Shown piece after piece: positions 1 to 64,000 of a stretch of 64,000 nucleotides of DNA (positions are counted from its first letter, which is position 1; every line of letters begins with the position of its first letter). The DNA is taken from contig JAOUPS010000001.1 of the NCBI GenBank assembly GCA_029879735.1, positions 18,831-82,830 on the forward strand. Direction: 5' to 3'. Source of the stretch: Candidatus Bathyarchaeota archaeon (GTDB lineage: Archaea > Thermoproteota > Bathyarchaeia > Bathyarchaeales > Bathycorpusculaceae). The translations under genes and the position numbers were made by a program. The notes under the pieces were generated by a model. That model was given only the letters and a program-made list of their open reading frames with translations. It ran no database searches and was not told where the DNA came from.

Positions 1-5
1 TTTTT

Positions 6-1007
6 ATGAATGTAAACCGATTAAAATGTATGTACGCCCCTGGCTTAAAAACATATATCATTAAGAGGCTTTTGTCTGCCTTACCGACGATTTTGGTGGT
101 AATCGTTATAAATTTTGCCTTGATTCATGCTGCACCTTACGATCCAGCTTTAATGCTGGTCGGGGAGGCCGGGTACGTCTCAAAGGAGTATGTAGCAAGG
201 ATAAGAGCAGAATATGGCCTTGACAAGTCACTACCCGAACAATTGCTCGTGTATATTCTAAAGGTAGTCAATGCCGATTTTGGCTATTCATACTTTCATG
301 GAGAGCCTGTTTTGAGAATAATCGCCCAAGCAATCCCGGCCACGCTGCTACTGATGGCTACTGCTTTCACGATAGCAATATTGATCGGTATTGTTTTCGG
401 AATATTTTCAGCCAGAAAACCAAATTCCATGACGGATATTTTATTCGGCATCTTATCTACGGCTGGTTACTCCATGCCTCGGTTCTTACTGGCAACGCTT
501 GTTTTGTGGATGTTTTCGCTCAATTTAGGATGGTTTCCAAGTGGAGGGGTTCGAACAGTAGGTGGCTATTCAGGAAGTGATGTAGTTGACGTGTTGACTC
601 ACCTATGCCTTCCCGCATTGACACTGGCAACGTATGATCTAGCGTTAGTATATCGATTGACGAGAACCAGCATGTTAGATACCCTGGCGAAGGATTACAT
701 TATCACGGCAAGGTCTAAGGGATTAAGTGAAAAGACCGTTCTTTTCAAGCACGCCCTTAGGAATGCGATAGCACCAGTAGTTACTACGTCAGGGGTGAGG
801 TTTGGTTTACTTCTCGCGGGGGCTGTTACTACTGAAACTGTATTCAACTGGCCAGGCATGGGTAGACTTATATATGAGGCTACATTGCTGGGGGACTACC
901 CTTTACTCATGGGGACATTTGTCGTAATTTGCATGACAGTAATTATTTCCAATTTGCTTGTAGATATTATATACGGGATACTTGATCCACGAGTACGACT
1001 TAAATGA
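6..1007 (+). CDS. ABC peptide/nickel-type transporter permease (DppB/OppB-like)
   Basis: 333-aa ORF with multiple hydrophobic spans and the BPD-transporter loop region (ITARSKGLSEKTVLFKHALRNA). It is the first of four co-directional ABC genes. The true start is probably the internal Met near nt 30 (MYAPGLKTYIIKRLL). Confidence 0.85.
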   Translation: MNVNRLKCMYAPGLKTYIIKRLLSALPTILVVIVINFALIHAAPYDPALMLVGEAGYVSKEYVARIRAEYGLDKSLPEQLLVYILKVVNADFGYSYFHGEPVLRIIAQAIPATLLLMATAFTIAILIGIVFGIFSARKPNSMTDILFGILSTAGYSMPRFLLATLVLWMFSLNLGWFPSGGVRTVGGYSGSDVVDVLTHLCLPALTLATYDLALVYRLTRTSMLDTLAKDYIITARSKGLSEKTVLFKHALRNAIAPVVTTSGVRFGLLLAGAVTTETVFNWPGMGRLIYEATLLGDYPLLMGTFVVICMTVIISNLLVDIIYGILDPRVRLK

Positions 1008-1887
1008 GGTATACTCAAAGAGGTGTATGCAGATGCTATCAAAGAACCTGATTATCAGTTTCGTAGGTGACATGTCAAGGTTTTGGCGAAGATACAAGAA
1101 AAACAGAGGAGGGGTTGTCGGTTTATTATTTTTGGCTTTTGTAGTTATACTCGCGATCGCCGCGCCGGCAATTTCAACGTATGATCCTACGAAGACGGGA
1201 GTTGGAGGGATCTTTGCAGAGCCATCCTCGACGCATCTTCTAGGGACGGATCACCTAGGGAGGGATATATATAGCAGGCTTCTGGTAGGTGCACGGGTTG
1301 CTTTACTTGTAAGTTTCCTTGCAGCTGGAATATCAGCGGTTATTGGATCGGTAGTCGGCGCAATTGGGGGATATTTTGGGGGAATTGTGGATCATCTGTT
1401 GTCTAAAGTGACAGAGATATTCCAAGTGATACCCATGTTCTTCTTGGCGCTATTGCTTCTAACGATTTTTGGCGGTTCCCAATGGATTGTAATTTCCACG
1501 ATTGGTGTACTAGGTTGGCCCTCTATAGCTAGAGTGACGAGGGGAGAATTTATACGAGAAAGGGAGAAGGAGTACGTACAGGCGGCCTTTGCATTAGGAG
1601 CGAGCAATTTAGACATTGCACTCTTTGAAATCTTCCTTAATGTTCTACCTCCGATCATCATCAGCACGTGCTTTGTGATGTCTTCGGCTATGCTGACTGA
1701 AGCAGCTCTAAGCTTTCTGGGGATTAGTGACCCCTCTATTCCCAGCTGGGGAAGAATGATAGGCGATGCTCGTCTCTTCCTTTTCCGTGACGTGTGGTGG
1801 GTGTTGTTACCACCTGCATTAATGTTATGTATTACCACGATTGGAATAAACCTAATCGGAGATGCGTTAAATCGGATTATCCGATAG
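982..1887 (+). CDS. ABC peptide/nickel-type transporter permease (DppC/OppC-like)
   Basis: Membrane ORF with an N-terminal RRYKKNRGGVVGLLFL segment and GTDHLGRDIYSRLL typical of OppC/DppC. The true start is probably near nt 1072 (MSRFWRRY). Confidence 0.85.
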   Translation: MIHEYDLNEVYSKRCMQMLSKNLIISFVGDMSRFWRRYKKNRGGVVGLLFLAFVVILAIAAPAISTYDPTKTGVGGIFAEPSSTHLLGTDHLGRDIYSRLLVGARVALLVSFLAAGISAVIGSVVGAIGGYFGGIVDHLLSKVTEIFQVIPMFFLALLLLTIFGGSQWIVISTIGVLGWPSIARVTRGEFIREREKEYVQAAFALGASNLDIALFEIFLNVLPPIIISTCFVMSSAMLTEAALSFLGISDPSIPSWGRMIGDARLFLFRDVWWVLLPPALMLCITTIGINLIGDALNRIIR

Positions 1888-1894
1888 TTCGAAA

Positions 1895-1907
1895 GCGCGC
1901 GCGCTAG
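1895..1907. repeat. (GC)5-TAG motif locus
   Basis: gaaaGCGCGCGCGCTAGtagg, in the 35-nt gap between the permease and ATPase genes of the ABC operon. Confidence 0.9.
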
Positions 1908-1922
1908 TAGGTGATCTGACCA

Positions 1923-2888
1923 TTGAGCATGAGCGTAAAAACGTTGCTTATTAACAAAACAAAGACATATTATTTCACGAGATTCGGCACCGTAAGAGCG
2001 GTAGATGGTCTGAGCATGGAATTAGGTGAAAAAGAGGCAGTCGGGCTGATAGGTGAGTCTGGATGTGGGAAAACCACCTTGGCCTTATCAATAATAAGAT
2101 TGCTCCCGCCTCAATGCAAGATTTTAGAAGGAAGCATTCTATTTAAGGGAAGGAACTTGTTGGAACTTACAGAAAAAGAGATTAACCGCGTGAGGGGAAG
2201 AGAAATATCGATGATCTTTCAGAATCCTTCAAGTTATTTGAACCCGGTCATGAAGATTAGTGAGCAAATTATCGAATGCATTACCAACCATCATGCTATG
2301 AAGAAATCAGAAGCGGAGGAAAAAGCGCTTGAAATGTTAACGAAACTTCGCATTCCTGAGGCAAAACAGGTCATGCGGTGCTATCCATTTGAGCTTAGTG
2401 GGGGAATGCAACAACGTGTTGTGATTGCAATAGCACTCATACGTAATCCTGTACTACTCATAGCAGACGAACCAACAACATCTGTGGATGCCACCATAGA
2501 GAGACAGATCTTAAACTTATTGAATGAGCTAAAAGAGAACCTCTCACTATTATTGGTTACTCATAATCTAGGCGTCGTGGCTGAACTATGCGAGAAGATT
2601 TACTGCATGTATGCTGGAAAAATCGTGGAATATGGTGACATTTTTAAAATCTTTGAAAATCCGATGCACCCATATACATCAGGGCTATTGAAGTCGGCTC
2701 TCAGTATTGATGAATTGAAGAAGAAAATTATGGTTGTCAAAGGCGATGTACCCAGTTTAATTAACCCACCCCCGGGTTGTAGGTTTCACACTAGATGTGA
2801 ACACGTTAGACCAATTTGCAGTAAACAAGAACCGCCAACAGTCAAGGTTGGAAAAAATCATTGGGCATCGTGTTGGCTCCATTACTAG
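1923..2888 (+). CDS. ABC transporter ATP-binding protein (DppD/OppD-like)
   Basis: Walker A GESGCGKT, signature LSGGMQQR, Walker B LLIADEPTT, and a C-terminal oligopeptide-transporter extension with a Cys cluster (GCRFHTRC). Confidence 0.9.
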   Translation: MSMSVKTLLINKTKTYYFTRFGTVRAVDGLSMELGEKEAVGLIGESGCGKTTLALSIIRLLPPQCKILEGSILFKGRNLLELTEKEINRVRGREISMIFQNPSSYLNPVMKISEQIIECITNHHAMKKSEAEEKALEMLTKLRIPEAKQVMRCYPFELSGGMQQRVVIAIALIRNPVLLIADEPTTSVDATIERQILNLLNELKENLSLLLVTHNLGVVAELCEKIYCMYAGKIVEYGDIFKIFENPMHPYTSGLLKSALSIDELKKKIMVVKGDVPSLINPPPGCRFHTRCEHVRPICSKQEPPTVKVGKNHWASCWLHY

Positions 2889-2927
2889 GGGTGTATATCA
2901 ATATCAATACTTGTTAAAGCTGAAGGC

Positions 2928-3875
2928 TTGAAGAAATATTTTCCGTTGAGACAAATGCCATTCAGAAAAAAGTTATTCGTACATGCAGTTGATGGAGTTG
3001 ATCTCACAATCGAAAAAGGCGAGATATTAAGCTCAGTAGGTGAGAGCGGATGTGGGAAAACGACCCTTGGAAGATTAATTTTAGGGATATTAAAACCGAC
3101 TGCTGGAACAGTGAAGTTCATGGATCAAGATATCTACAAGTTGCACGAAAAGAATAAACGACGTGAAATTCGACGTCAAATGCAGGTGATATTTCAAAAT
3201 CCCTTCCAATCGCTTAATCCCCGGAAAACCATAAAGCAAATTCTAGCTAAGCCGTACAAGGTTCACAAGGTGATTATGAAAAATGAGATTACATATAAAG
3301 TGTTAGAGCTATTGGAACAAGTCAACCTCAAACCGGCGGAAACTTTCATCGGGAGGTATCCCCACGAGCTTAGCGGAGGACAAAAACAAAGAGTCGCTAT
3401 TGCCAGAGCCCTAGCCCTTAACCCTAAATTTGTCGTTTGCGACGAACCTGTATCGTCGTTAGACCTTTCAATTCAAGCCCAAATACTTAATCTAATAGCC
3501 GAATTGAGGGAGAAAACTAAAGTTAGTTTACTATTCATTACACATAATCTGGCTGTAGTTAGATCAATATCAGATAGGGTTGCAGTAATGTACCTAGGTA
3601 AGTTCGTAGAATTAGCTGACGGAGAAGAACTTTTTCAGACTCCTCTACACCCATACACTCAGGCCTTGCTCTCAGCAATTCCTATTCCAGATCCCAAAAG
3701 AACACGCCTCCGGAAAAGAATCGCCCTAAAGGGCGATGTTCCGTCTCACCTCAATCTTCCGTCAGGCTGTCGATTCCACACCAGGTGTCCATATAGTAGA
3801 AGCGAATGCTGTTCTGTAGAACCGAATCTCAACGAAGTTAGAAGAGGCCACTCTGTAGCCTGTCACATTGCATGA
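2928..3875 (+). CDS. ABC transporter ATP-binding protein (DppF/OppF-like)
   Basis: Walker A GESGCGKT, signature LSGGQKQR, Walker B FVVCDEPVS, and a C-terminal GCRFHTRCP motif. Confidence 0.9.
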   Translation: MKKYFPLRQMPFRKKLFVHAVDGVDLTIEKGEILSSVGESGCGKTTLGRLILGILKPTAGTVKFMDQDIYKLHEKNKRREIRRQMQVIFQNPFQSLNPRKTIKQILAKPYKVHKVIMKNEITYKVLELLEQVNLKPAETFIGRYPHELSGGQKQRVAIARALALNPKFVVCDEPVSSLDLSIQAQILNLIAELREKTKVSLLFITHNLAVVRSISDRVAVMYLGKFVELADGEELFQTPLHPYTQALLSAIPIPDPKRTRLRKRIALKGDVPSHLNLPSGCRFHTRCPYSRSECCSVEPNLNEVRRGHSVACHIA

Positions 3876-4042
3876 TAGAAGCGTTCCACAAAGCCTACAA
3901 ATACGAGGCTTGGATGTTCCCAAGCCATCCACAATTCGTGAACTATTGGAACTATGAAAGGCCACATCAAGGAATAAGTTATCTATACCCGGCGGATGTA
4001 TACTTTAGAGACCTAAAGAAAGGGACACATCATAGTGGATAG
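3875..4042 (+). pseudogene. C-terminal remnant of an rve-type (DDE integrase-core) transposase/integrase
   Basis: A 55-codon open frame with no start directly after the ABC operon stop. It reads IEAFHKAYKYEAWMFPSHPQFVNYWNYERPHQGISYLYPADVYF. The YN..RPH..L/I tail is typical of the C-terminus of rve-domain transposases. Confidence 0.4.
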
Positions 4043-4075
4043 AACAGATAGAACAGGTTTAACCAAAGGCCCTAC

Positions 4076-4867
4076 TCATAAAGTGCGCATTTCATTTATG
4101 AGATCCACAAAATAGTTTACGACAATTTCGAGGATTTTTTCTCCTTCTTGACGGGTTGCATAAATGGGAGGCTCAGTAGCTAGAGAACCGTTTTCACTGA
4201 TTTCACGCGTATTTATAGGGATTTCAACAGTGCAGGACTTAAATATCGACTTGGACTCGTTTTTTGGGATTATATTGTTTGACAAAGGCTTTATAGGCTG
4301 TAGTTTCTTTGCTTCATTGAGATCTACTAAATCAGATCGATCAGGTGTAAGAGCTAATAACAAAGAAACCCCGTGACTACCACCGTGTCCTTTGTGTTCT
4401 TTCCTTGCAAACTCTGTCATTACCGTCCACCAGTCGGAGATTACAAAAAATGCACCCGTTTCCTCCTTGAGTTGCCGTGCAGCAAGCGACAACGGACCCG
4501 TATTTCCACCATGCCCATTGATTATAAGTATCTTCTGGGTACCGTGACGAATCAAGCTGTGACACACATCTTTAACTAGATTAGCCAATACATTGTATCG
4601 TATTGAAATGTTTCCTGGAAAATCACTATTCCACGGACAATATCCAAATTGGATGTAAGGTGCAAGGATTACTCCAGCCTTTTCTGCAACTCTCCTTGCG
4701 ATCCCAGACGCATGTATATGATCAACTGCCAATGGAAGGTGAGGCCCGTGTTGCTCGATAGCACCAACCGCTAATATGGCAATGTCTGTTTCCTCAAACG
4801 CCTTCTCTGCTTCAGGCCATCTCATGTCAGGTAAGTATACCTTTTTCAAATTCGTCCACCTTAGCAT
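4076..4867 (-). CDS. creatininase-family amidohydrolase
   Basis: GAIEQHGPHLPLAVDHIHA and INGHGGN motifs characteristic of the creatinine amidohydrolase/ArfB/MftE family. Confidence 0.8.
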   Translation of the reverse strand: MLRWTNLKKVYLPDMRWPEAEKAFEETDIAILAVGAIEQHGPHLPLAVDHIHASGIARRVAEKAGVILAPYIQFGYCPWNSDFPGNISIRYNVLANLVKDVCHSLIRHGTQKILIINGHGGNTGPLSLAARQLKEETGAFFVISDWWTVMTEFARKEHKGHGGSHGVSLLLALTPDRSDLVDLNEAKKLQPIKPLSNNIIPKNESKSIFKSCTVEIPINTREISENGSLATEPPIYATRQEGEKILEIVVNYFVDLINEMRTL

Positions 4868-4953
4868 AAGAAGTCCACAAACTGTTATTTAACGGTTTTT
4901 TATCCGATACTTTTTTAAGGAAACCACCAAACATACTTTCAAAAGGTGTTGAG

Positions 4954-6177
4954 TTGGTGGTTAAACAGCGTGCTTCGAATAGAATCAGATTGCTCGAAGA
5001 TCCTATGAAACCTATCGAAACACGAGTTAAGAAGCTTCAGAACGAGGGTAAAAGAATCATCTCTCTAGTGAGTGGCGATCCAATAAACGCTGGAGGGTTT
5101 ACTCCACCAGAACATGTAGTTAGATCACTCGTTATGGCTGCGCAAGACAAAAAAAATTATGGGTACTCTGGATATCTTCCTTGGGGGCTTGAGCTTAAGC
5201 GGGCGATAGCAGATAGACAAAAGAAGGATCATGGAATCTTCTATCCTCCAGATCGCATCGTCTTGACTTATGGAGGTACCAATGCTATTGATCTTTTATA
5301 TTTTTCCTTATTTGACCCAAAAGATGAATTGTTAGTTCCTGAACCAACGTATCATTTATTTGTTTTCCTGACCCAATGTTATCGTACAAAATTCGTGACT
5401 TGTAGGAGTGATGAAACAAATGATTGGCTTCCAGACATAGACGATCTGCGAACAAAAATAAGTGAAAAGACTAAATGCATTATCTTAGTGAATCCTAATA
5501 ACCCAACTGGCGCAGTCTACAACGAAAAAATTCTGAGGGAATTCGTTAACATTGCTGGAGAGCATGATTTAGTTATTATTTCGGATGAAATATACGATAT
5601 GACTACATTTGATGGAGTTAAGGCTATATCTATAGCTTCAGTAGCTAAGGATGTCCCTTGCATCATTTTAAATGCGCTAACAAAAAGCTACTTGGTTCCA
5701 GCGTTTCGGCAAGGTTTTATTTGTTTTCACGACCCTGAAGAAAAAATAAATGAATTAGTAGAGAAAACTAATACCTTTGCAAGTAAAATGTTGCCGATGT
5801 CAGCGCTTATCCAGAAGGCTTCCATTGACGTCTTGAAAGGGCCCACCGAATTTAGAAAAGATCTATTAAAGAAGCTAGAAAAGCGCAGGGACTATGCTTG
5901 GAAGCGTTTGAACGAAATAGATGGCCTCACTTGTGTCAAACCTAAAGGTTCCTATTTCGCCTTTCCTAAGGTAGATGGAATAGGCAGAATCTGGAAAAGT
6001 GATAAGGATTTTCTGCTATCTCTGCTTGAGGAAGAAGGAATTGTCCTACGTCTCGGGTCGATGTTTGGTGAAAAGTACGGTGTTGAGCATTTTCGAGTAA
6101 GCTTTCTCTTTCCGATCAACACTATGCGAGAAGCCTATGACAAACTGGAATCCTTCATGAAGCGACATGTAAGTTAG
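4954..6177 (+). CDS. class I/II PLP-dependent aminotransferase (divergent, alanine-aminotransferase-like)
   Basis: NPNNPTG motif, SDEIYD, and a Lys-containing LTKSYLVPAFRQG segment in place of the usual SK....G.R.G. Confidence 0.8.
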   Translation: MVVKQRASNRIRLLEDPMKPIETRVKKLQNEGKRIISLVSGDPINAGGFTPPEHVVRSLVMAAQDKKNYGYSGYLPWGLELKRAIADRQKKDHGIFYPPDRIVLTYGGTNAIDLLYFSLFDPKDELLVPEPTYHLFVFLTQCYRTKFVTCRSDETNDWLPDIDDLRTKISEKTKCIILVNPNNPTGAVYNEKILREFVNIAGEHDLVIISDEIYDMTTFDGVKAISIASVAKDVPCIILNALTKSYLVPAFRQGFICFHDPEEKINELVEKTNTFASKMLPMSALIQKASIDVLKGPTEFRKDLLKKLEKRRDYAWKRLNEIDGLTCVKPKGSYFAFPKVDGIGRIWKSDKDFLLSLLEEEGIVLRLGSMFGEKYGVEHFRVSFLFPINTMREAYDKLESFMKRHVS

Positions 6178-6238
6178 CGGCAAATTTATGAGCAGAAAAA
6201 GAATAAGGGAGTTGTAAGTGGAGGTTCTGGGACAGTCT

Positions 6239-6973
6239 TCATAACATTCTGAGGAGGCTACCATAGCCTTTTGTGGGTTCTGAAACTTTCGCCTTCCTTA
6301 ATGCATCCCATAGCGTTGCTATGTTGCTAGTAATCACAGGTTTTCCCAAGTCTCGTTCCAATTTTTCAATAATGGGTGCCGCATGGAGGCCTGTGCAACT
6401 TTGGAAAATGCCTTCAGCTCCGGGTACATCAACACTCCGAATAAGTTTGTAATTCTCATGCGGGTTGTTGTCTTGAAATTCGTAAACATCTTTGTATTCT
6501 CCTTTACGCCGTTGCATGTTCACTACTTCAAAGCCGATTTTTTCTAGATAATCCTTCAGCACGTCATTTATTTTCTTAATGTAAGGTGTAATAACGGCAA
6601 CTTTCTTTATTTCCAATTCTTTGAGAGCTGCTACAGCCGCTGTAATTATTGTTGAAGCGGGGATATCTGGTGCAGCGTTGTTTATCTTCTTTATTAATCC
6701 CTCAGTCCATTCCGTTCCGCCTATGAAGCTACCACTCGTGCACCCAAACGTTATACTCGTAGGTTTAAGGGGAAGCAGAAGTTTTGTCGCTTCTTCGACT
6801 TTGTCAGCCATTGCCCATAAGTGTTTATCAGTTTGAGATGTGTTTCCAGGCAAGGTATGGAAGCGCGCCGAAAATATTGCCACACCCTCTGGAGCCATTC
6901 TCCAGAGCTCAGGTTCTAACGTAGAGTCGCCATCTGGAATAATTAATCCTATTCTTGCCCTCCAACCGTACAC
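6239..6973 (-). CDS. Asp/Glu/hydantoin racemase superfamily protein, maleate cis-trans isomerase-like
   Basis: N-terminal GWRARIGLIIP motif. Both conserved Cys boxes are present (ITFGCTSGSF and IFQSCTGLHA). Confidence 0.75.
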   Translation of the reverse strand: MYGWRARIGLIIPDGDSTLEPELWRMAPEGVAIFSARFHTLPGNTSQTDKHLWAMADKVEEATKLLLPLKPTSITFGCTSGSFIGGTEWTEGLIKKINNAAPDIPASTIITAAVAALKELEIKKVAVITPYIKKINDVLKDYLEKIGFEVVNMQRRKGEYKDVYEFQDNNPHENYKLIRSVDVPGAEGIFQSCTGLHAAPIIEKLERDLGKPVITSNIATLWDALRKAKVSEPTKGYGSLLRML

Positions 6974-6985
6974 TTCAGGACCAAC

Positions 6986-7762
6986 CTAAGGCTTTCTCGG
7001 CCTACCCGGAGGCAAAGATTCCAAGGCAGGTTTGCCGGAAGGAGCTAAAACTTCCATAGCGTATTTTTCCTTTTCCGCTTTCTTTTTTGCATATTCTAAC
7101 GTTTCCTTTGCGTAATCGGCAGGTATCACAATTACCCCATCACCATCTCCCATTATTAGGTCACCTGGTTTAACCTGAACACCGCCACATTGAATTGGGA
7201 CATTTAAGTCCACATCTTCTACAAATTCATATGCACCTGCTGGAGACGACCATTTCGCGAAAACTGGCAGTTTCATCTTCTCAATGCCGTAAGTATCTCT
7301 GACGCCACCATTGATAACTACTGTTTGAATTTCATTTCTCTTAGCAAAAGTACTGAAACATTCCCCCCAAGGACAAAGACCCTCTGGCAAAGCGGGTGCC
7401 CCCATGACTAGAATGTCTCCAGGTTTAGCATAGTCAATAGCAGTTAACCTAGCATCTTCCCTAGATCTTCCAGTTCTTTGAACTTCTTCTATTAACTTCC
7501 CCGGAGGTTCATCATTTGTAAGCCTCATATGCACTGTTATCGCGGGACCAACGTATACATTTCCTCGCATGAAATTAAACATCGGTTTTATGCCTCGCAG
7601 AAAAGTATGTATTCCAAATTGGTATCGCAGTCCATCGTACATCAAAGAAGCATCAAGCTTTTTAATTTCTTCGATCAGTTCTTTCGGAGGTCTCTTAATG
7701 TCTAACGCTTTTTTCTTAAGTTCATCCAACCATTCCATCTCAATCACATTAGTTACCATCAT
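6986..7762 (-). CDS. RraA-family protein (HMG/CHA aldolase-oxaloacetate decarboxylase-like) with N-terminal extension
   Basis: VINGGVRDTYGIEKMKLPVFAKW and GGVQVKPGDLIMGDGDGVIVIP match the RraA fold signature. At 258 aa it is longer than typical members. Confidence 0.7.
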   Translation of the reverse strand: MMVTNVIEMEWLDELKKKALDIKRPPKELIEEIKKLDASLMYDGLRYQFGIHTFLRGIKPMFNFMRGNVYVGPAITVHMRLTNDEPPGKLIEEVQRTGRSREDARLTAIDYAKPGDILVMGAPALPEGLCPWGECFSTFAKRNEIQTVVINGGVRDTYGIEKMKLPVFAKWSSPAGAYEFVEDVDLNVPIQCGGVQVKPGDLIMGDGDGVIVIPADYAKETLEYAKKKAEKEKYAMEVLAPSGKPALESLPPGRPRKP

Positions 7763-8205
7763 AACACTTCAGATATAAGGTTTTCGAACGTCTATAATCA
7801 CCAACTTCAGGCATTGAGAACATGTGTTGATTTGTTAAGGTTAGAATTGGCAACTTAAGAGAGCTTATAAATTAGGGAACTTAATCATAGCGAAATTGTA
7901 AATCTAGTAGATAGAAAAACATTAAGAAGTCATTACAAGAAGATATGACTATGGAAAATATAGCTATCCTAAGAAAGAATTTAGCGGATTTAATGCTCAG
8001 AAGGTTCAAAGTTAACTTAACGACAGGTCCATTGGAAAAATCGAGTCCGTACTGAGAAAAGAGGAACAGAGCTAAGTGGAACGTGGAAAAGGAAGGACTT
8101 TTGACATCGAGGTATCTTACGATGAGATCCAATAAAACTACCACTGATCATGGAGAAATATCAGACGCTATCGCAAAAGTGGGAGAGAATACAAAGAAAG
8201 AATCT

Positions 8206-8577
8206 TTAACGGGAGGCCAAAGCAATAAGTTCTATTTCAACTTTTGACCCTAGACCCAATCCAACCTGGACGCATGTGCGAGCTGGGTGATTTTTCGGAA
8301 AAAACCTTGCCCAAACTTCATTTAGTGCTCTTTCTCTATCATTTATGTCTGTCAAGTAAACAGTGGCTTTAATCACATTATCCATGGACGATCCAGCCTC
8401 TTCCAAGACTTCTTTTAGATTTTTTAAAGCTTGTTCGATTTGAGTCTTTGCGTTCTCAGATACGAGCTTTCCTGTTTTCGGAATCCTACCCTCTCTTCCA
8501 AAAGTAAATATGAATTGCCCCACCTTCACCGCACGCCCAGCAGGTATATCTATATATTCTTTATTCATATCAAACAT
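8206..8577 (-). CDS. ridA: RidA/YjgF/UK114-family enamine/imine deaminase
   Basis: 123 aa with VKATVYLTDINDRERALNEVWARFF and PARTCVQV motifs. Confidence 0.85.
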   Translation of the reverse strand: MFDMNKEYIDIPAGRAVKVGQFIFTFGREGRIPKTGKLVSENAKTQIEQALKNLKEVLEEAGSSMDNVIKATVYLTDINDRERALNEVWARFFPKNHPARTCVQVGLGLGSKVEIELIALASR

Positions 8578-8718
8578 ACCTCAATGGCGAATAGCACAGT
8601 GCCCTTCTTAAATATCTTTGGGTTTAATCAATCACGTCCTACAAAAAAGGAATTGCGGGAGCGTTGATTTATATTAACAGATATTTGGAAAAAATCGTGT
8701 TATATTTCGAATGATCTT

Positions 8719-9942
8719 CGCGCGCTAGCCTGTTTAGAAATTGTTGTTGATTTTGTGGTTGCTGTCTTTTCTTGGGTTTCTCTGCTTGTTTTTTCTGTGT
8801 TTGATTGCTGTTTCTATCTGGAATACATTGTTCCGAGCTGGCTTCTACCTTTTCCTAGGCGTTTCTTTGATGGCTAACCCTGTATTAACCCGTCTTTGAT
8901 GGGTCTTGTTTTGCCTCATTGGGTGGTGTAGTGTTTGATGCTGCGGATGAGGCTTGGCTTATGCTGTCGGACAGCTGTTAAAGCCACGACCAGCATGGCT
9001 GAGAAGCTCAGACAAGCATGGATAAAAGCCTGTTTTAAGCCTCTAACTCTCAAGTGGTCTAGGAGAAGCCATTCTTTGGCTCTGCTGAACACCCTTTCTA
9101 TGCATACTCGCTTCCGGAAGAGGTTGGCCAGACGCTTAACTCCGTGAACCACGAAGTCACGTCCAACTTTCAGGGCGTTCTTGATCCTTGAACTTTTCCT
9201 GTAAGGTATTACCGCTTCAGCACAATACTGCTTAACCGTTTCCCTAACCTTTGCCGAGTCGTATTGAGCGTCAGCCAGAACAGTTTTGAAGCTTATGCCT
9301 CGACACTTCAGCTTCTGCAGCAACGGCTTAAAGCACAGCTTCTCGTTCACGTTACAGGGCTCAACAGTGAATGCTAGTGGCAGTTCAGAGCTTGTGCAGC
9401 ATGCCGTGTGCACCTTATAGCCGAGTATGAATCCTCTTCTTCCCCTTCCAACGCGAGCGTCGTGGTCGCTTTTCCCTGATCTGTTGTCTAGGCTTCTCTG
9501 GCTGTAAGCTTTGATGGCTGTGCTATCCAAAGCAACCACTTCACTTTTTACCGCTCCGTCCTTCAACAGCTGTTTCAATAGTATAGAGAACACCTTCTCG
9601 TACCCATCCCTGCCAAGCCTATGCCTAAACTGGGTGAACAAGCCGTGACTAGGCGTCTCCCGTCTGAATCCACATGCTCTAGCAATCCGCCTGTTCCTCT
9701 TCAGCAGCAACGCAAGCCGCCGATCGCTTGGAACACGCCACAGCTGTTTCAGCAACTGAGCCTTCAACATAGAAACAGGAGGATAAGGCTTCCTGCCAGG
9801 CCCGTCTCCATGATAAAGAGACATCAAAAACCTGCGAATAGAACCTAAATTCAGTGAACCAAGCACTTGCTTAATGTTCAAAGCTTCTTCCTAACATAAG
9901 CTTACCTAAACAACAAATTAATTTCTAAACAGCCTAGCGCGC
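8719..9942 (-). mobile_element. IS5-family insertion sequence, copy 1
   Basis: A single DDE transposase ORF with terminal inverted repeats: cctgtttagaaatt at 8729-8742 and aatttctaaacagc at 9920-9933. The ends are flanked by cgcgcgCTAG (8719-8728) and CTAGcgcgc (9934-9942). CTAG is read as a 4-bp target duplication; alternatively the inverted repeat extends to 23 bp and includes GCGCGCTAG. Confidence 0.85.
8916..9881 (-). CDS. IS5-family DDE transposase
   Basis: InsH-type N-terminus (GRKPYPPVSMLKAQLLKQLWRVPSDRRL). DDE candidates are ALDSTAIKAY, LADAQYDS and CIERVFSRAKEW. Confidence 0.9.
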   Translation of the reverse strand: MNIKQVLGSLNLGSIRRFLMSLYHGDGPGRKPYPPVSMLKAQLLKQLWRVPSDRRLALLLKRNRRIARACGFRRETPSHGLFTQFRHRLGRDGYEKVFSILLKQLLKDGAVKSEVVALDSTAIKAYSQRSLDNRSGKSDHDARVGRGRRGFILGYKVHTACCTSSELPLAFTVEPCNVNEKLCFKPLLQKLKCRGISFKTVLADAQYDSAKVRETVKQYCAEAVIPYRKSSRIKNALKVGRDFVVHGVKRLANLFRKRVCIERVFSRAKEWLLLDHLRVRGLKQAFIHACLSFSAMLVVALTAVRQHKPSLIRSIKHYTTQ

Positions 9943-10062
9943 AATGCAGTCAATCCCAACACTATGATTTAATTAGCAAGTTTTTTTCTTCATCGTAATA
10001 TTCCTTTTTTGCGTTTGGAAAAGAAAGATAAAGATATACCAGAATACAATACTTTGGATATT

Positions 10063-10803
10063 TTATACACCCCTTTCAAGAAGCTTTCCGTATCCACTTA
10101 TTGGCTTTCTATACTTGGCACTTCTTAGTATGCTCCAAAAAGTAGCTGTGTTGGATGATATAACTGGTTTGCCAAGCTCGTCCTCTAGAGACTGCAATAT
10201 TTCCATCGTACGAAAGTTGGTGCAAGAAATCAGTATACCTTCTGCTTCAGGCGTATTCGCCTTTTTAGCAAGATCATAAGCGACTTTTGGAGGCAGCACA
10301 CCCTCTTCGTAGGCGTCCCACATGTTCGAATTCAAATTTTTACATACTGAAAATCCATATCCCTCAAGAAATGTTTTGAGTCTCTCATCTATTCCGTCTA
10401 CATAGGGAGTAGCAGTAGATACCTTAGTTACGCCTAGTTCTCTCAGGGCTTCGACGACAGCAGTGGCTGAGGTTATGGCTGGAATGCCCGCCTCTTTCTC
10501 TATATTCTGTGCTATGACCTTGTCGTGGCCGACACCCTTGTAAAAACTCACTGTTGTATCGGCAAAAACTATGATGTCCACTTTAGAAGCTGCAAGTAGT
10601 TTTGCTTCGTAAACCGCTGATCTCTCCATCAACTCTGCCCCCTTAAGCACAGCGTTAAAGTCTCTTGCTTCTTCGTCTTCTCTCTTTTTGGATTCCATCC
10701 TAGTTGTATGGATAGCAAAGTCATCAAATGGTAGAATTCTAATTATTTCTCGTTCAACCACAGTATTACGGTATGGACATAACAAACCTACCTTATAAAC
10801 CAA
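10063..10803 (-). CDS. Asp/Glu racemase superfamily paralog lacking the first catalytic Cys (arylmalonate-decarboxylase-like configuration)
   Basis: It aligns by eye to the 6239 and 12636 paralogs. The first Cys box reads IVFADTTVSF (GC replaced by AD) and the second box ILISCTNFRT is retained. Confidence 0.7.
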   Translation of the reverse strand: MVYKVGLLCPYRNTVVEREIIRILPFDDFAIHTTRMESKKREDEEARDFNAVLKGAELMERSAVYEAKLLAASKVDIIVFADTTVSFYKGVGHDKVIAQNIEKEAGIPAITSATAVVEALRELGVTKVSTATPYVDGIDERLKTFLEGYGFSVCKNLNSNMWDAYEEGVLPPKVAYDLAKKANTPEAEGILISCTNFRTMEILQSLEDELGKPVISSNTATFWSILRSAKYRKPISGYGKLLERGV

Positions 10804-11078
10804 CCATCATCACCTTCATAGCATAAGCGAGTGTTTTCTCGACGTTAATTATTTAAATCTTTCTATTGTGCACACTACAAGCACTAGGTTTTACTATGTA
10901 AAGTAGGCAGTGTGAAGTGGTGACCGGGATTTAAGAAGTGGGGTTGTGTAGATGCCACAGTGAATCAAGTATTGAGGGTATGGCAGAGCAAGTCGTACTA
11001 TCCCATAATTGTGGCTAACAAAAGTCAATATGAAGCCTGAAGAAATAAGTATCGATGTAGTAAGATCTCTCATGGTTC

Positions 11079-11318
11079 ATGAGGATGTTCTTGGATACGA
11101 TAGGAAAACTCCCGAAGGCACAACGTGGAGACATCATCGATGTTCTAGATGTGGAAGTGGAAGTCTATGCCGAAACTAACAACGCCAACTATTGTTGGAC
11201 TCCAAGTCCAGCATCGCTATTGGTATGCGGAAATAATGTGGACATGATTAGACAAACAGAGACAATTTACGATCTAATCGTTCTCGAAAGAATGCTCACT
11301 AGACTGCTATCACGTTAA
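11079..11318 (+). CDS. hypothetical small protein (weak)
   Basis: An ORF only, with no recognisable motifs, lying in a 680-bp intergenic gap. Confidence 0.2.
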   Translation: MRMFLDTIGKLPKAQRGDIIDVLDVEVEVYAETNNANYCWTPSPASLLVCGNNVDMIRQTETIYDLIVLERMLTRLLSR

Positions 11319-11479
11319 AGCTAAATTTGTGAGATACGTGTTGGAAAAGAACTGAATGGTTGATGAGGTTTATGAATTCATCCAATTTAGTCCATTAATC
11401 GCTCATAGAAATTCTTCAAATATCGGTTAGAAAACACTTATATGAAAAAGATCTGTTATATAACAGAAGGGTTTTCAAA

Positions 11480-12487
11480 ATGACGCTTCTCATAAGAGAA
11501 AAGGATGTGATGAGAGTTTTTTCGCCTAAGGATATGATCGAGGCTGTGGAAGACGGCTTTCGGCAACATGGACTTGGTCTGGCTCAGACTCGACCTCGAC
11601 GCGAGGTTCGTATACGAGGGAAAGAGCTACGACATGCTGATCCTCGGATAGTTAGGGTTGCGCAGGGTTTGGCTTTTTTAGAAGAGTCAGGGGTTGTAGT
11701 GATTGACCACATCTTTAGTTTTCCGGACCGCGGAACTCCGCCAATGAGGGTTGTAAAGCATCTCATCGACGCAGATGAGGGGGGTGTCATTGCCGTTATT
11801 GACTCATTAAATCTTCTGGGAATACGTACAGCAGCAGCCAGCGCCGTCGGCGCAAAATTTCTTTCAAAAAAAGATAGTAAAGTTGCGAGTATAATCGGAA
11901 CGGGGCGCCAAGGTAGGATTCAACTCAGGTTCCTATTGCAGGTTAGGCCTATCGAGAAAGCCTATGCTTACGACGTACGTGCATACGCGCGAGATAAATT
12001 CTGCGAAGAAATGAGCACAGAACTCGGAATTGATGTGCTATCATCAGAGAAAATTGAACACGTTGTCAGAAACGCTGACATCTTGGTTACTGCAACTCCT
12101 GCAATAAGTCCCATCGTCAAGGCGGAATGGCTCCTGCCAGGCGTGCATGTCAACATTATCGGTGCAGATGCCCCTCCTAAAATTGAACTTGAGGGAGCTG
12201 CCCTAAAGAGAGCGGACAAACTGGTGATCGCTGCAGAAGATTGTTTCACGGCAGGGCAAATGCGAATACCAATAGAGGAAGGCCTCATTGGCGAGAATGA
12301 CATCTATGGGACTATTGGAGAGATCGTCGCAGGAATCAAGGCAGGAAGAGAAAGGAAGAATGAGATTACGGTCTTTCATTCTCCCGGGTTGACCCTGCAA
12401 GACGCCGCAGCAGCGTATAGGGTCTACATCAGAGCGAAAGAACTTGGTCTTGGTGTTGATGTCCCGGATCCGTTTTTGTTAAGCTAG
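11480..12487 (+). CDS. ornithine cyclodeaminase/mu-crystallin family protein (archaeal alanine dehydrogenase-like)
   Basis: Rossmann motif IIGTGRQG. The overall pattern MRVVKHLID...LLGIRTAAASAV is typical of the OCD_Mu_crystallin family. Confidence 0.85.
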   Translation: MTLLIREKDVMRVFSPKDMIEAVEDGFRQHGLGLAQTRPRREVRIRGKELRHADPRIVRVAQGLAFLEESGVVVIDHIFSFPDRGTPPMRVVKHLIDADEGGVIAVIDSLNLLGIRTAAASAVGAKFLSKKDSKVASIIGTGRQGRIQLRFLLQVRPIEKAYAYDVRAYARDKFCEEMSTELGIDVLSSEKIEHVVRNADILVTATPAISPIVKAEWLLPGVHVNIIGADAPPKIELEGAALKRADKLVIAAEDCFTAGQMRIPIEEGLIGENDIYGTIGEIVAGIKAGRERKNEITVFHSPGLTLQDAAAAYRVYIRAKELGLGVDVPDPFLLS

Positions 12488-12635
12488 TCGTCAAAACGAC
12501 ATGAGAGATTGCAAAGCGAACGACGTACTCAAGACAAAAAAACCCTAACCTTTGCTAAGTTAGATTTACTTCTAACAAGTAAACATTAAATGATAGGTTG
12601 AAACTAGTTATGCGACTATTTATCAAATAAAATGT

Positions 12636-13355
12636 CTATAGCTGAGTGAGTAGCCGTCCATACCCCATGATCTTCTCTTTTACCTCAGCGATTCTGAGCA
12701 TCATCCAGATCGTAGCTTGATTGCTTGAAATCACTGGCTTATTAATATCACGCTCTAGAAACTGAAGTATTTCAATTGATCGGAGATCAGTGCAACTTAT
12801 GAAGATACCGTCAGCCTTTGGTCTATACACGTCTTTCGCAAGTCTGTACACGCGCTCTGATGGTACATCAGCTGTTTCCGGCCCGAGGCAACTAAGCCCC
12901 TTTATTGATAACACCTCGAATCCGTGGGCTTCTAGGAACTCCTTCTCCTTCTCATTTAGCCACTCTTTATATGGAGTCGCCACAGACAACCTGACAATTC
13001 CAAGTTCTTTTAGTGCTTCTAAGACGGCTGTCGATGTTGTAGTGGCCTTAATGTGGGCGGAGTCCTCGATTTTTCCTATGATCTCTTTATCGTAGCCGGG
13101 ACCCTTCACTAGGCTTCCCGTTGTACATCCGAAGGCTATCACATCGACTTCAGCGTCCGCCAGTTCGATGGCTACCTTGGGAACATCTTCAATCATCCTT
13201 GTCAATTGCTCTAGAGTATCTTCTACCTGCCTAATCCTAGAGAAGTGCAGAGATACTCCTTCAGGAGCCAACCTGTAGAGCTCAGGTTCCATTGTCTTAT
13301 TTACTGAAGGAACCATTATCCCCAACCTCGCTCTCCAACCAGCCATATCAGACAC
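12636..13355 (-). CDS. Asp/Glu racemase superfamily protein, maleate isomerase-like
   Basis: GWRARLGIMVP N-terminus. Both Cys boxes are present (IAFGCTTGSL and IFISCTDLRS). Confidence 0.75.
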   Translation of the reverse strand: MSDMAGWRARLGIMVPSVNKTMEPELYRLAPEGVSLHFSRIRQVEDTLEQLTRMIEDVPKVAIELADAEVDVIAFGCTTGSLVKGPGYDKEIIGKIEDSAHIKATTTSTAVLEALKELGIVRLSVATPYKEWLNEKEKEFLEAHGFEVLSIKGLSCLGPETADVPSERVYRLAKDVYRPKADGIFISCTDLRSIEILQFLERDINKPVISSNQATIWMMLRIAEVKEKIMGYGRLLTQL

Positions 13356-13426
13356 ATCTTAACTAGAGATCAGATTCTGATAAAATTTATATTATTTTCT
13401 ATCTTTGAAGTAGCAGGCGAACACAT

Positions 13427-14416
13427 ATGCCTAAAGCAATAAAAGTTGGAGATATTGTGGCTAACAGTTGTGAAAGAAAATTCGGATTCTTCAAAATGGG
13501 TGAAGACATAAACATCGTTGAAGTCCCCCTCGCAATAATCAATGGCTGCAAAGAAGGCCCAACGCTGTGTTTGACGGCTGGAACACACGGATGTGAATAT
13601 GCCGGAATCGCAGCTGTAGTAAGAGTTTGTAGTAACATTAGCCCAACGGAACTTAGTGGTAAAATAATCGCCGTTCCAGTAGTAAATACACCTGGCTTTC
13701 GACAGAGGACCTCCTACGTTAACCCGGTGGACAAACTAAACATAGCTGAGGTGTACCCCGGGAAACCAGAGGGTTCCCTGAGTCAAATAATTGCTCACAC
13801 CATACTTGAAGAGGTAATAACGAAAGCAGACTACTACATAGACTGCCACAGCGGTGATGTAGATGAAAGATTGATCGAGAACACATACTATTACAGGTGT
13901 GGTAATGAAAAAGTGGACAATGCTTCATACGCTCTATGCAGAGCTTTCGGCTTCAAGCACATTGTCTTGGTGAATGATGTACCAGCATATCCACATTTTA
14001 AAGAAGTTTGCCGAAAAGGAATTCCGATGATTCAGTCTGAGTGCGGAGGTCTTGGAATACTCAAGGAAAGTGATATCGCTAATTACGTTAAGGGGATAAC
14101 AAATGTCATGAAGTTTCTACATATGATAGATGGTGAACCAAGCATGCAAGTTGAGCAAAAAATCGTTACAAGGGAGTTCTACGTCAAAGTCGCCAACACT
14201 GGTATATTCTATCCAAGAGTTGATCTTGGAGAAAATGTAAGAAAAGGACAAGTTGTCGGTGAAGTTGGAAACCTGCAAGGTGAAACCGTTGAGAAGTTGC
14301 TAGCAACACAGGACGGCGTGATACGGAAAATGTATACTCGCCACGTGGTGAACCCAGGAGAAATCGTTATGGTTGGATATGTCTCACCAAAACATGCTCC
14401 ACAACTCGAAGGATAA
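13427..14416 (+). CDS. succinylglutamate desuccinylase/aspartoacylase (AstE/AspA) family zinc deacylase
   Basis: GPTLCLTAGTHGCEYAG (H..E zinc motif), VPVVNTPGF, EVYPGKPEGS and YYIDCHSGD motifs. Confidence 0.75.
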   Translation: MPKAIKVGDIVANSCERKFGFFKMGEDINIVEVPLAIINGCKEGPTLCLTAGTHGCEYAGIAAVVRVCSNISPTELSGKIIAVPVVNTPGFRQRTSYVNPVDKLNIAEVYPGKPEGSLSQIIAHTILEEVITKADYYIDCHSGDVDERLIENTYYYRCGNEKVDNASYALCRAFGFKHIVLVNDVPAYPHFKEVCRKGIPMIQSECGGLGILKESDIANYVKGITNVMKFLHMIDGEPSMQVEQKIVTREFYVKVANTGIFYPRVDLGENVRKGQVVGEVGNLQGETVEKLLATQDGVIRKMYTRHVVNPGEIVMVGYVSPKHAPQLEG

Positions 14417-14479
14417 AAACGCTAATAATCGGCGAAATTTTTATCTTTTCGGCTGATTCAATCTTTAGAGGTTGAATAA

Positions 14480-15637
14480 ATGAGAATGTTTGAGTTTCAA
14501 GCTAAAAGAGTTTTCAGGGAGGAAGGAATTCCAGTACCCAAAGGTGAACTTGCAACTAACGCGGTAGAAGTTGAGCAAATAGCAAGGGAGTTGGGAGGAC
14601 CTGTTGCGTTAAAAGCGCAGGTGCTTGTGGGTGGAAGAGGTTTAACCGGAGGAGTAAAATTTGCAGATAATGTCGAGGAAGCGAGGATGGCAGCTGAGAG
14701 AATCCTCAGCTCCAAGATGAAGGGTGAGAATGTTCGAAGAGTGCTGGTTGAGGAAAAGATGGAGATAAAGAATGAACTGTATGTGGGAGTAACGATTGAT
14801 CAGGAGGCGAGGGCTCCAATTGTCGTAGCAACCTCTGAGGGAGGTGTAGAAATTGAGCTGGTTTCTGAGAAGTCCCCTGAGAAGATAGTCAAGAGGAAAA
14901 TAGACGTTTTTAAGGGTCTGTCGGAGCATGAAGCGAGGAGTATAGCGAAAAATATCGGGCTTGATCATAGAAAAGCGCTCTCTTTTTCGTCAGTTCTTAG
15001 GAATCTATATGGCATATTTGAAAAGTATGATGCAGAGCTTGTCGAGATCAACCCCCTTGCACTGACCGTGAACGATAAGTTCGTTGCGGTCGACGCAAAG
15101 TTAAACTTGGATGATAGAGCTGCGTTTAGGCATAAAGACCTCATATGCTGTCTGGGAGAAGAGTCCATCAAGCCTACAGAGGGCCCTAATTTCCGTGAAT
15201 ATCTTGCAAAAGAGGCTGACATTTCATCTTATGTTGAGCTCGATGGCAACATTGGAATCATATCTGATGGTGCTGGCACTGGGATGCTTGCCCTAGACTT
15301 GGTTGAGCAGTATGGTGGAAGACCAGCAGATTTTTGCGAGCTTGGAGGATTTATGGACGCTGACATGATGAGGAGTGCACTTAACATTGTATCATCAAAT
15401 CCAAATGTCAAAGTAATACTGATAACTCTAATCGGAGGACTTACGAGAATGGATGAAATGGCCGAGGGAATAGCCAAGTTTATAGAAGAAAAGAAGACTA
15501 CGATTCCAATTGTAGTGAGGCTGACAGGCACATCAGAGGAAGAAGGAAGACGAATACTTAAGAATACTGGAATCAATTCTTTTGACGATATGTACGATTC
15601 GATTGGAAAGGCTGTGAAATTGGCAGGGGAAAACTGA
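14480..15637 (+). CDS. sucC: succinyl-CoA synthetase beta-subunit-like ATP-grasp protein, copy 1
   Basis: The N-terminus FEFQAKRVFREEGIPVPKG, VALKAQVLVGGRG and EINPL motifs match. It is immediately followed by an alpha-subunit gene. Confidence 0.8.
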   Translation: MRMFEFQAKRVFREEGIPVPKGELATNAVEVEQIARELGGPVALKAQVLVGGRGLTGGVKFADNVEEARMAAERILSSKMKGENVRRVLVEEKMEIKNELYVGVTIDQEARAPIVVATSEGGVEIELVSEKSPEKIVKRKIDVFKGLSEHEARSIAKNIGLDHRKALSFSSVLRNLYGIFEKYDAELVEINPLALTVNDKFVAVDAKLNLDDRAAFRHKDLICCLGEESIKPTEGPNFREYLAKEADISSYVELDGNIGIISDGAGTGMLALDLVEQYGGRPADFCELGGFMDADMMRSALNIVSSNPNVKVILITLIGGLTRMDEMAEGIAKFIEEKKTTIPIVVRLTGTSEEEGRRILKNTGINSFDDMYDSIGKAVKLAGEN

Positions 15638-15638
15638 G

Positions 15639-16505
15639 TTGGCAATTCTGGTCGACAAAGATACAAGAGTCCTTGTTCAAGGGATTACGGGTCAGGTAGG
15701 ATCCTTCCAGACGAAGATAATGCTGAATTATGGAACAAAGATAGTGGCAGGCGTCACCCCAGGCAAAGGAGGGCTATACGTGCATGAGATTCCCGTTTAC
15801 GATCTTATCGAAGAAGCAGTTGATGAACACGATGTCGACGTTGCCCTCAGTTTCGTTCCAGGCCGTTACGCTGCGGATGCAGCCTTTGAGGCTGTCGAGG
15901 CGCACGTAGATCTAGTAGTCATACTGGCTGCGGAAATACCGAACATAGACTTTATGAAGGTAATTAGGGTTGCAGATGAACAGAGAGTTCTAGTCCTTGG
16001 TCCGGATACTCCTGGGGCCATCTCGCCTGGAAAATCGAAAGTTGGTGTACATCCGAACAGGATGTTCACCGAGGGGAACATTGGTGTACTTTCCAAGAGT
16101 GGAGCACTCGCCTATGAGACGTGTAAGGTGCTTACGGAACACGGTATAGGTCAGTCTACGGTTGTAGGCATTGGAGGAGGACCAATTTGGGGTCTCACAC
16201 AGACCGATATCTTGGAGATGTTTGAAAAGGATGAAGAAACCGCTGCTGTGGTTCTTCTGGGTGAAATCGGTGGGACGATGGAGGAAACCGCTGCTGAGTA
16301 CATAGGAAAGAAAATGACGAAGCCCGTAGTTGCTTTAATCGTCGGTCGATCGGCACCAGAGGGAAAGAGAATGGGGCATGCAGGGGCAATCATAAAACGC
16401 GGTAAAGGCACCGCCGCTGACAAGATAAAGGCTCTGAAAGACGCTGGAGCGTTAATCGCAAAGTCACCTAAGGAGATACCTCAACTGATAAGTTCGGTCG
16501 TTTAG
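15639..16505 (+). CDS. sucD: succinyl-CoA synthetase alpha-subunit-like protein, copy 1
   Basis: VLVQGITGQVG CoA-binding motif and the phosphohistidine loop MGHAGAII. TTG start one nt after the sucC stop. Confidence 0.8.
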   Translation: MAILVDKDTRVLVQGITGQVGSFQTKIMLNYGTKIVAGVTPGKGGLYVHEIPVYDLIEEAVDEHDVDVALSFVPGRYAADAAFEAVEAHVDLVVILAAEIPNIDFMKVIRVADEQRVLVLGPDTPGAISPGKSKVGVHPNRMFTEGNIGVLSKSGALAYETCKVLTEHGIGQSTVVGIGGGPIWGLTQTDILEMFEKDEETAAVVLLGEIGGTMEETAAEYIGKKMTKPVVALIVGRSAPEGKRMGHAGAIIKRGKGTAADKIKALKDAGALIAKSPKEIPQLISSVV

Positions 16506-17211
16506 AAGAGGATACTGCCACGGCTGTTTCGGCTAAGATTTGTAAAGGATCAACTACAGGTACGGGTATGTCCTCGCTTTTGAGTACTAGGGATACTTCT
16601 GTGCATCCGCAAATAATTATCTCCGCCCCTTCCTCAATAAGGTGGGTAGCTACCTTGGCTATGATCTCCTTGCCTTCGAGAATTCGCCCAGCTTTTACGT
16701 TGCCGTATATAGCTTCCATGACGTTATCTTTAAGCTTCTCCGGTGGGTAAATCAACTCAACACCGCTCTTCTCCAGTGCTCGGTTGTATATTCCAGCCCT
16801 AACGGTTCCGGTTGTGCCGATAAGGCCAACCTTCTTCACGTGGGGAAATCTCCCCTTTATTGTTTGTGTGGTTAACTCCACCATATTCAGGATGGGAATC
16901 CCCACGCTTCTCTTCAGTTTCTCATAGTAATAATGGGCAGTGTTGCAAGGAATAATAATTAAATCTACTCCAGCCTTTTCTAAATTCTTTGCTGTCTTCG
17001 TCATCTCGGGGAGGGGGCTAGGTCCTCCACCTATTATCGCCGCTGTCCTGTCAGGTATTTTCGGGTTACTATCTATAATCACCCTTATGTGATCTTGATC
17101 CTTCTCAGCTGGGGTTGCTCTAACGATTCTTTTGAACAAATCTGCGGTAGCTTCGGGCCCCATTCCTCCAAGTATCCCGATAACTCTCTCTTCCAAATAT
17201 ATCACTTCCAC
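16468..17211 (-). CDS. aspartate racemase (PLP-independent two-Cys amino-acid racemase)
   Basis: GILGGMGPEATADLFKRIV, KDQDHIRVIIDSNPKIPDRT, and Cys boxes IIPCNTAHYY and IICGCTEV. Confidence 0.85.
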   Translation of the reverse strand: MEVIYLEERVIGILGGMGPEATADLFKRIVRATPAEKDQDHIRVIIDSNPKIPDRTAAIIGGGPSPLPEMTKTAKNLEKAGVDLIIIPCNTAHYYYEKLKRSVGIPILNMVELTTQTIKGRFPHVKKVGLIGTTGTVRAGIYNRALEKSGVELIYPPEKLKDNVMEAIYGNVKAGRILEGKEIIAKVATHLIEEGAEIIICGCTEVSLVLKSEDIPVPVVDPLQILAETAVAVSSSKRPNLSVEVSP

Positions 17212-17251
17212 TTTACTTAAAATAATAGATTACATATATTTTCTTTCACTT

Positions 17252-17263
17252 AAAGCGCGCTTT
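17252..17263. repeat. AAAGCGCGCTTT palindrome
   Basis: Perfect 12-bp palindrome between the divergent aspartate racemase and zinc-ribbon genes. Confidence 0.9.
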
Positions 17264-17371
17264 GGTAACTCTGTTCTCACAGAGAACCCAAACAAAGTTA
17301 TGGTTGACTACTTCAGATTTTTCGCGCCCTCAAAGTCTTCACAACATGAAGTTCCCTATCGAAACTGTTAA

Positions 17372-17602
17372 GTGAACGACCATAGAGTTGAAGTCATGAC
17401 TAAGCCGAAAATTGTTACGTGCCCGAACTGTGGAGCTGTTATGGTTAAAAGAAGTAGAGCTGGAAAAGGTTTTCGAGTAGGGATTATTTATGAATGCCCT
17501 AACAGCGATTGTCCTATTATAGATTTGAGGGTTCGCTACGGACGCGGAAAAAGTGGCAACCCAAAAAGCGTCAGGGTAATGAGAGATTCAACTTTTAAAT
17601 AA
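17372..17602 (+). CDS. small zinc-ribbon protein
   Basis: CPNCG...CPNSDCP four-Cys arrangement in 76 aa. Confidence 0.4.
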   Translation: MNDHRVEVMTKPKIVTCPNCGAVMVKRSRAGKGFRVGIIYECPNSDCPIIDLRVRYGRGKSGNPKSVRVMRDSTFK

Positions 17603-17609
17603 CTATTCT

Positions 17610-17885
17610 TCAAAACGAGTTTTGAAGGTTTTCACCTTGTTTCTCTTCGCGAAGAATTCCAGTAGGCTTTTCATCTGCTTCTATCGAGATGGCAAAGTCT
17701 GGACAGACCAGTTCACACAGTCTGCATGCAGTGCATTTGTCAGGATCTTTAACCACGGCAACGAAGTTACCTTTTGGGCAAAGTTTATTCGACATAACAA
17801 GAACCTTTGTGGGACAGAAGTGGACGCAGAATCCACACCCCTTACAAAACTCTTCATTTATGTAAATTTGCATTCTTTCCACCAC
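17610..17885 (-). CDS. 2-oxoacid:ferredoxin oxidoreductase delta subunit (2x[4Fe-4S]), operon 1
   Basis: CKGCGFCVHFCP and CTACRLCELVCP cluster motifs. It is the last gene of the alpha-beta-gamma-delta operon. Confidence 0.85.
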   Translation of the reverse strand: MVERMQIYINEEFCKGCGFCVHFCPTKVLVMSNKLCPKGNFVAVVKDPDKCTACRLCELVCPDFAISIEADEKPTGILREEKQGENLQNSF

Positions 17886-18435
17886 TTCGAAGCTTCATTA
17901 GTTTCCTACCCTCCTCCGCTGCTTTAATATTAATCTCCGCAACAGAAGGGAAGAGGTCTCTTATAGCTTTTTGAAGACTTTCCTCAGCGACTACTTCTGT
18001 TTTCTCTATTAAGGCTCCCAGCATAACCATATTTGCGACCAGCTTTTTCCCCATTCTCGCAGCCATACTCGTGGCCGGAATTTCCACTACCTGAATATCC
18101 TTACGCTTTGGTTTACTTACAACAATATCCGAATCAATTATCAGGCAACCGCCCAGTCTTAAGCCGTCAAGGTATCTTTCAAGGGCTGGTTTAGACATAA
18201 TAACCTGTACATCCGCTTTCTCCATCGTGTAATAGTTTATCATTGTGTCCGAAATGATGATCTCAGATTTGCACTCCCCGCCTCTCGCCTGTTGACCGAA
18301 AGACTGGGTTTGGACAGCATCTTTTCCCTCGCATACCACAGCTGCGTGCCCCAATACTATTGACGCTGTAATTATTCCCTGCCCTCCAAACCCGCCAAAC
18401 CTAATACAAGTTTTTCTTGACATATTTATCACCAA
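17854..18435 (-). CDS. 2-oxoacid:ferredoxin oxidoreductase gamma subunit, operon 1
   Basis: IRFGGFGGQGIITAS N-terminus and SFGQQARGGECKSEIIIS, typical of the POR/KOR gamma subunit. Confidence 0.85.
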   Translation of the reverse strand: MVINMSRKTCIRFGGFGGQGIITASIVLGHAAVVCEGKDAVQTQSFGQQARGGECKSEIIISDTMINYYTMEKADVQVIMSKPALERYLDGLRLGGCLIIDSDIVVSKPKRKDIQVVEIPATSMAARMGKKLVANMVMLGALIEKTEVVAEESLQKAIRDLFPSVAEINIKAAEEGRKLMKLRSGGKNANLHK

Positions 18436-18447
18436 GCAGTCCCTATC

Positions 18448-19272
18448 CTAAACCCTTACCTCTTTCTCCATCTTCTGATACCTCTCTATCAGGGTTTGAG
18501 CACGTTTTTCAAAGAAATCTCCAACAACGATTTTTTCTTTTAGCTCTTCATCGCTGAGTTGACTAGTTTTTTCCTTGGTGATCGAGTTGTTTCGAAGCCA
18601 CAGCAGGTACTCAAGCGGTTTCTCGATTGGTATCTTCAAAACGTATCTGCCGAAATAAGTTGGGCATTGAGACACCATTTCGATGAACGAGAAGCCCTTG
18701 TGTTCTATCCCTTTCTTTATGGAGCGTATAGCGGATCTAGGATGTGCAGTAGTCCACCTACTTACATAGGTAGCTCCAGCAGTCTCTGCAAGTTTGCACA
18801 GGTCAAACGCGTTCTCCATGCTTCCCATAGGTGATGTGGAGGTTCGAGAACCAAGCGGAGTTGTGGGGGCGGCCTGTCCACCGGTCATCCCGAAGATTCC
18901 ATTGTTGACTAGAATAACCGTAACGTCGAGATTCCGCCTTGCAGCTTGAACGAAATGGTTTGTCCCTATTGAGACGCAATCCCCATCGCCTGTTACTACA
19001 ATGACCTTCAATTCGGGATTGGCTAGCCTGATTCCAGTAGCCCACGCTAAAGTTCTGCCGTGTGTGCCATGAACCACCTCTGTATTCATATAAACGGGAA
19101 TCCGCGAGTTACAACCAACTCCACCTAGTAAAACCACCTTATCCATATCCAAGTTCAGTTCCTGCATCGCATAGATGAGATAGTTAAGGACCTGACCACA
19201 ACCACAACCTGGGCAGAACTGATGAGGTAGAACGCCTTTGCGTAGGAACTTTACATTTGGATGTGGTTTCAT
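18448..19272 (-). CDS. 2-oxoacid:ferredoxin oxidoreductase beta subunit (TPP-binding), operon 1
   Basis: FCPGCGCG, VVTGDGDCVSIGTNH and NNGIFGMTGGQ motifs. Confidence 0.9.
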   Translation of the reverse strand: MKPHPNVKFLRKGVLPHQFCPGCGCGQVLNYLIYAMQELNLDMDKVVLLGGVGCNSRIPVYMNTEVVHGTHGRTLAWATGIRLANPELKVIVVTGDGDCVSIGTNHFVQAARRNLDVTVILVNNGIFGMTGGQAAPTTPLGSRTSTSPMGSMENAFDLCKLAETAGATYVSRWTTAHPRSAIRSIKKGIEHKGFSFIEMVSQCPTYFGRYVLKIPIEKPLEYLLWLRNNSITKEKTSQLSDEELKEKIVVGDFFEKRAQTLIERYQKMEKEVRV

Positions 19273-20417
19273 CCTGATTCACCCCTCATCCTCTTAAGTA
19301 TCTCCTCTGGAGAATGTATTTCCCCATTATTCTTTGAAAGCGGAATCACATCAGCCTCTCCACAGGACACCCTTTTAACCTCATTGACGTATTTCCCCAT
19401 GTTCATTTCTGGGACGATTATTTTCTCCACCTTTTCCGCAACATCTCTCAGTAGCCTTTCAGGCACGGGCCACACGGTTGTCAACTTAACGTATCCAGCC
19501 TTGATGCTTTCACTTCTAGCCCTAATCACCGCCTCAAGTGCAGAACTCGATTCCGTTCCATACGAGACGACCGCCAGATCAGCATCATCCAGAAAACGTG
19601 TCTCAAATCTGGCGATCTCATCGGTGTCACGTGTGATCTTGCCACATATCTTATCATAAAGTTTCTCGTACCCATCTGGGTCGGCCTCTACATTCAGTAT
19701 GCGTCCCCTCTCATCGTGGGGGTTGTGTGTGTAGAGAACTCTGTATCCTTCACCGAAACTTGACATTGCAGGAACCCCATTTTCTCCAGCTCTGAAAGGC
19801 AAGTAGTCTTCTGGAGGCCCAGTGGCTGGCTTTCTATTCACCACTTTTATCCTATTTCGCTCAGGGATTTCCAACCTTCCTCTCATATGGCTTATGTTGG
19901 CTTCAGAGATCAGAACAACCGGGTTCCTATACTTTTCGGCGAAGTTGAAGGCCTCAACCGTTAGGTCGAACGCCTCCTGAATGGAGGAAGCAACAAGACA
20001 TATTGTCTCGTAGTCTCCGCTGGCTCCCCACTTCACCTGCATTATGTCGGACTCTGTAGGTTGTATGTCCTGCCTTGTTCTAGGCACATCGACTATCACA
20101 CATGGGACCTCGATTGTCGCGGCAAGTCCTATGCCCTCCTGCATATAGTTGAATCCGGCGCTCGCCGTTGCAGTCATCGCCTTAGCCCCAGCAAGTGAGG
20201 CGCCTATCACCGAAAAGATCGCTCCCATCTCGTCCTCCATCTGAATGAACCTCCCTCCAACCTCAGGCATCCTTCTGGACATTCTCTCCACAATTTCACT
20301 TGCTGGCGTAATAGGGTATCCAGCAAAATATCGGCATCCAGCAGCTATAGCCCCCTCCACAATGGCATGATTGCCCAGCATAAAGTGTGTACCAGAAATC
20401 TCCCCAGATTTATTCAT
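19269..20417 (-). CDS. 2-oxoacid:ferredoxin oxidoreductase alpha subunit, operon 1
   Basis: GNHAIVEGAIAAGCRYFAGYPITPASEI and TATASAGFNYMQEGIG motifs. The 382-aa length fits four-subunit KOR/POR-type enzymes. Confidence 0.9.
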   Translation of the reverse strand: MNKSGEISGTHFMLGNHAIVEGAIAAGCRYFAGYPITPASEIVERMSRRMPEVGGRFIQMEDEMGAIFSVIGASLAGAKAMTATASAGFNYMQEGIGLAATIEVPCVIVDVPRTRQDIQPTESDIMQVKWGASGDYETICLVASSIQEAFDLTVEAFNFAEKYRNPVVLISEANISHMRGRLEIPERNRIKVVNRKPATGPPEDYLPFRAGENGVPAMSSFGEGYRVLYTHNPHDERGRILNVEADPDGYEKLYDKICGKITRDTDEIARFETRFLDDADLAVVSYGTESSSALEAVIRARSESIKAGYVKLTTVWPVPERLLRDVAEKVEKIIVPEMNMGKYVNEVKRVSCGEADVIPLSKNNGEIHSPEEILKRMRGESG

Positions 20418-20453
20418 ACTTACCCCTTCGTGTTCTATTCAACAGAATAAATC

Positions 20454-21647
20454 TTAAAGCTTTTCTAGAACACTACGAATTCTTGGAATAGCTTCTTCGA
20501 GCTCATCCATCGGTCTCGAATAAACCATTCTCGCATATCCTCTGCCCAAGTCGCCGAAAGCTGTTCCGGGAACCGCAAGCACGTGAGCCTCCTTTAGCAG
20601 GTATTCTGCAAATTCCTCTGAAGAGAACTTTGTCTCAACTATTTTTGGAAACGCGTAAAAGGCTCCTTTAGGCATCCAACAGGAAAGTTTATCTGTTTTG
20701 TTCAGCTCGTTTACGAAATAATCCCTACATTCTTTGTATGCCTTAACCATCCACTTGACCTCTTCTTCACATTCCTTAAGGGCTACAATACCTGCCTTCT
20801 CAACAAAAGAGGTAGGATGAGTTACTGAATGTTGCTGAACCTTCAACATATTATCAATTATCTCTTTCTTTGCAGCAGCATACCCAAGTCTCCAACCCGT
20901 CATTGAATATGCCTTTGAAAACCCGTTAACGGTAATTGTTCTGTCTTTCATTTCTGGAAAAGAGGCGATGCTGTAGTGTTGAACCCCATCATAAACTATT
21001 TTCTCATATATTTCATCTGTTATTACAAGCAAATTACAGTCCTTAGCTATGTCGGCGATCATCTTTAGATCTTCCTTTGGAAACACTGCGCCTACCGGGT
21101 TATTTGGTGAGTTTAGTATTACCGCTTTTGTTTTCTCTGTGATTTTCTCCTTTATTTCCTCTTCATCTAATCTAAAATCCCTAGTTTCAAGTAGGTTTAC
21201 CGATACCTGTTTTCCCCCAGCCACAATAACCATCGCTTGATAGCTAACATAGCCAGGCTCTGGAATAAGTACTTCGTCACCCGGATTTAGAACTGTCAAA
21301 AAAGCTGTAAATAAAGCTTGTTTTGCCCCCACAGTTACAATTACTTCAGATTCTTGCACATCGATTTTGTTTTCAGTTCTCAATTTTTCAGCAACAGCCT
21401 GTCGTAGTTCCTTTAGGCCTGCACTTGAAACATAATGAACAAAACCTTCATCTAGAGCTTCCTTTGCTGCTAACTTAATTTTCTCCGGAGTGTCAAAGTA
21501 AGGCTCTCCCTCTGAGAGGTCAATAACATCTACACCTGCCTGCCTTAAAGCCCTAGCCTTGTCAGGTAACGCGACTGTCTCTGAAGGATTCAACATTTTA
21601 ACCCTATCTGCTATAACATTGCTAGTCGATATCATACTTAACCACAA
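20454..21647 (-). CDS. class I aspartate aminotransferase-like
   Basis: GEPYFDTP, NSPNNPVG and NGFSKAYSMTGWRLGY motifs. Confidence 0.85.
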   Translation of the reverse strand: MWLSMISTSNVIADRVKMLNPSETVALPDKARALRQAGVDVIDLSEGEPYFDTPEKIKLAAKEALDEGFVHYVSSAGLKELRQAVAEKLRTENKIDVQESEVIVTVGAKQALFTAFLTVLNPGDEVLIPEPGYVSYQAMVIVAGGKQVSVNLLETRDFRLDEEEIKEKITEKTKAVILNSPNNPVGAVFPKEDLKMIADIAKDCNLLVITDEIYEKIVYDGVQHYSIASFPEMKDRTITVNGFSKAYSMTGWRLGYAAAKKEIIDNMLKVQQHSVTHPTSFVEKAGIVALKECEEEVKWMVKAYKECRDYFVNELNKTDKLSCWMPKGAFYAFPKIVETKFSSEEFAEYLLKEAHVLAVPGTAFGDLGRGYARMVYSRPMDELEEAIPRIRSVLEKL

Positions 21648-21792
21648 ATTGACGATATAACTAGAAGATTTAAAACTTCTTGTCTGTTTTCTCTGGGGTT
21701 ATGATGAGTAAGCTTTCAAAGGGAATGCCAGTCTCATTCTCTTCTCTTGGTCTGGGACATTTCTCTCCTTCGAAGCATGCTCTTCAGCTCAG

Positions 21793-21933
21793 CTAGCGCA
21801 CGCTCCTTGTTATGCTTTCCAGTTTTTTCATTGCTAGGAGTAACATGTTGCTGATGATTATATCTGGTCTTGTATTCAGCTTTTCAGCTATTTTCTCAAC
21901 CTTCACGTAGAACCGCTTGACAAACGACTGGTT
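21793..21933 (-). pseudogene. C-terminal remnant of the ParB-like gene family (copy C)
   Basis: The minus-strand frame reads NQSFVKRFYVKVEKIAEKLNTRPDIIISNMLLLAMKKLESITRSVR-stop. This is clearly homologous to the last ~45 aa of ORFs 41203..41934 and 35372..35722. There is no start codon, and the stop lies within CTAGCGCAC. Confidence 0.7.
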
Positions 21934-21978
21934 TCATGGGCTGGTTTGGCTTCTGGCATTCGGCAGTCAGGTGACAAG

Positions 21979-21988
21979 GCGCGCGCGC
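21979..21988. repeat. (GC)5 motif locus
   Basis: aagGCGCGCGCGCtgg, between the ParB-like remnant and the nuclease-like fragment. Confidence 0.9.
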
Positions 21989-22022
21989 TGGAATAGATGT
22001 ATCTCCAACTGCATGCAAACTA

Positions 22023-22424
22023 ATGGTAAAGAGAATGCGAAAATTGAATGTGCAGATTACGGAAAACGACATTATCGGTCTTCCTAAAACAGTGGAAGAA
22101 CTGAAGGTCATGCAACCTTTCGAGTTTCAAAATTGGGTTGTACAAAAACTCTCCGCGAGGTCAACAAGAAGGAAGGGTGGTGATATGGGTATAAATGGTT
22201 GGTTACTGGATGGGAGACCATTACAGATCAAACAATCAGAAAATATTGGAAGAAACGTTATCGACAATTTTGAAACCGCTATGAGAAGACAAGGAAGAAC
22301 AAAAGGTATGATTATCGCTTTCAGTTTTGGGAAAGGTGCATACGAAGAGGTTGCAAGAGCAAAACAAGAGGAAGGTCTTGAAATACAGCTAAAAACGGTA
22401 GAACAACTTCTGAAAGAAATTTGA
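22023..22424 (+). CDS. restriction-endonuclease-like (Mrr_cat/PD-(D/E)xK) domain protein, probably the C-terminal fragment of a DNA methyltransferase fusion
   Basis: PFEFQNWVV...GGDMGINGW...LQIKQSENIGRNVIDNFETAM...KGMIIAFSFGKGAYEE resembles the C-terminal nuclease-like module of archaeal N4/N6 methylases. The open frame begins right at the (GC)5 tract 21979-21988. Confidence 0.5.
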   Translation: MVKRMRKLNVQITENDIIGLPKTVEELKVMQPFEFQNWVVQKLSARSTRRKGGDMGINGWLLDGRPLQIKQSENIGRNVIDNFETAMRRQGRTKGMIIAFSFGKGAYEEVARAKQEEGLEIQLKTVEQLLKEI

Positions 22425-22479
22425 TTTCTTCATCACATCAGACTTAACAGTATCCCTTAAAGCAAAAGTTTTTATGTAA

Positions 22480-23958
22480 ATGCACGCTGACGTAAGAAAG
22501 AAAACTGGAGGTATGCCTTTGAAAATGCAGAAACACAAATTTAAAATGTATGCAAGGCTCTTTAAAAAGAAATCTCAAATTTTGGAAGAGGCAAACGAAG
22601 CCGCTAAAGCTATCGGTATTCCCAAAGAACTTAAAGGTCAAATTGGGTTATACGGAGGAGATTCAAGTGTTCCAAAACCTTTAGTGAAAGAGATTAGAAG
22701 AAGCGTTGCAGAAGTACAAAAGAAAACCATAAAAAACAAGATCTTGTTAGACCAGTTAAGAGAGATAGTGAAAGACTTCTATGGTGATATGTATGACGCG
22801 GTTCCGGTGAGTACCTGTGAAGCAGGTTTATGGATAGCATTTGATGTTCTAGTCTCTCCCCCTTTCCAGGGAAGAGGTCAGAGCTATAGAGGAAGATATA
22901 TTGTACCCTACGAAAGAGTATTGCGGTATCATGGGGCTTTTGGCAGGCCTTTTCCACCGAAATATAAAGATTTATATACAGATAGAGGCGTTGAGAGCGG
23001 GCAATTTGGGTTTTCTGGCAAGATATTATGTGACCTGGACACAATTATAGTTCCTCTAATTGGAGCAAAATACGAACCTCATGGAATAAAATATTACACA
23101 GCTACCCTATTAAGCAAAGTAGACCCCAAGGCGTCAGCGAAAGAAATGGAAGAAGTGGCAAGAAGACATGCGCCTTTTCTTACAGCTTTCTGCTCTTTAG
23201 GCTATGATACTCCAGGATATGGTTATGGTATCAAGGATGAAAGAGGAACCCCCCTACTACAAAAACTGATTGGAAAATTAGCTGATGAATTTGATGTACC
23301 ATACATTACTGATAACGCGATGGGTGTACCAGTTTTTGGAACCGACCTACGCAAGACTGGAGCAGATTTGATACTGTATAGCATGGATAAGTCGCTTGCG
23401 CCGACTAGTGGGCTCATTATCGGCAAGGAAGATTTAATGGTTCAAATTCGAAGAGCGTTAGGAATGACATCACCCGGAAAAGCTGCCTATACATTCGCCG
23501 ATGCCGGAAAGGATGCCATTGCTGGACAAATTGCTATGCTAAAAATGCTCAGAGACAAACCAAAAGAGATACTGAAACCTATAGATGAGTTATACAAAAT
23601 TGTTATTGACGAATTTGATGGAATTGAGCCTCATCTTAAAGAAGGTATAATAATTTCAAAATCAATTAACACGAGAGGCGTTGAAATTGATTACGAAGGA
23701 ACATGGAAAGATGGAGAATTTGGAATTCCAATATTCTCTGCTGAGGACAGCGTTTTTGGAACCAATTTAATAGTGCTAGCCTTGAAAAGAATGGGAATTC
23801 TGCCATCAATTACTTACGATGGTAATCTTTGGATAGACCCAGGTCAAGGAACTACAGATGACGAAGGCCAACTAATCGAAAAAAGAATGAGAATGGCGGT
23901 AAGAGGCTTAGTTAAATCTTTAGAAATAGTTTCTAAGTGGGCAGGAATAATCAAATGA
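22480..23958 (+). CDS. SelA-like fold-type-I PLP-dependent protein (L-seryl-tRNA(Sec) selenium transferase-related/UPF0425-like)
   Basis: YSMDKSLAPTSGLIIGKEDLM resembles the SelA/DgaE Lys-loop FSGDKLLGGPQAGIIVGKK. The true start is probably an internal Met near nt 22513-22525, downstream of a TATA-like gtttttatgtaaa. Confidence 0.5.
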   Translation: MHADVRKKTGGMPLKMQKHKFKMYARLFKKKSQILEEANEAAKAIGIPKELKGQIGLYGGDSSVPKPLVKEIRRSVAEVQKKTIKNKILLDQLREIVKDFYGDMYDAVPVSTCEAGLWIAFDVLVSPPFQGRGQSYRGRYIVPYERVLRYHGAFGRPFPPKYKDLYTDRGVESGQFGFSGKILCDLDTIIVPLIGAKYEPHGIKYYTATLLSKVDPKASAKEMEEVARRHAPFLTAFCSLGYDTPGYGYGIKDERGTPLLQKLIGKLADEFDVPYITDNAMGVPVFGTDLRKTGADLILYSMDKSLAPTSGLIIGKEDLMVQIRRALGMTSPGKAAYTFADAGKDAIAGQIAMLKMLRDKPKEILKPIDELYKIVIDEFDGIEPHLKEGIIISKSINTRGVEIDYEGTWKDGEFGIPIFSAEDSVFGTNLIVLALKRMGILPSITYDGNLWIDPGQGTTDDEGQLIEKRMRMAVRGLVKSLEIVSKWAGIIK

Positions 23959-24057
23959 ATCTTGTGAAATCCAAGGTTTTTTAATCCTTTCTCTTTTCTA
24001 TAATGTGTTAGCGCTAACCTATTATATGCGTCCTAAAATAATTAAATACAGTATAGG

Positions 24058-24510
24058 TTGGGACTTAAAATACATAAAGTTGAGCCATATAAAAAAGGAA
24101 TGATCAAGAAGACTCCATTTGTACGAAGAGGTAACGTTGCAGGAAGGCTCGTAGCCATAATGGACTTGAAATTAGATAACAGGGAACTAGAATTAATAAG
24201 TCCTATTTCAAGAGTCATAAAAGTGGGTGAGATACATGAGATAGTTACGACGGAAGAGCAAAGCACCAAAGTATGCAACAAAGTGGGGTATATAGGGTTC
24301 TTTGAAGTTATGAGGGGTGGTGTCTTAGAAGTTGGAGACACTATTTTAATAAAGGAGAGGACTGTAGGTGAAATCTTAGGTTTCAATAACGCTCACATGC
24401 CCAACCATATGAACATTGTAATAAAGGTTAAGAAAAGAGCTACTGGTGTTAAACTAAACCTAAAATTAGACGATAGTGTGTTGATTAAAGGCAGGCGAAA
24501 AAGAAGCTAA
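24058..24510 (+). CDS. hypothetical small beta-rich protein
   Basis: 150-aa ORF co-directional with the SelA-like gene. TATA-like cctattatatgc lies upstream. No confident family assignment. Confidence 0.4.
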   Translation: MGLKIHKVEPYKKGMIKKTPFVRRGNVAGRLVAIMDLKLDNRELELISPISRVIKVGEIHEIVTTEEQSTKVCNKVGYIGFFEVMRGGVLEVGDTILIKERTVGEILGFNNAHMPNHMNIVIKVKKRATGVKLNLKLDDSVLIKGRRKRS

Positions 24511-24532
24511 ATTTCAGGACATCTGGTGCCCG

Positions 24533-25534
24533 CTATGACTTTGGTATAACCTTCGGATTAGCTATAAACAATGGTTTCTTTCCCTGAAAAACTCTTAAGA
24601 CTTCTTCAGCTGCAGTGAATGCTTCTCTTCTGAATGCTTCATACGTAAAGGAAGCCGAATGAGGTGAAAGTATAACATTATCCAACCATAGTAATGGACT
24701 ATCAGGTCTTATAGGCTCCTCTTTAAACACATCTAATCCCGCTCCTGTTATCCATCCTTTTTTCAGCGCTTTAATTAGAGCTTTTTCGTTTATTATCGCT
24801 CCTCTAGCAGTGTTGATAATGATGGCGCTTTTTTTCATAAGCTTAAGTTCCTCCTCTCCAATCAGATGATAGGTATCATCTCTTAAGCCTGTATGGACAG
24901 TTACAATATCTGATTTTGTTAATAGAGTGTTAAGATCCACCAGTGTTGCACCGACTCGTTTTGCATTTTCTTGCGCTTTTGTATAGGCTAACAATTCTAC
25001 TCCGAATCCTCTGAGTTTTTCGGCAACTTTACAACCGACACTTCCGAGTCCAACAATCCCTACAGTCTTCCCTAAGAGTTCGTATCCTAACAAATTCGTG
25101 TCTCTCCATTCTGCTCTCCTTAACCGAAAGTGATTTGTACAAAGATTTTTCAACAAGGCAAGAATAAGACCTATCGTGTGTTCCGCTACACTATCAGAGT
25201 TAGCGCCCGGAGTGTAACAAATTAATATTCCTTTTTCACTTGCTGCCTCGTAATCGACGTTATCTGTCCCGGGTTTTGACCCATACTTGACGACTACCTT
25301 CAGTTTTTCGCCTTTTTCTATTACTTTCCTTGTGATGTGATGTTGGGATGTGATAATTATGGCGTCAACGTCCCTTATTTCATCAATCAAAAGATTTTCA
25401 TCATAAACTTTATCGACCTCACCAACCTTCACTTCCGCTATTTCCTCAAGTATACTGTGTGATTCCTCCCATTCTGGTTCCGGAATCAATACTTTAAACT
25501 TCTTTCCCATAAAATTCACCCAGCATGCACGCAA
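24533..25534 (-). CDS. D-isomer-specific 2-hydroxyacid dehydrogenase (phosphoglycerate dehydrogenase/glyoxylate reductase-like)
   Basis: GKTVGIVGLGSVGCKVA NAD motif, INTARGAIINEKAL, AGLDVFKEEP and SPHSAS motifs. The true start is probably MGKKFKVL. Confidence 0.85.
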   Translation of the reverse strand: MRACWVNFMGKKFKVLIPEPEWEESHSILEEIAEVKVGEVDKVYDENLLIDEIRDVDAIIITSQHHITRKVIEKGEKLKVVVKYGSKPGTDNVDYEAASEKGILICYTPGANSDSVAEHTIGLILALLKNLCTNHFRLRRAEWRDTNLLGYELLGKTVGIVGLGSVGCKVAEKLRGFGVELLAYTKAQENAKRVGATLVDLNTLLTKSDIVTVHTGLRDDTYHLIGEEELKLMKKSAIIINTARGAIINEKALIKALKKGWITGAGLDVFKEEPIRPDSPLLWLDNVILSPHSASFTYEAFRREAFTAAEEVLRVFQGKKPLFIANPKVIPKS

Positions 25535-25790
25535 CTATCACATAAATCTTGTTTTGACTTTAAAACTTTTTGATATACAAGATTCGATTATTTAGAAGAA
25601 TTGCACCATGACTAACTAGAACTTTTTCTCCTATTTGTGCCGGATGATGTTCTGAAGCCTCAATTAATGCGTGATCTAAAACCGCTGAAGAACGATTTAA
25701 CAGAACAATCTGATAGAATCATTCTTCTTCTTGGATTATAGAATATGGCCAAACGCTAATTTTTCTTCTCGATAATGACTTTGCCAATCA

Positions 25791-25800
25791 CTAACGCGCG
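25791..25800. repeat. CTAA-(CG)3 motif locus
   Basis: CTAACGCGCGttt, about 25 nt downstream of the stop of the operon-2 gamma subunit gene. Confidence 0.85.
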
Positions 25801-25825
25801 TTTCACATTTAATCGTCTAACATGC

Positions 25826-26362
25826 TTATTCAGCTAGCTCAAGACCCTTCTTTAAGGCTTCTATGTTTATTTTCTTGGTTTCTTTAGGAACACTATCTTC
25901 AATAGACTTTATGAGGGATTTATTCGTGACGATTTTTGTAAGGGCTATCAACACACCCACCATTATCATGTTGGCTACTATAGGTTGCTTCAGTTCTTTT
26001 GAAGCTATTCTTGTAGCAGGGATCTTTAATATTTCAAATTCTTTACTTAGAGTATGTTTGGGTTTGACTATATCCTCATCGACTATTACTATGCCATTTG
26101 ACTTTACCTTGCTGATGTATCGGTCGAATGCCAGTTGCGACATTGCGATTAACACGTCAGCTTCAATCACCATCTGATAATCTATTTCTTCATCAGCCAC
26201 TATAATCTCAGATCTAGCCGCTCCACCCCTTGCTTCAGCTCCATAAGACCTAGTTTGAACCGCTTTTTTGCCATCATAAACTGCGGCTTTACCAAGTACG
26301 GCTCCAGCCAGTAACGTGCCTTGCCCGCCAAATCCTCCAATGATCATCTCTACCCTTGTCAA
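25826..26362 (-). CDS. 2-oxoacid:ferredoxin oxidoreductase gamma subunit, operon 2
   Basis: IGGFGGQGTLLAG and SYGAEARGGAARSEIIVA motifs. Confidence 0.85.
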   Translation of the reverse strand: MTRVEMIIGGFGGQGTLLAGAVLGKAAVYDGKKAVQTRSYGAEARGGAARSEIIVADEEIDYQMVIEADVLIAMSQLAFDRYISKVKSNGIVIVDEDIVKPKHTLSKEFEILKIPATRIASKELKQPIVANMIMVGVLIALTKIVTNKSLIKSIEDSVPKETKKINIEALKKGLELAE

Positions 26363-27189
26363 GCTTGCACCTCATTTAGTAATTTTTTGTAAGCCTTAGT
26401 GAGTCCAACTCTTTCTCTATCAACAAACTCTCCAACTACTATACGCCCTTCAAGTTCCTCTTCACTCATAGACTTCGCTTTACTTATCGGAAGTGAAGAA
26501 TCCCTTAACATCAATAACATTTTAGCAGGGTCTCTAATGCCTATGAATCTTCCGTATTGGACAGGACATTGAGACATAACTTCTATGAATGAGAAACCTT
26601 CCTTCAAAAGTCCCCTCTTCATAGATGAAACTAACTGTTTCACGTGAAAAGTTGTCCATCGGACTACATAGGAGGCGCCAGCAGCTTCAACAAGTTTGCA
26701 AAGATCGAAGGGATACTCTAGATTTCCATAAGGGGTGGTTCTCGTCTTCATACCATGAGGAGTTGTGGGTGCAACTTGTCCCCCGGTCATTCCGTAAATA
26801 CGGTTGTTGATTAGAATTGCCAAAATTTCGATGTTTTTCCTAGCAGCATGTATTAGATGATTGCCACCTATTGCAGCACCATCTCCATCTCCGGTAAACA
26901 CCACGACACGCAAATCAGGATTGCTTAGTTTAACGCCCGTTGCGAAAGCTAAGGGTCTTCCGTGTATTGTATGAAGGACATCCGTGTTAAAGAATGGGCT
27001 TGGAATCCAACTGCTACAACCGATACCAGACACAAACACCATTTTTCCAAAGTCTAGATCTAACTCCTCGATAGCCCTTAACATACACTGAGCTATTATG
27101 CCGTTTCCACATCCCGCACAGTGAGGTTGGCGCTGTGCACCTTTCCTAGCATACTTTGCTATTAATGGATGAAGCTGTGTCTCACTCAT
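26359..27189 (-). CDS. 2-oxoacid:ferredoxin oxidoreductase beta subunit, operon 2
   Basis: HCAGCGNG, VFTGDGDGAAIGGNH and NNRIYGMTGGQ motifs. Confidence 0.9.
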   Translation of the reverse strand: MSETQLHPLIAKYARKGAQRQPHCAGCGNGIIAQCMLRAIEELDLDFGKMVFVSGIGCSSWIPSPFFNTDVLHTIHGRPLAFATGVKLSNPDLRVVVFTGDGDGAAIGGNHLIHAARKNIEILAILINNRIYGMTGGQVAPTTPHGMKTRTTPYGNLEYPFDLCKLVEAAGASYVVRWTTFHVKQLVSSMKRGLLKEGFSFIEVMSQCPVQYGRFIGIRDPAKMLLMLRDSSLPISKAKSMSEEELEGRIVVGEFVDRERVGLTKAYKKLLNEVQA

Positions 27190-28351
27190 TTACAAATCTC
27201 CTTAAATTTTCCATAATATACGCAGGTTCATGAATAGTACCCAAAAGCCTTGGAGGTAGGAACTTAACCTCAGCCTCACAACCTACGACTCTCTTAACCT
27301 CATTAACAACTTGTCCCATGTTATTCTCTAAAACCATTATCTTATCTACTTTTCTTGCTAAGTTAAGTATTTCGTCGTCAGGAAAAGGCCATAACGTCAC
27401 CAATCTAACATATCCAATATTTAACCCCTCTTGTCTAGCCTGATTTATTACGTGTTTTGCAGACCTAGCTACACTGCCATACGAGAGGAGAACCACTTCT
27501 GCCTCGTCCAAGTTTTTTGTTTCAACTTTCACTATGTCTTTGTTATGTCTCTGGATCTTTAAGTAAAGCTTACGCACCAAATTGTCAACAAAATTTGGGT
27601 TCTCAACGTTTCTGAATCCCCTTTCATCGTGAGTTGAAGCTGTCACATGAGCTTTGTAGTTAGATCCGAATTTTGGCATAGGTGCGACATTCTCATTGAG
27701 GAAAAAGCTAAATTCATCCTCCACATGTTTTTCAGGTGTTTTTCTCTCAAAGATCTTTATACTAGACAGATCAGGAATTTCCACACTCTCAACCATATGT
27801 CCAACGAGAGCGTCGGACAATAAAATAACTGGTGTTCGATACTTCTCTGCCAAATTAAAAGCTTCAATTGTTAATAGAAACATATCTCCAACGGAAGAAG
27901 GAGCCAAAGCGATAATTGGATATTCTCCGTGGCTTCCATGCCTGGCTTGATAAACGTCGCCTTGCATTGGCAGTGGTGGCGTACCGGTGCTTGGTCCGCA
28001 CCTTTGAACGTCAACTATTACACATGGAGTCTCAGTCATTACAGCGTATCCTATGGTTTCTTGCATCAAACTAAATCCAGGACCAGATGTTGCCGTCATA
28101 GCTTTACTTCCAGCCCACGAAGACCCTACAACTGAAGCAATAGAGCTTATTTCGTCTTCCATTTGAATATAAATGCCTCCTACCTTTGGAAGAAGGGTGG
28201 ACATGTGCAAAGCTATCTCATTAGCTGGGGTTATTGGGTAAAAAGCAAAAAATCTGCATCCAGCAACTATTGCCCCTAACGCGCAAGCCTCGTTTCCCAT
28301 CATAAAATTAGTTCCAGACTCGATAATTTTTTCAGATAATAAAGTTTTCAA
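27182..28351 (-). CDS. 2-oxoacid:ferredoxin oxidoreductase alpha subunit, operon 2
   Basis: GNEACALGAIVAGCRFFAFYPITPANEI and TATSGPGFSLMQETIG motifs. Confidence 0.9.
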   Translation of the reverse strand: MKTLLSEKIIESGTNFMMGNEACALGAIVAGCRFFAFYPITPANEIALHMSTLLPKVGGIYIQMEDEISSIASVVGSSWAGSKAMTATSGPGFSLMQETIGYAVMTETPCVIVDVQRCGPSTGTPPLPMQGDVYQARHGSHGEYPIIALAPSSVGDMFLLTIEAFNLAEKYRTPVILLSDALVGHMVESVEIPDLSSIKIFERKTPEKHVEDEFSFFLNENVAPMPKFGSNYKAHVTASTHDERGFRNVENPNFVDNLVRKLYLKIQRHNKDIVKVETKNLDEAEVVLLSYGSVARSAKHVINQARQEGLNIGYVRLVTLWPFPDDEILNLARKVDKIMVLENNMGQVVNEVKRVVGCEAEVKFLPPRLLGTIHEPAYIMENLRRFVNE

Positions 28352-28584
28352 TCCTCTGCCTCCTTAACTACATGAATTGCCAAGTCAGGACAATAATATT
28401 CGCAAATACGGCAGCCCGTACATTTATTAATTCCGATGGGGATAGGCAGATAAATACCTTGGGAAGACAATTCATCACTCTTGCTGAAAACTTTTAGGGG
28501 GCATACGGATATACATATGTCACACCCTTTACATAATTCTTCATTTACCAGTATTTTTATTGATTTCTTTGCCTGAGCTTTCAA
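28348..28584 (-). CDS. 2-oxoacid:ferredoxin oxidoreductase delta subunit (2x[4Fe-4S]), operon 2
   Basis: CKGCDICISVCP and CTGCRICEYYCP motifs. It is the first gene of the delta-alpha-beta-gamma operon, with a TTG start. Confidence 0.85.
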   Translation of the reverse strand: MKAQAKKSIKILVNEELCKGCDICISVCPLKVFSKSDELSSQGIYLPIPIGINKCTGCRICEYYCPDLAIHVVKEAED

Positions 28585-29149
28585 CGATTTTTCACCCCTG
28601 CATGATATTTTTAGTTTTGTATTCTAGCATTCTGTTACCGCCAATCTTCATCGCTGTATACGCCTCACCAAGCTCCATTACACCTTTAACCATACGAATT
28701 TACTTTAAACTCAACACATACTCAGGTTGGACTTTTATACGATATTTTCGTTGTTAATGCAATAGGCAGAACCACTTTTGTGTTATATGTTATCGGATTT
28801 CGACTTTGAGGCTTACTTGCATTTTGCCCTGACGGCGAATGTTCAAGAATAGTTTGCTATCTCCTTGGTTTATATAAACATTACGTGCGTGAATAATGTT
28901 AATTTATTATGGTTTAGAAGAATTCAGAGCACCAACTCAGAATAGCGTTTATGTTTCAAAATGAGCGCTTTTGATATTTATTCTACGAGATCACAAATCT
29001 GAAAAGTTGAGTTGGTTATTATGGTTTTGAATTACCTGTATTATCAAAGTATAAGCAGTTGGTGTATCTTGTAAGAAGCCATGGCTATTTGTTACTTATC
29101 GCAGTGAGATGTTTAATAAGAGTTAAGGCTATTCTCATCTTATTAATAG

Positions 29150-30310
29150 TTGGGTGATAGAATGTCAAAAAGAGTTTCGTCTGTTCCTTTATCAGGCGTC
29201 AGAAAGATAATGGAATATGCCAAGGGATTACAGGACATAATACCTCTTAATATAGGTGAGCCGGATTTCGTAACTCCTAAACATATACGAGAGGCTGCAA
29301 AGAAATCAATAGATGAAGGGTTCACTCACTATACTACAATAAAAGGTATCCCGGAAATACGTAGAGCTATTGCCGAGAAATTAATGAATGAAAACAAGAT
29401 GGATGTGGATCCTGAAAATGAAATACTAGTAACAGCTGGCACACAGGCAGCCTTCTCTGCAGTTTGCCAAGCGTTACTTGATCCAGGCGATGAGGTGATC
29501 GTGCAAGACCCATTTTATTCAGGATATGAAGTTGCCCTTCGAATAGCAGGGGCTAAAATTGTTCCTGTATCCGTAAGGGAGCAAAAATATTTCGCCATAA
29601 ATCCAAACGAAATTAAAGAAAAGGTTACGGATAAAACAAAGATGGTGGTTTTGATTTCCCCAAACAATCCCACAGGGAATGTGTTAAACAAACATACGCT
29701 CAATGAGATTTCAGATATAGCTAATGATCATGACTTATTGGTTGTTTCAGATGAAATATACGAAAAAATAACATACGATGATGTAGTAAACTACAGTATA
29801 GGTTCCATTCCGGGCATGGAAGATAGAACTATAACTATAAACGGTTTCTCTAAGACTTATGCCATGACGGGGTGGCGAATTGGATTCGTAACAGCTTGTG
29901 AAAAGCTAATGGGGAATATAAGTAAAGTTCATCATTCCATGAACGTTTGTGCTTGCTCTATATCTCAGAGAGCTGCTCTCGTTGCGTTAACTGGTCCACA
30001 AGATTGTGTGACTAAAATGGTTAAAGAATATGATAAGAGAAGACGCGAGATAACGAACTTGTTGAATAAAACACCTGGTTTTGAATGTAAGATTCCGAAA
30101 GGTGCCTTTTATGTCTTCCCCAACGTTAAACAATTTAAGATGTCTTCAATGGAATTAGCCAAACTCCTTATTAAGAAAGCGAGAGTTGTAACTGTGCCTG
30201 GCTCAGCGTTCGGAAAGAATGGGGAAGGATATTTAAGGCTCTCATATGCTACATCTTTGGAGAAAATCAGAGAAGCGCTTGCAAGGATTAAAAAAGTATT
30301 AACAGGTTAG
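29150..30310 (+). CDS. class I aspartate aminotransferase-like
   Basis: GEPDFVTP, SPNNPTG and NGFSKTYAMTGWRIGF motifs. Confidence 0.85.
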   Translation: MGDRMSKRVSSVPLSGVRKIMEYAKGLQDIIPLNIGEPDFVTPKHIREAAKKSIDEGFTHYTTIKGIPEIRRAIAEKLMNENKMDVDPENEILVTAGTQAAFSAVCQALLDPGDEVIVQDPFYSGYEVALRIAGAKIVPVSVREQKYFAINPNEIKEKVTDKTKMVVLISPNNPTGNVLNKHTLNEISDIANDHDLLVVSDEIYEKITYDDVVNYSIGSIPGMEDRTITINGFSKTYAMTGWRIGFVTACEKLMGNISKVHHSMNVCACSISQRAALVALTGPQDCVTKMVKEYDKRRREITNLLNKTPGFECKIPKGAFYVFPNVKQFKMSSMELAKLLIKKARVVTVPGSAFGKNGEGYLRLSYATSLEKIREALARIKKVLTG

Positions 30311-30498
30311 GTATCTAGGAGAGTGTTTCTTTAAAAATGAACTTCCTTCCAAGCATAATAATTTTAATAGAGATAGTGGATAACCACTGTTTTGGATCAG
30401 TCCAAAAGGTGAGCAGGAACGTTATATTTGTACGTTGTACTAATTTCACCTTTTCACGAACTCGTGTAGATTTTTATCTCTAAACAGGAGATGAAATC

Positions 30499-31638
30499 AT
30501 GAGACTCTTTGAGTACGAGGCAAAAGAAATTTTCAAAAAGTTTGGCATTCCCGTACCTAAAGGCTTAGTTGTTAGATCGGCAAAGGAAGCTGCTTCAGCT
30601 GCAAAACAGATACGCTTGCCAGTCGCGGTTAAGGCGCAAATACTTGTTGGAGGTAGAGGAAATGCTGGTGGAATCAAATTTACAAGCGACTTAGACGAAG
30701 TTATAGCGGAAACAAAAAAGTTGATAAACAGAAGGATTAAGGGTCGTAAGGTGAAAATGGTTCTAATTGAAGAAAAACTGGACATCCAAAATGAGTACTA
30801 TATGGGAGTGACCATCGATCAACTTTCTGGGAAGCCTATTTTAATGTTTTCAACTGAAGGTGGAGTTGATGTTGAGACCATAGCCAAGAAGAAACCTGAA
30901 ATGCTTATCTCCAAAAAAATAAGTGTTTCCCGCGGTTTTTTCCAGTTCGAAGCTCGGGACATGTGCATGCAGCTAGGATTAAAAGGTTCAACCCTTCTAA
31001 AGGTAGGCAGTATTCTTCACAAGCTGTATGAAGTTTTTATTGGTTATGACGCAATGATAGCTGAGATAAACCCTCTCATCATAACGAGTAATGGTGAACC
31101 GTATGCTGTTGACGCAAAACTAGAGGTTGATGATAACGCCTTGTTTCGACAACCAAACCTTGAACTGAATTTAAGCACAAGATATGAGGACAAGATAAAG
31201 ATTGAAGCCATTAAACATGGGCTTTCATATGTAAGGCTTGACGGAGACATAGGAGTTATAGGATCCGGAGCCGGATTAACTATGGCCACTATCGACCTCA
31301 TTACGGACTTTGGAGGGAAACCAGCAAACTTCCTTGAAACTGGAGGTGGAATAACAGAAGAACTCATGACTAAAGCTGTTGAACTTGTGCTTAAGGATAG
31401 GCGACTCAAGGGACTTTTAATTAATCTCTATGGCGGCATAAACCCCATGCCTTCAGCCGCAAAAGGCATAGTTAAGGCTTATGAAAAGTTAAAACCGAAG
31501 ATACCTGTGTTGGTTAAACTTGTTGGCAACCAGCAAGAGGAGGCATGGAACATACTTGGAAATTATGCCATCCCTATCGCAAAAAAGATTCAAACTGAGA
31601 AGGCTGTTGAGAAGTTGATGAACTTGTTAGGTGGCTGA
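30499..31638 (+). CDS. sucC: succinyl-CoA synthetase beta-subunit-like ATP-grasp protein, copy 2
   Basis: MRLFEYEAKEIFKKFGIPVPKG, VAVKAQILVGGRG and EINPL motifs. Confidence 0.8.
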   Translation: MRLFEYEAKEIFKKFGIPVPKGLVVRSAKEAASAAKQIRLPVAVKAQILVGGRGNAGGIKFTSDLDEVIAETKKLINRRIKGRKVKMVLIEEKLDIQNEYYMGVTIDQLSGKPILMFSTEGGVDVETIAKKKPEMLISKKISVSRGFFQFEARDMCMQLGLKGSTLLKVGSILHKLYEVFIGYDAMIAEINPLIITSNGEPYAVDAKLEVDDNALFRQPNLELNLSTRYEDKIKIEAIKHGLSYVRLDGDIGVIGSGAGLTMATIDLITDFGGKPANFLETGGGITEELMTKAVELVLKDRRLKGLLINLYGGINPMPSAAKGIVKAYEKLKPKIPVLVKLVGNQQEEAWNILGNYAIPIAKKIQTEKAVEKLMNLLGG

Positions 31639-31643
31639 TGTAA

Positions 31644-32510
31644 ATGTGCATTTTTGTAGATGAGAATACCCGAACCGTTGTTCAAGGCATAACCGGCAAT
31701 GTGGGAGAAGTCCAAACAAAACTCATGCTGGAGTATGGATCTAAGATAGTTGCAGGGGTTACTCCTGGGAAGGGTGGTATGGCCGTCCACAGTGTGCCAG
31801 TATACGATAATGTCAAAGAGGCGGTTGCAGAACATGCTGCAGACGCTTCAATTTTATTTGTTCCTCCCTTATTTGCAAAAGATGCGGTTATCGAAGCTAT
31901 AGACTCCGATATTAAACTGTTAGTAGTAATAACTGAACACATTCCAATACATGATACAATGTATATGAGGGAGTATAGTAGATGTGCAGGAGCGAGAATG
32001 ATCGGTCCGACAACCCCGGGGATTATATGCCCTGGAAAAACAAAAATTGGAATAACGCCTGCAAATGTTTTTTTGGAAGGTAATGTGGGGATAATCTCTA
32101 GAAGTGGGACCTTGCTGTATGAGATTGCTGGCAATCTGTCCTTAGCTGAAATTGGACAAAGTTCTTGTTTGGGAATCGGCGCAGATCCGGTGATTGGTAC
32201 AGACATGAAGGAGATATTGGAACTTTTCGAAAAGGATGAACAAACGAAACTTGTAGTAATAGTTGGTGAAATAGGTGGGGTTCAAGAAGAAGAGGCCGCC
32301 AAATTTATTAAGCATGAAATGAGCAAGCCGGTTATTGCATACGTGGCTGGCAAGGTAGCACCTCGAGAGAAAAAAATGGGCCATGCAGGTGCAATAATAC
32401 TAGGAGAAAAAGGCACAGCTAAAAGCAAGATGGATGTTCTCATAAAGGCGGGAGTTGAAATTGCAAACAAGCCGTCGGAAATAGCAAAAATCGCCAGAAT
32501 TCACCTTTAG
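31644..32510 (+). CDS. sucD: succinyl-CoA synthetase alpha-subunit-like protein, copy 2
   Basis: VVQGITGNVG motif and the phosphohistidine loop MGHAGAII. Confidence 0.8.
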   Translation: MCIFVDENTRTVVQGITGNVGEVQTKLMLEYGSKIVAGVTPGKGGMAVHSVPVYDNVKEAVAEHAADASILFVPPLFAKDAVIEAIDSDIKLLVVITEHIPIHDTMYMREYSRCAGARMIGPTTPGIICPGKTKIGITPANVFLEGNVGIISRSGTLLYEIAGNLSLAEIGQSSCLGIGADPVIGTDMKEILELFEKDEQTKLVVIVGEIGGVQEEEAAKFIKHEMSKPVIAYVAGKVAPREKKMGHAGAIILGEKGTAKSKMDVLIKAGVEIANKPSEIAKIARIHL

Positions 32511-32698
32511 TATAGTAATGCTGGAATAATGTAAATATAAATAAATGGTTGTCTAAGCTTGGGATAGCGTGCGTTGCTGCTAGTTATCCTGCGTCCCCCG
32601 TTGTAAGAACTATTAAATACTGAATTTAACCCTTAATTAATTAGAGCAGGATTTTAGTTCATGGATAACTGAATGAGCGCATAAATCTTCGTTATGTC

Positions 32699-34036
32699 TC
32701 AATACGACCCTAAAACGCGCGCGCTTTCACTAAGGATTGATTTTTTAACTATTTGCCTGATTTTTTCTATGTCTTCGCTTAACACTCTGTCTTCGCTGAG
32801 CACTGGCACGGTCTTTCTTACAGTTAAGTAGGCCATCTTTGTTCCTTTTCCAAGCTTTTCTGAACCATGAAACTCTACTGCTTGAACTGCACAAAGCAGT
32901 TCTATAGCCACTATGTACTCCACACTCTTCAGTATTTGCGTGGCTTTTTGAGCTGCACTAACCCCCATGCTCACAAAGTCTTCAAAGTTCGCTGAAGTCG
33001 GAATCGAATCTACACATGCTGGATGCGCCAGAACCTTGTTTTCTGATGCCAGTGCAGCAGCTGTATACTGCACAGTCATCAAACCACTGTTTAATCCCTT
33101 TTTCGCTTCTGGCGGAATCAAGAATGCTGGCAATCCATTGTTTAGTTTCTCGTCGAGAAGTCTTGCTGTTCTCCTCTCCGAAATGTTACCAACAATTGTT
33201 AGGGCTAAGCCAAGCAGGTCCATCGCAAGAGATATTGGCTGACCGTGAAAGTTGCCTCCCGAAAGACAGATCTCATCCTCTGGAAAAACCAGAGGATTAT
33301 CAGTGGCCGAGTTAATCTCAACTTCCACTGCGCTTCTTGCGTATGCGATTGCGTCTCTTGCGGCACCCAAAACTTGGGGTACACATCTCAAGCTATAAGG
33401 GTCATGGGGACGATGCAGCTTCTCCATAGCTTCCTTTCCCGTTTGAACAAGCCTGCTTCCAGCAATCAGTTCCCTAATGTTCTTAGCAGTTATGGCTTGA
33501 CCTTCATGCGGTCTGACCATGTGGATTCTCTCGTCGAAGGCATCAGAAACTCCCAGCAAGGCTTCAAGGGTCAAAGCAGTTGCAACTTCCCACGTCTTAA
33601 TCAATTTTTCAGCGTCGTGGATCGTTAAAGCTGCAATTGCTGTCATCAATTGTGTGCCATTGTTTAGCGCTATTCCCTCCTTAAACTCCAGCTGAACCGG
33701 TCTTATTCCAGCTTTTTCCATAGCCTCTTTTCCCGTCATCACTCTGCCTTGATATTCAGCTTTTCCTTCGCCCATAAGCACCAGAATCATATGAGATAGA
33801 GGAGCCAGGTCTCCGCTTGCGCCAACGGAACCTTTAGCGGGAATTATAGGGTGCACTCTTTTATTCAGCATTTCTACAAGAGTTTCTAATCGTATGCCAC
33901 AATAGCCCTTAGCTAATGTATTTATGCGCAAAAGCATTAAAGCGCGAACGATTTCTGTACTTAAGGCTCCAAAACCAGTGTTCACGCCGTAGATTACTTG
34001 GTTTTCCTTTAAGAGTTGAATGTCTTTTGAAGTCTC
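32699..34036 (-). pseudogene. histidine/aromatic-amino-acid ammonia-lyase (MIO) family gene, N-terminally disrupted
   Basis: MIO motif GSVGASGDLAPLSH, and NGTQ, QDPYSLRC-like (HDPYSLRC) and SANFEDFVSM motifs are present. Homology (QVIYGVNTGFG) runs upstream of the GTG start into a TGA stop at 34037-34039. About 28 aa are missing between NTGFG and VRALMLLR relative to canonical HutH, as recalled from P. putida HutH. Confidence 0.65.
32716..32724. repeat. (CG)4C motif locus
   Basis: aaaaCGCGCGCGCtttc, within the last codons of the ammonia-lyase pseudogene. Confidence 0.9.
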
Positions 34037-34168
34037 TCAACTGTCTATTAAGCCACTTATCTTTCTTCAAAAACGCTCGAAAGTCCGTTGGCACAAGATT
34101 AGTGCATGTGTTAAATCTTATATGACTTTGCGTGTGATTATGCTTGCGAAGGTAAACTTCGCAGAATA

Positions 34169-35344
34169 GTGGTGGGAATATTGTTTGAAGGTTCTAACAG
34201 AGTCGGCTTGGTAAAGCCTTCGGCGATTCGGAGGATGCTTGAGCTTTCAAGTGGGATGAAGAATGTTGTTCACTTGGAGCAGGGTGAGCCAGACTTTACA
34301 ACGCCAAGGCACATCTTGAAGGCAGCTGTAGAGGCCACTGAGAAAGGTTTTACGCACTACACGGAAATTGATGGGACGCTGGAACTGCGCCAGGCTATAG
34401 CTGAAAAGCTTGAAAGGGAGAATGATATTGATGCTGACCCAAAAACCGAGGTCACAGTAACCTCTGGTTCGCAAGAAGCCATGTTGATTGCCGCGCTGGG
34501 ATTTCTAGATTCTGGAGACGAAGCCCTAATTCTTGATCCATACTATCCCGCGTGTTTTGAAGACACACTGTTGGCAGAAGCTGTGCCTATCCCAGTTCCA
34601 CTCGACGAAGGAAAGAACTACGAAATAGAGATGGAAGTCCTGGAGAACAAAATAACGAAAAGAACCAAAATGATCTGGCTGTGTAATCCATCCAATCCAA
34701 CAGGACATGTATTCTCAAAACAAGACCTAGAAATCATAGCTGAGGTAGCGCAGAAAAACAACCTGGTAGTCTTCAGTGACGAAATATATGAGAAAATCGT
34801 CTACGACGGTGCAAGGCACATCAGTATAGGTTCTTTACCTGGCATGAAAAAGCGAACAATCACAGTAATCGGTTTCTCAAAAGCATACGCAATGACCGGC
34901 TGGAGGATCGGATACACAGTTGCTGAAAAGAAGCTCTCCGCCATCTTGCGCAAACTACACTACTACGCAGTCCTATGTCCAAACGCGATCTCGCAGAAGG
35001 CAGCTCTCGCCGCGTTAACCGGACCGCAAGACTGCGTCAAAGAAATGGTAACAGAGTACAACCGAAGAAGAGAACTGGTGCTTGACAAACTTGACAAGAT
35101 CGAGTCTTTGCCCTATACAAAACCGAAAGGAACATTCTACGTTTTTCCAAACTTTTCAACCTACGAAAAATCGGATGAATCACTCGCGACGTACTTATTG
35201 AAAGAAGCCGGAGTAGTCACTGCACCTGGATCAGGCTTTGGAAGAGCCGGCGAAGGGCACCTGAGAATATCCTACTCCGTCTCCTATGAACAAGTTAATG
35301 AAGGAATGGAGCGGATCAGAAGGTGCCTGGAACACAAAGCATAG
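34169..35344 (+). CDS. class I aspartate aminotransferase-like
   Basis: GEPDFTTP, NPSNPTG and IGFSKAYAMTGWRIGY motifs. Confidence 0.85.
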   Translation: MVGILFEGSNRVGLVKPSAIRRMLELSSGMKNVVHLEQGEPDFTTPRHILKAAVEATEKGFTHYTEIDGTLELRQAIAEKLERENDIDADPKTEVTVTSGSQEAMLIAALGFLDSGDEALILDPYYPACFEDTLLAEAVPIPVPLDEGKNYEIEMEVLENKITKRTKMIWLCNPSNPTGHVFSKQDLEIIAEVAQKNNLVVFSDEIYEKIVYDGARHISIGSLPGMKKRTITVIGFSKAYAMTGWRIGYTVAEKKLSAILRKLHYYAVLCPNAISQKAALAALTGPQDCVKEMVTEYNRRRELVLDKLDKIESLPYTKPKGTFYVFPNFSTYEKSDESLATYLLKEAGVVTAPGSGFGRAGEGHLRISYSVSYEQVNEGMERIRRCLEHKA

Positions 35345-35371
35345 ACCTTAGCGCGTGCATTTCATAACGTG

Positions 35372-35722
35372 TCAGCTTCTTGTAGTCATGCTCGTACTCA
35401 GTGTCTGGTTCTGTTTTGCCATGTCTTCCAGCTTTTTCATTGTTAGAAGCAACATCTTGTTGATGATCATGTCTGGTTTTGTACCCAGCTTCTCAGCTAT
35501 CTTCTCAACCCTCATGTAGAACCGCTTCTCCAAGACAATATTAACAAACCCCGTGTTGGCGTAATTCCTTATTGTCAAGATTTTTTCTTGCGGATCTGAA
35601 AACAAAAGCTCGTCGTATCCAGTTGCAAGATGTGCAACTGAACCATCAGAATAAAACCTGTTTTGGAGCCGTTTAGGATTGGTGCCTACGCTACTATTTT
35701 TTGAAAGATTAACTGTGAGCAC
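35372..35722 (-). pseudogene. 5-prime-truncated ParB-like gene copy (copy B; C-terminal domain only)
   Basis: KILTIRNYANTGFVNIVLEKRFYMRVEKIAEKLGTKPDMIINKMLLLTMKKLEDMAK is near-identical to the C-terminus of ORF 41203..41934. The ParB/Srx N-terminal domain is absent. Confidence 0.7.
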
Positions 35723-35771
35723 GGGTGCTTTGTGAGTGGCTTGTTGGAAAGTGTAAGTATAAATGGAAGTT

Positions 35772-36332
35772 TTATTTTGGAATGTTTTTGGGTGATTTTG
35801 TTTTTCTTAGTTCCTTAATTATTGCACGGTATACAATTGAGTCTATTCTGAACTTGACTTTAATTAGGTTGTCAAGTATTTCTTGTGCTTCATTAATTGA
35901 GATTAAACCCTTTCTGTGAGCTTGGACTAGGATGCCGCAGGTTCCGATTGGTTTGATTTTTAGTATCCTCGAAACTCTTCTGGCTTCCTTGTCGTCTACA
36001 ATGAAGATGTCGGCGTTTAATTGTTTGCAGAGTTTCAATGCTTGTTTCTCTCCTAGACCGATTTTGTCGTTCTCATCCAAGAACGCGTATTTTAGATCGG
36101 TTTCAGCCTTTATTCTTTCTTTAAGAATCCATCTGCCAACTGCTTCTTCTATGATTGATGCGTCGGTGATTTTGAGGATTTTTCCTTGTGTGACGGCTTC
36201 GTTGAATACTGCTTCGGGTATCCAGACTTTTCCGTAAACATTCTTGACCAAGTTTAACCTGCTGATTTTGGCTAAGTAGATTAGAGGACTTGAGTTGGAA
36301 ACGACTTTTGGCTGGATTCTATCCACGTCCAA
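35772..36332 (-). CDS. DUF3368/COG2405 PIN-like toxin
   Basis: VVSNSSPLIYLAKISRLNLVKNVYGKVWIPEAVFNEAV N-terminus. It overlaps the upstream antitoxin gene by 14 nt. Confidence 0.75.
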   Translation of the reverse strand: MDVDRIQPKVVSNSSPLIYLAKISRLNLVKNVYGKVWIPEAVFNEAVTQGKILKITDASIIEEAVGRWILKERIKAETDLKYAFLDENDKIGLGEKQALKLCKQLNADIFIVDDKEARRVSRILKIKPIGTCGILVQAHRKGLISINEAQEILDNLIKVKFRIDSIVYRAIIKELRKTKSPKNIPK

Positions 36333-36642
36333 GCGTCTTCATGTCTTCTTCAAAGTCTTCAGCATCGTACTGAAGGACGATCTTTCTTTTTTCTAGTGCG
36401 TCGATTATCTCCCAGATTGAGAGTCCGGCTGTTTCTGCGGCTCTGGATAAGGTGATTGTTCCATTTCGGTAGAGTTCGAGGGCTTTTTTGAGGGCCCATT
36501 CTCTTGTGTACTGCTCTAGCGCTCTATCTAGAATGGTTGATTTGTCTACTTTCTCTTCATGAGCGATTTCTTCAATTAGTTTAACGCGGTCTTTTGGCAG
36601 TCTTGCTGATATGACTTGTGACGGTTTCTTCAATTTGACCAC
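36319..36642 (-). CDS. UPF0175/COG2886 antitoxin with RHH-like N-terminus
   Basis: ALELYRNGTITLSRAAETAGLSIWEIIDALEKRKI matches the UPF0175 signature. It is paired with the DUF3368 gene. Confidence 0.75.
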   Translation of the reverse strand: MVKLKKPSQVISARLPKDRVKLIEEIAHEEKVDKSTILDRALEQYTREWALKKALELYRNGTITLSRAAETAGLSIWEIIDALEKRKIVLQYDAEDFEEDMKTLGRG

Positions 36643-36871
36643 TTGTATACAATATAAGATGATGTCTACATATTTAAATCCTTCTGTGAAGGCTTCCTGA
36701 AAACCCAGTACAGCCTAACAACAAACAAGGTTAGAGGACTAAAAAAGTCACCGTCTACGCCCTCTACAGCACACTCAGCATAGTCCTAACAAGAGAAGCA
36801 GCAATAAACATCGGAAGACCAGACAAAGCAGCCTCACAACATACTTCAACACATAATTTCGGGACAAGCCA

Positions 36872-36877
36872 GCGCGC
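36872..36877. repeat. GCGCGC motif locus
   Basis: ccaGCGCGCtcg, 6 nt downstream of the AcnX small subunit stop. Confidence 0.8.
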
Positions 36878-36882
36878 TCGAT

Positions 36883-37338
36883 TCAAGAAGTTACGTCGCG
36901 ATTGTGCCAGACTTCCTGCCTTGTTATTGTGACTACACCCTTTTCAGCATCTACCTTAATGAAGTCGCCGGTGCGAATGACCTCAAACGGGTCCTTTTCC
37001 AATTTGTCTACCAGAGGAACCTTCGCTATGAACGCACTGACGACGAGCACTGTCTCCACATCCTTAACAATCATTGCTCTGGGAGCAACATTATTTGAGG
37101 CTAGCTTATAAAGGCCGTCAATCTGAACCACCGAACTGGCCTTTCCCGACGGAAACACAAGCACCTTATCTGCGAGGTTCTTTCCAGCCAATTCATGGGT
37201 TCTCTCTCTAACCATGCCCGTCTTGGGATCTGTTAGGTAGAAGCAGATGGGCTCATGAGAAACCAGAGCCTCACCTTCCCCGTAGCCGCCTATAATCCGG
37301 TGACATTTCAACGCGATCTCCAAACTTTTCATCCCCAT
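36883..37338 (-). CDS. aconitase X swivel-domain small subunit (DUF126)
   Basis: GYGEGEALVSHEPICFY...LAGKNLADKVLVFPSGKASSV...VAPRAMIV pattern. It overlaps the large subunit gene by 10 nt. Confidence 0.8.
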   Translation of the reverse strand: MGMKSLEIALKCHRIIGGYGEGEALVSHEPICFYLTDPKTGMVRERTHELAGKNLADKVLVFPSGKASSVVQIDGLYKLASNNVAPRAMIVKDVETVLVVSAFIAKVPLVDKLEKDPFEVIRTGDFIKVDAEKGVVTITRQEVWHNRDVTS

Positions 37339-38534
37339 CTCCCTTCGATTGCTGCTTCAACGCAGTCCTTCAGTCTCGCCACTATAGCTTCTTTGAATCT
37401 CCGATAATAAGCGCATTTAGGCGAGTCTGTCATACCCACTTTGTCCCTGTACGCAATCCAGCATGGCTCATCTATGCACGTGTCCACCACGACGTGTCCA
37501 CCAGCCCTGTCTATGACATCGACGATGCCGGTTCTCTCGGCCAAAATCCTAGTTGTAGCGGATGTACAAACCCAAAACGACACATCATCATGTATCTTTT
37601 TTCCACTCAAGAGTCTCGCAACTTCTCCAATCTGCTTCAGCGTGTAATGCGGGCATCCAAGCATGACGAAGTCTATTTTTCCACTTGTGGTCTGAAGCTC
37701 TTTGTAAGTCTGTTTAAGCTCTTGATCTGTCACAGTAATCTTGTCCCCTGGAGTGTCGCCCTGAAAGGCTTCTTCAACAGTTGAGGCCTCAACGGTGAAT
37801 CCAGGCATGTAGAACATGGATACGGCGCCAGAAGTATTTGACATCGCGCAGAAGTTTATCAGTTCCTCCGTATTCGGGCGTCTTGATATACCAGTAAACA
37901 CAGGGATTCCATAGTCTATCCGCTTGCCAACGTAGTACCCTAGAAGCGTATAATCAAATTCATCCTTTAGGGCTGCTTCCGCTTTGACTAGAACCGTGCC
38001 CTTCCGATTATCTTTAATGTGCAGTCCATATTCAGGGGTCTTGCCATTCACTCCTGCAGCTAGTGCACTCTGAGCCGCTTCACGATTGGTTCTGGCACCA
38101 ATAACAGAATTCACATAAGGTGTAGCGCTTGATTCAGAGAAGGCTACAGTTTCACCGTACAATGGAATATTCTCTGCCATGTATGGTGTGCAACTCCAGC
38201 TGAGTATAGCGCCTACTCGCTTGTAGGCTTCCATAACTCTCCGAGCCACTTCCCCCTCATCCTTCGGAACCTCAAACAGTCTATCGAAATACTCAATATC
38301 ATACACTGGGTTCGTGCTCGTGGGCACCTTACAACGGGCGCCCCCATTAGCCAAAAGCTCCACAAAGTACAAGTCTCCTTCCTGGCCACTTGAAGCCGCA
38401 TGCGCACGGCCTATGGGGATCATTTTTTCAGCGTCATATGCATCTCCAATTGCCACAAGCAACTCAATCGCCTTTCGTGTTCCCTCTCCAAATTCGCCAT
38501 TAAGTATTCGTTCTTCCTTTGTGGTTAAATACAT
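37329..38534 (-). CDS. aconitase X catalytic large subunit (DUF521)
   Basis: MYLTTKEERILNGEFGEGTRKAIELLVAIGDAY...IGRAHA N-terminus is typical of DUF521/AcnX. Confidence 0.8.
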   Translation of the reverse strand: MYLTTKEERILNGEFGEGTRKAIELLVAIGDAYDAEKMIPIGRAHAASSGQEGDLYFVELLANGGARCKVPTSTNPVYDIEYFDRLFEVPKDEGEVARRVMEAYKRVGAILSWSCTPYMAENIPLYGETVAFSESSATPYVNSVIGARTNREAAQSALAAGVNGKTPEYGLHIKDNRKGTVLVKAEAALKDEFDYTLLGYYVGKRIDYGIPVFTGISRRPNTEELINFCAMSNTSGAVSMFYMPGFTVEASTVEEAFQGDTPGDKITVTDQELKQTYKELQTTSGKIDFVMLGCPHYTLKQIGEVARLLSGKKIHDDVSFWVCTSATTRILAERTGIVDVIDRAGGHVVVDTCIDEPCWIAYRDKVGMTDSPKCAYYRRFKEAIVARLKDCVEAAIEGRWG

Positions 38535-38575
38535 CTCAAATCACCAACATTATGAAACATCAGCCCAAAGCAATG

Positions 38576-39514
38576 CTAACAAACGTTTTGCGGGCGTCCC
38601 TCCAAGAACTTCACAACATTATCGATGCAGATATCAGTGCACCTCTTTGCCGCCTCGACGGTATGGAACCCAACGTGAGGAGAAAGTATCGTATTCTCAA
38701 GTTTGAACAAGGGGTTATCTTTGGACGGAGGTTCTTCTTCGAAAACATCTAAGCCCGCAAAAGATATCTTGCCTGATTTCAATGCGTCGATTAAAGCCTT
38801 CTCGTTGATTACTCTGCCTTGGGATGTGTTGATTACAACAGCACCTTTTTTCATAGCTTTTATTTCTTTCTTCCCTATCAGTCTCTCCGTTTCGGATGTT
38901 AAAGCCACATGCAGAGTTATGAAGTCGCTTTCTTTCAACAGTGTATAAAGGTCGACGTACCTCATCCCGATCTCTTCAGCCTTCTTCACATTCGGATATT
39001 TGTCGTAAGCTAAGATTTGCATCTTAAAAACTTTGGCTATCTCAGCGACTCTGCAGCCAATCGATCCTGTGCCAATTATGCCAAGAGTTTTTCCGTGCAA
39101 TTCGACTCCTCCAAATGGTCTCCAATCAAAATCGCCTTTTCTAACACGCTTGTCAGCTAATGGCAATTTCCTAATACCCGCCAACAACAAGGCGAAAGTG
39201 TGCTCGGCAACGGCTTCCGTAGCGTAGCCCGGAACATGTGTAACCACGATTCCTTTTTCCTTTGCCGCACTGAGATCCGCGTAGTGACAAGTGGTAGCCC
39301 ATATTGAAATCATTTTGAGTTTCTTGACGGAATCAATCACGTCCTTAGTCAAATCACTCCAACCAACTATTACGATGTCAGCTGCCTTTATCCTTTCTTT
39401 CAATTCATCAGGCGTCTTAGGCGGATCATTAAAGACTTCTAGATCACCGATCGATCTTAACCTCTTAACGTGCTCTTTTTCCAGATAGACGTGATCGACG
39501 ACTACTATCTTCAT
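38576..39514 (-). CDS. D-isomer-specific 2-hydroxyacid dehydrogenase
   Basis: GKTLGIIGTGSIGCRVA, INTSQGRVINEKAL, AGLDVFEEEP and SPHVGF motifs. Confidence 0.85.
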   Translation of the reverse strand: MKIVVVDHVYLEKEHVKRLRSIGDLEVFNDPPKTPDELKERIKAADIVIVGWSDLTKDVIDSVKKLKMISIWATTCHYADLSAAKEKGIVVTHVPGYATEAVAEHTFALLLAGIRKLPLADKRVRKGDFDWRPFGGVELHGKTLGIIGTGSIGCRVAEIAKVFKMQILAYDKYPNVKKAEEIGMRYVDLYTLLKESDFITLHVALTSETERLIGKKEIKAMKKGAVVINTSQGRVINEKALIDALKSGKISFAGLDVFEEEPPSKDNPLFKLENTILSPHVGFHTVEAAKRCTDICIDNVVKFLEGRPQNVC

Positions 39515-39542
39515 TTTTCATCATTCTTGAGAATATAGGCGT

Positions 39543-39869
39543 TTACTTAAAATTTTTGTCAAAGAATTTTTTTTCAAGATTCTCAACATGGTCTTTTTCG
39601 TCTTCCCTGCGAAAAGCAAGTTCAATATCATTCAAAACATACGCATTAACCGCTCCGCCTATTCCAAGCATACCTTCACTAAGCTTTTCCAGTTTGGTAA
39701 AATCTATTCCCAATCTAACAGCATCTTTATCACAAATAGTTGTTCTCGAAGCCCCAGTATCAACCAAAAACTCAACTGTTTCATGTATACCTAACGGCTT
39801 AGAACCTAAAACAGCAACTACATAGGCTGCCTCAAGGGGACCAGGCTTAAAGAAGCATGGAATCCTCAA
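39543..39869 (-). CDS. retropepsin-like clan AA aspartic protease (AF_0612-like)
   Basis: FLVDTGASRTTI catalytic DTG motif and a GIGG flap-like motif, in 108 aa. Confidence 0.7.
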   Translation of the reverse strand: MRIPCFFKPGPLEAAYVVAVLGSKPLGIHETVEFLVDTGASRTTICDKDAVRLGIDFTKLEKLSEGMLGIGGAVNAYVLNDIELAFRREDEKDHVENLEKKFFDKNFK

Positions 39870-39885
39870 AAACTTCCCCTCTTAT

Positions 39886-40167
39886 CTAAAGAATTAGCTC
39901 TATCTCCTTAACTGTGACATAATCTACAGCGATCTCGTTGTAGACTTCAGAATACTTTCGTCTCAGTCTTTCAACAAGCCTAACCAATTCACGGTCATGA
40001 TCGATCACAGCTTTGCTTAAAACGGCAACCCACTCATCCTTGAACCTATTCTTCAACTCACCATAATGCTTGCTAATCCACCGCACGTTACCTTCATACC
40101 TAGAAAGCACAGCAACAACAGACTCCATTTTTTGAACCACCAAGCTCAAACATAACATACACAACAA
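39886..40167 (-). CDS. small DUF5678-like protein paired with the aspartic protease
   Basis: WISKHYGELKNRFKDEWVAVLSKAVIDHDRELVRLVERL pattern. The probable start is at MESVV (about nt 40128). It lies 17 nt upstream of the protease gene. Confidence 0.5.
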   Translation of the reverse strand: MLCMLCLSLVVQKMESVVAVLSRYEGNVRWISKHYGELKNRFKDEWVAVLSKAVIDHDRELVRLVERLRRKYSEVYNEIAVDYVTVKEIELIL

Positions 40168-40418
40168 ACCTTAAATCACTTTCGAAAAACTCGATTTCAG
40201 CAGAAAATTTCGAGCTCCCACCTGAAGGCTCCCACCTAAAACTAGCTAAAAAAGCTGAACTACTATTGAAACAAAAAACTGTTTTAATTACAATTAAACT
40301 ACCTATCGCGTGTGAAATAACAGATAGTTTGAAAAGCATGCTTCTTGTCCGTTTTCAACAGGGGTAGTTCGCATTTGTGGGAAAGATTTAATTATCCCAT
40401 TTTAGTTTTTATCCTATA

Positions 40419-40685
40419 GTGGTTGTAATGGGAGCTATCGTGAAGATTGATGAACGAGGAAGACTAGTCGTTCCATCCGAATTCAGAAACAAAGTGGAAA
40501 CCGACTACTTTGAGCTACACGAGGAGAATGGGCGGCTGGTGTTAACTCCTGTTCCAGACCCGTTAAAAACCTTGATTGGAAGGGTATCGAGAGTGAAACC
40601 TTTCAGGGATCTTGATGAAGCCGCTGAGGAAGAGGCTGAACGCACAGTAAGGGAGGAAAAGAAACACGCCAATTCTGGAGGCTGA
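40419..40685 (+). CDS. vapB: AbrB/SpoVT-family antitoxin (VapB-like)
   Basis: VKIDERGRLVVPSEFRNKV swapped-hairpin motif and an acidic C-terminal tail. Confidence 0.8.
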   Translation: MVVMGAIVKIDERGRLVVPSEFRNKVETDYFELHEENGRLVLTPVPDPLKTLIGRVSRVKPFRDLDEAAEEEAERTVREEKKHANSGG

Positions 40686-41109
40686 CCTTCTCTACGCTTC
40701 TCTAGATCCAAAAGATGATCATCATCAAGTCGCAAGGAAACTCCTAAGTCTAGCAAAGCGAAAACGGTTAGCAGACGTCAAGATTGACTCCCTTGCATTG
40801 CATGAGCTAGAGCTAAACTTGAAGACCGGTAACATCCTTATTGAGAAAAGAAAGGCCACCCTAGAAGACATAGCCAAATTCTTCACCGATTTAAGCCAGC
40901 TGCTATCTCTATACAAACTAAGCGTCTATCCACTAACGTGTCAACAAATAGCCAAAGCCGCCAACCTAAGGAAAAAGCACAACCTGACCTTCTACGATTC
41001 TCACCACGCAGCATCAGCAATGCTGTACGACTCAAAAATCATATCCACAGACAACACATACGACTCTGTCATAGGCCTAAAAAGATTAAACCCCTACTCT
41101 ATAAAGTAA
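40672..41109 (+). CDS. vapC: PIN-domain toxin (VapC-like), start codon unresolved
   Basis: PIN acidic residues lie in ADLLYASL, HELE, FYDSHHAASA and ISTDNTYD. The track ORF starts at TTG 40798. The frame and the homology run open back to 40651 with no ATG/GTG/TTG, overlapping the vapB stop. Confidence 0.6.
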   Translation: MLEADLLYASLDPKDDHHQVARKLLSLAKRKRLADVKIDSLALHELELNLKTGNILIEKRKATLEDIAKFFTDLSQLLSLYKLSVYPLTCQQIAKAANLRKKHNLTFYDSHHAASAMLYDSKIISTDNTYDSVIGLKRLNPYSIK

Positions 41110-41202
41110 GCCAAAAGATTTCCGGGAAAGACCCTCTAAAAACTGAAAAAGACTGTCAACGCATTTCTCCCTACGAATTTTTCTTCTCTGCAAAAAAAAG
41201 TG

Positions 41203-41211
41203 CTAGCGCGC
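41203..41211. repeat. CTAGCGCGC motif locus
   Basis: It forms the stop codon and last codons (HAR-stop) of the ParB-like gene. Confidence 0.85.
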
Positions 41212-41934
41212 ATGTTTTGCCATAGCTTCCAACTTTTTCAATGTTAGCAGCAACGTGTTATTGATGATTATGTCAGGTTTTGTACCCAGCTTTTCAGCTA
41301 TCTTCTCAACCTTTGTGTAGAACCGCTTTTCCAGAACAATGTTGACAAACTTTGTGTTCGCATAAATCTTTACGGTTAAGATTTTCTGCTGAGGATTTGA
41401 CAATGAAAGCTCGTCCTCGAAAGCTGCATAACGTGCAACTTTACTTTTGTGTGTTTGTTCTTTACGTTTGTCAAACTTTAGTGCTTTGGAAGGGCCTCCA
41501 AGACCAGGCCTTGCTTTAAGTTTGTCAGGCAGATACTTCATGACCCACCTGTAGCTCATCCCTGTCTCCTCAGCTACTTCGTAAGCTATCTTTCCAGGTT
41601 CCACTCCTTCGTTGAAGTATACCTCTCCGAGTCTTCCTAATATCTCACTTTTTTCTTCGGCTGATACATGCCGTCTGCACACGTTGCTTATCAGTCTGGC
41701 TATAAGCTTTTCTTTCACAGTTTCTATGTTTTCAAGCACTATCTTAGGCCAGTTCTCGTCTGCTTCAAAACGGTGAAGCCCATCTATTACATTTCCATGT
41801 TTGTCCAGAAGTATCGGGTAGAGTCTTCCAACACGCTTGCTGGAAGCCTTCAATTCTGAGATTGCGTCTTTTCGAATCATGTTTAGTTCGCCGTATTCAT
41901 TTTTTTGCAGATCAATGGAGATGCGACGTTCCAT
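41203..41934 (-). CDS. ParB/Srx-like N-terminal domain protein with HTH and conserved C-terminal domain (copy A, full length)
   Basis: LYPILLDKHGNVIDGLHRFEA (ParB-box DG.HR), and a MSYRWVMKYL HTH-like segment. The C-terminal 65 aa are repeated at 35372 and 21793. The stop codon is the TAG of CTAGCGCGC. Confidence 0.7.
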   Translation of the reverse strand: MERRISIDLQKNEYGELNMIRKDAISELKASSKRVGRLYPILLDKHGNVIDGLHRFEADENWPKIVLENIETVKEKLIARLISNVCRRHVSAEEKSEILGRLGEVYFNEGVEPGKIAYEVAEETGMSYRWVMKYLPDKLKARPGLGGPSKALKFDKRKEQTHKSKVARYAAFEDELSLSNPQQKILTVKIYANTKFVNIVLEKRFYTKVEKIAEKLGTKPDIIINNTLLLTLKKLEAMAKHAR

Positions 41935-42329
41935 TTATATAGATATGTGACGTTCTATTTACATAAGTATCCATCTATATCCTATACTTGTCATGTCAAG
42001 GAACAAGTCTATTTAACGTTTATTCTCATTTGAAACCCAAAAACATAAATGATTAATATAACGTGTCCAAAGTGTGAATCATCTGCAAACAAGACTAATC
42101 ACTAAATAATTAGTGGAACGCTTGCTTGTTTTCTATTATCTGCACGTAAGAAGAGGAAGCATCGAAGTACCCAAACTGTTGTTATACCTTAACATGACCA
42201 TAAAACTTCTATATGTAACAATGTTCTCGCACGAGTCTTTTGAGGTTGAGGCTGAAGCACGGACAGGCGAGAGAATATGCCACATATAGCGTAAACTAAA
42301 GCCGGTGCTTTGTTCTATATACCCTTATA

Positions 42330-42343
42330 TAGCGCGCGCGCTA
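42330..42343. repeat. TAGCGCGCGCGCTA perfect 14-bp palindrome
   Basis: Directly abuts the TATA-like cttatata (42324-42331), 20 nt upstream of the TIGR00266-family gene start. Confidence 0.9.
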
Positions 42344-42362
42344 ATAGAGTTGGGAATAAACT

Positions 42363-43058
42363 TTGGAGTATGAAATCAAGTACAAACCCTCGTATTCGAT
42401 GTTGGTTGTCAAGCTAGAGGCTAATGAGAAAGTAACTGCGGAAGCTGGCGCCATGACTTACATGGACCCAAACATTGACGTTAAAACAAGAATGCGTGAG
42501 AAGAGCATTCTCGGAACCATCGGCTTGAAACTGATGGGCGGCCAATCCTTCTTCGTGAACGATTACACAGCTCAACAAGACCCAAGCGAAGTTGCGTTCG
42601 TCTCAGCCCCAGTCGGAGACATCGAAACTCTAGCAGTTAAACCGAGTCAAGGCTACATAATACAGAGTTCATCGTACATCGCTTCGACGCAGGACGTGGA
42701 ACTAGACATTAAATGGCAAGGCTTCACAAAAGGACTCTTCGGACAGGGACTCTTCATGATAAAAGTCTTTGGCGACGGAACATTGTTTATAAACACTTTC
42801 GGAGCCATAGACAAACACACACTGAAACCAGGTCAAACGCTTATAGTTGACAACTTCCACCTAGTAGCCTTCAGCGATACTTGTGACTACAAAGTGAAAA
42901 AATTTGGAGGACTAAAATCAACACTGCTGGGCGGGGAAGGCCTAGTTACAGAGATCAGAGGTCCCGGTGACGTGTATATACAAACCAAGAACTTGAGAGA
43001 ATTCGTAGAATGGCTCTGGACCCTGCTAGGACCAAAGGTAAGATCAAGGGCAAGATAG
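42363..43058 (+). CDS. TIGR00266/AIM24 (DUF124) family protein
   Basis: EIKYKPSYSMLVVKLEANEKVTAEAGAMTYMD and GEGLVTEIRGPGDVYIQT are typical of the family. TTG start. Confidence 0.7.
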   Translation: MEYEIKYKPSYSMLVVKLEANEKVTAEAGAMTYMDPNIDVKTRMREKSILGTIGLKLMGGQSFFVNDYTAQQDPSEVAFVSAPVGDIETLAVKPSQGYIIQSSSYIASTQDVELDIKWQGFTKGLFGQGLFMIKVFGDGTLFINTFGAIDKHTLKPGQTLIVDNFHLVAFSDTCDYKVKKFGGLKSTLLGGEGLVTEIRGPGDVYIQTKNLREFVEWLWTLLGPKVRSRAR

Positions 43059-43145
43059 AAGCAAACAAAACTGACCGACAAAACCCTGTCTTTTTATCTC
43101 TTGTATTCTTTATTAGATTAATCCGTCTTGATCTTCATTTTAAGA

Positions 43146-44576
43146 CTAGGTAATGCTGCGGATGCTTTCTCTGATTTCTCCTATTCGGGTCAAGTTGTTG
43201 GCTAAAAGTTGCGTTCGGTACGTACTTTTTAATGTCCTGGCTAGTTGTTTTAGTATAAAGCTTGGTCGACGGACAAAATCATAAAAGGCTTGGTGAATCA
43301 TTCTTTTGATTTCGTTGAGTGGTACTGCGGTGGGACATATCTCAGAGACTGTGATGCCTGTCTCCCAATGTTCTTCTGTGTTTAGAAGCTCCTTCATCTT
43401 AAATTCATTCCATATGTCCGTTCCAGGGTAAATACCCAATACGTTAAACTGTGGAAAATCTATCGGAATTTTTTTTGCAAATTCGATTGTGTTCTGAATT
43501 TCTTCTTTCGTTTCATCTGGTGCCCCTACAATAAAAGATCCAACTATCACGTCTATTCCAGCTTTTCTGGCCGTTCTTACAGCATTTTCAGACTGCTTTG
43601 GTGTGGTTTGTTTGTTGTAGTAGTTCAGAATCCTTTGATTGGCGCTTTCGATGCCGAAGTAAAGGACCTTGCAGCCTGCCTTTGCAATTTCCCGCAGCAT
43701 TTCATAGGAACAGTTGTCAACTCTCCCTTCGCAAATCCATTCCATACTTATTTTTTCCTTTCTCATACTTCTGCAAAGCTTGATCACTCTCTTCTTGTTC
43801 AGCGTAAAACTGTCGTCAACAAAGATAAACTGTTTATATCCTTCACTAGCGAGAAAATGCAGTTCTTCCAGAGTGTTTTCGACGGATCTTGGCCTCCATC
43901 TGCTACGAGCAAACTGAGTGCAACTGCAAAAGCGACATCTGTAAACGCATCCACGTGAAGAGACAATGCTGGTGAACTTCTTTGGAGCGACATTTGCTCC
44001 AGCAATCACAGAATGATAATCTACGTCAATCAACTTGCGATCTGGGAAGGGGAGGCAATCCAGATCCTTTATCAAGGGGCGAGCGGGAGTTGAAATAATG
44101 CTTTTTTTGTTTCTGAAAGTGATTCCTTGAACTTTTTTCAGCTTGCCTTTGTTCCGCAGGCAACCGACAAGGTCGATCACTGTGCCTTCTCCTTCCCCTC
44201 GAACTGTGATGTCAACGGAAAAGTATTTTCTGAGAATTCGTTCAGAATTGAATGTTGCGTAATGGTTGCCTAAAACGATGACGATGTTTGGGTTCCTCTC
44301 CTTTACATTACTACTAATCAATGCGGCTGTGCAACCTGAGGTTGAAAATGTTGAGAACCCAAGAATGTCGGGGTTTTCTTTCTCTATCCAATCAACCGTA
44401 TCGTCTACTGTGAATCCTCTTGCCGGCTGGTCTAGAACAGAAACTTCCACACCTCTTTCCTCGAGCACAGAAGCCAAATATAAAATGCCCAAGGGTGGAA
44501 ATGAAGCAATAGATCTTCTTGCTTCACGCTCGTCCAAGCCTTCATAGGGCCCCGCATTGATGAAAGAAAACTTCAA
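43146..44576 (-). CDS. B12-binding-domain radical SAM protein (class B)
   Basis: N-terminal cobalamin-binding-like domain, and the CxxxCxxC motif RGCVYRCRFCSC. Confidence 0.8.
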   Translation of the reverse strand: MKFSFINAGPYEGLDEREARRSIASFPPLGILYLASVLEERGVEVSVLDQPARGFTVDDTVDWIEKENPDILGFSTFSTSGCTAALISSNVKERNPNIVIVLGNHYATFNSERILRKYFSVDITVRGEGEGTVIDLVGCLRNKGKLKKVQGITFRNKKSIISTPARPLIKDLDCLPFPDRKLIDVDYHSVIAGANVAPKKFTSIVSSRGCVYRCRFCSCTQFARSRWRPRSVENTLEELHFLASEGYKQFIFVDDSFTLNKKRVIKLCRSMRKEKISMEWICEGRVDNCSYEMLREIAKAGCKVLYFGIESANQRILNYYNKQTTPKQSENAVRTARKAGIDVIVGSFIVGAPDETKEEIQNTIEFAKKIPIDFPQFNVLGIYPGTDIWNEFKMKELLNTEEHWETGITVSEICPTAVPLNEIKRMIHQAFYDFVRRPSFILKQLARTLKSTYRTQLLANNLTRIGEIRESIRSIT

Positions 44577-44812
44577 AGTTAAACCTCAATCATTCTTAGC
44601 TGTTAGTTTCAATTACATATAACAGAAGTTTAATAACCCTTACTCTGTTTCTGAGTCTCTGGGTTCTGAAAGGTTTAAACGCGCTAAAAAAACCTTGTCT
44701 TGAACGTGCGCGTTAGGTGGTCAAATATGTCCGATCCAAATCCATCCTCGTTTTCTAAATTATGAGCTTCCATCTTTCTATAAGGCCTTGAAATTGCTTT
44801 ATTTTCTAGAAA

Positions 44813-46029
44813 GCGCGCTAGCCTGTTTAGAAATTAGTTTCTGGGTCTTGTGGTTGGTGTCTTTTTGTTTTCTCTGCTCGTTTTTCTTGGTTGAAGAGAT
44901 ATTTCTATCTGAAAACTAGAGTTCTGAACCATCTATTGCCTTTTTCCCGGTTTCTCGTTGATGATTAACCCTGTCTTATGCTTGTTTGACGTCTCTTCTT
45001 TCGCCTCATTGGGTTGTGTAGTGTTTTATGCTTCGGATGAGGCTGGGTTGACGTTGTCTAACAGCTGTTAAAGCCACGATTAGCATGGCTGAGAAGCTTA
45101 AGCAAGCGTGTATGAAAGCTTGTTCCAGTCCTCTGACTCTCAAGTGGTTTAGGAGTAGCCATTCTTTGGCTCTACTGAACACTCTTTCTATGCATACTCG
45201 TTTTCTGAAGAGCCTCACCAAACGCTTGACTCCGTGGACAATGAAATCACGTCCAACCTTCAGGGCGTTCTTAATCCTTGAACTCTTCCTGTAATGTATC
45301 ACCGCTTCAGCACCACACTCTCTCACGGTCTTCCTAACATTTGCCGAGTTGTATTGAGCGTCAGCCAAAACAGTCTTGAAGCTTACGCCTTGAGCCTTTA
45401 GCTTCTCCAACAACGGTTTAATGAAACATTTATCGTTCCGGTTGCACGGCTCAACCATGAATGTCATTGGCAGTTCACAGCTTGTGCAACATGCTGTATG
45501 CACTTTATAGCCAAGCATGAAACCTCTCCCACCTCGTCCAACTCTGGCTTCACAGTCACTTATCCCAGATTTGTTGTCAAGGCTTCTCTGACTATAAGCT
45601 TTGATGGCTGTACTGTCCACCACCACCTCACCTTTAACTACATTACTGTTCACAAGCTGCTTCAACAAAACATTGAAGACTCTCTGATACCCTTCCTTTC
45701 CTAATCGATGTCTGAACTGAGTGAACAAACCATGACTAGGTGTCTTCCTTTTAAACCCACATGCCCTAGCCATCCGCTTATTCCTCTCCAACAACAACGC
45801 AAGCCGTCGATCACTTGGAACCCGCAGCAGATGCTTCAACAATTGAGCCCTCAACATGCAAACAGGAGGATAAGGCTTACGTCCGCGCCCAACCTTATGA
45901 TAAAGAGACATCAAGAAACCGCGAATAGAACCCAAATCCAGTGAACCAAGCACCTGTTTAATACTCCAAGCTTCTTCCTAACAATAAATGGCTAAACCAA
46001 CAAATTAATTTCTAAACAGCCTAGCGCGC
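44813..46029 (-). mobile_element. IS5-family insertion sequence, copy 2 (diverged from copy 1)
   Basis: It has the same terminal repeats as copy 1: cctgtttagaaatt at 44822-44835 and aatttctaaacagc at 46007-46020. The ends are flanked by gcgcgCTAG (44813-44821) and CTAGcgcgc (46021-46029). Confidence 0.85.
45006..45953 (-). CDS. IS5-family DDE transposase
   Basis: 315 aa, roughly four-fifths identical by eye to ORF 8916..9881, with the same DDE boxes. Confidence 0.9.
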   Translation of the reverse strand: MLGSLDLGSIRGFLMSLYHKVGRGRKPYPPVCMLRAQLLKHLLRVPSDRRLALLLERNKRMARACGFKRKTPSHGLFTQFRHRLGKEGYQRVFNVLLKQLVNSNVVKGEVVVDSTAIKAYSQRSLDNKSGISDCEARVGRGGRGFMLGYKVHTACCTSCELPMTFMVEPCNRNDKCFIKPLLEKLKAQGVSFKTVLADAQYNSANVRKTVRECGAEAVIHYRKSSRIKNALKVGRDFIVHGVKRLVRLFRKRVCIERVFSRAKEWLLLNHLRVRGLEQAFIHACLSFSAMLIVALTAVRQRQPSLIRSIKHYTTQ

Positions 46030-46140
46030 ACTTTGTGTTTCATTGTATTAGCGAACGCTGGATACAATAGTTTTAAAAAGTTCAGGGATATTCTGTGTTT
46101 TATTCTTGTCTTAGGGTAGGACAGCTATATCTTATATAGA

Positions 46141-46148
46141 CGCGCGCG
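46141..46148. repeat. (CG)4 motif locus
   Basis: cttatatagaCGCGCGCGag, directly after a TATA-like box (46131-46138) upstream of the hydrolase gene. Confidence 0.9.
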
Positions 46149-46187
46149 AGAACGTGATTTGTAAGTGGGTCAAAAAGAGGGCAGAGT

Positions 46188-46787
46188 GTGCATATGCAAA
46201 TAAGTTTTAAGAGCAGGGGTGAGACGTTGGTTGCGACCCTTTATGGCACATCATCTGTTGGCGTTGTTCTTTGTCCACCACACCCTTTGTATGGTGGCAG
46301 CAGAAATGACACGAGAATTGTTAGAGTTGCCAAAGAACTAGCTTCGAATGACATCTCCGCTTTATGCATAGACTATGGAAGCTATGGTGAAGGTGTCAAA
46401 GAGGTTCAGAATGTTTTGGATGCAATTATGTTCATGCGGAGAAGAGTCAGTTCCTCGGGCTTGTTAGGATACTCTGTTGGTGCAGTGGTTGCCTCCAATG
46501 CAGCTGTTCAAGCCGAGATAGATGGTTTTGTTGCCATGTCAATTCTCCGGAAAGTGAATGGAATAGAGACGGACTTGAATTTTGACTGCCCAAAACTCTT
46601 CGTTCATGGGAAACGTGACAATGTAGCCCCATACTCAGAGTTCGAAAATCTTTACCTACAAGCAAGAGGAAGAAAAGAGAAGGTCGTTCTAGACACAGAC
46701 CATTTCTACATGGAAAACTATCCAACCATAATTGATCTGGCTTCCAAACATATACATAGATTCTTTGAAGAAGCATTCAGTAAATAG
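46188..46787 (+). CDS. alpha/beta-fold hydrolase (COG2945-like)
   Basis: Nucleophile elbow GYSVGA, HGKRD and DTDHF motifs in catalytic-triad order. Confidence 0.7.
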   Translation: MHMQISFKSRGETLVATLYGTSSVGVVLCPPHPLYGGSRNDTRIVRVAKELASNDISALCIDYGSYGEGVKEVQNVLDAIMFMRRRVSSSGLLGYSVGAVVASNAAVQAEIDGFVAMSILRKVNGIETDLNFDCPKLFVHGKRDNVAPYSEFENLYLQARGRKEKVVLDTDHFYMENYPTIIDLASKHIHRFFEEAFSK

Positions 46788-47182
46788 TCAGTTGTAAGTA
46801 ACTTAGAAGAACTCCAGTACACCATACCTTTGCGCGTGCGATCAAATCATGGAAACCATCAAAAGATATGGGCCTCTACGGAAAAAACAAATGAAATAGC
46901 TTGCGCGTCATTTCTAGGTACGCAAAATCAATAGAAGATTCTTCAACAAATCATAGAAACCTAATTAGCAAATTGTTTTGGTGGGTTAATTGAAAGAAGC
47001 TTATGGACTTGATAAAAATTCTGATTTGTTCTTGGGAGAGTTCAGGCAAGCGTAAATGAGACCTTGTTCATCGAGTTTTCAATTGAGACTTCTAGAGTGA
47101 GTGAATTAAGTCTTGCGAAGGGAAGGGGTTTGGGGAAGCCGTAGGTGTCCCTAGGAGAAGTGAAGTGAAGAAGAATAAAACT

Positions 47183-47190
47183 TTTATATG
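47183..47190 (+). promoter_or_regulatory. candidate TATA box for the Sm-like gene
   Basis: A purine-rich agaagaataaaa (BRE-like) is followed by ttttatat about 50 nt upstream of the ATG at 47240. Confidence 0.4.
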
Positions 47191-47239
47191 CAATGATAGT
47201 GTGGATATGGATAAATGAAGAGGAACTAAAGGTGCTTGG

Positions 47240-47476
47240 ATGGAACCTAGCAAAAAACCATTAAACGTGCTGGTTAAACAATTAAACGCCCATATTGCAG
47301 TCCTGCTGAAGAATGGCTGCGAATACAAGGGAAAAATGGTCAAATGTGACGGGCACATGAACATACTCTTAGAAGGAGCAACCGAATGCAGAAACGGCCA
47401 GCTGATCACCAATTATGGAAACGTCTTGTTGCGTGGAAACAACATACTCTGCATAATGTTGAATGTGCCTAGATAG
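47240..47476 (+). CDS. archaeal Sm-like (LSm) protein
   Basis: Sm1/Sm2 pattern VLLKNGCEYKGKMVKCDGHMNILLEGA ... VLLRGNNIL. An aggtg SD-like sequence lies 8 nt upstream of the ATG. Confidence 0.85.
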   Translation: MEPSKKPLNVLVKQLNAHIAVLLKNGCEYKGKMVKCDGHMNILLEGATECRNGQLITNYGNVLLRGNNILCIMLNVPR

Positions 47477-48407
47477 CTATTCTGCCCTTTCCTGTGACGT
47501 ACGCTAAGGCTTCCTTGAGTTCAGCCTTTAGCATATTCTTACGCTTAAAGAACAGCAGAATGTTTTTTACATCTCGTGTCAAAAGCTGTTGGGCGTTGGG
47601 ATGTTTCTTCGTTACGTATTGTGGCCAATCAATTATCAGGATGTGCCTATCAGGCTTCAAGATGACGTTGTATTCGCTTAAATCCGCGTGAATAACACCT
47701 GCTTTCAGATACGTCTTTCGGATGTTTCGTAATATTTCTTTTAGAACTTTTTTCGGCTCGGAGATTTCCTTGTATTCTGCAAGATCTGCTCCTTCAATCA
47801 TTCCCATCACTATGACGTGGCGGTTCTGGCTTATTGGTTTTGGAACGGCTACGCTATGTGGAAAGACAAGTTTTAAGGCTTGAAATTCTTTTTCTGCTGC
47901 AAGTCTGGACTGGAAAAGCCAGCTAGTATGCTCAGTTGTGTAGCCTCTTTTCCGTGTGGTTTGGCGAAAACTGATTCTGCCTAGTCTGTGAAATTTTACG
48001 GCTATTCTTTCCTCTTTTGGGTTTAATGCGTCATAAACGTCTGCTTCCTTACCCACTCCTAGGGATTTTCCAAAAGCCTCGAGTATTCCTGCCTTAACGA
48101 GTGCGTTTATTGCTAGGCAGTCGTATCCCGCATAGTTTAGTGTGTATCCTACGTAGGGGCCTCGCGTTTGGCGGATGAGGTGGAACTTGTTGAGGCGACT
48201 GAGCCTAAATGTTGCTTCTTCAGAGCTGAATTTGGTGAATCTTACAATCAATTCTTTTGGAACGAATTCATGTTTGCTCATGAGAGTCTCTATCACCTGC
48301 AATACTCTAAGGTCTTCGCTTTCCAGTTTACGAAACACTTGGACCGCAACTTCAGCCGATGACATAACATACATAAAATAGCTTATTTTGCTAATAAGAA
48401 GTTTCAT
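47469..48407 (-). CDS. rio2: RIO-type serine protein kinase Rio2 (N-terminal wHTH plus RIO domain)
   Basis: wHTH region LRVLQVIETLMSKHEFVP; GVGKEADVYDA, VKFHRLGRISFR, HADLSEYNVIL and IIDWPQ motifs. Confidence 0.85.
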   Translation of the reverse strand: MKLLISKISYFMYVMSSAEVAVQVFRKLESEDLRVLQVIETLMSKHEFVPKELIVRFTKFSSEEATFRLSRLNKFHLIRQTRGPYVGYTLNYAGYDCLAINALVKAGILEAFGKSLGVGKEADVYDALNPKEERIAVKFHRLGRISFRQTTRKRGYTTEHTSWLFQSRLAAEKEFQALKLVFPHSVAVPKPISQNRHVIVMGMIEGADLAEYKEISEPKKVLKEILRNIRKTYLKAGVIHADLSEYNVILKPDRHILIIDWPQYVTKKHPNAQQLLTRDVKNILLFFKRKNMLKAELKEALAYVTGKGRIAI

Positions 48408-48412
48408 TAAGC

Positions 48413-49618
48413 CTAAATTGTTACGGTTTTAGCTTCTCTAACCGATTCCTCAACCATTTCTTCTATGTCAAGCTGTTGCTCAGCCCTTTTCACAATTTCC
48501 AATCTTGCTTTAGTTGCAGGTTTTATAGGAGCTGCACTACATCCTTCAGTTTTTCTGGTTGAAATTTTAAAAGTACTGATTTTCTTTGCTAATTCTTCCG
48601 TTTCCAGTTTGTTGAAGCCTAAAAGTGGACGGTGCACCGGATATTTAGTGGCAATTTCGTTTAGAACTCTCAGGTTGTGCAGTGTTTGGCTTGCTTGTTC
48701 TCCGATGGCTTCGCCGGTTATTATGCCTTCAGCCCTCTCCGTTTCTGCGATTCGTTCAGCAACACGATACATCATGCGTTTACATAAGATACACGTTAGC
48801 TTTCTCGGGCTTTCCGTAACAAAGGTTTCAAGGTTTCTACAATGCGGCACAATGTACACTTTTCTTGAAAAGCCAATGGACCATTCGAAGAGTTTTCTGG
48901 CGACATCCAAGGCTTTGGCTGTTGCCGATTCATCCGTGAAGGGTGCAATATCAAAGTACATTGGAATGATGGGGCATCCGCGCTTCATTGCAAGCCAGCA
49001 AGCCACCGCCGAGTCTATCCCTCCACTCAACAAGCAGATAACTTTGGGTTGGGAACCAAGTGGAAAACCATCCACACCATGCAGAGTTTCAGCGAAGATA
49101 TAAGCATACTTGTCTCTAACCTCAACATTTACAGTGAACTGTGGATTTTTCAGATGTACCTGCAAATTTCGGTTCTTGAGCTGTTCCAAAATCTGTTTTC
49201 CAACCTCTTTGCAAACATCCATGCTTGAATATTGATGTTTTCCAACTCTGTGACAGCGAATCGCAAAACTGCTTCCATCTTTCAATATGGTGTCTGCTAA
49301 TTCAATAGCTCTCTGCACGATTTCATTCATGTCCGAAGTGGTTTCTATGGCTGGAGAAGCCGAAGAAACACCGAAAACTCGCGTTAGCTTTGAAGCGATT
49401 TCTTGAGCATTTTTTGTTTTTATGTAGATTCTGCCACGTTTGTGTATGAATTTCTCGTAAGGGATGCCGTGATGTTTTAAAGCTTTCTTGATATTCTTCA
49501 ACAATAGTTTCTCGTAAGCCCGTCTTGTCCATTCACCCTTAATGCCCATCTCTCCGCCAAAGCGAACGATAACTGAATCATATCTCACTTGATTTGACCA
49601 ACCTACAACAGATCTCAT
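48413..49618 (-). CDS. thiI: tRNA 4-thiouridine synthase ThiI (THUMP plus PP-loop)
   Basis: PP-loop LLSGGIDSAVA, N-terminal ferredoxin-like/THUMP region, and the GEAIGQ motif (GEAIGEQASQTL). Confidence 0.85.
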   Translation of the reverse strand: MRSVVGWSNQVRYDSVIVRFGGEMGIKGEWTRRAYEKLLLKNIKKALKHHGIPYEKFIHKRGRIYIKTKNAQEIASKLTRVFGVSSASPAIETTSDMNEIVQRAIELADTILKDGSSFAIRCHRVGKHQYSSMDVCKEVGKQILEQLKNRNLQVHLKNPQFTVNVEVRDKYAYIFAETLHGVDGFPLGSQPKVICLLSGGIDSAVACWLAMKRGCPIIPMYFDIAPFTDESATAKALDVARKLFEWSIGFSRKVYIVPHCRNLETFVTESPRKLTCILCKRMMYRVAERIAETERAEGIITGEAIGEQASQTLHNLRVLNEIATKYPVHRPLLGFNKLETEELAKKISTFKISTRKTEGCSAAPIKPATKARLEIVKRAEQQLDIEEMVEESVREAKTVTI

Positions 49619-49653
49619 AAAAGGCCCAATAAACTATTAAGATTATACTAAAA

Positions 49654-50553
49654 GTGTTTGCTCGTGAAAAACAAGCACAAAACAAAAATCATATGGTTAC
49701 TATAAAACTGCCTATGACCCCTCAAATTGAGATAACATTGCTTGGAACGGGCGGTGGGAGATTTGCAACAATCACTCAGAAGAGGCGTACTGCTGGAATC
49801 CACATAATCAGCGAAGATTTAAACTTTCATTTAGACCCTGGCCCTGGGGCACTGGTTTACTTGATTAGTGAAGGCTTAAACCCTCAGAAGCTTGACGCTG
49901 TTTTCGTTTCCCACTGTCACCCGGACCATTACACAGACGCTGAAGTTCTAATAGAAGCCATGACTAAAGGCACAACCAAGAAACGCGGAGTTTTAGTCGC
50001 TTCGAGGAGCGTCTTGCATGGTAATGAGATGAGATTTGGCGCTGCGGTTTCTAAGTATCATCAGCAAATGCCCGAACGCGTAATTGAGGCTTTACCAGAC
50101 ACGAATTTTCAAGTTGGCAACATCAACGTTTTGGTGACTGAAGCAAGACACACGGACCCTGACACTGTGGGCTTCAGATTTGAAACCTCAGAATTTGGAA
50201 GTTTTGCCTATACAAGCGATACAGAATATTTTGAAGGTGTAAGCAAATACTATGGAGGCGTAAGGCTTCTCATATTATGCGTGATGAGGCCATCTGGAAA
50301 ACCATGGAAAGGACACATGACAACAAACGACGCGATAAAAATCATCGAGCGAGCACACCCAGAACAAGCCGTTTTGACACATTTTGGAATGCAAATGATA
50401 TTTAAAGGACCAGCAAAAGAGGCAGGACTGATTGAAGAAGAAACAGGTGTTCCAACAATTGCCGCTAGGGATGGAATACGAATAAAATTCGGAGAAACGA
50501 TAAGCGTGCAAACCAGCAGGAAAGCCCAGCAAGGCTTGAACAGATTCTTCTAA
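49654..50553 (+). CDS. MBL-fold metallo-hydrolase
   Basis: SHCHPDH motif and TLLGTGGG N-terminus. The true start is probably the internal Met (MVTIKLPM). Confidence 0.8.
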   Translation: MFAREKQAQNKNHMVTIKLPMTPQIEITLLGTGGGRFATITQKRRTAGIHIISEDLNFHLDPGPGALVYLISEGLNPQKLDAVFVSHCHPDHYTDAEVLIEAMTKGTTKKRGVLVASRSVLHGNEMRFGAAVSKYHQQMPERVIEALPDTNFQVGNINVLVTEARHTDPDTVGFRFETSEFGSFAYTSDTEYFEGVSKYYGGVRLLILCVMRPSGKPWKGHMTTNDAIKIIERAHPEQAVLTHFGMQMIFKGPAKEAGLIEEETGVPTIAARDGIRIKFGETISVQTSRKAQQGLNRFF

Positions 50554-50603
50554 AGAATTTTAACTTGTAAGTTGTATAATATGCATGAAAGGGATGTAAT
50601 GGC

Positions 50604-51278
50604 ATGCGGCTTGTGTTGCGAATAGGCGGCTCTGTTATAGCTTCACCGGTTAATCCAGCCTTAATCAATAGGTACGCAGACTTATTGAAGGATTTGAAGG
50701 AGCAGGGACACGAAGTGGCTGTTGTTGTCGGAGGTGGCGCCCTAGCAAGAGAGTTCATCAGTGTTTCAAAGGATTTAGGACTTGACGAAAGAGCTCAGGA
50801 TGAAGTTGCAATTTCTGTTTCAAGGATTTTCGCTCAGCTTTTTCTCCAGAAACTCGGAGAGCTAGGCTGCAGGGCTGTTCCATTAAGGATTGAGGATGCT
50901 GTAAAATGTCTACGTGAAGGAAAAATCACAGTTATGGGCGGCTTAAAACCCGGCATGACCACAGACACGGTCGCGGCGTTGATTGTTGAACAAGTAAATG
51001 CTGAATTGCTCATAAAAGCCACAGATCAAGAAGGCATCTACGACAAAGACCCTAGAAAACACGTTGACGCCGTTAAACTTGAACATCTAAGTTTTGACGA
51101 TCTATCCCGTGTGTTCGCTGAAGACAAGCACAAGGCTGGAATACATCAGATCCTTGATCCGGAAGCAGTTAAGATTCTTAAAGAAGAACGGGTTAGAATC
51201 ATCGTTGTTAACGGGTTTAAGCCTGAGAATGTTTTGGCTGTTGCTAAGGGAGAAAAAGTTGGGACGTTAATCATGTAG
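50604..51278 (+). CDS. pyrH: UMP kinase, archaeal type
   Basis: VLRIGGSVIASP, VVVGGGALAREF and GMTTDTVAALIVE motifs. Confidence 0.9.
   Translation: MRLVLRIGGSVIASPVNPALINRYADLLKDLKEQGHEVAVVVGGGALAREFISVSKDLGLDERAQDEVAISVSRIFAQLFLQKLGELGCRAVPLRIEDAVKCLREGKITVMGGLKPGMTTDTVAALIVEQVNAELLIKATDQEGIYDKDPRKHVDAVKLEHLSFDDLSRVFAEDKHKAGIHQILDPEAVKILKEERVRIIVVNGFKPENVLAVAKGEKVGTLIM
51263..51277. repeat. direct repeat copy 1 (GACGTTAATCATGTA), last codons of pyrH
   Basis: Exact 15-mer repeated at 53583-53597. The similarity extends to about 24 nt with 3 mismatches. Confidence 0.85.
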
Positions 51279-51288
51279 CGTGTGCTGT

Positions 51289-51298
51289 GCGCGCGCTA
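51289..51298. repeat. (GC)4-TA motif locus
   Basis: gtGCGCGCGCTAac, 11 nt after the pyrH stop. Confidence 0.9.
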
Positions 51299-51307
51299 AC
51301 TTTTGCA

Positions 51308-51406
51308 TTGAAGCCGGAGGAGAAGGCAGATCTTGAAGCTATCGTTAGAAGGCTGGAACCAAAAATCGAGCCAGCAGTTGGGAAGGTTAAGGAGAGAAAA
51401 AATTGA
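51308..51406 (+). CDS. mini-ORF (32 aa), possible gene fragment
   Basis: TTG-KPEEKADLEAIVRRLEPKIEPAVGKVKERKN. It begins 10 nt after the GCGCGCGCTA tract and overlaps the next mini-ORF by 4 nt. Confidence 0.2.
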   Translation: MKPEEKADLEAIVRRLEPKIEPAVGKVKERKN

Positions 51407-51543
51407 GCAAGAAAGAGAAGATCGAGTTTGAAGAAGTTACACTTAAAATTCCTAAGCTCGTCATGGATTTTCTACGCAAACACGAGAAACGCCTGGAAGA
51501 AGGAACCGCGCGCGCGTGGCCGAGTAAGTTTAAACGTGTTTAA
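51403..51543 (+). CDS. mini-ORF (46 aa), possible 5-prime fragment of a larger gene
   Basis: TTG-SKKEKIEFEEVTLKIPKLVMDFLRKHEKRLEEGT, then the coding-like sequence runs into the (CG)5 tract at 51507-51516. Confidence 0.2.
   Translation: MSKKEKIEFEEVTLKIPKLVMDFLRKHEKRLEEGTARAWPSKFKRV
51507..51516. repeat. (CG)5 motif locus
   Basis: aacCGCGCGCGCGtgg, interrupting a coding-like mini-ORF. Confidence 0.9.
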
Positions 51544-51615
51544 ACAACGTGGTTTTTCTACCATGTAGCGCGGGCACATAGGTATGAAATAATTCCTTTT
51601 TTTATGTATCCATAT

Positions 51616-52080
51616 TTACCCAAAACTTATTGTGAAAGTTTGTTTTGGTCCATCAAATAACACAGAACAATGTTTTAGAGCGTCCATTCCTAAGAGTTCC
51701 CTTTTCCTGTTCCCGCACATAACCAATATTGCAGTTTTCCCTGGAGGTGGAAAGGTATATGTATCAATCTTATGTATGTATGCGGCACAGACATAAGCAG
51801 GGATTTTGCTGCCATCAGCCAGAGTTATGTTTGTAATACTGGGTTCAACGCCTATGGTTTGTGCATCTGATCTGTACCAATGCGGAACCAAAATCCCGCC
51901 ATCAAAGCCGGTGTCAATCCTACATTCAAAGTCCAAAGGAGTTCGGCGCATATTTTGTGGGTTTTGAATAGCACCTACTATTCTTACATTTGCTGATTTA
52001 TTCTTGTACCTTTTATTTATCGTAATTGTTCTTTCTGTCAAGTTCTCCAACCTGAAAAAGATTCTGAACCAGCTTCCCAA
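51616..52080 (-). CDS. retropepsin-like clan AA aspartic protease (AF_0612-like), second copy of the family
   Basis: CRIDTGFDGGILVP catalytic DTG motif in 154 aa. The TTG start overlaps the upstream ORF by 43 nt. Confidence 0.65.
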   Translation of the reverse strand: MGSWFRIFFRLENLTERTITINKRYKNKSANVRIVGAIQNPQNMRRTPLDFECRIDTGFDGGILVPHWYRSDAQTIGVEPSITNITLADGSKIPAYVCAAYIHKIDTYTFPPPGKTAILVMCGNRKRELLGMDALKHCSVLFDGPKQTFTISFG

Positions 52081-52562
52081 ACAATAACAGGCATATCAAA
52101 TCTTTTTCCTTGGATTCTTAGCAACAGATCAATTTCGGTATCCGCAGAGTCAACAATACGCCCATCAAACTTCATAGCAATGAATGCCCTTGGCTTTACC
52201 TGATAAAAATCAATAGATATCTTTGCTATCTGTTCGATCAGTTCAACCATCTCTTCTCTTTTCAGTTGCGTTCTCCTCATACTAGCAAGTTTCTGAAGCA
52301 ATCTTGGTGGTAACCATGGTTTAGGTGGCCTATTGAAACCAAGACGTATTCTTTGTTCAAATGAAAATGGAATGTCTTCCCTAGTGGGTTCAGTTTTTGA
52401 AATGTCCTCTTTACTAAGGTCAAATTTTGGTTTAGGTATCGTTCCAGATTGTGATCCAGGAGTTGAAGAGGGGTAAGATATAGTTTCTTCTTCCTCTTTG
52501 AATATCGTTTGTTGATAACTTTCAGATACTTCGGGAATAACTGTAAGTGCCACAAGGTTCAC
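52038..52562 (-). CDS. hypothetical protein with a low-complexity N-terminus and a DUF5678-like C-terminal segment
   Basis: The C-terminus AFIAMKFDGRIVDSADTEIDLLLRIQGK..PVIVWEAG resembles at pattern level the partner of the other aspartic protease (39886..40167). Its start overlaps the stop of the upstream ORF by 4 nt. Confidence 0.5.
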   Translation of the reverse strand: MNLVALTVIPEVSESYQQTIFKEEEETISYPSSTPGSQSGTIPKPKFDLSKEDISKTEPTREDIPFSFEQRIRLGFNRPPKPWLPPRLLQKLASMRRTQLKREEMVELIEQIAKISIDFYQVKPRAFIAMKFDGRIVDSADTEIDLLLRIQGKRFDMPVIVWEAGSESFSGWRT

Positions 52563-53206
52563 CTATCAATAAGACCAATAACCTTTGCCATCCTTTCCTC
52601 GAAAGATTCTACAAATTTCCTTGTTTTAACTCTATCGCTGTTTCTGAAAACAACACTTATAACATACGAATCATTCCTCTCAAAGTTCGGTCTGACCGTT
52701 ATATCAAACCAATTTTCTGAATTTACTCTTAAATCAGCGCCGCCAAATCTAAGTCCAAAAGGCCAAATTTTCTCGTCCATTATCTTTTCAAGGTCATCGA
52801 AGATTGAAAATCTAAGGGCTTTTGCAATCGTTTTGTAAGCTTGCTTTTTTGTTGGAAATTCATATGTCGCAACAAAACTATAAAATCGTGCAATGTCATT
52901 AACATCAACATCATGATCTTCTTTTAAGATATTAGCAATTTCATCGAAACAGGTTAGGGCAGATTTGATAGAAATATCTACGATTGTCAAAAACTGTGCG
53001 CTCGTATCAACCTGTATGACGGTTTTTCCTTTGCGAGCTATTTCGCCTGTACCCGTCATCCTTCCCGGGGGGCGTGGAAATGGAAGCGCAGGGCTGATTT
53101 CGTAACCTTTTTTTTCTAAACTCTCAACTATTTCTTCAAAAGTCAGCGGATACAGAATCGTATTGAAGCCTATGCCATAAGTGACTGACAGAGGTTTATA
53201 TCTCAT
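52559..53206 (-). CDS. hypothetical protein (215 aa), first gene of the three-gene operon
   Basis: A strong SD-like agaggggg sequence lies 5 nt upstream of the ATG, with A/T-rich TATA-like boxes further upstream. No recognisable family motif. Confidence 0.55.
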   Translation of the reverse strand: MRYKPLSVTYGIGFNTILYPLTFEEIVESLEKKGYEISPALPFPRPPGRMTGTGEIARKGKTVIQVDTSAQFLTIVDISIKSALTCFDEIANILKEDHDVDVNDIARFYSFVATYEFPTKKQAYKTIAKALRFSIFDDLEKIMDEKIWPFGLRFGGADLRVNSENWFDITVRPNFERNDSYVISVVFRNSDRVKTRKFVESFEERMAKVIGLIDR

Positions 53207-53244
53207 TTTTCCCCCTCTTCATTTATATATACTCTTTCGATTGC

Positions 53245-53257
53245 TTATATTTTAATA
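53245..53257 (-). promoter_or_regulatory. candidate TATA box for the 53206..51616 operon
   Basis: The minus strand reads ttaaaatataagc about 40-50 nt upstream of the ATG at 53206. Confidence 0.3.
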
Positions 53258-53310
53258 TGGCGTGTGGTAAGTACCGACCACCACCGCTAAATTGTTCTTT
53301 GAGGGCCTTC

Positions 53311-53319
53311 CGCGCGCGC
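53311..53319. repeat. (CG)4C motif locus
   Basis: ttcCGCGCGCGCtcta, upstream of the three-gene operon. Confidence 0.9.
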
Positions 53320-53582
53320 TCTATCGATGGCGTCATCTAATCTTACAATTCCCCTTCTTTTTTCTGTTTTCTTGTAATATCAAGCCACATAGAACTATCT
53401 TCTATAATAGAAATCCATATTTTATGGTTAAATCTGGTGATTTATGATATTGTAACGTATTACCGGACTGTCGCGCACGCACACAAAGGAGCCGAAGACA
53501 TCTGGATTCTTTCTATGGGGTTCATGGAAGTTTAAAAGCGAACCACGTATGGGCTATAGGTGATTAATGTCACGTAGGCATA

Positions 53583-53597
53583 GACGTTAATCATGTA
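53583..53597. repeat. direct repeat copy 2 (GACGTTAATCATGTA)
   Basis: Exact copy of 51263-51277, located just upstream of the PadR promoter. Confidence 0.85.
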
Positions 53598-53629
53598 ATG
53601 TGTTCTCGTTCAACACTTTCGAGGCAACG

Positions 53630-53663
53630 TTTATATATCATAGTTGATATCAAATGCGATATC
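53630..53663 (+). promoter_or_regulatory. candidate PadR promoter (TATA tttatata) plus tandem GATATC operator-like repeats
   Basis: tttatata lies at 53630-53637. GATATC lies at 53646-53651 and 53658-53663, spanning the expected transcription start. The ATG is at 53676. Confidence 0.4.
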
Positions 53664-53675
53664 ACTGGTGATAAC

Positions 53676-54236
53676 ATGTTTGCTCTTCCGCCACCACCCC
53701 CATTCCGGCATTGGATGAGACATACTGCAAGTGTTCCAAAGGGATTTCTAAGATACTATGTGCTTAAACTCTTGAAAGAGAAGCCCATGTCTGGATCTGA
53801 GATCATCGTTGAAATTGAAAGGGAAACGGATGGACGATGGAAACCAAGTCCAGGCTCAATCTATCCCCTTCTGGCATGGCTTCACGACAAGGACTACATA
53901 AAAGAGCTACCGAAGGAGGAGGGCGGGATAAAACGTTACATGCTTACGGAGCAAGGTAAAAAATTCTTTGAAGAACAGGTGAAACTCAAAGAAAAACTGC
54001 AGAAAAAGTTAGAGTTCTTAGCACCTCCATTCTTCGGCGGATTCTGGCTTAGCGCTCATCCTGAGAGACTGCGTGAACTTCGAGAACCTGTTAGACGATT
54101 TGCTAGAGCAATTTTCAGTCTTAGAACAGCTTTTCAGGAGAATTTTACAGAGCAAGCCTTAAAAGAGGTTAAGGAATTGTTGAACAGCACCACTGAAAAA
54201 ATTGAGGAAATAAGTAAAAGAATTAAAAGAGGATGA
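53676..54236 (+). CDS. PadR-family transcriptional regulator
   Basis: YYVLKLLKEKPMSGSEIIVEIERETDGRWKPSPGSIYPLLAWLHDKDYI wHTH signature. The track ORF starts at 53598, but the TATA box lies inside that extension, so Met-27 (53676) is preferred. Confidence 0.8.
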   Translation: MFALPPPPPFRHWMRHTASVPKGFLRYYVLKLLKEKPMSGSEIIVEIERETDGRWKPSPGSIYPLLAWLHDKDYIKELPKEEGGIKRYMLTEQGKKFFEEQVKLKEKLQKKLEFLAPPFFGGFWLSAHPERLRELREPVRRFARAIFSLRTAFQENFTEQALKEVKELLNSTTEKIEEISKRIKRG

Positions 54237-54913
54237 TAAGTGTGACGACACCTGTTGTTGAAAGAACGAACGTTAAGAAAACTTACATGCTTGGAAAGGT
54301 TCCAGTAAACGCTTTACAAGGCGTAAATTTGAAAGTTGAAAAGGGCGATTTCGTTGCGATCTCTGGTCCATCTGGCAGCGGTAAGTCCACGCTTCTAAAC
54401 ATGATTGGCGCATTAGACAAGCCGACAGAAGGAAAAGTCTTCATAGAAGGTGTTAACGTTTCCACGTTAAATGACAATGGACTGGCGGATTTAAGGCGGA
54501 GGATAGGATTTGTATTTCAATTCTTCAACCTTATTCCACGGCTCACTGCGAGAGGAAATGTTGAATTAACAATGTCTATAACCGGTTTAGGCAGAGATGA
54601 AAGAAGAAAACGCGCTGAAGGGCTTCTGGAAACAGTAGGCTTGAAGGAAAGAGTGAATCATAAGCCAGCTGAACTCAGCGGCGGTGAACGTCAACGTGTG
54701 GCAATTGCCAGAGCCTTAGCAAACAATCCAAAATTTCTCCTAATGGATGAACCCACAGGAAACATAGACTCAAAAACTGCAAAAGAAATAATAGAGCTGG
54801 TCATGCGGTTAAATGAGGAGAAAGGCGCAACCATAATAATTGTTACACACGACCAGCAAATAGCATCACAAGCGAAGAGAACGGTGCAGATGCTTGACGG
54901 CTTGATAGTCTAG
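54233..54913 (+). CDS. ABC transporter ATP-binding protein (MacB/LolD-type)
   Basis: Walker A GPSGSGKST, signature LSGGERQR, Walker B LLMDEPTGN. Confidence 0.9.
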   Translation: MISVTTPVVERTNVKKTYMLGKVPVNALQGVNLKVEKGDFVAISGPSGSGKSTLLNMIGALDKPTEGKVFIEGVNVSTLNDNGLADLRRRIGFVFQFFNLIPRLTARGNVELTMSITGLGRDERRKRAEGLLETVGLKERVNHKPAELSGGERQRVAIARALANNPKFLLMDEPTGNIDSKTAKEIIELVMRLNEEKGATIIIVTHDQQIASQAKRTVQMLDGLIV

Positions 54914-54929
54914 GAAAAGGTGAACTGAT

Positions 54930-56222
54930 ATGAAAGTAAGCGACGTTTTATCCTATGCCTTCGGCGCAATACGACTGAGGAAACTTCGTGCAGGCTTAAC
55001 AACTTTAGGCGTAGTTATTGGAATTGCAGCTATCGTTGCCTTGCTTTCAATTAGCCAAGGCCTCCAAGATACTATAACTGAGCAGCTTCAAACAGGATTC
55101 GCAACTGACACGTTAATTGTTTCTGCTGGGGGAGGCTTCGGTATGGGTCCTGGCGCAATGACCGCAACTGAATCTGATTTCAAACTGTTAATTAATTATA
55201 CACAAATAATCAATGAACTAGAAAATGTTAGAGTGGCAGTGGCGATAATTCAAAAGGCAAGCTATGTTAAATTCGGTGAAAGAGAATTTATACTCACCAT
55301 AGTAGGTGTGAATTTCACCAAATATACAAACATTTACAGCAGCACCTTTGTAGCTGAAACTGGAGAAATACCCCTAGATCCGGAAAACGAGACGGTTGTA
55401 GTTGGAAAAAGGGTTAGTGACCCTTGGAAGAATGGAACATCATTCTGTGACGTAGACGACACCGTTGAGATCATTTGGACTAACGCAAGCAGACTCCCGC
55501 CGAAAAATGAAACTTATGTTGGCCATGTTGCGGCTGTTCTTAAGGAGATTGGAGGCTTCAGCCTCACCGGACCTTCGGACTTTAGTGTTTACATTCCAAT
55601 TTCGCAAGCTCAAAGTTTCTTTGGAACTGATGAATGTGATATGATAATTGTGCAGTTAGAAAATGATGATGAGGCAACGATTGAGAGTGTTTCTGAAGCC
55701 ATAGACGAGGCTTTTAGCGGCCAAGTTTCAGTGACTTCTTCAACTGCTGTGCTTGACATCATTTCAAGCGTTTTCTCGACCGTAGAAATTTTCTTAGCTG
55801 GGATTGCCGCAATCTCACTTTTGGTGGCTGGCATAGGCATAATGAACATTATGATTGTTTCTTTGATGGAGCGTACGAGAGAGATAGGTATACTGAAAGC
55901 TTTGGGCATGAAAAGTCGAACGGTGCTTTTGATTTTCCTAAGCGAAGCGGTGATAGTTGGTTTGATGGGTGCAGCATTTGGCATAGCTTCAGGTTGGGGT
56001 TTAGCAAACGTAGTTGCAAGAGTCTTTAGTGGAGGCGGAGGGTTTATGGGAGCAGGAAATCACGCGGCAGCCGCAGGTAGAATGACCATAACTCCTGTCT
56101 TAACTCCAACGGTGTTCCTAGGTGCCCTAGCTTTCGGCTTAATAGTCAGCGTAATCTTTGCACTTTATCCAGCTTGGCGAGCTTCAAAACTCAAACCAGT
56201 AGAAGCTTTAAGATACGAGTGA
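54930..56222 (+). CDS. ABC transporter permease, FtsX/MacB-type with large extracytoplasmic domain
   Basis: N-terminal TM helix, a ~230-aa external domain, then three TM helices with the MERTREIGILKALGM motif. Confidence 0.85.
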   Translation: MKVSDVLSYAFGAIRLRKLRAGLTTLGVVIGIAAIVALLSISQGLQDTITEQLQTGFATDTLIVSAGGGFGMGPGAMTATESDFKLLINYTQIINELENVRVAVAIIQKASYVKFGEREFILTIVGVNFTKYTNIYSSTFVAETGEIPLDPENETVVVGKRVSDPWKNGTSFCDVDDTVEIIWTNASRLPPKNETYVGHVAAVLKEIGGFSLTGPSDFSVYIPISQAQSFFGTDECDMIIVQLENDDEATIESVSEAIDEAFSGQVSVTSSTAVLDIISSVFSTVEIFLAGIAAISLLVAGIGIMNIMIVSLMERTREIGILKALGMKSRTVLLIFLSEAVIVGLMGAAFGIASGWGLANVVARVFSGGGGFMGAGNHAAAAGRMTITPVLTPTVFLGALAFGLIVSVIFALYPAWRASKLKPVEALRYE

Positions 56223-56225
56223 AAA

Positions 56226-56825
56226 CTACCGTTTTTCCTGTTTTTCTTTCCAAAAGGAGATGAACCATGGTGCGCTTAGAACTAAGCCTATTGGAATTAC
56301 GATTTCTGCTGTCATGAGCATTTTCCTGCTTGGCGCAACTAGGTTGATCATTGATATCTGGCTTCTGTACGTAACCGTCGCGTTGCCATAATTAGCGAAG
56401 ACTAGTACTGCTTGTTCAACCATTGTTGGTATGTATTCAAATTCAACTTCTCCTGTAATGTTTCTGAGGTAAGAGATTATGTCAGAGTGGTTTCCGAAGA
56501 AAGCTTCCAGCATACTTGTTTTCCACATTCGAGAATAGTCTCCTGCTGGAGTGTTGTTGTAAAGCCAGTTTGATATATAGCTATAATTTGATTGTACCAA
56601 GTAAATCGTTAACTCGTCGCTGGAATTCACTGCCACACGTATGCCTCGTTGTGGATTAAGCATAAATGAAGGCCCAGAAAAGAAAAAACGTGAAGGCTGA
56701 AGCGTTGAACCGTATGCGGAATAAGTTTGTTCTCGTGCGGGTATAAGTGAGATGAGCAGTAGGGCTAAGCCCACAGACATTAAAACTGTTCCAATTCTTC
56801 CAACCAGCACGGTCCATCGGCTCAT
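56226..56825 (-). CDS. hypothetical membrane-anchored protein (N- and C-terminal TM helices)
   Basis: Last gene of the ABC-2 operon, overlapping the permease gene by 4 nt. No family motif recognised. Confidence 0.5.
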   Translation of the reverse strand: MSRWTVLVGRIGTVLMSVGLALLLISLIPAREQTYSAYGSTLQPSRFFFSGPSFMLNPQRGIRVAVNSSDELTIYLVQSNYSYISNWLYNNTPAGDYSRMWKTSMLEAFFGNHSDIISYLRNITGEVEFEYIPTMVEQAVLVFANYGNATVTYRSQISMINLVAPSRKMLMTAEIVIPIGLVLSAPWFISFWKEKQEKR

Positions 56826-57625
56826 AGGCTAAGCCTCCTGCAGAAGTATACATAACTAATCGAGAACATGACTGCCACCAGTGCAAACGCACCTCCCACA
56901 TACCATAACACTTCATTGAAGCTCGGAGTCCAAGAACCAGCTAAACCAGTTGAAAAATAATGTTGCTGAAGCGCGAGAGCTGGATTAATTACAGCGATTA
57001 TTTGAATAGGCCAAGCTGAACCAGTGACAAATGCGATTACGGTTAGTATTCCGTTGACAACTCCTATAGCGAAGTATAGGATTATTCCGAAAACTAATGC
57101 TAAACCGCCTCTTTTAACTTTCAGAGTCATCAGTAGTAAGACTGCTGCTAAGAAGAGTGAATAACCGATGTTTGCCGAATAAGTTAGAAGCACTGTGCCA
57201 ATGTAATTGGAGATTATGTCTGGTGCAAGTAGGTAGAGTGCTGAGATTTGTATTCCAAGAAATATCAAGAGAGCTACAACTATTGCTGAAAGAAGCTTAG
57301 CTGTAAGTATAGAACGCCTTTTAAGCGGATAAGAGAAGAATGTTTGGATCGTTCCTTTTTCCAGATCATTTCCAAGTCCATAAGCTATATTTTTGAAAAT
57401 CAAAATTATAAAGATAAATATCGGAAATCCCATTAACGACGTTACCATCGTATAAGCTACTTGCTCATTCGTGACACCTCCATACGTCTGAAAACTCACG
57501 AATATGAATGTTCCCAACGTGTATAGAAATGTGAAGAGTTCGAGGATTGGAAAACGGTAATCTTCTTGTAATGTTGAAGCAAAAATTTCTAGGAATGGTT
57601 TACCCTTATGCTCAGTTTTCTCCAT
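56822..57625 (-). CDS. ABC-2-type transporter permease
   Basis: Six predicted hydrophobic spans, immediately downstream of the ATPase gene. Confidence 0.7.
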   Translation of the reverse strand: MEKTEHKGKPFLEIFASTLQEDYRFPILELFTFLYTLGTFIFVSFQTYGGVTNEQVAYTMVTSLMGFPIFIFIILIFKNIAYGLGNDLEKGTIQTFFSYPLKRRSILTAKLLSAIVVALLIFLGIQISALYLLAPDIISNYIGTVLLTYSANIGYSLFLAAVLLLMTLKVKRGGLALVFGIILYFAIGVVNGILTVIAFVTGSAWPIQIIAVINPALALQQHYFSTGLAGSWTPSFNEVLWYVGGAFALVAVMFSISYVYFCRRLSL

Positions 57626-57628
57626 GGT

Positions 57629-58555
57629 TTACACCTTCTTGTTTTCGTTTGTAACAACAAGTCTGTACAGTTCCTCTAGTGATGCGCTTCCAGTTTCTAT
57701 TCCAAGAATCTTAGTTTTAGCTTTTTTAGCAAGTTTGGCAGCATCCTCATAGAGATTTTCTTCCTCACCTTTCGCAGTGCGAACAGAGATTCCGCGTGCA
57801 TCAGTTTTAATGTTTTCAATGTAAGAGAGTTTTTCAAGTTCAGCAGCCAACTTTTCAGGTTTTTCCACATTGATTCTTATTATTTCCGTAGCGTATTTTT
57901 CATAGAGTTCTGAAAGCTTTCCGGCAGCGTAAACCTTGCCCCGATTAATTATCGCAACAGAATCGCACACTCTGCTTAGTTCAGGAAGAATATGGGATGA
58001 AAGAAGAAACGTGGTTTTCTCTTTTTTGTTTATATTCACCACCAAGTCCAGCAGCAAGCTTCTTCCTTCCGGGTCAAGATTTGCAGTCATTTCGTCCGCC
58101 ACAATTAGCTTGGGCTCATGAATTATCGCGTGAGCAATAGCAAATCTCTGAAGCATACCAGCGGATAAGGCTTTGATCTGCCTATCATAAGCATCTTCTA
58201 AGCCGACTAGACCTAAAACTTCATGTGCTCTTGCTTCGGGTATGCCGAAAATTCTGCAAACTCTTCTAATATAATCCAGCACCTTCTGATAAGATGGAAA
58301 ATAAGCTTTTTCATGGACGACACCTACTAATTCTCTTAAATAAGGGTTGTCCCATGGTTCTTGACCGAAAACCTCAACGTGACCCCTGTCAGGTTTCAGT
58401 AAACCCAAAACAATTTTAATGGTGGTTGTTTTTCCTGCACCGTTGGGGCCAATTAAACCAGTGATGGCGCCCTCTTCGACATTGAGGTATAAACCGTCAA
58501 CCGCAACCACCCTACCGTATTTCTTCACCAAGTCCTCGGCAACGATCAAGCTCAT
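57629..58555 (-). CDS. ABC transporter ATP-binding protein (ABC-2/DrrA-like)
   Basis: Walker A GPNGAGKTT, signature LSAGMLQR, Walker B IVADEMTANLD. Confidence 0.9.
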   Translation of the reverse strand: MSLIVAEDLVKKYGRVVAVDGLYLNVEEGAITGLIGPNGAGKTTTIKIVLGLLKPDRGHVEVFGQEPWDNPYLRELVGVVHEKAYFPSYQKVLDYIRRVCRIFGIPEARAHEVLGLVGLEDAYDRQIKALSAGMLQRFAIAHAIIHEPKLIVADEMTANLDPEGRSLLLDLVVNINKKEKTTFLLSSHILPELSRVCDSVAIINRGKVYAAGKLSELYEKYATEIIRINVEKPEKLAAELEKLSYIENIKTDARGISVRTAKGEEENLYEDAAKLAKKAKTKILGIETGSASLEELYRLVVTNENKKV

Positions 58556-58698
58556 TATCTCTCAACCAATCTTCTTGCTTACTATAAAAGCGATATAAAA
58601 AAGCTTCTGAAAACAAAATCCGCTAAAATGCTCCCTCGCATGTGCCTGAACAAATTTAAACAAAACCTGTACATATCATATCAAAAGGTGCAACGCTG

Positions 58699-59145
58699 TT
58701 GAATCGACTGTATCCAGAACGGCCACTCGTAGGAATAGGCGCGGTCATAATCTGCAATGATAAAATTTTGCTTGAAAAAAGAAAGGGTGAGCCCGGAAGA
58801 GGCAAATGGACTATTCCTGGCGGCTTAGTGGAATTAGGCGAGGATACTGAGCAGACGGTGATAAGGGAAGTTAGGGAAGAAACCAACCTTAGAGTTGAAA
58901 AGCCCGAACTCGTTGATGTTGTCGACAGCAAAACTGTGGATGAGAATGGCAAGATAAAGTATCATTTTGTGATAGTTGACTATTTTGTGAAACTTAAAGG
59001 TGGGACGCTTAGGGCCGCGGATGACGCGGCAGAATTAAGATGGGTTCCATTTGACGAAGTGGAAAACTACGATTTAACAAAAAGTTTTAGAGAGTTCTTC
59101 CAGAGAAATAGGCAGGAACTAGAAAGGTTTAACTCATGTCCTTGA
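58699..59145 (+). CDS. NUDIX hydrolase
   Basis: Nudix box GGLVELGEDTEQTVIREVREETNL. Confidence 0.85.
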   Translation: MNRLYPERPLVGIGAVIICNDKILLEKRKGEPGRGKWTIPGGLVELGEDTEQTVIREVREETNLRVEKPELVDVVDSKTVDENGKIKYHFVIVDYFVKLKGGTLRAADDAAELRWVPFDEVENYDLTKSFREFFQRNRQELERFNSCP

Positions 59146-60589
59146 AGAATAACCTTGTTTCTCCCATGGTTTTAACGTCTAAAGCTTTGACTTTGGCAAC
59201 CATTGGAAAGTCTTTCACGATTTTTCCGAGCGCCAAACAGTAGTGTGGTGGCAAATCTCTAGCAATAGATCTGACTGTCTCTGCGTCTACCCTAGAGGCC
59301 CGCGAAATAACTTCTAAATCCTGTTCGTTTGTGAAGTTGAAGAGGAATATGTTGTCCGCTTGGCGGTATATGTTTTGGCGGATTGTGTCTGGCTGGTTGG
59401 TTATGAACGTTGTGAATATTCCGAAATGTCTCATTCTTGTTACAATGTCATCCCAATAGGTTTCACGCAGGTAAAGATGCGCTTCCTCGGCAAAGAGAAA
59501 GATAGCCTTAAGTTTCCAGCTTGTTAGCAGGTCAACAAGTTTTCCAAGCAGGTATTCAACAACTATCTGACGGTCGATAGAGGAAGTGTTTCGCAAGTTT
59601 ATTATGATGGCGCCGCCTTCGTTTTTAGCCCTGAATAGGCCTTCTTCCAGAAGAATGGCTTCGGCAACATTGTCTGTGAAAAAGCCGGAGTTGACTAAAG
59701 CATGATAGCGCGAGAAAAGGGCGTCGCGGACATGGTGGTTGCAACGGCAGTTGCGTATGGCTTCGCCTAGTTCATGTAAGGTAAGGTTGTCTCTTTCTTT
59801 TAAGGATCGCCATATACGCCTAAACTCGCGAGCGGATGTTCCGGGCAGATGGAGTGCGTGGATGAGGATGTTCAGTAAAACACGTAGGTGAAGCTGTTTT
59901 AGGGCAGCCTTGAAGTTTTGAGAAGGAGTCAGAACATGAATCTTGTTGTAGTAAGCGTTTCTTTTTCCGTCAGATGTCATACCTAGGCTTATGTATTCCC
60001 CGTTTAAATCGAAAACAACCACGGTAGCCCCATACCGTACTAGGTTGAGCATCAAAAGTTTGGATAGATGAGATTTACCGGTTTCTTTCTTCCCAGTTAT
60101 TATGTTTAGTCTCCCATCCAAGGATGAAGCATCTATGGTGAGAAGCATAGAATCCTTCGTGCCGCCTAAAACTATTGGAAGTTTCCCATCAATTTTTGCG
60201 AGTTTGAGCAGGGTGGGGATTTGTAACTTCTTTATTGTTGATTGGGAGCGGGAGGGAAGCCATGAACTGGTTGGGCTTAAGCTTTCGTTTTCTGCTGTTG
60301 CGCGGATCTTGCATGTGAGGAGCCTTGCATCCTGAATATATGTGATGTGGGGTGCAATTTCTAAGGGATCGAAGTCTTCGCCCTGCATGAGTTCTCCGCC
60401 GTCTGGAAGGCTGCGGAGTAATTCTTCCAAGATTCCTGGGATGTTTGCGAATTGCACGTCAATTACTTGTACGATTAATGCCTTTCCAGGGTCGCCATCT
60501 TCAATGAGTAGGTAGTCGCCTTTCTCTACGGTTTCATTTGGGAAACTTAGAATCTGGATGATGTTGCCCTCTTTCTTGTAGAGCTTCAT
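59129..60589 (-). CDS. herA: HerA-like (FtsK/HerA superfamily) ATPase with N-terminal HAS-barrel-like domain
   Basis: Walker A ITGKKETGKSH and Walker B-like IFLFAEEAH. The N-terminal barrel pattern is GNIIQILSFPNETVEKGDYLLIED...LIVQVIDV. It overlaps the NurA-like gene by 4 nt. Confidence 0.65.
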   Translation of the reverse strand: MKLYKKEGNIIQILSFPNETVEKGDYLLIEDGDPGKALIVQVIDVQFANIPGILEELLRSLPDGGELMQGEDFDPLEIAPHITYIQDARLLTCKIRATAENESLSPTSSWLPSRSQSTIKKLQIPTLLKLAKIDGKLPIVLGGTKDSMLLTIDASSLDGRLNIITGKKETGKSHLSKLLMLNLVRYGATVVVFDLNGEYISLGMTSDGKRNAYYNKIHVLTPSQNFKAALKQLHLRVLLNILIHALHLPGTSAREFRRIWRSLKERDNLTLHELGEAIRNCRCNHHVRDALFSRYHALVNSGFFTDNVAEAILLEEGLFRAKNEGGAIIINLRNTSSIDRQIVVEYLLGKLVDLLTSWKLKAIFLFAEEAHLYLRETYWDDIVTRMRHFGIFTTFITNQPDTIRQNIYRQADNIFLFNFTNEQDLEVISRASRVDAETVRSIARDLPPHYCLALGKIVKDFPMVAKVKALDVKTMGETRLFFKDMS

Positions 60590-61671
60590 GAACGGCTTTC
60601 ACCTTTACCGAAGGGTCCAAACAAAAGCCTGTGCATATCTGGTCTATTGATGATTTTGAGATTGTACTTGTGTGCGATGAAGTGTTGAATGGCTATGACC
60701 TCGTTCGCTGTGAAAGTGCAGAAGATATGAGCTAAACGTAGAGTTTCAGGGTAGCTTTGTGAAAATAGGTCGTTTCCTAAAAGCTTCTCAACGGGTTCTA
60801 TTTTCCGATCGAGGGAGACTTCCTTGTCGATGTCGAGTCTAAAGGCATAGTTTCCCTTGGTCAGTCTAGCTACGTAAACATCACCCAGCAATACAATTGG
60901 AGGCTTAGGCTTCAAACCAGCTATCTCAAACAGATAAGGCGGCTTATATCCAAGCAGCACATCCGTCACGAGATACCCGTTAAACCTTAGACTTGTCATT
61001 TTTGAGAAAGCCAAAACAACGTTGCCTTTTTTCCTCGCATTGTCCAAGATTTCCTTCATGCGTTGTGTTGGGGTGCCAGCAATTCCAGACGTTAAGGAGC
61101 CGTCAAAAAGAATTAGACCATTAGTTACCGTCCTTGAAAGCATTACTTGCAGCCACCTTTCGAGAAGGCTTGCTATCCGCATCGGCATCTGAAAAAGGCT
61201 GGGTGAGCTCTGGCGGTTGTGCTCGTGCGGAGAGTTGAAGTATGCCCTTTGCAATGCGTTGTATACCTCTTTTTTGTTTTCCTCTGTTATGTGGAAGATG
61301 AATGGTCCAAGCCTTAGGTATCTGTAGTTTCTTTTCTGTTTCCAGACGCTTGCTCCTCTAACTGCTATTACTATGCCTTTGCTTGTTTCACCGATTTTTA
61401 TGCTGGAGGTGTCGACAGCTGCAACAACTGTTTCTTCTGGTCTTGGCTTTAGTGATATGGGTTGCAGTTCAATTCGCGTGGTTGGTATTTGCTCTTCCAA
61501 GTTATTGTCTTGTTGAAAAATTTGTTGATTTAGTTGAGAGGATTGGTTTTGCACGTGCTTGAGTGAGTGTATGCTTAGCTCTATTAAGCGTTGGGGTAAT
61601 GATGCGTCTATGGTGGGTTGTGGAAAATTATATTTGGGTGTTGTTGTAATAGTTAGTTGTTCAATCAACAT
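60586..61671 (-). CDS. nurA: NurA-like nuclease
   Basis: VVAAVDTSSIKIG and LILFDGSLTSG acidic motifs are typical of the NurA domain. It is translationally coupled to the HerA-like gene. Confidence 0.55.
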   Translation of the reverse strand: MLIEQLTITTTPKYNFPQPTIDASLPQRLIELSIHSLKHVQNQSSQLNQQIFQQDNNLEEQIPTTRIELQPISLKPRPEETVVAAVDTSSIKIGETSKGIVIAVRGASVWKQKRNYRYLRLGPFIFHITEENKKEVYNALQRAYFNSPHEHNRQSSPSLFQMPMRIASLLERWLQVMLSRTVTNGLILFDGSLTSGIAGTPTQRMKEILDNARKKGNVVLAFSKMTSLRFNGYLVTDVLLGYKPPYLFEIAGLKPKPPIVLLGDVYVARLTKGNYAFRLDIDKEVSLDRKIEPVEKLLGNDLFSQSYPETLRLAHIFCTFTANEVIAIQHFIAHKYNLKIINRPDMHRLLFGPFGKGESRS

Positions 61672-61760
61672 GATTCACCAATAACCAGTTGTTGGGGTGG
61701 GAAATATTTAAATGTTGTGCATGTACAAGATGTACAATTCAATAAACAATAGGTGAAAAG

Positions 61761-62159
61761 TTGACAGAAAAAGAGGCAAAACCACCGATACGCGTGAAGA
61801 TGAAGATAGGAGAAATAGAGTTCGAAATAGAGTGCCAAGAAGAACAACTCCAAGCAACAGTTGACAAAATTCTCTCGACAGTAACTGAAAGACTGAAGGG
61901 GACATCATTCTTAACTGAAAGAGCCGCGCCACCACCAAGAGCAGAAACATGTAAAGGCTTAATCCAAAAACTTTGGGAAGAGAGATGGTTCGCAACATCT
62001 AGAAACCTAGGCGAAGTACACAGTGAAATGGCAAGGCGAGGTTTTCACTACGACCGTACAGCAGTAGCCCACGCACTAATCGACCTAGTCAAAGACGGAA
62101 TACTAACAAGAGAAGGAAAACCGAGAAGGTATCAATACGCCCAGAAAAGGCCGCCGTAA
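61761..62159 (+). CDS. winged-helix DNA-binding protein with small N-terminal domain
   Basis: The C-terminal wHTH pattern is NLGEVHSEMARRGFHYDRTAVAHALIDLVKDGILTREGKPRRYQY. It is divergent from the NurA/HerA pair. Confidence 0.5.
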   Translation: MTEKEAKPPIRVKMKIGEIEFEIECQEEQLQATVDKILSTVTERLKGTSFLTERAAPPPRAETCKGLIQKLWEERWFATSRNLGEVHSEMARRGFHYDRTAVAHALIDLVKDGILTREGKPRRYQYAQKRPP

Positions 62160-62200
62160 CCCGTTGAGTTTTAACGTTTTTTCTTCAGACTTTCAGAATT

Positions 62201-62211
62201 CTAGCGCGCGC
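62201..62211. repeat. CTAG-(CG)3GC motif locus
   Basis: ttCTAGCGCGCGCcgac, between the convergent wHTH and flavodoxin-like genes. Confidence 0.9.
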
Positions 62212-62216
62212 CGACT

Positions 62217-62759
62217 TTATCCCTTAACTAACCGTCTGCCCGCCTTTTCCAACATCTCAAGCTTATGGTCTTTCGAGAATCGAGTTACTGGAACCAGGTC
62301 GAAGATGTTGAATCCGAGCCTTCTGAGATAGTCTTCGAGATTGTAGAGGGCACGGACTACACCTCGGCCGCTTCCACCAGCCGAGGCTATTCCGATGGCC
62401 TTCTTACCCATAAAAGTCTTAAAATCTCTACCAGTTTCACATCGGCGGAGACGGTCTAGAAAGACCTTAGCGGACTCGCTGAGGTCATGCCAGTATACCG
62501 GGGTAGCGAAGATTAGAGCATCTGATTTGGCAATCTTTTTCGTCAAATTCTGGAAATCGTCTTCGAGGATGCATGCTCCTTTCTTCCTGCATTCTCCCCA
62601 TCCGTCTTCACAAGCGATACATGGCTTTATGTCTAGCCTGTTTAGGTGAACGAGCTCAGTTTCCCCACCTTCAGCCTCAACACCTTTAAGGACAGCTTGA
62701 GCAAGACTAGAAGTCAACCCATCTAAATTGGGACTTGACTGAATAGCAATAGCCTTCAT
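62217..62759 (-). CDS. flavodoxin-fold NAD(P)H-dependent FMN reductase/iron-sulfur flavoprotein-like
   Basis: MKAIAIQSSPNLDGLTS N-terminus, a Cys cluster CIACEDGWGECRKKGAC, and the ATPVYW motif. Confidence 0.75.
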   Translation of the reverse strand: MKAIAIQSSPNLDGLTSSLAQAVLKGVEAEGGETELVHLNRLDIKPCIACEDGWGECRKKGACILEDDFQNLTKKIAKSDALIFATPVYWHDLSESAKVFLDRLRRCETGRDFKTFMGKKAIGIASAGGSGRGVVRALYNLEDYLRRLGFNIFDLVPVTRFSKDHKLEMLEKAGRRLVKG

Positions 62760-62842
62760 ACTAGCGACCGGAAGCTAAGAGATGAAAGGCAATAAAAAAC
62801 GTTGCGCCATTTAAAGAACTACTTAATTATGGTAGCATAAAT

Positions 62843-62852
62843 CGCGCGCTAA
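62843..62852. repeat. (CG)3C-TAA motif locus
   Basis: atCGCGCGCTAAaag, upstream of the flavodoxin-like gene, in inverted orientation to the 62201 locus. Confidence 0.9.
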
Positions 62853-62921
62853 AAGTGTAAACTTTATAAACACATTTTGTGCTACCTTCGAATTAAAATA
62901 GCTTTTAGGAGTTAAAGAAAC

Positions 62922-63383
62922 GTGGGTGAAGGAAGCTGGAGTCCTCCCAAATGGATTTTTAGAGACAGACGACCTCCGAAAGATGACAACTATTTTGCAA
63001 ATATGACTAGAGTTGTCTTTCTGGCAGGTTTAAGTTGGAAATTGATTGAGAAAAAGTGGCCTAACTTCAAGAAAGCTTTCAAGAACTTTTCCATACCTGA
63101 TGTTGCTAGGTTCGACGAGAAGGACTTGGAGCGACTTGTTAGAGATGCGGGCATAGTGAGGAATCGAGCAAAGATAATTGCAACAATCAATAATGCAAAG
63201 CAATTTCAGGAGATCAGAAAAGAATACGGATCTTTTCAGTATTATCTAGACAACCTTGATAAATCTAACAATTATGCTTTAGTAATCAAGGAACTCGGCA
63301 AAAAATTCAATCGAATAGGGCCTTCTTCAGCACGCATCTTCCTCTACAGCGTCGGAGAAAACGTAAAGCGCCCAATGGAATAA
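62922..63383 (+). CDS. tag: DNA-3-methyladenine glycosylase I-like
   Basis: FLAGLSWKLIEKKWPNFKKAF, LVRDAGIVRNRAKIIATINNA match the Adenine_glyco family. The canonical zinc-ligand ends are not obvious. GTG start. Confidence 0.7.
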   Translation: MGEGSWSPPKWIFRDRRPPKDDNYFANMTRVVFLAGLSWKLIEKKWPNFKKAFKNFSIPDVARFDEKDLERLVRDAGIVRNRAKIIATINNAKQFQEIRKEYGSFQYYLDNLDKSNNYALVIKELGKKFNRIGPSSARIFLYSVGENVKRPME

Positions 63384-63497
63384 CTAGAAAACCTCACGCG
63401 CAAGTTTAGTCAAAGCCTCCAATTAGCGCCCGCGGAAAATCCGACTTCATACACCTTTTTGAGCGGTAAACGAACCGCTTCTGAAAAGAAAACCAGC

Positions 63498-63998
63498 CTA
63501 GCTGCCAATCTTTAACTTAATCCTCGGAAGAAAATCCTTCTGTATCTGAATGACCCCAAAAGTTGTAATTCTATATTCTCCATCAGCGGTTTTTGTTACC
63601 AATTCGCTTTTGGCGAGTTCGCCTAGGCGTGTGCTCGTGATTTTTGCAGTTTTTCCAAGTTTGGCTTGGAGTTCTTCCCTTGAAACAGCATCGCTCTCCA
63701 CTGTGCCTAATTTATAGCCTACGTAACCTGCTAAAAGCTGCAAAGCCAAAGTCTCGTTGTCCGTCAGCTTATCCCTTGAAACAAGCAGGTGGGGGCCTTC
63801 CTCTGTAAAAGCAATGATGTTTTCACATTCTTTGATGAGTTCTTGCAAATCCACTGTTAAGACTAGTTTCTTTGAAATCTCAAAGGCTGGAATGAATTCG
63901 CTGAAAAACTTGTTTACGCTTATCCAAACGTCATTGACGCAGCCAGAAAAGGTTTCCTCAAAATCTTTGTACTTGATTTGAACTGTGATCTCGTCCTC
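63498..63998 (-). CDS. winged-helix protein, paralog-like of 61761..62159; 5-prime partial (runs off the window)
   Basis: The frame stays open upstream of the track GTG start to the window end (EDEITVQIKYKDFEETFSGCVNDVWISVNKFF...). The C-terminal wHTH pattern is REELQAKLGKTAKITSTRLGELAKSELVTKTADGEYRIT. Confidence 0.5.
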   Translation of the reverse strand, partial: EDEITVQIKYKDFEETFSGCVNDVWISVNKFFSEFIPAFEISKKLVLTVDLQELIKECENIIAFTEEGPHLLVSRDKLTDNETLALQLLAGYVGYKLGTVESDAVSREELQAKLGKTAKITSTRLGELAKSELVTKTADGEYRITTFGVIQIQKDFLPRIKLKIGS

Positions 63999-64000
63999 TC

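Follow-up and report, generated by a model that had tools for sequence, protein, structure and literature searches.

Why does a stretch of archaeal DNA with a G+C content of 42.5% carry so many short runs of alternating C and G, and why do most of them lie between genes? The stretch, hereafter the window, comprises the 64,000 nucleotides at positions 18,831 to 82,830 of contig JAOUPS010000001.1 (GCA_029879735.1) from Candidatus Bathyarchaeota archaeon. A preliminary description had claimed 20 such loci, nine of them with 8–10 nt, had guessed the G+C content at 40-45%, which the computed value bears out, and had reported a bias to DNA between genes. When the whole window is scanned for maximal runs of alternating C/G with a minimum length of 6 nt, exactly 20 loci and the same nine long runs result, and the positions agree save for that given as 9936, which is really 9937–9942.

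The runs are far too frequent for the composition of the window. GCGCGCGC matches 11 times, overlaps included, whereas 100 dinucleotide-preserving shuffles of the window give 0.19 ± 0.49, and GCGCGC has 29 against 5.7 ± 2.7 in such shuffles, so the enrichment survived the correction for composition; Markov models of orders 0–3 give ~6 GCGCGC, 4–6 CGCGCG and 0.2–0.4 matches per 8-mer for the window. None of the other dinucleotide repeats tested in the window is enriched. With coding and non-coding DNA separated by a gene table made from public gene calls, 16 of the 20 loci are found in non-coding DNA, which accounts for 13.6% of the window (binomial p = 4e-11), and so are eight of the nine long runs; the reported bias is thus confirmed. 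Coding DNA of the window holds (CG)n at chance level (GCGCGC, 4 observed and ~4 expected; CGCGCG, 3 and ~3), and non-coding DNA holds 25 GCGCGC and 18 CGCGCG against ~0.5 expected for each at order 1. An assembly artefact is ruled out, the sequence being identical in independent JGI, ENA and Logan assemblies.

The key lead is a fact that the preliminary description overlooked: four of the 20 loci are the outermost hexamers of the terminal inverted repeats of two 1.22 kb copies of an IS5/IS1182-like insertion sequence (IS).

8720–9942, minus strand: IS copy 1, 1223 bp, inverted repeat I6 (23 nt, 96% complementary); the loci 8719–8725 and 9937–9942 are its outermost bases
8916–9881, minus strand: transposase of IS copy 1, 320 aa as the longest ORF and 302 aa as called
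44813–46029, minus strand: IS copy 2, 1217 bp, inverted repeat I1 (34 nt, 88% complementary), direct repeats D1 and D2; the loci 44813–44818 and 46024–46029 are its outermost bases
45006–45953, minus strand: transposase of IS copy 2, 315 aa, with Pfam (DDE_Tnp_1, DUF772) and NCBIfam matches

The terminal inverted repeat of copy 1 is GCGCGCTAG(C/G)CTGTTTAGAAATT, and its homologous copies all terminate at the same hexamer; copy 2 shares 78–84% identity with it. The transposase of copy 1 matches Pfam DDE_Tnp_1 (1e-24) and DUF772 (2e-15) and the NCBIfam models IS1182 (171 bits) and IS5_4 (99 bits), both below their cut-offs. It has 912 homologues at E<=1e-10, of which those named belong to Bathyarchaeota, and the 1.22 kb element is very abundant in Bathyarchaeia metagenomes.

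The boundary of the element is nearly invariant. Over the window and ten MAG contigs, 20 of 22 IS ends are exactly GCGCGC and the other two are off by one base; a near-identical multi-copy relative adds nine further distinct junctions, all of them GCGCGC, and at the ~30 independent IS ends on other contigs the boundary is always GCGCGC-TAG. Read inward, each end consists of GCGCGC, TAG and the conserved repeat (G/C)(G/C)TGTTTAGAAATT, with the hexamer on both sides. The run at IS ends is 6 nt long in nearly all cases, which would fit a hexamer that the element carries along or generates. The half-site CGCGCTA(G/A), earlier put at about two thirds of the loci, is present at 10 of the 20, four of which are IS ends. 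The IS ends examined show no direct repeat beyond the terminal hexamer, and no unoccupied GCGCGCTAGCGCGC was found in the 0.8 Mb searched; any target duplication must therefore lie inside the (CG) run. Since GCGCGC is self-complementary, the two hexamers of one copy form an inverted and a direct repeat at once.

The remaining loci of the window, among them the solo runs, are as follows.

1895–1904: solo GCGCGCGCGC followed by TAGTAGG, 8 nt past an oppC-like stop and 25 nt before the next start, in an opp operon that lacks a close relative (identity to the next best OppD homologue, 57%)
6863–6868: GCGCGC, codons Ala36-Arg37 of an Amdase/racemase gene, a chance coding occurrence; the paralogue alignment has no insertion here and the Arg is conserved
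11986–11991: CGCGCG within an ornithine cyclodeaminase-like gene, a chance coding occurrence
17255–17260: solo AAAGCGCGCTTT, in front of the minus-strand gene 16468–17211 and 44 nt from its start
21979–21988: solo GCGCGCGCGC in the divergent gap 21636–22022, which also holds a 127-nt ParB-like family fragment (21792–21918; repeat D3)
25795–25800: solo CGCGCG, 25 nt past the stop of the minus-strand gene 25826–26347
32716–32724: CGCGCGCGC in the final codons of an aromatic-lyase gene (stop 32699–32701); homology with L034 ends 1 nt from the run
36872–36877: GCGCGC, 5 nt past the AcnX-swivel stop
41206–41211: GCGCGC, encoding Ala-Arg as the final two codons ahead of the TAG stop in a ParB-like 243-aa gene; the L031 orthologue reads GCGCAC
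42332–42341: solo TA-GCGCGCGCGC-TA in a divergent gap, adjoining AIM24, which is inverted relative to L024, L026, L055 and L071
46141–46148: solo CGCGCGCG, 111 nt to the right of IS copy 2 and 46 nt upstream of the gene at 46194
51279–53597: strain-specific insertion of 2.3 kb, absent from all relatives; on either side of it the 3' end of pyrH recurs as an imperfect direct repeat of 24 nt (51263–51286 and 53582–53605)
51289–51296: solo GCGCGCGC-TAA, 11 nt past the pyrH stop, where the left direct repeat of this insertion has its inner edge; absent downstream of pyrH in all 77 relatives examined
51507–51516: solo CGCGCGCGCG within the insertion; a small ORF missing from the gene calls may end close to it
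53311–53319: solo CGCGCGCGC within the insertion, upstream of the gene 52559–53206
62204–62211: solo CTA-GCGCGCGC, 5 nt past the FMN-reductase stop, in a strain-specific segment that starts at 62160
62843–62849: solo CGCGCGC-TAA on the opposite side of the FMN-reductase gene, in a divergent gap

Apart from the final codons of genes, solo runs occur only in non-coding DNA. On the minus strand, the run at 36872 caps a second repeated IR-like end, GCGCGC-TGGCTTGTCCCGAAATT, whose flank forms a cluster of the window locus, L004 and L086; the orthologous sites read GCCCGC in L031 and GTGCGC in L086. A further IR-like end that abuts (CG)n, ...AACAGCATAAGA-GCGCGCGC, occurs in L003 and has its run in common with an IS end.

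At orthologous sites among 80 related loci the solo runs are not conserved, and 6-mers there decay through point mutation; the finding thus also survived the comparison with relatives, which could have shown the loci to be ordinary conserved regulatory sequence. Per 10 kb, the window together with its closest relatives has 1.4 long solo runs, IS-selected contigs of other MAGs have 0.66 and more distant loci 0.10 (p = 0.002-0.005 for the contrast). The solo runs are lineage-specific, and only the closest relatives and IS-bearing contigs carry them densely. TA flanks are enriched at long runs, as on the inner side of IS ends (13/59 vs 10/132, p = 0.006). Run length ranges from 6 to 13 nt over the loci, and one orthologous site has GCGCGC in L027 and GCGCGCGCGC, 4 nt longer, in L030. 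Long runs are found exactly where the 3' end of an aminotransferase gene is cut (L031, 304), at the end of a 175-bp gene fragment (L026, 4570), at the fusion point of two truncated genes (L030, 3453) and at an exact junction (L028, 2299), and L003 has a 29-nt IS-end fragment between two runs. These are truncation, mosaic and insertion junctions, as is the edge of the 2.3 kb insertion marked by 51289 in the window. Because they coincide with the invariant outer bases of the IS and sit at gene-truncation and insertion junctions, the runs look like traces of mobile DNA and not regulatory sites.

We tentatively favour, with not quite even confidence, the reading that the runs are the terminal or duplicated palindrome of an IS5/IS1182-like family together with the scars of elements come and gone. 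The hexamers may be the inverted-repeat tip of an element that makes no target duplication, as reported for IS1272, or they may hide a palindromic duplication of 2, 4 or 6 bp, for example GCGC, much as IS5 has the 4-bp CTAG. What remains at sites where an IS inserted and was then lost would be the solo runs, the loss occurring possibly through slippage or rejoining of the two terminal hexamers, in or out of register, to give 6, 8, 10 or 12 nt. Breaks at (CG)n sites may lead to one-sided deletions, which would explain the truncated genes that abut runs, and selection would purge insertions inside genes, so that runs would build up between genes and at 3' ends. A recombination site is the best fit among the options offered by the preliminary description, the overall interpretation of which is borne out only in part.

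Several observations count against the IS reading. Most solo flanks are unique and bear no vestige of the IS inverted repeat. Simple in-register slippage should yield 6-mers above all, yet runs of 8–10 nt dominate non-coding DNA. Six runs are in the CG phase vs 13 in the GC phase (p = 0.08). No copy of this IS is found within 10 kb of the runs in L026, L027, L030 and L031, the internally deleted IS of L011 has a deletion junction without (CG)n, and the co-occurrence of (CG)n and IS across contigs is confounded by phylogeny. No occupied/empty site pair was found, and insertion into, or loss leaving, (CG)n is not directly seen.

Known systems offer partial parallels. IS5 of E. coli has a DDE transposase, terminal inverted repeats and a 4-bp palindromic target duplication, mostly CTAG (PMC5493358). 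The element described here shares with the IS5 family a DDE_Tnp_1 and DUF772 transposase of ~320 aa, a length of ~1.2 kb and terminal inverted repeats; it has the 4-bp palindrome CTAG at both ends, beside the conserved repeat, and a concealed GCGC duplication, likewise a 4-bp palindrome, would be in keeping with the family. In contrast to IS5, its ends have the invariant GCGCGC, the NCBIfam IS5 models score below cut-offs on its transposase and the closest annotated transposases are at most 33% identical; its CTAG is not a simple target duplication, given the lack of an unoccupied site. IS1272 of Staphylococcus aureus, from the IS1182 family, transposes in an “inverted-repeat-replacing” manner: the palindromes that it enters lie in the 3' ends of genes or a few tens of bp past them, and the target is not duplicated (PMC5678879). 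IS1182 is the best NCBIfam match of the transposase, and the run positions and the absence of a visible duplication match IS1272. However, the 171 bits are under the 270-bit family cut-off, the protein of ~320 aa contrasts with a 488-position model, and the targets of IS1272 are diverse stem-loops with a loop, unlike a single fixed loop-less (CG)n. We know of no described scars of IS1272 loss.

REP/BIME sequences are intergenic palindromes in bacteria and the specific targets of particular IS (PMC1525189). Like them, the runs are short palindromes limited to intergenic DNA and associated with an IS; REPs, however, are imperfect palindromes of 20–40 nt with a loop, conserved within species in hundreds of copies, whereas the runs are 6–13 nt of pure (CG)n, unconserved between relatives and located at rearrangement junctions. 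Cut-and-paste DNA transposons such as Tc1/mariner and PIF/Harbinger, the latter eukaryotic relatives of IS5, leave excision footprints composed of duplicated target and terminal nucleotides (cf. PMC2836001). The runs would resemble these in being short sequences at former element sites that are tolerated chiefly outside coding DNA, but they come without an observed donor site before or after excision, and to our knowledge such footprints are not established for prokaryotic IS. No archaeal element resembling solo (CG)n runs was found in the searchable literature; the earlier remark that none is described is fair for solo runs, but the phenomenon is tied to a known kind of element.

It is unlikely, if credible, that the tracts are independent host palindromes, easily extruded or broken, which the IS targets and duplicates and does not produce. 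IS ends always lie in a (CG) context, no duplication shows up outside it, and solo flanks are unlike the IS; REP-targeting IS (PMC1525189) and palindrome-targeting IS1272 (PMC5678879) provide precedents. In L003 a single run serves two different elements, as repeated hits on one target would give, and some IS or solo flanks extend the palindrome (AGAT...ATCT in L008, AAAGCGCGCTTT, TAGCGCGCGCGCTA). The origin of the runs is nevertheless left unexplained, 16 being observed against a chance of <1 per 8.7 kb of non-coding DNA. They are unconserved and arise de novo where genes are truncated and within the remnant of an IS, and nearly half of the solo runs of the lineage are at least 8 nt, whereas IS-flanking runs are almost always 6 nt.

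Somewhat more doubtful is a DNA-repair signature, in which broken ends would be joined via short self-complementary tandem repeats, (CG)n in the present case and (CATG)n in a relative, synthesised or expanded at the break and carried or collected by the IS only as a secondary matter. The runs lie exactly at deletion, fusion and mosaic junctions where the intact homologue has no (CG) seed, and their length varies. The gene upstream of pyrH was truncated three times independently, with a palindromic repeat at each junction; in L086 a 16-nt GCATGCATGCATGCAG filler lies between two truncated genes, and with a second (CATG)3 it represents the only such repeats in 790 kb. This (CATG)n at an equivalent junction makes a broader palindromic junction-filling process possible, and the IS model accommodates it only by assuming another element. 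Yet (CATG)n occurs in one lineage only, filler is absent from the L011 deletion and from the window-specific indel 56226–58640, and no enzyme has been identified; sloppy repair would not give the uniform hexamer of ~30 IS ends in many genomes.

It is very improbable that GCGCGC is a restriction-modification or methylation site, its distribution shaped by defence systems. The word is a 6-bp palindrome of that type, an Mrr-like nuclease gene adjoins the locus 21979, and ten related loci (146 kb), chosen post hoc, have zero GCGCGC against 11–39 expected, which suggests that other lineages avoid the word. A restriction site, however, is as a rule under-represented, and here coding DNA is at expectation and non-coding DNA ~40-fold enriched; the runs of 8–13 nt, the junction positions and the IS ends would be left unexplained. 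That the runs are sites of a dimeric regulator, or promoter or terminator elements, is the faintest prospect of all, for although they are palindromic and intergenic, with TATA-like boxes beside 42332 and 46141 and stops just before 1895, 36872, 51289 and 62204, their placement relative to TATA boxes, starts and stops is inconsistent (as the preliminary description had seen in calling them neither simple promoter nor simple terminator), several lie within strain-specific junk or gene fragments, the 6-mers decay freely, and none is conserved orthologously in the 80 related loci, in contrast to a genuine upstream motif, that of the PadR gene, which is retained there.

We also note that the “degenerate versions” of the motif reported earlier are mostly unremarkable; those at 21793 and 35349, for example, are homologous 3' ends of ParB-like gene fragments, the intact copy of which ends at 41206.

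Scanned for alternating C/G runs of 6 nt or more, each taken at its maximal length, the window yields precisely the 20 loci of the preliminary description, including the same nine of 8–10 nt (runs of at least 8 nt are referred to as long). The window corresponds to positions 7940-71939 of JGI contig Ga0224506_10000134, and its sequence, runs included, recurs in the MAG at NCBI and in ENA and Logan assemblies made independently, which shows that the runs are not an assembly accident. Compared with dinucleotide-preserving shuffles of the window, GCGCGCGC is present 11 times where 0.19 occurrences are expected, and GCGCGC 29 times where 5.7 are expected; similar expectations come from Markov models of orders up to 3. 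A gene table built from public gene calls bears out the proposed intergenic bias, since the non-coding DNA, 13.6% of the window, contains 16 of the 20 loci (p = 4e-11) as well as 8 of the 9 long runs. GCGCGC and CGCGCG occur at chance number in its coding DNA and are ~40-fold enriched in its non-coding DNA. The half-site CGCGCTA(G/A), thought to extend about two thirds of the loci, is found at 10 of 20. The (CG)n finding is real and statistically strong.

In the window, many runs are found no more than 25 nt from a stop codon or in the final codons of a gene. The two runs deep inside genes are ordinary codons, and footprints inside genes are unsupported, as the run at 6863 represents no insertion relative to paralogues. 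General microsatellite slippage was rejected, because CG/GC are the sole dinucleotide repeats enriched. Gene cassettes bounded by pairs of runs are unsupported, with no clustering in the window; clustering overall is weak (6 of 15 neighbour distances below 1.3 kb, p = 0.03). The GC phase is weakly favoured over the CG phase (13 vs 6, p = 0.08), and TA is enriched in the flanks of long runs (22% vs 8%, p = 0.006). Rfam and tRNA scans of the window gave no matches, and a search of the literature found nothing on GCGCGC between archaeal genes. Z-DNA-prone tracts are (CG)n stretches that flip to the Z form under physiological supercoiling; runs of 8–13 nt, being alternating purine-pyrimidine (CG)n, are candidates for this on sequence grounds.

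Four of the 20 loci are the ends of the two copies of a 1.22 kb IS5/IS1182-like insertion sequence (the IS), which are 78–84% identical to each other:

8720-9942, minus strand, IS copy 1, 1.22 kb
44813-46029, minus strand, IS copy 2, 1.22 kb

The terminal inverted repeats start GCGCGCTAG(G/C)CTGTTTAGAAATT, are 23–34 nt long and 88–96% complementary, and are kept in all copies. Each copy encodes a transposase of ~320 aa with DDE_Tnp_1 (Pfam PF01609; E 1e-24 and 5e-21) and DUF772 domains, for which metagenomes hold more than 900 close homologues, from Bathyarchaeota wherever a source is named; its identity to annotated transposases reaches 33% at most. Across ten other MAG contigs, 20 of 22 IS ends read exactly GCGCGC and the other two are one base off, and nine more junctions, of a multi-copy relative, are likewise bounded by GCGCGC. 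A second small family of ends reads GCGCGC-TGGCTTGTCCCGAAATT. One of the IS-bearing contigs (CAVVAJ010000005.1), labelled uncultured Chloroflexia, is clearly archaeal: it encodes an archaeosine tRNA transglycosylase, an aCPSF1-like nuclease, an archaeal GlmM and Hef, so that its label looks wrong. The complete genome CP070759.1 carries an internally deleted, MITE-like IS copy of ~460 bp (9937-10396 of locus L011), with no run at its deletion junction. About 100 nt to the left of IS copy 2, at 44675-44720, lies an inverted repeat of 7 bp, AACGCGC ... GCGCGTT, its arms 23 nt apart, which includes two loci earlier called degenerate.

Our tentative preference is to read the runs as the palindrome, terminal or duplicated, of this IS5/IS1182-like family, together with scars and break-prone sites that its insertion, loss and accompanying deletions have left behind; purifying selection would then restrict them to non-coding DNA and gene ends. 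CTAG is found at both IS ends, just inside the invariant GCGCGC, and no direct repeat was seen outside the terminal hexamer at the ends in the window, in the MAG contigs or at the nine further junctions. In 0.8 Mb neither GCGCGCTAGCGCGC nor any core of this sequence occurs unoccupied; CTAG therefore cannot be a simple duplication, and CTAG or TA as target duplication with GCGCG as target context was rejected. Since GCGCGC is its own reverse complement, it may form the inverted-repeat tip or hide a duplication of 2, 4 or 6 bp, and a tip is indistinguishable by sequence alone from a duplicated GC, GCGC or GCGCGC.

Excision footprints are recognized where one site is occupied in one genome and scarred in another. 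No pair of occupied and empty IS sites was recovered from same-strain contigs, relatives or gene-neighbour look-ups. Exact-protein look-ups with the genes beside both IS copies returned the same strain only, where the IS is present or the contig breaks; orthologues of the OCD gene stand in non-syntenic contexts and gave no empty site, and the opp operon around the run at 1895 has no relative above 57% identity.

NCBIfam places the transposase between IS1182 and IS5. The IS1182 model matches best (171 and 154 bits, in three stretches, below the cut-off of 270), IS5_4 gives 99 and 92 bits (below the cut-off of 140), and other IS5 models score lower. The IS resembles the IS5 family in its DDE_Tnp_1-type DDE transposase and terminal inverted repeats and differs from it in failing the curated IS5 models; it departs from the IS1182 family in falling below the cut-off of the curated model. 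The IS5 group makes a short target duplication, 4 bp YTAR. CTAG is the favoured duplicated target of IS5 (PMC5493358); IS1272, of the IS1182 family, makes no duplication and uses a palindromic target near gene 3' ends (PMC5678879). The lack of a visible duplication at the IS ends and the run positions near gene 3' ends would fit an IS1272-like element, whose pre-insertion target was not recovered here. A palindromic target also bears on the possibility that the runs are independent palindromes of the host that the IS targets; we consider this unlikely, and the sites of solo runs, i.e., those not at an IS end, lack conservation in relatives.

Lengths of non-IS runs are 6 nt (51 runs), 7 (15), 8 (12), 9 (9), 10 (7), 11 (1) and 13 (1). 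The flanks of solo runs are mostly unique, and 3 of 214 come within 5 mismatches of the IS repeat (1.5% expected). Solo runs as degraded IS ends were rejected, their flanks being not IR-like beyond chance, as was a MITE reading, the flanks resembling the IS repeat no more than random DNA does. In contrast to REP palindromes, which are imperfect, looped, 20–40 nt long and, within a species, conserved and multi-copy, the runs are loop-less, 6–13 nt long and set in unique flanks.

Long runs sit at junctions, as is seen when the window is compared with related Bathyarchaeia loci (L-numbers). An aminotransferase gene is cut 46 nt short of its end precisely at GCGCGCGCG in L031, where a second such run closes a 324-bp replacement segment, and a 175-bp aminotransferase gene fragment terminates exactly at (CG)5 in L026. 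The MBL-fold gene upstream of pyrH (49654-50553 in the window) has been truncated independently at L030 3453, L028 2299 and L086 5476, each time with a palindromic repeat at the junction. The L028 truncation lies at (CG)4.5, and in L030 the gene is joined to a truncated small ORF via (CG)5; the corresponding site in L027 is GCGCGC, and this pair (6 nt vs 10 nt) is the sole candidate for a footprint, and an indirect one. A pseudo-IR at the L030 junction is only apparent and within chance. A mosaic gap of 340 bp in L003 contains three runs, which separate a 158-bp piece, possibly an internally deleted IS, and a 29-nt IS-end fragment; one run is common to two different IS-like ends.

Within the window, the run at 51289 lies at the inner edge of the left copy of a direct repeat, imperfect and 24 nt long, of the pyrH 3' end, which bounds a strain-specific 2.3 kb insertion:

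51263-51286, left 24-nt repeat
53582-53605, right 24-nt repeat

So long a duplication does not resemble the target duplication of an IS. None of the three genes inside the insertion has a family match, though one is weakly aspartic-protease-like. An FMN-reductase gene that is strain-specific has a run on either side, at 62204 and 62843, and in L026 runs bracket a homologue of a ParB-like gene that has two truncated paralogous fragments in the window:

41203-41934, ParB-like gene, 243 aa
35372-35722, truncated paralogous fragment
21792-21918, truncated paralogous fragment

Gene order around the AIM24 gene (42399-43058) is very fluid: the gene is inverted relative to L024, L026, L055 and L071, and a strain-specific radical-SAM gene, IS copy 2 and a 197-aa gene lie between it and the LSM gene.

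A different repeat occupies such a position in L086, where GCATGCATGCATGCAG joins two truncated genes, AcnX and MBL-fold:

L086 5460-5477, (CATG)n filler, 18 nt
L086 975-986, (CATG)3, 12 nt

No further (CATG)n of at least 11 nt occurs in 790 kb of related sequence. Either another element has a CATG terminus or target, or the junctions were repair-filled by self-complementary repeats. Extended to the (CG)n runs, the latter would make them a signature of palindromic-filler repair, which the L086 and MBL-fold junctions would suit and which we regard as improbable; the uniform GCGCGC at the IS ends speaks against it. An equally improbable combination is that some Bathyarchaeia may seal chromosomal breaks and rearrangement junctions with such short repeats, (CG)n in the lineage of the window and (CATG)n in that of L086, the IS having acquired or exploiting the filler as its terminal hexamer. 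Repair-derived runs would be the first genomic signature, not described before, of end joining with palindromic filler in archaea.

Although abundant, Bathyarchaeia are uncultured, and we know of no experimental work on their mobile DNA and break repair. Should the runs be scars or targets of the IS, they would be a simple sequence marker of past insertion or rearrangement sites, and would account for the very poor gene-order conservation between relatives with 80–90% identical genes. In that case they would further attest to a DDE element with a fixed, loop-less GC palindrome as its ends or duplicated target, which bears on target choice by IS5/IS1182-type transposases.

Long runs are lineage-specific: their number per 10 kb is 1.4 for the window together with its closest relatives, 0.66 for contigs of other MAGs that bear the IS, and 0.10 for more distant loci. 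The 6-mers decay where an alignment crosses them: 36872 is GCGCGC in the window, GCCCGC in L031 and GTGCGC in L086, and 41206 reads GCGCAC in L031. GCGCGC/CGCGCG is absent from ten loci (L034, L035, L038, L042, L058, L067, L068, L070, L075 and L077; 146 kb, 11–39 expected, chosen post hoc), which looks like lineage-specific avoidance, possibly due to a restriction system. The earlier suggestion that GCGCGC is a restriction/modification-type site is very improbable for the window, where the palindrome is at expectation in coding DNA and enriched in non-coding DNA rather than under-represented genome-wide; avoidance is confined to those other lineages.

A regulatory role, which placement between genes might suggest, is scarcely credible; solo runs are not conserved functional sites. 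Among 80 loci around the pyrH orthologue in related Bathyarchaeia (69–86% protein identity, 0.6 Mb in total), the run after pyrH is absent in 77 of 77 relatives, and a different, clearly conserved motif stands before the next gene in all but a few of these. The motif TTTAAATATCAC-N4-GATATC-N6-GATATCAATGGTGATA, present at 53630-53672 in the window and, among L023-L101, in over 50 loci downstream of pyrH, precedes PadR-ABC transporter genes and is probably their promoter with a PadR operator.

Follow-up and report, generated by a model that had tools for sequence, protein, structure and literature searches.

An insertion sequence of the IS5/IS1182 supergroup in Bathyarchaeia and the alternating GC runs that bracket it: probable target-derived origin of the flanking hexamers

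The 64 000-nucleotide stretch of Bathyarchaeia DNA analysed here (the window) carries two copies of an insertion sequence (IS), which span 8720-9942 (copy 1) and 44813-46029 (copy 2) when the brackets that enclose them are included. The same words, GCGCGCTAG on the left and CTAGCGCGC on the right, bracket both of them. The initial annotation had described these flanks, and they were indeed found at the expected places, as ...cttcGCGCGCTAGcctgtttagaaatt (8720-8728) and aatttctaaacagcCTAGCGCGCaatg (9934-9942) around copy 1, and as aaaGCGCGCTAGcctg (44813-44821) and cagcCTAGCGCGCactt (46021-46029) around copy 2. The question that they raise is where the element stops and the host DNA begins. Since CTAG, TA and GCGCGC are palindromic, any of them that is found at a junction can be read as an inverted or as a direct repeat. 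CTAG may thus be seen as a duplicated target, as in IS5, which duplicates a 4-bp CTAG/YTAR target, or the GCGCGC hexamers may be seen as the tips of 23-bp inverted repeats; a third reading, which was not considered initially, is that GCGCGC, or part of it, is the target duplication and that the IS starts at TAG.

The source genome is a 2.14-Mb Bathyarchaeia metagenome-assembled genome (MAG; 156 contigs, 43% G+C), in which these two are the only copies of the IS. With the boundaries set by the comparison with IS-free sites and by the finding that run variants are not inherited with the IS (both discussed below), copy 1 proper is a 1211-bp element, TAGCCTGTTTAGAAATT...AATTTCTAAACAGCCTA, at 8726..9936 on the minus strand. 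Its terminal inverted repeats lie at 8726..8742 (plus strand, TAGCCTGTTTAGAAATT, the end downstream of the transposase gene) and at 9920..9936 (minus strand, the upstream end, which reads TAGGCTGTTTAGAAATT inward). The transposase open reading frame (ORF), recognized by Pfam and NCBIfam profiles, encodes 321 residues (8916..9881, minus strand), and gene callers select an internal ATG that leads to a 302-residue product (8916-9824). Copy 2 proper, of 1205 bp, occupies 44819..46023 on the minus strand, and its transposase ORF of 315 residues, also identified by profile matches, is found at 45006..45953 on the same strand. The 315-residue form is called on four other assemblies too, and an exact look-up of a 301-residue version found none on record. 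The ORFs are intact in both copies. The two elements exhibit 78.6% identity over approximately 1220 nt and their transposases are approximately 80% identical, in agreement with the four-fifths identity initially estimated by eye, which supports the view that the copies are old and diverged; on either side, the outer edge of GCGCGC is exactly where their alignment stops. When GCGCGC is included, the inverted repeats match at 22 of 23 positions, as previously stated, the lone mismatch, C against G, being at position 10. The inverted repeat of the IS proper comprises the inner 17 bp, TAGSCTGTTTAGAAATT, with the general form 5'-TAG(G/C)CTGTTTAGAAATT, and the TAG and CTGTTTAGAAATT positions are nearly invariant among 156 unique ends. 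Related full copies (n=73) measure 1.19-1.22 kb. A comparison of copy 1, copy 2 and one metagenomic locus (L023) with Rfam returned zero family matches.

Both transposases contain the Pfam domains DDE_Tnp_1 (PF01609; E=1e-24 and 5e-21 for copies 1 and 2, respectively) and DUF772 (PF05598; E=2e-15 and 2e-16), and more than 800 homologues are present in public data. Among the NCBIfam profiles, the top model is that of IS1182 (NF033551, 488 positions) with scores of 170.9 and 153.9 bits, which do not reach the cut-off of 270; the match is split into three separate stretches, and the protein is only 321 residues long. Of the IS5 models (transpos_IS5_1 to transpos_IS5_4), the best is IS5_4 with 99.1 and 92.7 bits, also short of its cut-off (140), and with a match that is near full length (15-271 of 285). 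The element, a DDE insertion sequence of 1.2 kb with one ORF, can therefore be assigned to the IS5/IS1182 supergroup, and the scores reach neither curated family. The IS5-like architecture proposed in the initial annotation is supported by the layout, namely a length within the approximately 1-1.5 kb range of that family, one ORF and short (17-bp) terminal inverted repeats. The YTAR (CTAG) duplication of the IS5 group was not found, the sequence of the probable 4-bp duplication being GCGC and CTAG being missing from the empty sites. The IS1182 family is characterized by insertion into palindromic targets, with direct repeats of 0-60 bp or with none. Here the target at the two empty sites is the palindrome GCGCGCGC, and its duplication appears more likely than a replacement of the IS1272 type.

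Information on the state of the target before insertion was obtained by exact-protein look-ups of the genes that flank the IS copies, which yielded two clean IS-free alleles. For copy 2, contig SRR7132593_1702880 of the Logan assembly of SRR7132593 (L139) is missing the IS and joins window positions 44741-44818 directly to 46023-47253, with the junction sequence AAAGCGCGCGCTTTGTG. In the occupied allele, the split host run consists of a left half at 44813..44818 (GCGCGC, unstranded), where L139 reads ...CCAGAAAGCGCGCGCTTTGTG..., and of a right half at 46024..46029 (GCGCGC, then AC; unstranded), the latter defined from the sequence and from the comparison with L139. The empty allele is ...TTTTCCAGAAA-GCGCGCGC-TTTGTGTG... 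and the occupied one is ...TTTTCTAGAAA-GCGCGC[IS]GCGCGC-ACTTTGTG.... The second case is that of a metagenomic locus (L097), which is CTCAA-GCGCGC[IS]GCGCGC-CATGTT when occupied and CTCAA-GCGCGCGC-CATGTT in five contigs from other samples (L150-L154). Both empty alleles contain a single GCGCGCGC and are devoid of CTAG, which indicates that TAG...CTA belongs to the IS and that the hexamers stem from a pre-existing host run. Furthermore, the conversion of an 8-bp run into 6+6 at both sites points to a 4-bp duplication with no GC contributed by the IS. The clean empty sites are two only, both from diverged lineages (flanks 88-98% identical), and the run lengths are not fully secure because (GC)n tracts can slip. 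At the right flank of copy 2, where GCGCGC-AC is found versus ...GC in L139, a 6-bp duplication with a G-to-A change fits about as well as a 4-bp duplication with two small indels. The expectation that the empty sites would reconstruct to the 14-bp palindrome GCGCGCTAGCGCGC is not supported, as both alleles have the GC run GCGCGCGC and neither has the palindrome.

The look-ups gave no empty allele of copy 1, all contigs with both flanking genes either carrying the IS or breaking at its position. Its left (8720..8725) and right (9937..9942) hexamers, both GCGCGC and unstranded, were delimited from the sequence, and for the left one analogy with the empty sites elsewhere was also used; by this analogy, it is probably target DNA, with the inner GCGC as a 4-bp duplication. 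In a BLAST search with the joined flanks of all the retrieved loci, L139 alone spanned a junction, and the comparison of five joined junctions with 401 genomes of the order gave no empty sites, the matches being the source genomes and an unrelated repeat. Look-ups of the genes flanking four other loci (L103, L093, L066 and L053) led to rearranged contexts with no clean empty site. The comparators of L053 and L023 are without a GC run at the breakpoint, in contexts that are rearranged so that they are not simple empty sites.

The extent to which the bracket is a general property of the element was established by protein-guided retrieval of 11 loci in species genomes and of 80 metagenomic ones, with 76-89% amino-acid identity. 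GCGCGC-TAG(G/C)CTGTTTAGAAATT is present at both ends in every copy (67 unique two-ended insertions; 156 unique ends), and the DNA beyond the brackets is unrelated among the 67 insertions, which are found in Bathyarchaeia MAGs and metagenomes. Thus, the tabulation of the flanks of other copies, which had been suggested as a check, gave the GCGCGC bracket in 67/67 and no copy without it. A search for direct repeats of k=1-9 outside the 23-bp termini or the hexamers of these 67 insertions found none. The same bracket is seen in shorter forms of 352 and 460 bp, which derive from deletions, and in longer variants of 1.6-2.4 kb. Even relatives with transposases of only 32-41% identity end at GCGCGC or GCGCGCGC, and one of them in CGCGCATGTGTG. 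In these relatives the inner inverted repeats differ and the bases adjoining the run vary (CAGC, TAGC, TGGC, GGGC, AGGC and ATGT); the pairs CAGC...GCTG, TGGC...GCCA and GGGC...GCCC are inverted, not direct, repeats, so that a CTAG or TA duplication does not hold for the clade. A candidate case of cross-domain transfer, in a contig binned as 'Chloroflexia' (L028), was rejected: the neighbouring genes encode archaeal GlmM and GlmU, and the bin label is therefore wrong.

Copies of the IS that are nearly identical and reside at different loci are informative on the origin of the hexamers. L068 and L069, 99.7-99.9% identical, have runs GCGCGC/GCGCGC and GGGCGC/GCACGC, respectively; for L036 and L037 (98.9% identical), the variants are GCGCGT and CCGCGC. 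This is evidence against tips that are part of the element, as the bases of the run do not follow it from locus to locus. By taking into account the position of the mismatches in the run, the outer two bases were found to be altered 7 and 7 times, the inner four 1, 3, 1 and 4 times, and TAG never (0, 0, 0; p=0.006). The outer positions are then approximately three times as variable as the inner ones, as expected if the outer GC is a recognized flank and the inner GCGC a duplication. L036 exhibits a matched, imperfect repeat, GC[GCGT]-IS-[GCGT]AC, that fits the 4-bp register only. In five copies (L022, L048, L053, L086 and the right end of L069), variants of the inner four bases are unmatched on the opposite side, and L069 and L048 are young copies. 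From this evidence and the IS-free alleles, we consider the GC runs on either side to be, with good probability, target-derived host DNA. Provided that this is the case, a 4-bp stagger appears somewhat more probable than other lengths, and the data favour a duplication of 4 bp (GCGC) in the middle of GCGCGCGC as the simplest model. With respect to the 23-bp inverted repeat of the initial annotation, its inner 17 bp are a genuine inverted repeat of the IS, and the GCGCGC portion is better ascribed to the target, given the run variants that distinguish near-identical copies.

In the mechanism that we consider most likely, the transposase would recognize short tracts of alternating (GC)n and insert the element almost exclusively there. 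Staggered cuts in the middle of GCGCGCGC, presumably spaced by 4 bp (GC/GCGC/GC, with the slashes at the cuts) and followed by gap repair, would give xxGCGCGC-IS-GCGCGCxx, in which the hexamer on each side would be made of 2 bp of flank and of the 4-bp GCGC duplication. Such a reaction would conserve the IS5 geometry, that is a 4-bp palindromic duplication, with GCGC, as part of a GC run, in place of CTAG as the specific sequence. The IS inserts into (GC)n runs, and its mechanistic connection with the GC motif, already proposed from the window, is therefore supported.

Other explanations need to be weighed against this scheme. An IS5-type duplication of 4-bp CTAG, or of 2-bp TA, inside the 14-bp palindrome GCGCGCTAGCGCGC was the reading first put forward. 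In its favour, a CTAG/YTAR duplication is established for IS5, both junctions contain CTAG, and G032, an IS-carrying genome, does have a single GCGCGCTAGCGCGC, possibly a footprint or what a deletion has left behind. However, both IS-free alleles have one GC run with neither CTAG nor TA within it, GCGCGCTAGCGCGC is absent from the source genome and occurs only once in 61 relatives (approx. 95 Mb) versus at least 67 independent insertions, and the bases adjoining the run in the relatives form inverted rather than direct repeats, which makes this reading extremely improbable. In another explanation, the GC runs would serve in general as boundaries of recombination or of cassettes, and the IS would be one of many segments moved by a run-specific host or foreign recombination system, its target not being chosen by its own transposase. 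Other repeats are run-bounded, e.g. an approximately 355-bp element with four copies in the source genome (G000), and synteny breakpoints are found at or near GC runs (L103/L157; L053/L163). Against it, only 24 small families, of two to three members, were detected among the 1368 run flanks of G000, the IS has canonical inverted repeats along with an intact DDE transposase, and the bracket is perfect and register-exact in 67/67 insertions and holds across the whole transposase clade, which points to transposase-encoded specificity. We regard this explanation as very unlikely.

The remaining alternatives share the (GC)n target and differ in the fate of the run. A duplication of 6 bp, namely the entire GCGCGC, is possible if doubtful. 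The hexamer is an exact direct (and also inverted) repeat at both copies of the window, and the empty allele of copy 2 can be aligned as AAAGCGCGC[G/A]CTTT with one substitution and a TG-microsatellite indel. Such a duplication would however require slippage of a GC unit at L097, where the empty run is of 8 bp and the occupied one is 6+6, not 6+8. Moreover, 0/23 run variants are mirrored in the 6-bp register, and L036 is compatible with the 4-bp one only. Of the natural GCGCGC hexamers, 87% belong to a run that goes on for one or more bases on one or both sides, and the insertions with an extended run are at most approximately 48% (an estimate from 19 left and 18 right flanks, n=67). Alternatively, the element could behave as the 'IR-replacing' IS1272, with 23-bp inverted repeats that include GCGCGC and with deletion of the palindromic target run without duplication. 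The top NCBIfam model is indeed that of IS1182, the family of IS1272, and IS1272 is reported to replace target inverted repeats with no duplication, with some IS1182 members targeting palindromes (PMC5678879). The GC tips are kept across transposases of 32-41% identity while the inner repeats diverge, both empty sites (8 bp converted into 6+6) fit this reaction equally well, and the junctions of L053 and L023 adjoin DNA whose comparators are without a GC run. What speaks against replacement is that IS copies 98.9-99.9% identical at different loci differ in run sequence at both ends, and that the outermost bases of the presumed tip are the most variable, not the most conserved, ones. In addition, L036 has its matched 4-bp imperfect direct repeat, 12% of the flanks lengthen the run by another GC, which would be impossible if the whole run were replaced, and an 8-bp palindrome is too short for the stem-loop extrusion of the IS1272 model. 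With these considerations, replacement seems unlikely.

The host motif itself is abundant. In its 2.14 Mb, the source genome has 694 alternating GC runs with a length of 6 bp or more (6-13 bp), and 76% of them lie outside a long-ORF coding proxy that covers 79% of the genome, corresponding to an approximately 12-fold intergenic enrichment. GCGCGCTAG is present seven times in the window versus 0.19 expected from shuffles. The solo GCGCGCTAG sites had alternatively been taken as orphan IS ends, an interpretation that did not survive inspection of the 47 solo sites, as the downstream 14 nt match the inverted repeat at no more than 7/14 positions, no better than random DNA. TA is favoured after a run, and G follows GCGCGCTA in 25% of the cases, a value equal to the base composition, so that the solo sites are ordinary runs followed by TA and then by any base. 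The possibility that the flanks of the runs form one repeat family was rejected, the 1368 run flanks of G000 containing only the 24 tiny families mentioned above, and the runs are therefore not scars of the IS. Across 61 relatives, GCGCGCGC 8-mers vary from 0 to 439 per genome, and two genomes that are rich in them (G014 with 227 and G036 with 262) have no transposase homologue. The abundance of runs in IS-free relatives shows that the IS exploits an independently existing host motif, and an abundant intergenic host repeat independent of the IS is what defines the REP-type situation. Genomes with strong transposase homologues are richer in runs (median 20 versus 3, p=0.003).

Alternation of purines and pyrimidines continues beyond the hexamers in 52-54% of the insertions versus a 22.5% background (p about 1e-7), with AT alone accounting for 25%. 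This hints that a longer, Z-DNA-prone tract may be recognized, as we infer from the flanks. A broader proposal is that the clade may recognize, rather than the base sequence itself, a Z-DNA-prone alternating tract with a (GC)4 core, and that the runs may be general insertion or rearrangement hot spots that delimit gene cassettes in some Bathyarchaeia lineages. As a joint statement it is speculative, with a rather low probability; if it were true, the IS clade and the host motif would have co-expanded.

Comparison with known systems helps to define what is new. The element resembles IS5 (InsH) in size (approx. 1.2 kb), in the single ORF of approximately 320 residues with DUF772 and DDE_Tnp_1, in the short terminal inverted repeats and, on the best-supported reading, in the 4-bp palindromic target duplication. 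It differs from IS5 in that the target is GCGC in a (GC)4 run instead of CTAG/YTAR, with recognition of at least 8 bp, in the score (99 bits versus the IS5 cut-off of 140) and in the archaeal (Bathyarchaeia) host. Members of the IS1182 family are reported to target palindromic sequences, and the targets of IS1272 of Staphylococcus are variable stem-loops of 22-30 bp, which it deletes with no duplication (PMC5678879). The likeness to this group lies in the best-scoring NCBIfam model (171 bits) and in apparent inverted repeats that can be confused with target palindromes. However, the cut-off of 270 is not reached, the protein has 321 residues rather than the 488 positions of the model and, with respect to IS1272, the target is a fixed 8-bp sequence that is apparently duplicated in part, with run bases that come from the recipient. 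The REP-targeting elements (IS1397, ISKpn1 and ISPpu9/ISPpu10; PMC1525189, PMC12288879) also home to an abundant palindromic intergenic host repeat, so that genes are avoided in both cases, and copy number tends to track target abundance. In contrast to the IS studied here, they belong to the IS3 and IS110 families, with other chemistries, and REPs are imperfect palindromes of approximately 35 bp with known host functions, whereas here the repeat is a (GC)n microsatellite of 6-10 bp. A literature search found no paper on IS of Bathyarchaeota/Bathyarchaeia or on (GC)n-specific IS. What is new is the target specificity, (GC)n, of an already known kind of IS.

The present analysis revises the structure of an IS that is widespread in Bathyarchaeia, in that its ends are at TAG...CTA and the hexamers are most probably of host origin, which matters for the annotation of MAGs, where the many GCGCGCTAG sites are not to be read as IS scars. 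In addition, the element is an archaeal case of homing to a micro-repeat that is abundant between the genes of the host. Its specificity, of at least 8 bp, is longer and stricter than is usual among IS5-like DDE enzymes, and such a transposase could be of use as a compact tool, or as a model, in studies of integration directed by sequence or, possibly, by structure. Finally, the (GC)n motif of these genomes, patchy in its abundance and higher where the IS clade is present, becomes testable.

The source genome (G000, 2.14 Mb) contains 694 alternating (GC)3-6 runs, with an approximately 12-fold enrichment in intergenic regions; examples in the window are found at positions 1899, 41203 and 62201. 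The number of GCGCGCGC occurrences per genome is very uneven among the relatives, ranging from 0 to 439, and 227-262 are present in relatives without this IS clade. Close to GC runs, a short motif, TTTAACCCCAAACCCAA(C/G), was repeatedly observed, either as such or as its complement, namely in the flanks of three loci (L060, L089 and L092) and at C67:3975 of the source genome.

Several IS copies are located at synteny breakpoints, as seen by comparing the loci L053/L163, L066/L161, L093/L160 and L103/L157 in genomes that are 91-100% identical across the aligned flanks. At L103, homology restarts 112 bp from the IS, exactly past another GCGCGCGC. At L066, the GC run is carried on a segment of approximately 44 bp, which is itself an indel. 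At L105 (2890-2945 and 4150-4200), and at L107, which is the same site, the IS target lies inside a long palindrome, with the GC run at the centre of arms of approximately 40 bp (…GAAAGGTAACAAGTTGTAAT-GCGCGC-ACTACAACTTGTTACCTTTC…); a hairpin-forming sequence is here split by the IS.

The sequence GCGCGCTAGCGCGC occurs only once among 61 relatives (L121, G032:C98:2234-2247), in a genome that also has the IS and in the context ATA-GCGCGC-TA-GCGCGCGC-TATA. Either a footprint left by excision or an extreme internal deletion may account for it. Long forms of the IS (1.63-2.44 kb; L036:2940-5382, L038, L055 and L062/L063) maintain the usual inverted repeats and GC bracket. In L036, the usual 3′ arm has given way to approximately 1.4 kb of unrelated, possibly passenger, DNA.

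Some IS copies are found on contigs with unexpected taxonomic labels. That of L028, with a broken ORF of 195 residues, is on an 880-kb contig (CAVVAJ010000005.1) labelled Chloroflexia, but its neighbours encode archaeal GlmU-like proteins and a GlmM of archaeal type, the latter with a score exceeding the NCBIfam cut-off, so that the contig probably carries a mistaken bin label and does not represent a case of cross-domain transfer. The contigs of L025 (‘Woesearchaeota’) and L029 (‘Bacteroidales’), of 1.2-1.4 kb, are hardly longer than the IS itself and are probably mis-binned.

GC runs also adjoin other repeats. The right flank of the L023 IS copy (L023:3107-3230) corresponds to the last ~115 bp of a different IS-like repeat, present in many genomes of the family with 80-92% identity (L171-L177). 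Its terminus, …GGGACAAGCCA|GCGCGC, is of the same type as the tip of L126, the locus of a 32%-identical transposase relative, which reads GCGCGC-TGGCTTGT. Outside the window, the source genome contains four copies of a repeat of approximately 320-375 bp (C100:23127-23500, C84:29994-30354, C148:6603-6919 and C55:757-1077), none with obvious terminal inverted repeats. Its start directly abuts a GC run (…GCGCGCG|ATGACATCAACAGTTTGC…), and three of the four copies also finish at one (…AAAACGAAA|GCGCGCGCG). This repeat is, besides the IS, a further segment delimited by GC runs.

Follow-up and report, generated by a model that had tools for sequence, protein, structure and literature searches.

Why does one region of an archaeal genome hold three copies of a ParB-like gene, two of them short, with the same GC-rich motif near their 3' ends? 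The region lies in a 64,000-nucleotide stretch of chromosomal DNA from a Bathyarchaeia archaeon (hereafter, the window). A sequence-only reading had placed three homologous ParB-like loci there (copies A, B and C), each of which we found at its reported position, and had regarded them as repeated insertions of one mobile element with the ParB-like gene at one end, progressively truncated from the other side. Our analysis shows instead ordinary gene decay of the ParB copies. We consider it fairly likely that copy A is the one functional gene, that copies B and C are non-functional 3' remnants, and that they were truncated by rearrangements whose junctions bear the tip of an insertion sequence (IS).

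A ParB-like family of Bathyarchaeia

The ParB-like protein is a member of an uncharacterised, Bathyarchaeia-specific family. Among its 308 homologues, named sources are nearly all Bathyarchaeia, the sole other label being Patescibacteria (P0120), and all 17 of the 17 family loci in GTDB genomes belong to Bathyarchaeia. The family combines a ParB-N/HTH fold, a disordered linker and a C-terminal ribbon-helix-helix (RHH)-like domain. The N-terminal ~120 aa fold as the ParB-N and HTH of ParB/Spo0J, Noc, KorB and pNOB8 ParB, with a Foldseek probability of 1.0 to Spo0J (1vz0), pNOB8 ParB-N (5k5d) and Noc (7nfu). A conserved DGxHR box and weak matches to ParB profiles (TIGR00180, E=1.6e-5; PHROG, E=6.5e-6) also resemble the ParB/Srx superfamily, but the family falls below every curated family threshold. 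The canonical CTP-binding motif of ParB is GERRxRA, whereas the box of this family, as read from the alignment, is DGxHRxxA. Unlike ParB and other ParB/Srx systems, the family is restricted to Bathyarchaeia, has no adjoining ParA at any of 22 loci, and has the RHH-like module in place of the C-terminal dimerisation domain. The C-terminal ~45 aa are predicted to adopt a beta-alpha-alpha arrangement like that of CopG, Arc/MetJ, ParG/omega and archaeal SegB. The profile matches to CopG, HP0222 and the PutA RHH domain are weak (E 0.04-0.5), and, unlike RHH proteins, the domain is fused to a ParB-N/HTH module and preceded by an extra beta-strand (ILTVK).

No neighbouring gene is conserved across the 22 loci; integrases, replication genes and other plasmid or virus genes do not recur beside the family.

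Diverged paralogues and their remnants

Copy A (41203..41880, minus strand) is intact. The longest ORF (41203..41934) encodes 243 aa; M19 is the likely start, and the resulting 225 aa are the database protein P0002. Measured against its orthologues, it has a dN/dS of 0.16-0.20. At least three paralogue or allelic types occur in the surrounding clade and are told apart by their C-terminal tails, ending in ...AKHAR (type A), ...AKQNQTLSTSMTTRS (type B) and ...LESTIHTR (type C) before the stop codon; type A is the sole intact type in this genome. Because the copies differ by ~20% in nucleotide sequence and carry different tails, they are old paralogues rather than recent insertions. Copies B and C descend from separate, diverged paralogue lineages instead of recording the progressive truncation that had been proposed, and full-length counterparts of these relics are found in the same local context in related metagenome contigs.

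Copy B (35372..35722, minus strand) is a relic ORF of 116 aa, consisting of a ParB-derived segment (35411..35640) and a type-B tail. The earlier statement that it retains about the last 115 aa of the protein was right about C-terminal homology but not about its extent: only ~76 aa are ParB-derived. Positions 35411..35638 match A residues 148-223 (72% at the amino acid level; 80% at the nucleotide level over 228 nt), establishing homology, while the opening ~28 codons bear no relation to ParB and the final 12 form the different tail. The 5' breakpoint is firmly placed, being identical in three populations (the window, L009 and L001). Full-length type-B genes in L008 and L007 are convergent with the same aminotransferase, and copy B is probably the leftover of a gene once convergent with the aminotransferase at 34169..35344. 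Its position is most simply read as ancestral, because a full-length gene sits in the same place in L008; this counts against insertion of an element there.

Comparison of the C-terminal regions, and likewise of the whole ORF, demonstrated relaxed constraint on copy B, which evolves neutrally. In the C-terminal region, Sd and Nd were 10 and 34 among the B relics, against 53.5 and 36.5 among the A orthologues; dN/dS was 0.38-3.0 for the B relics, as estimated from few substitutions and non-independent pairs, and 0.10-0.20 for intact A orthologues. Near-invariant residues are replaced in the relics. These values bear on the proposal that the short C-terminal ORFs, or at least B, encode RHH proteins that work on their own, perhaps as antitoxin-like or dominant-negative partners of the full-length protein. 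RHH domains function as small dimers, at least four populations retain an uninterrupted B frame, and the 116-aa ORF is kept at 89-92% identity in other metagenomes. A C-terminal domain profile retrieved 136 cluster representatives, mostly short (38-170 aa), and, as the earlier reading had noted, copy B adjoins a toxin-antitoxin pair, UPF0175/DUF3368 (PIN-like; 35772..36642, minus strand), which lies upstream and is syntenic in L003-L006. However, dN/dS near or above 1 and the loss of near-invariant residues are at odds with such a function, and the short ORFs either open with unrelated junk or begin at the internal Met108, as contig-end and relic gene calls typically do. Moreover, the syntenic site in L003-L006 lacks copy B and holds a 70-nt mid-gene ParB scrap instead (alignment score 54; shuffle maximum 27), and copy C is untranslatable. 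We regard a stand-alone function as quite unlikely.

Copy C (21793..21933, minus strand) is a dead 3' fragment of a type-C paralogue, with no start codon, an in-frame stop upstream and no ORF of 40 aa or more. Its positions 21796..21933 match A residues 175-225 at 61% at the amino acid level, and it is 87-90% identical in nucleotides to the type-C genes L027 and L028. It has a 15-nt internal deletion and one of ~105 nt, the latter having put the downstream motif into its frame.

Some full-length genes are mosaic: L008 joins a type-A N-terminal part (93-94% nucleotide identity to L003A and L001A) to a type-B C-terminal part and tail, and L007 joins a type-C N-terminal part to a type-B tail. The C-terminal part of L001A resembles the B relics (86-89%) no less than it does other A genes, and C-terminal fragments recur in metagenomes. 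This pattern would fit 5'-truncated copies that serve as silent donor cassettes, with C-terminal modules (RHH plus tail) swapped between them and the expressed gene through gene conversion. Ordinary homologous recombination or direct-repeat deletion explains the mosaics equally well, as does L008 being an undivided ancestor; each genome has only one or two fragments, which decay neutrally, and N-terminal-only fragments also occur (L020 and L024). A donor role is very unlikely, and decay of diverged paralogues remains our preferred reading.

The motif and an IS5-family element

The sequence of the motif, GCGCGCTAG, coincides with the terminal 9 nt of an IS5-family element ~1.2 kb long, which bears out the suggestion that it marks the terminus of a mobile-element family. 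An intact copy lies at 8720..9942 (minus strand; transposase 8916..9881) with termini GCGCGCTAGCCTGTTTAGAAATT and AATTTCTAAACAGCCTAGCGCGC. A second (44813..46029, minus strand; transposase 45006..45953) has the same termini and is 78-84% identical to the first. Like other IS5-family members, both carry DDE_Tnp_1 and DUF772 domains and terminal inverted repeats (23 nt or longer), and the element is multi-copy, with more than 120 copies in metagenomes. Nearly all of 130 distinct metagenome flanks read ...GCGC followed by GCTAG(G/C)CTGTTTAGAAATT, with unrelated DNA beyond, a few deviating at one or two positions among the four outermost bases. Apart from a possible GCGC or GC we saw no clear target duplication, and no unambiguous empty site for the IS was recovered; the GCGC either belongs to the inverted repeat or is a target that was duplicated.

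The window contains 15 instances of TAGCGCG where 3.25 would be expected (0/100 shuffles reach 15) and 11 of GCGCGCGC where 0.19 would be; the motif lies overwhelmingly in intergenic DNA. Because the likeness of solo motifs to the IS inverted repeat ends at the 7-9-nt tip, they are not simply decayed IS ends. Nor did we find an established IS5 mechanism by which tips would be left behind on their own.

The motif had been described as abutting all three 3' ends. This holds for copy A, where CTAGCGCGC (41203..41211), the same as the terminal 9 nt of the IS, overlaps the stop and supplies the last codons (H-A-R), and for copy C, whose frame is closed by the degenerate tip motif CTAGCGCAC (21793..21801). 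It does not hold for copy B: the tip-like TTAGCGCGTGC (35348..35358) is 14 nt beyond the stop, near the ORF without touching it, within the 27 nt that separate the convergent stop codons of copy B and the aminotransferase. The reported motifs on the 5' sides (42330-42343, 36872-36878 and 21979-21989) are present, namely the perfect 14-bp palindrome TAGCGCGCGCGCTA (42330..42343, ~450 nt upstream of copy A), the degenerate palindromic tip motif AGCGCGCTCG (36871..36880), and a GCGCGCGCGCT tract (21979..21989, ~45 nt beyond the 5' breakpoint of copy C).

A mobile family with a terminal ParB-like gene, inserted three times at the motif and eroded from the other side, would account for a GCGCGCTRG tip in the same orientation 0, 14 or ~105 nt past the stop in all three lineages. 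It would also fit the 5' boundaries of ParB units, which abut (CG)n in L001 and L028 and lie near the palindrome in the window, the context of the A-type unit, which differs between L001 and the window plus L003, and an IMG/VR contig with two homologues of the ParB-N/HTH module. However, the tip orientation at all three loci puts ParB on the flank side, outside the tip-bounded DNA, and the ~20% divergence and different tails do not suit recent insertion. Neither the copies nor the 22 loci have an integrase, a replication gene or other cargo in common, a search for ParB-carrying plasmids, proviruses or integrative elements found none, and the adjacency of ParB and motif breaks down in more distant Bathyarchaeia, where the ParB stop is not beside the motif and motif density is also low. 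We judge this explanation unlikely.

The (CG)n/TAG palindromes could also be binding sites of the ParB-like protein, parS-like as had been raised for the 14-bp palindrome, or operator-like as with KorB and Noc, which would give their location beside ParB genes a function. ParB-family proteins bind 13-16-bp palindromes, and the KorB operator TTTAGCSGCTAAA has TAGC...GCTA arms similar to the motif; the protein combines an HTH with an RHH-like domain, the motif is strongly intergenic, and a perfect palindrome lies 450 nt upstream of A. The motif is, however, an IS terminus that coincides with indel junctions, not promoters, and is not found near the ParB genes of distant family members. The palindrome itself is one of many IS-tip-like (CG)n sites in the window and is not conserved upstream of ParB genes elsewhere, making a binding role highly improbable.

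Junctions and block X

The 4.3-kb block X (36879..41202, minus strand) is inserted between the last codons of copy A and the former downstream sequence (D), and lies between two direct GCGCGCTRG copies, with CTAGCGCGC at the left junction and AGCGCGCTCG at the right. It encodes a PIN protein, DUF5678, an aspartyl-protease-like protein, a 2-hydroxyacid dehydrogenase and the large and swivel subunits of AcnX. The block is absent here in L001 and L002, which read ParB-end-CGCGCTGG-D; the window and L003 read ParB-end-GCGCGCTAG-[X]-GCGCGCTGG-D. The 3' end of copy A was itself remodelled: its frame departs from the ancestral type-B-like sequence after ...GCAAAACA, crosses GCGCGC and ends at the TAG of the tip that opens block X.

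Solo tips and (CG)n tracts lie exactly at synteny breakpoints, and the motif-centred junctions recur elsewhere. An 840-bp insertion in L007 begins exactly at the TTAGCGCGTGC site, the L008:488 junction holds CGCGCGCGC filler, (CG)n adjoins the 5' boundaries of the ParB units in L001 and L028, and the B relic of L001 has IS-TIR-like sequence upstream (11/15 positions past the tip). The palindrome TAGCGCGCGCGCTA is at the edge of a 4.9-kb window-specific insertion, whose end at 47176 has no motif. Of 43 block ends, 17 have a (CG)3 tract no more than 30 nt away, against 2% of random positions, a null that ignores the intergenic location of both motifs and block ends; by a rough estimate, ~17% of positions in intergenic DNA are that close to a motif, and the excess is real but smaller than it first appears. 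Assembly artefacts are unlikely, because independent assemblies show the same junctions (L001 and L002; L003 to L006).

The junctions hold GCGCGCTAG or (CG)n tracts that may be derived from, or targeted by, the IS. We infer that IS activity made these junctions, the IS first inserting at GCGC and its tips then serving as sites of deletion, capture or recombination, and that the copies were cut back by rearrangements within a highly plastic, toxin-antitoxin-rich region. Repeated rearrangement and replacement beside the copies, as first suspected, is supported. As cargo DNA bounded by IS-type tips, block X resembles IS-derived mobile insertion cassettes (MICs), and mobilisation by minimal tips is hypothetical; unlike in MICs and palindrome-targeting IS, only 5-9 nt of tip are recognisable at block X and the solo sites.

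In their truncation, start loss, internal deletions and relaxed selection, copies B and C resemble IS-associated pseudogene remnants, and their lineage-specific presence and toxin-antitoxin-rich surroundings are those of remnants in plastic genome islands. Nothing essential sets them apart from such remnants; what is unusual is that several junctions hold just an IS tip or a (CG)n tract. These tip-marked junctions are mildly interesting; the IS5-family tip motif marks spots of repeated cutting and rejoining in this genome region.

Fold, family and upstream region of the ParB-like protein

Three ParB-like loci, as described in the sequence-only reading, were confirmed in the window at 41203..41934(-) (copy A), 35372..35722(-) (copy B), and 21793..21933(-) (copy C). 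Copy A is a 243-codon ORF, and its database counterpart, P0002, starts at M19 and is accordingly 225 aa long. The matches of this protein to ParB profiles are below the curated thresholds: PF02195 (Pfam ParB_N) gave E=0.089 and 13.3 bits (cut-off 26.3), TIGR00180 gave E=1.6e-5 and 24.7 bits (cut-off 58.45), and a PHROG ParB-like profile gave E=6.5e-6. A PDB sequence search with the single protein as the query returned no match. We obtained an AlphaFold model from a 30-sequence alignment, which had a mean pLDDT of 70 and a confident N-terminal half (70–91 over most of residues 21–120). The best PDB matches of the model by Foldseek were Spo0J (1vz0), pNOB8 ParB-N (5k5d), and Noc (7nfu), with probabilities of 0.98–1.0, E-values of 1e-3 to 2e-2, and a TM of about 0.3 when measured on the whole chain. 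The protein is thus predicted to have the three-dimensional fold of ParB-N followed by an HTH. Residues 127–162 are disordered, and the C-terminal ~45 residues have a predicted beta-alpha-alpha structure (E179–183, H185–198, and H202–224) with weak profile matches to CopG (E=0.038), HP0222 (E=0.073), and PutA RHH (E=0.5).

The box D33-G-x-H36-R37-x-x-A is invariant in the family alignment. The CTP-binding arginine patch of canonical ParB proteins is GxxRxxA (GERRxRA); in this form, it is absent from the alignment. No ParA/Walker ATPase partner is adjacent to the genes at the 22 loci compared, where no neighbor gene is conserved. The family therefore differs from type I partition systems (ParABS) in lacking both an adjacent ParA and the canonical arginine patch. 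We detected 308 members, whose source names are nearly all Bathyarchaeia; all 17 loci in GTDB species genomes belong to this class, usually with one per genome. The intact genes show dN/dS values of 0.16–0.23, indicating purifying selection.

A search of IMG/VR gave only one weak match, to the N-terminal module. The putative viral contig L029 from this database codes for two larger proteins (4784..5749 and 7614..8765) that have the same ParB-N/HTH module (...GRLYPVLVD..GNVIDGFHR...) and lack the RHH tail, and neighboring ORFs, judged by eye from their translations, resemble a C5-cytosine methyltransferase and a Pol-beta/PolX-type nucleotidyltransferase. Literature searches on ParB in Bathyarchaeota, on insertion sequences (ISs) in Bathyarchaeia, and on the CGCGCGCG palindrome in archaea yielded no relevant results.

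Loci with type-A and type-B genes (defined below) share a conserved region of ~190 nt ahead of the ParB start. It contains repeated TGCAGAT boxes and a hairpin (42076..42145 in the window), the stem of which varies in a compensatory manner (CACTAA/TTAGTG in the window and CATCA/TGATG in the related contigs L001 and L008). The region may function as an operator or as a leader structure; an Rfam scan of the window gave no matches.

Copies B and C as relics of other family members

Close relatives of the ParB-like gene have three types of C-terminal tails, namely, type A (...AKHAR*), type B (...AKQNQTLSTSMTTRS*), and type C (...LESTIHTR*). Copy B is a 116-codon ORF, of which only 35411..35638 is homologous to copy A (residues 148–223; 72% aa and 80% nt identity across 228 nt); its ~28 first codons are unrelated to copy A, and its 12 last codons constitute a different, type-B tail. 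Full-length type-B genes occur in L008 and L007 convergent with the same aminotransferase gene as copy B, which indicates that copy B is the remnant of a resident gene. The window, L009, and L001/L002 share the 5' breakpoint of copy B exactly, between ...GGTTC and AGTTGCA, and the truncation is thus old. In L003–L006, copy B is missing from this site, and all that is left there is a 70-nt piece of the interior of a ParB gene with (CG)n tracts on its flanks. The ~50 nt of non-ParB sequence upstream of copy B occur only once in the window and gave no match to the IS. A scan for sigma-70-type promoters and terminators near copy B, which is of a type unsuited to archaea, was uninformative.

Copy C (21796..21933) corresponds to residues 175–225 of copy A with 61% identity. 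There is an in-frame stop upstream, no ORF of at least 40 aa, and a loss of 15 nt within the domain. It is nearest to the type-C genes of L027 and L028 (87–90% nt identity), relative to which ~105 nt have been lost between the gene end and the downstream GCGCGCTGG; as a result of this deletion, CTAGCGCAC now ends the frame of copy C. In the type-C gene of L028 (7002..7637, P0035), which passes as full-length, eight codons are missing from the RHH-like domain (first strand and helix), and this gene may itself be decaying.

Over the C-terminal region, the B relics differ by 34 non-synonymous and 10 synonymous substitutions, as compared with 36.5 and 53.5 for the copy A orthologs; these tests involve few substitutions, and the ungapped dN/dS of the L027–L028 type-C pair was excluded because of the eight-codon deletion in L028. 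Several of the changes in copy B fall on near-invariant residues. Truncation, loss of the start or frame, and relaxed selection, all read from sequence, indicate that copies B and C are probably pseudogenes. They are relics of other family members and not trimmed copies of copy A, as had been proposed. C-terminal ParB fragments also occur elsewhere, in L007 and as many short ORFs, and N-terminal fragments are found in L020 and L024.

The window has three paralogs of a class I/II aminotransferase (20454..21647, 29150..30310, and 34169..35344), two of which directly adjoin ParB relics. Fragments of aminotransferases or lyases also lie with the ParB genes of L001, L007, L008, and L027, and in the database protein P0142, a C-terminal lyase fragment is fused to a ParB C-terminus. 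Beside copy C, an Mrr_cat-type restriction-endonuclease-like ORF (22023..22424; Pfam E=2e-6) begins 35 nt past a (CG)5 tract; PADLOC found no match in the window, this ORF included.

The IS5-family element and its tip

The motif that the sequence-only reading had placed at the ParB genes was found at the positions it gave and at a frequency far above chance: TAGCGCG occurs 15 times in the window (3.25 expected) and GCGCGCGC 11 times (0.19 expected). Two ~1.2-kb elements, at 8720..9942 and 44813..46029, contain DDE_Tnp_1 (PF01609; E=1e-24 and 5e-21) and DUF772 (PF05598; E=2e-15 and 2e-16) and have diverged to 78–84% nt identity. Both end in GCGCGCTAG[C/G]CTGTTTAGAAATT, and their terminal inverted-repeat arms are 34 nt long and 88% complementary. 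A scan of metagenomes with the inner part of the terminus yielded more than 120 stretches with 130 distinct flanks and termini GCGCGCTAGSCTGTTTAGAAATT. The transposase domains, the inverted repeats, and the many unrelated contexts identify the motif-bearing element as an insertion sequence of the IS5 family.

Across the 130 flanks, GCTAG is nearly always bordered on its outer side by the four bases GCGC, with unrelated DNA further out, which indicates that GCGCGCTAG (CTAGCGCGC on the other strand) is the 9-nt tip of the IS. Alternatively, the IS end may comprise a 5-nt tip followed by a GCGC target. No direct repeat was present outside GCGCGCTAG in 21 complete copies, and a search for empty sites among 150 loci gave only a different IS variant nearby and a doubtful site of 80% identity; GCGC or GC could be a target duplication or else part of the inverted repeat. 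Keeping to the 9-nt tip, we found it to be the only part that solo motifs and the IS have in common. The idea that solo motifs are decayed IS ends was rejected, as similarity beyond the tip was at the random level.

Two of the 21 complete copies (in L076 and L148) are flanked by inverted repeats of 10–16 nt, as if the IS had entered the center of a palindrome. A different IS variant in L111 (about 10880..10892), with the same tip and another inner repeat (GCGCGCTAGGCTACAGTTAGA), sits 11 nt from the insertion position of the main IS in L076, and several IS lineages may share the GCGCGCTAG tip. The IS in L027 also belongs to IS5 but is unrelated to this element and has no (CG)n tips.

Junctions at tips and (CG)n tracts

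All comparisons were made with metagenome contigs, of which L001 and L002 are independent ENA and JGI assemblies. In L001/L002, the end of the type-A gene reads ...AAAACA-CGCGCTGG-CTTGTCC... and leads straight into sequence D, its former downstream flank, which in the window lies 4.3 kb from the end of copy A, past the gene for the AcnX swivel subunit. In the window and in L003, the sequence is ...AAAACATGCGCGCTAG-[PIN ... AcnX swivel]-GAGCGCGCTGG-CTTGTCC.... The comparison thus places block X (36879..41202(-), 4.3 kb) between two direct copies of the tip, the first of which supplies the last three codons and the stop of copy A. Type A and type B part exactly after ...GCAAAACA, at the block-X junction, and the type-A tail was therefore made by that junction.

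Further junctions involve the motif or (CG)n tracts. CGCGCGCGC at L008:488 separates two segments; their counterparts in the window (the lyase 5' end and 47625) are without it. In L001, the truncated aminotransferase fragment beside copy B ends in GCGCGCGCTAG, and an IS-terminus-like GCGCGCTAGGCCGTTGCTAAATT precedes copy B; alignment of this upstream region to the IS end scored 28 against a shuffle maximum of 29, which is suggestive but not significant alone. The 5' homology limits of the ParB unit adjoin (CG)n in L001 and L028, and an 840-bp insertion in L007 begins at the motif past the copy B stop. Among 43 alignment-block ends, 17 had a (CG)3 tract at a distance of up to 30 nt and 10 at a distance of up to 3 nt (random positions, 2%), and on a rough estimate the excess remains after allowing for the intergenic location of both. 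Some junctions, such as the 47176 end of the 4.9-kb insertion described below, are without the motif. Assembly artifacts were rejected as an explanation, since assembly k-mers are far longer than the (CG)n tracts and independent assemblies agree in these junctions. In these genomes, synteny breakpoints coincide exactly with the tip or with (CG)n tracts, which may hint at an unusual archaeal route of IS-associated insertion or deletion of blocks.

Other segments also differ between the genomes. A 4.9-kb window-specific insertion (42225..47176), which contains an AIM24-like gene, a B12-binding radical SAM gene, an IS5 copy, and one further gene, is missing from the syntenic LSM–ParB interval of L003–L006. 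It is flanked by an imperfect direct repeat of ~24 nt (ACATTGTTACATATAGAAGTTTTA at 42201–42224 and CTATCATTGCATATAAAAGTTTTA at 47176–47199), which repeats the ParB promoter region and resembles a TATA-type promoter. Relative to L003, the window has an extra 7.4-kb block (51234..58607), and a ~1.2-kb locus (62160..63466; L003:946..2093) has different genes in the two. (CG)n/TAG motifs lie at or near the boundaries of such extra and replaced segments (51289 and 62202; L003:946 and 2062).

Mosaic genes were found in two contigs. In L008, LSM and the aminotransferase directly flank the gene, whose N-terminal part is type A (93–94% nt identity to the type-A genes of L003 and L001) and whose C-terminal part and tail are type B; the L007 gene combines a type-C N-terminal part with a type-B tail. 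The L008 gene may represent the undivided ancestor, in which case copies A and B would have arisen when DNA entered the gene and its 3' ~230 nt were duplicated, or it may have resulted from a deletion by recombination between A and B. In both readings, recombination takes place among the repeated C-terminal ParB segments.

The proposal of a ParB-bearing mobile element inserted at the motif finds no support in these data. At each of the three loci, the tip is oriented such that ParB lies in its flank; ParB is therefore outside the tip-bounded DNA and not carried by it. The 22 family loci share no neighbors, mobility genes included, and in more distant Bathyarchaeia the motif is not beside ParB genes. 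The flanks of copies A, B, and C are unrelated, and the expected marks of an integrative element, plasmid, or provirus (integrase, replication, or structural genes linked to ParB, cargo shared between the copies, and att-type direct repeats) were not found; the window has no tRNA genes. Likewise unsupported is a parS role of the palindrome at 42330–42343, the only candidate, which is an IS-tip-type site and is not conserved near distant family members. The most economical interpretation is that a gene family is decaying in a plastic part of the chromosome rich in toxin-antitoxin genes, with rearrangements associated with the abundant IS5-family element whose tip is the "anchor" motif. A bolder reading, which we consider improbable, is that the GCGCGCTAG tip, together with (CG)n palindromes formed from it, is a portable recombination site at which multi-kb blocks are inserted, excised, or swapped without a resident IS body. 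An IS5-type transposase or another partner would then act on minimal tips and shuffle gene cassettes. Block X, from PIN to AcnX, would be one such block, now ending the frame of copy A, and the truncation of the ParB copies would be incidental, or the ParB/RHH protein might itself be involved.

What looked like a mobile element carrying ParB and a parS-like site thus reduces to a simpler and testable picture: a single live gene with two relics, and junctions marked by an IS terminus. The abundant IS5-family element identified here accounts, through its 9-nt tip, for the conspicuous genome-wide motif. The analysis also defines an uncharacterized Bathyarchaeia-specific family of ParB-N/HTH plus RHH proteins without a ParA partner, which are candidate chromatin or regulatory proteins in a phylum with very few cultured representatives.
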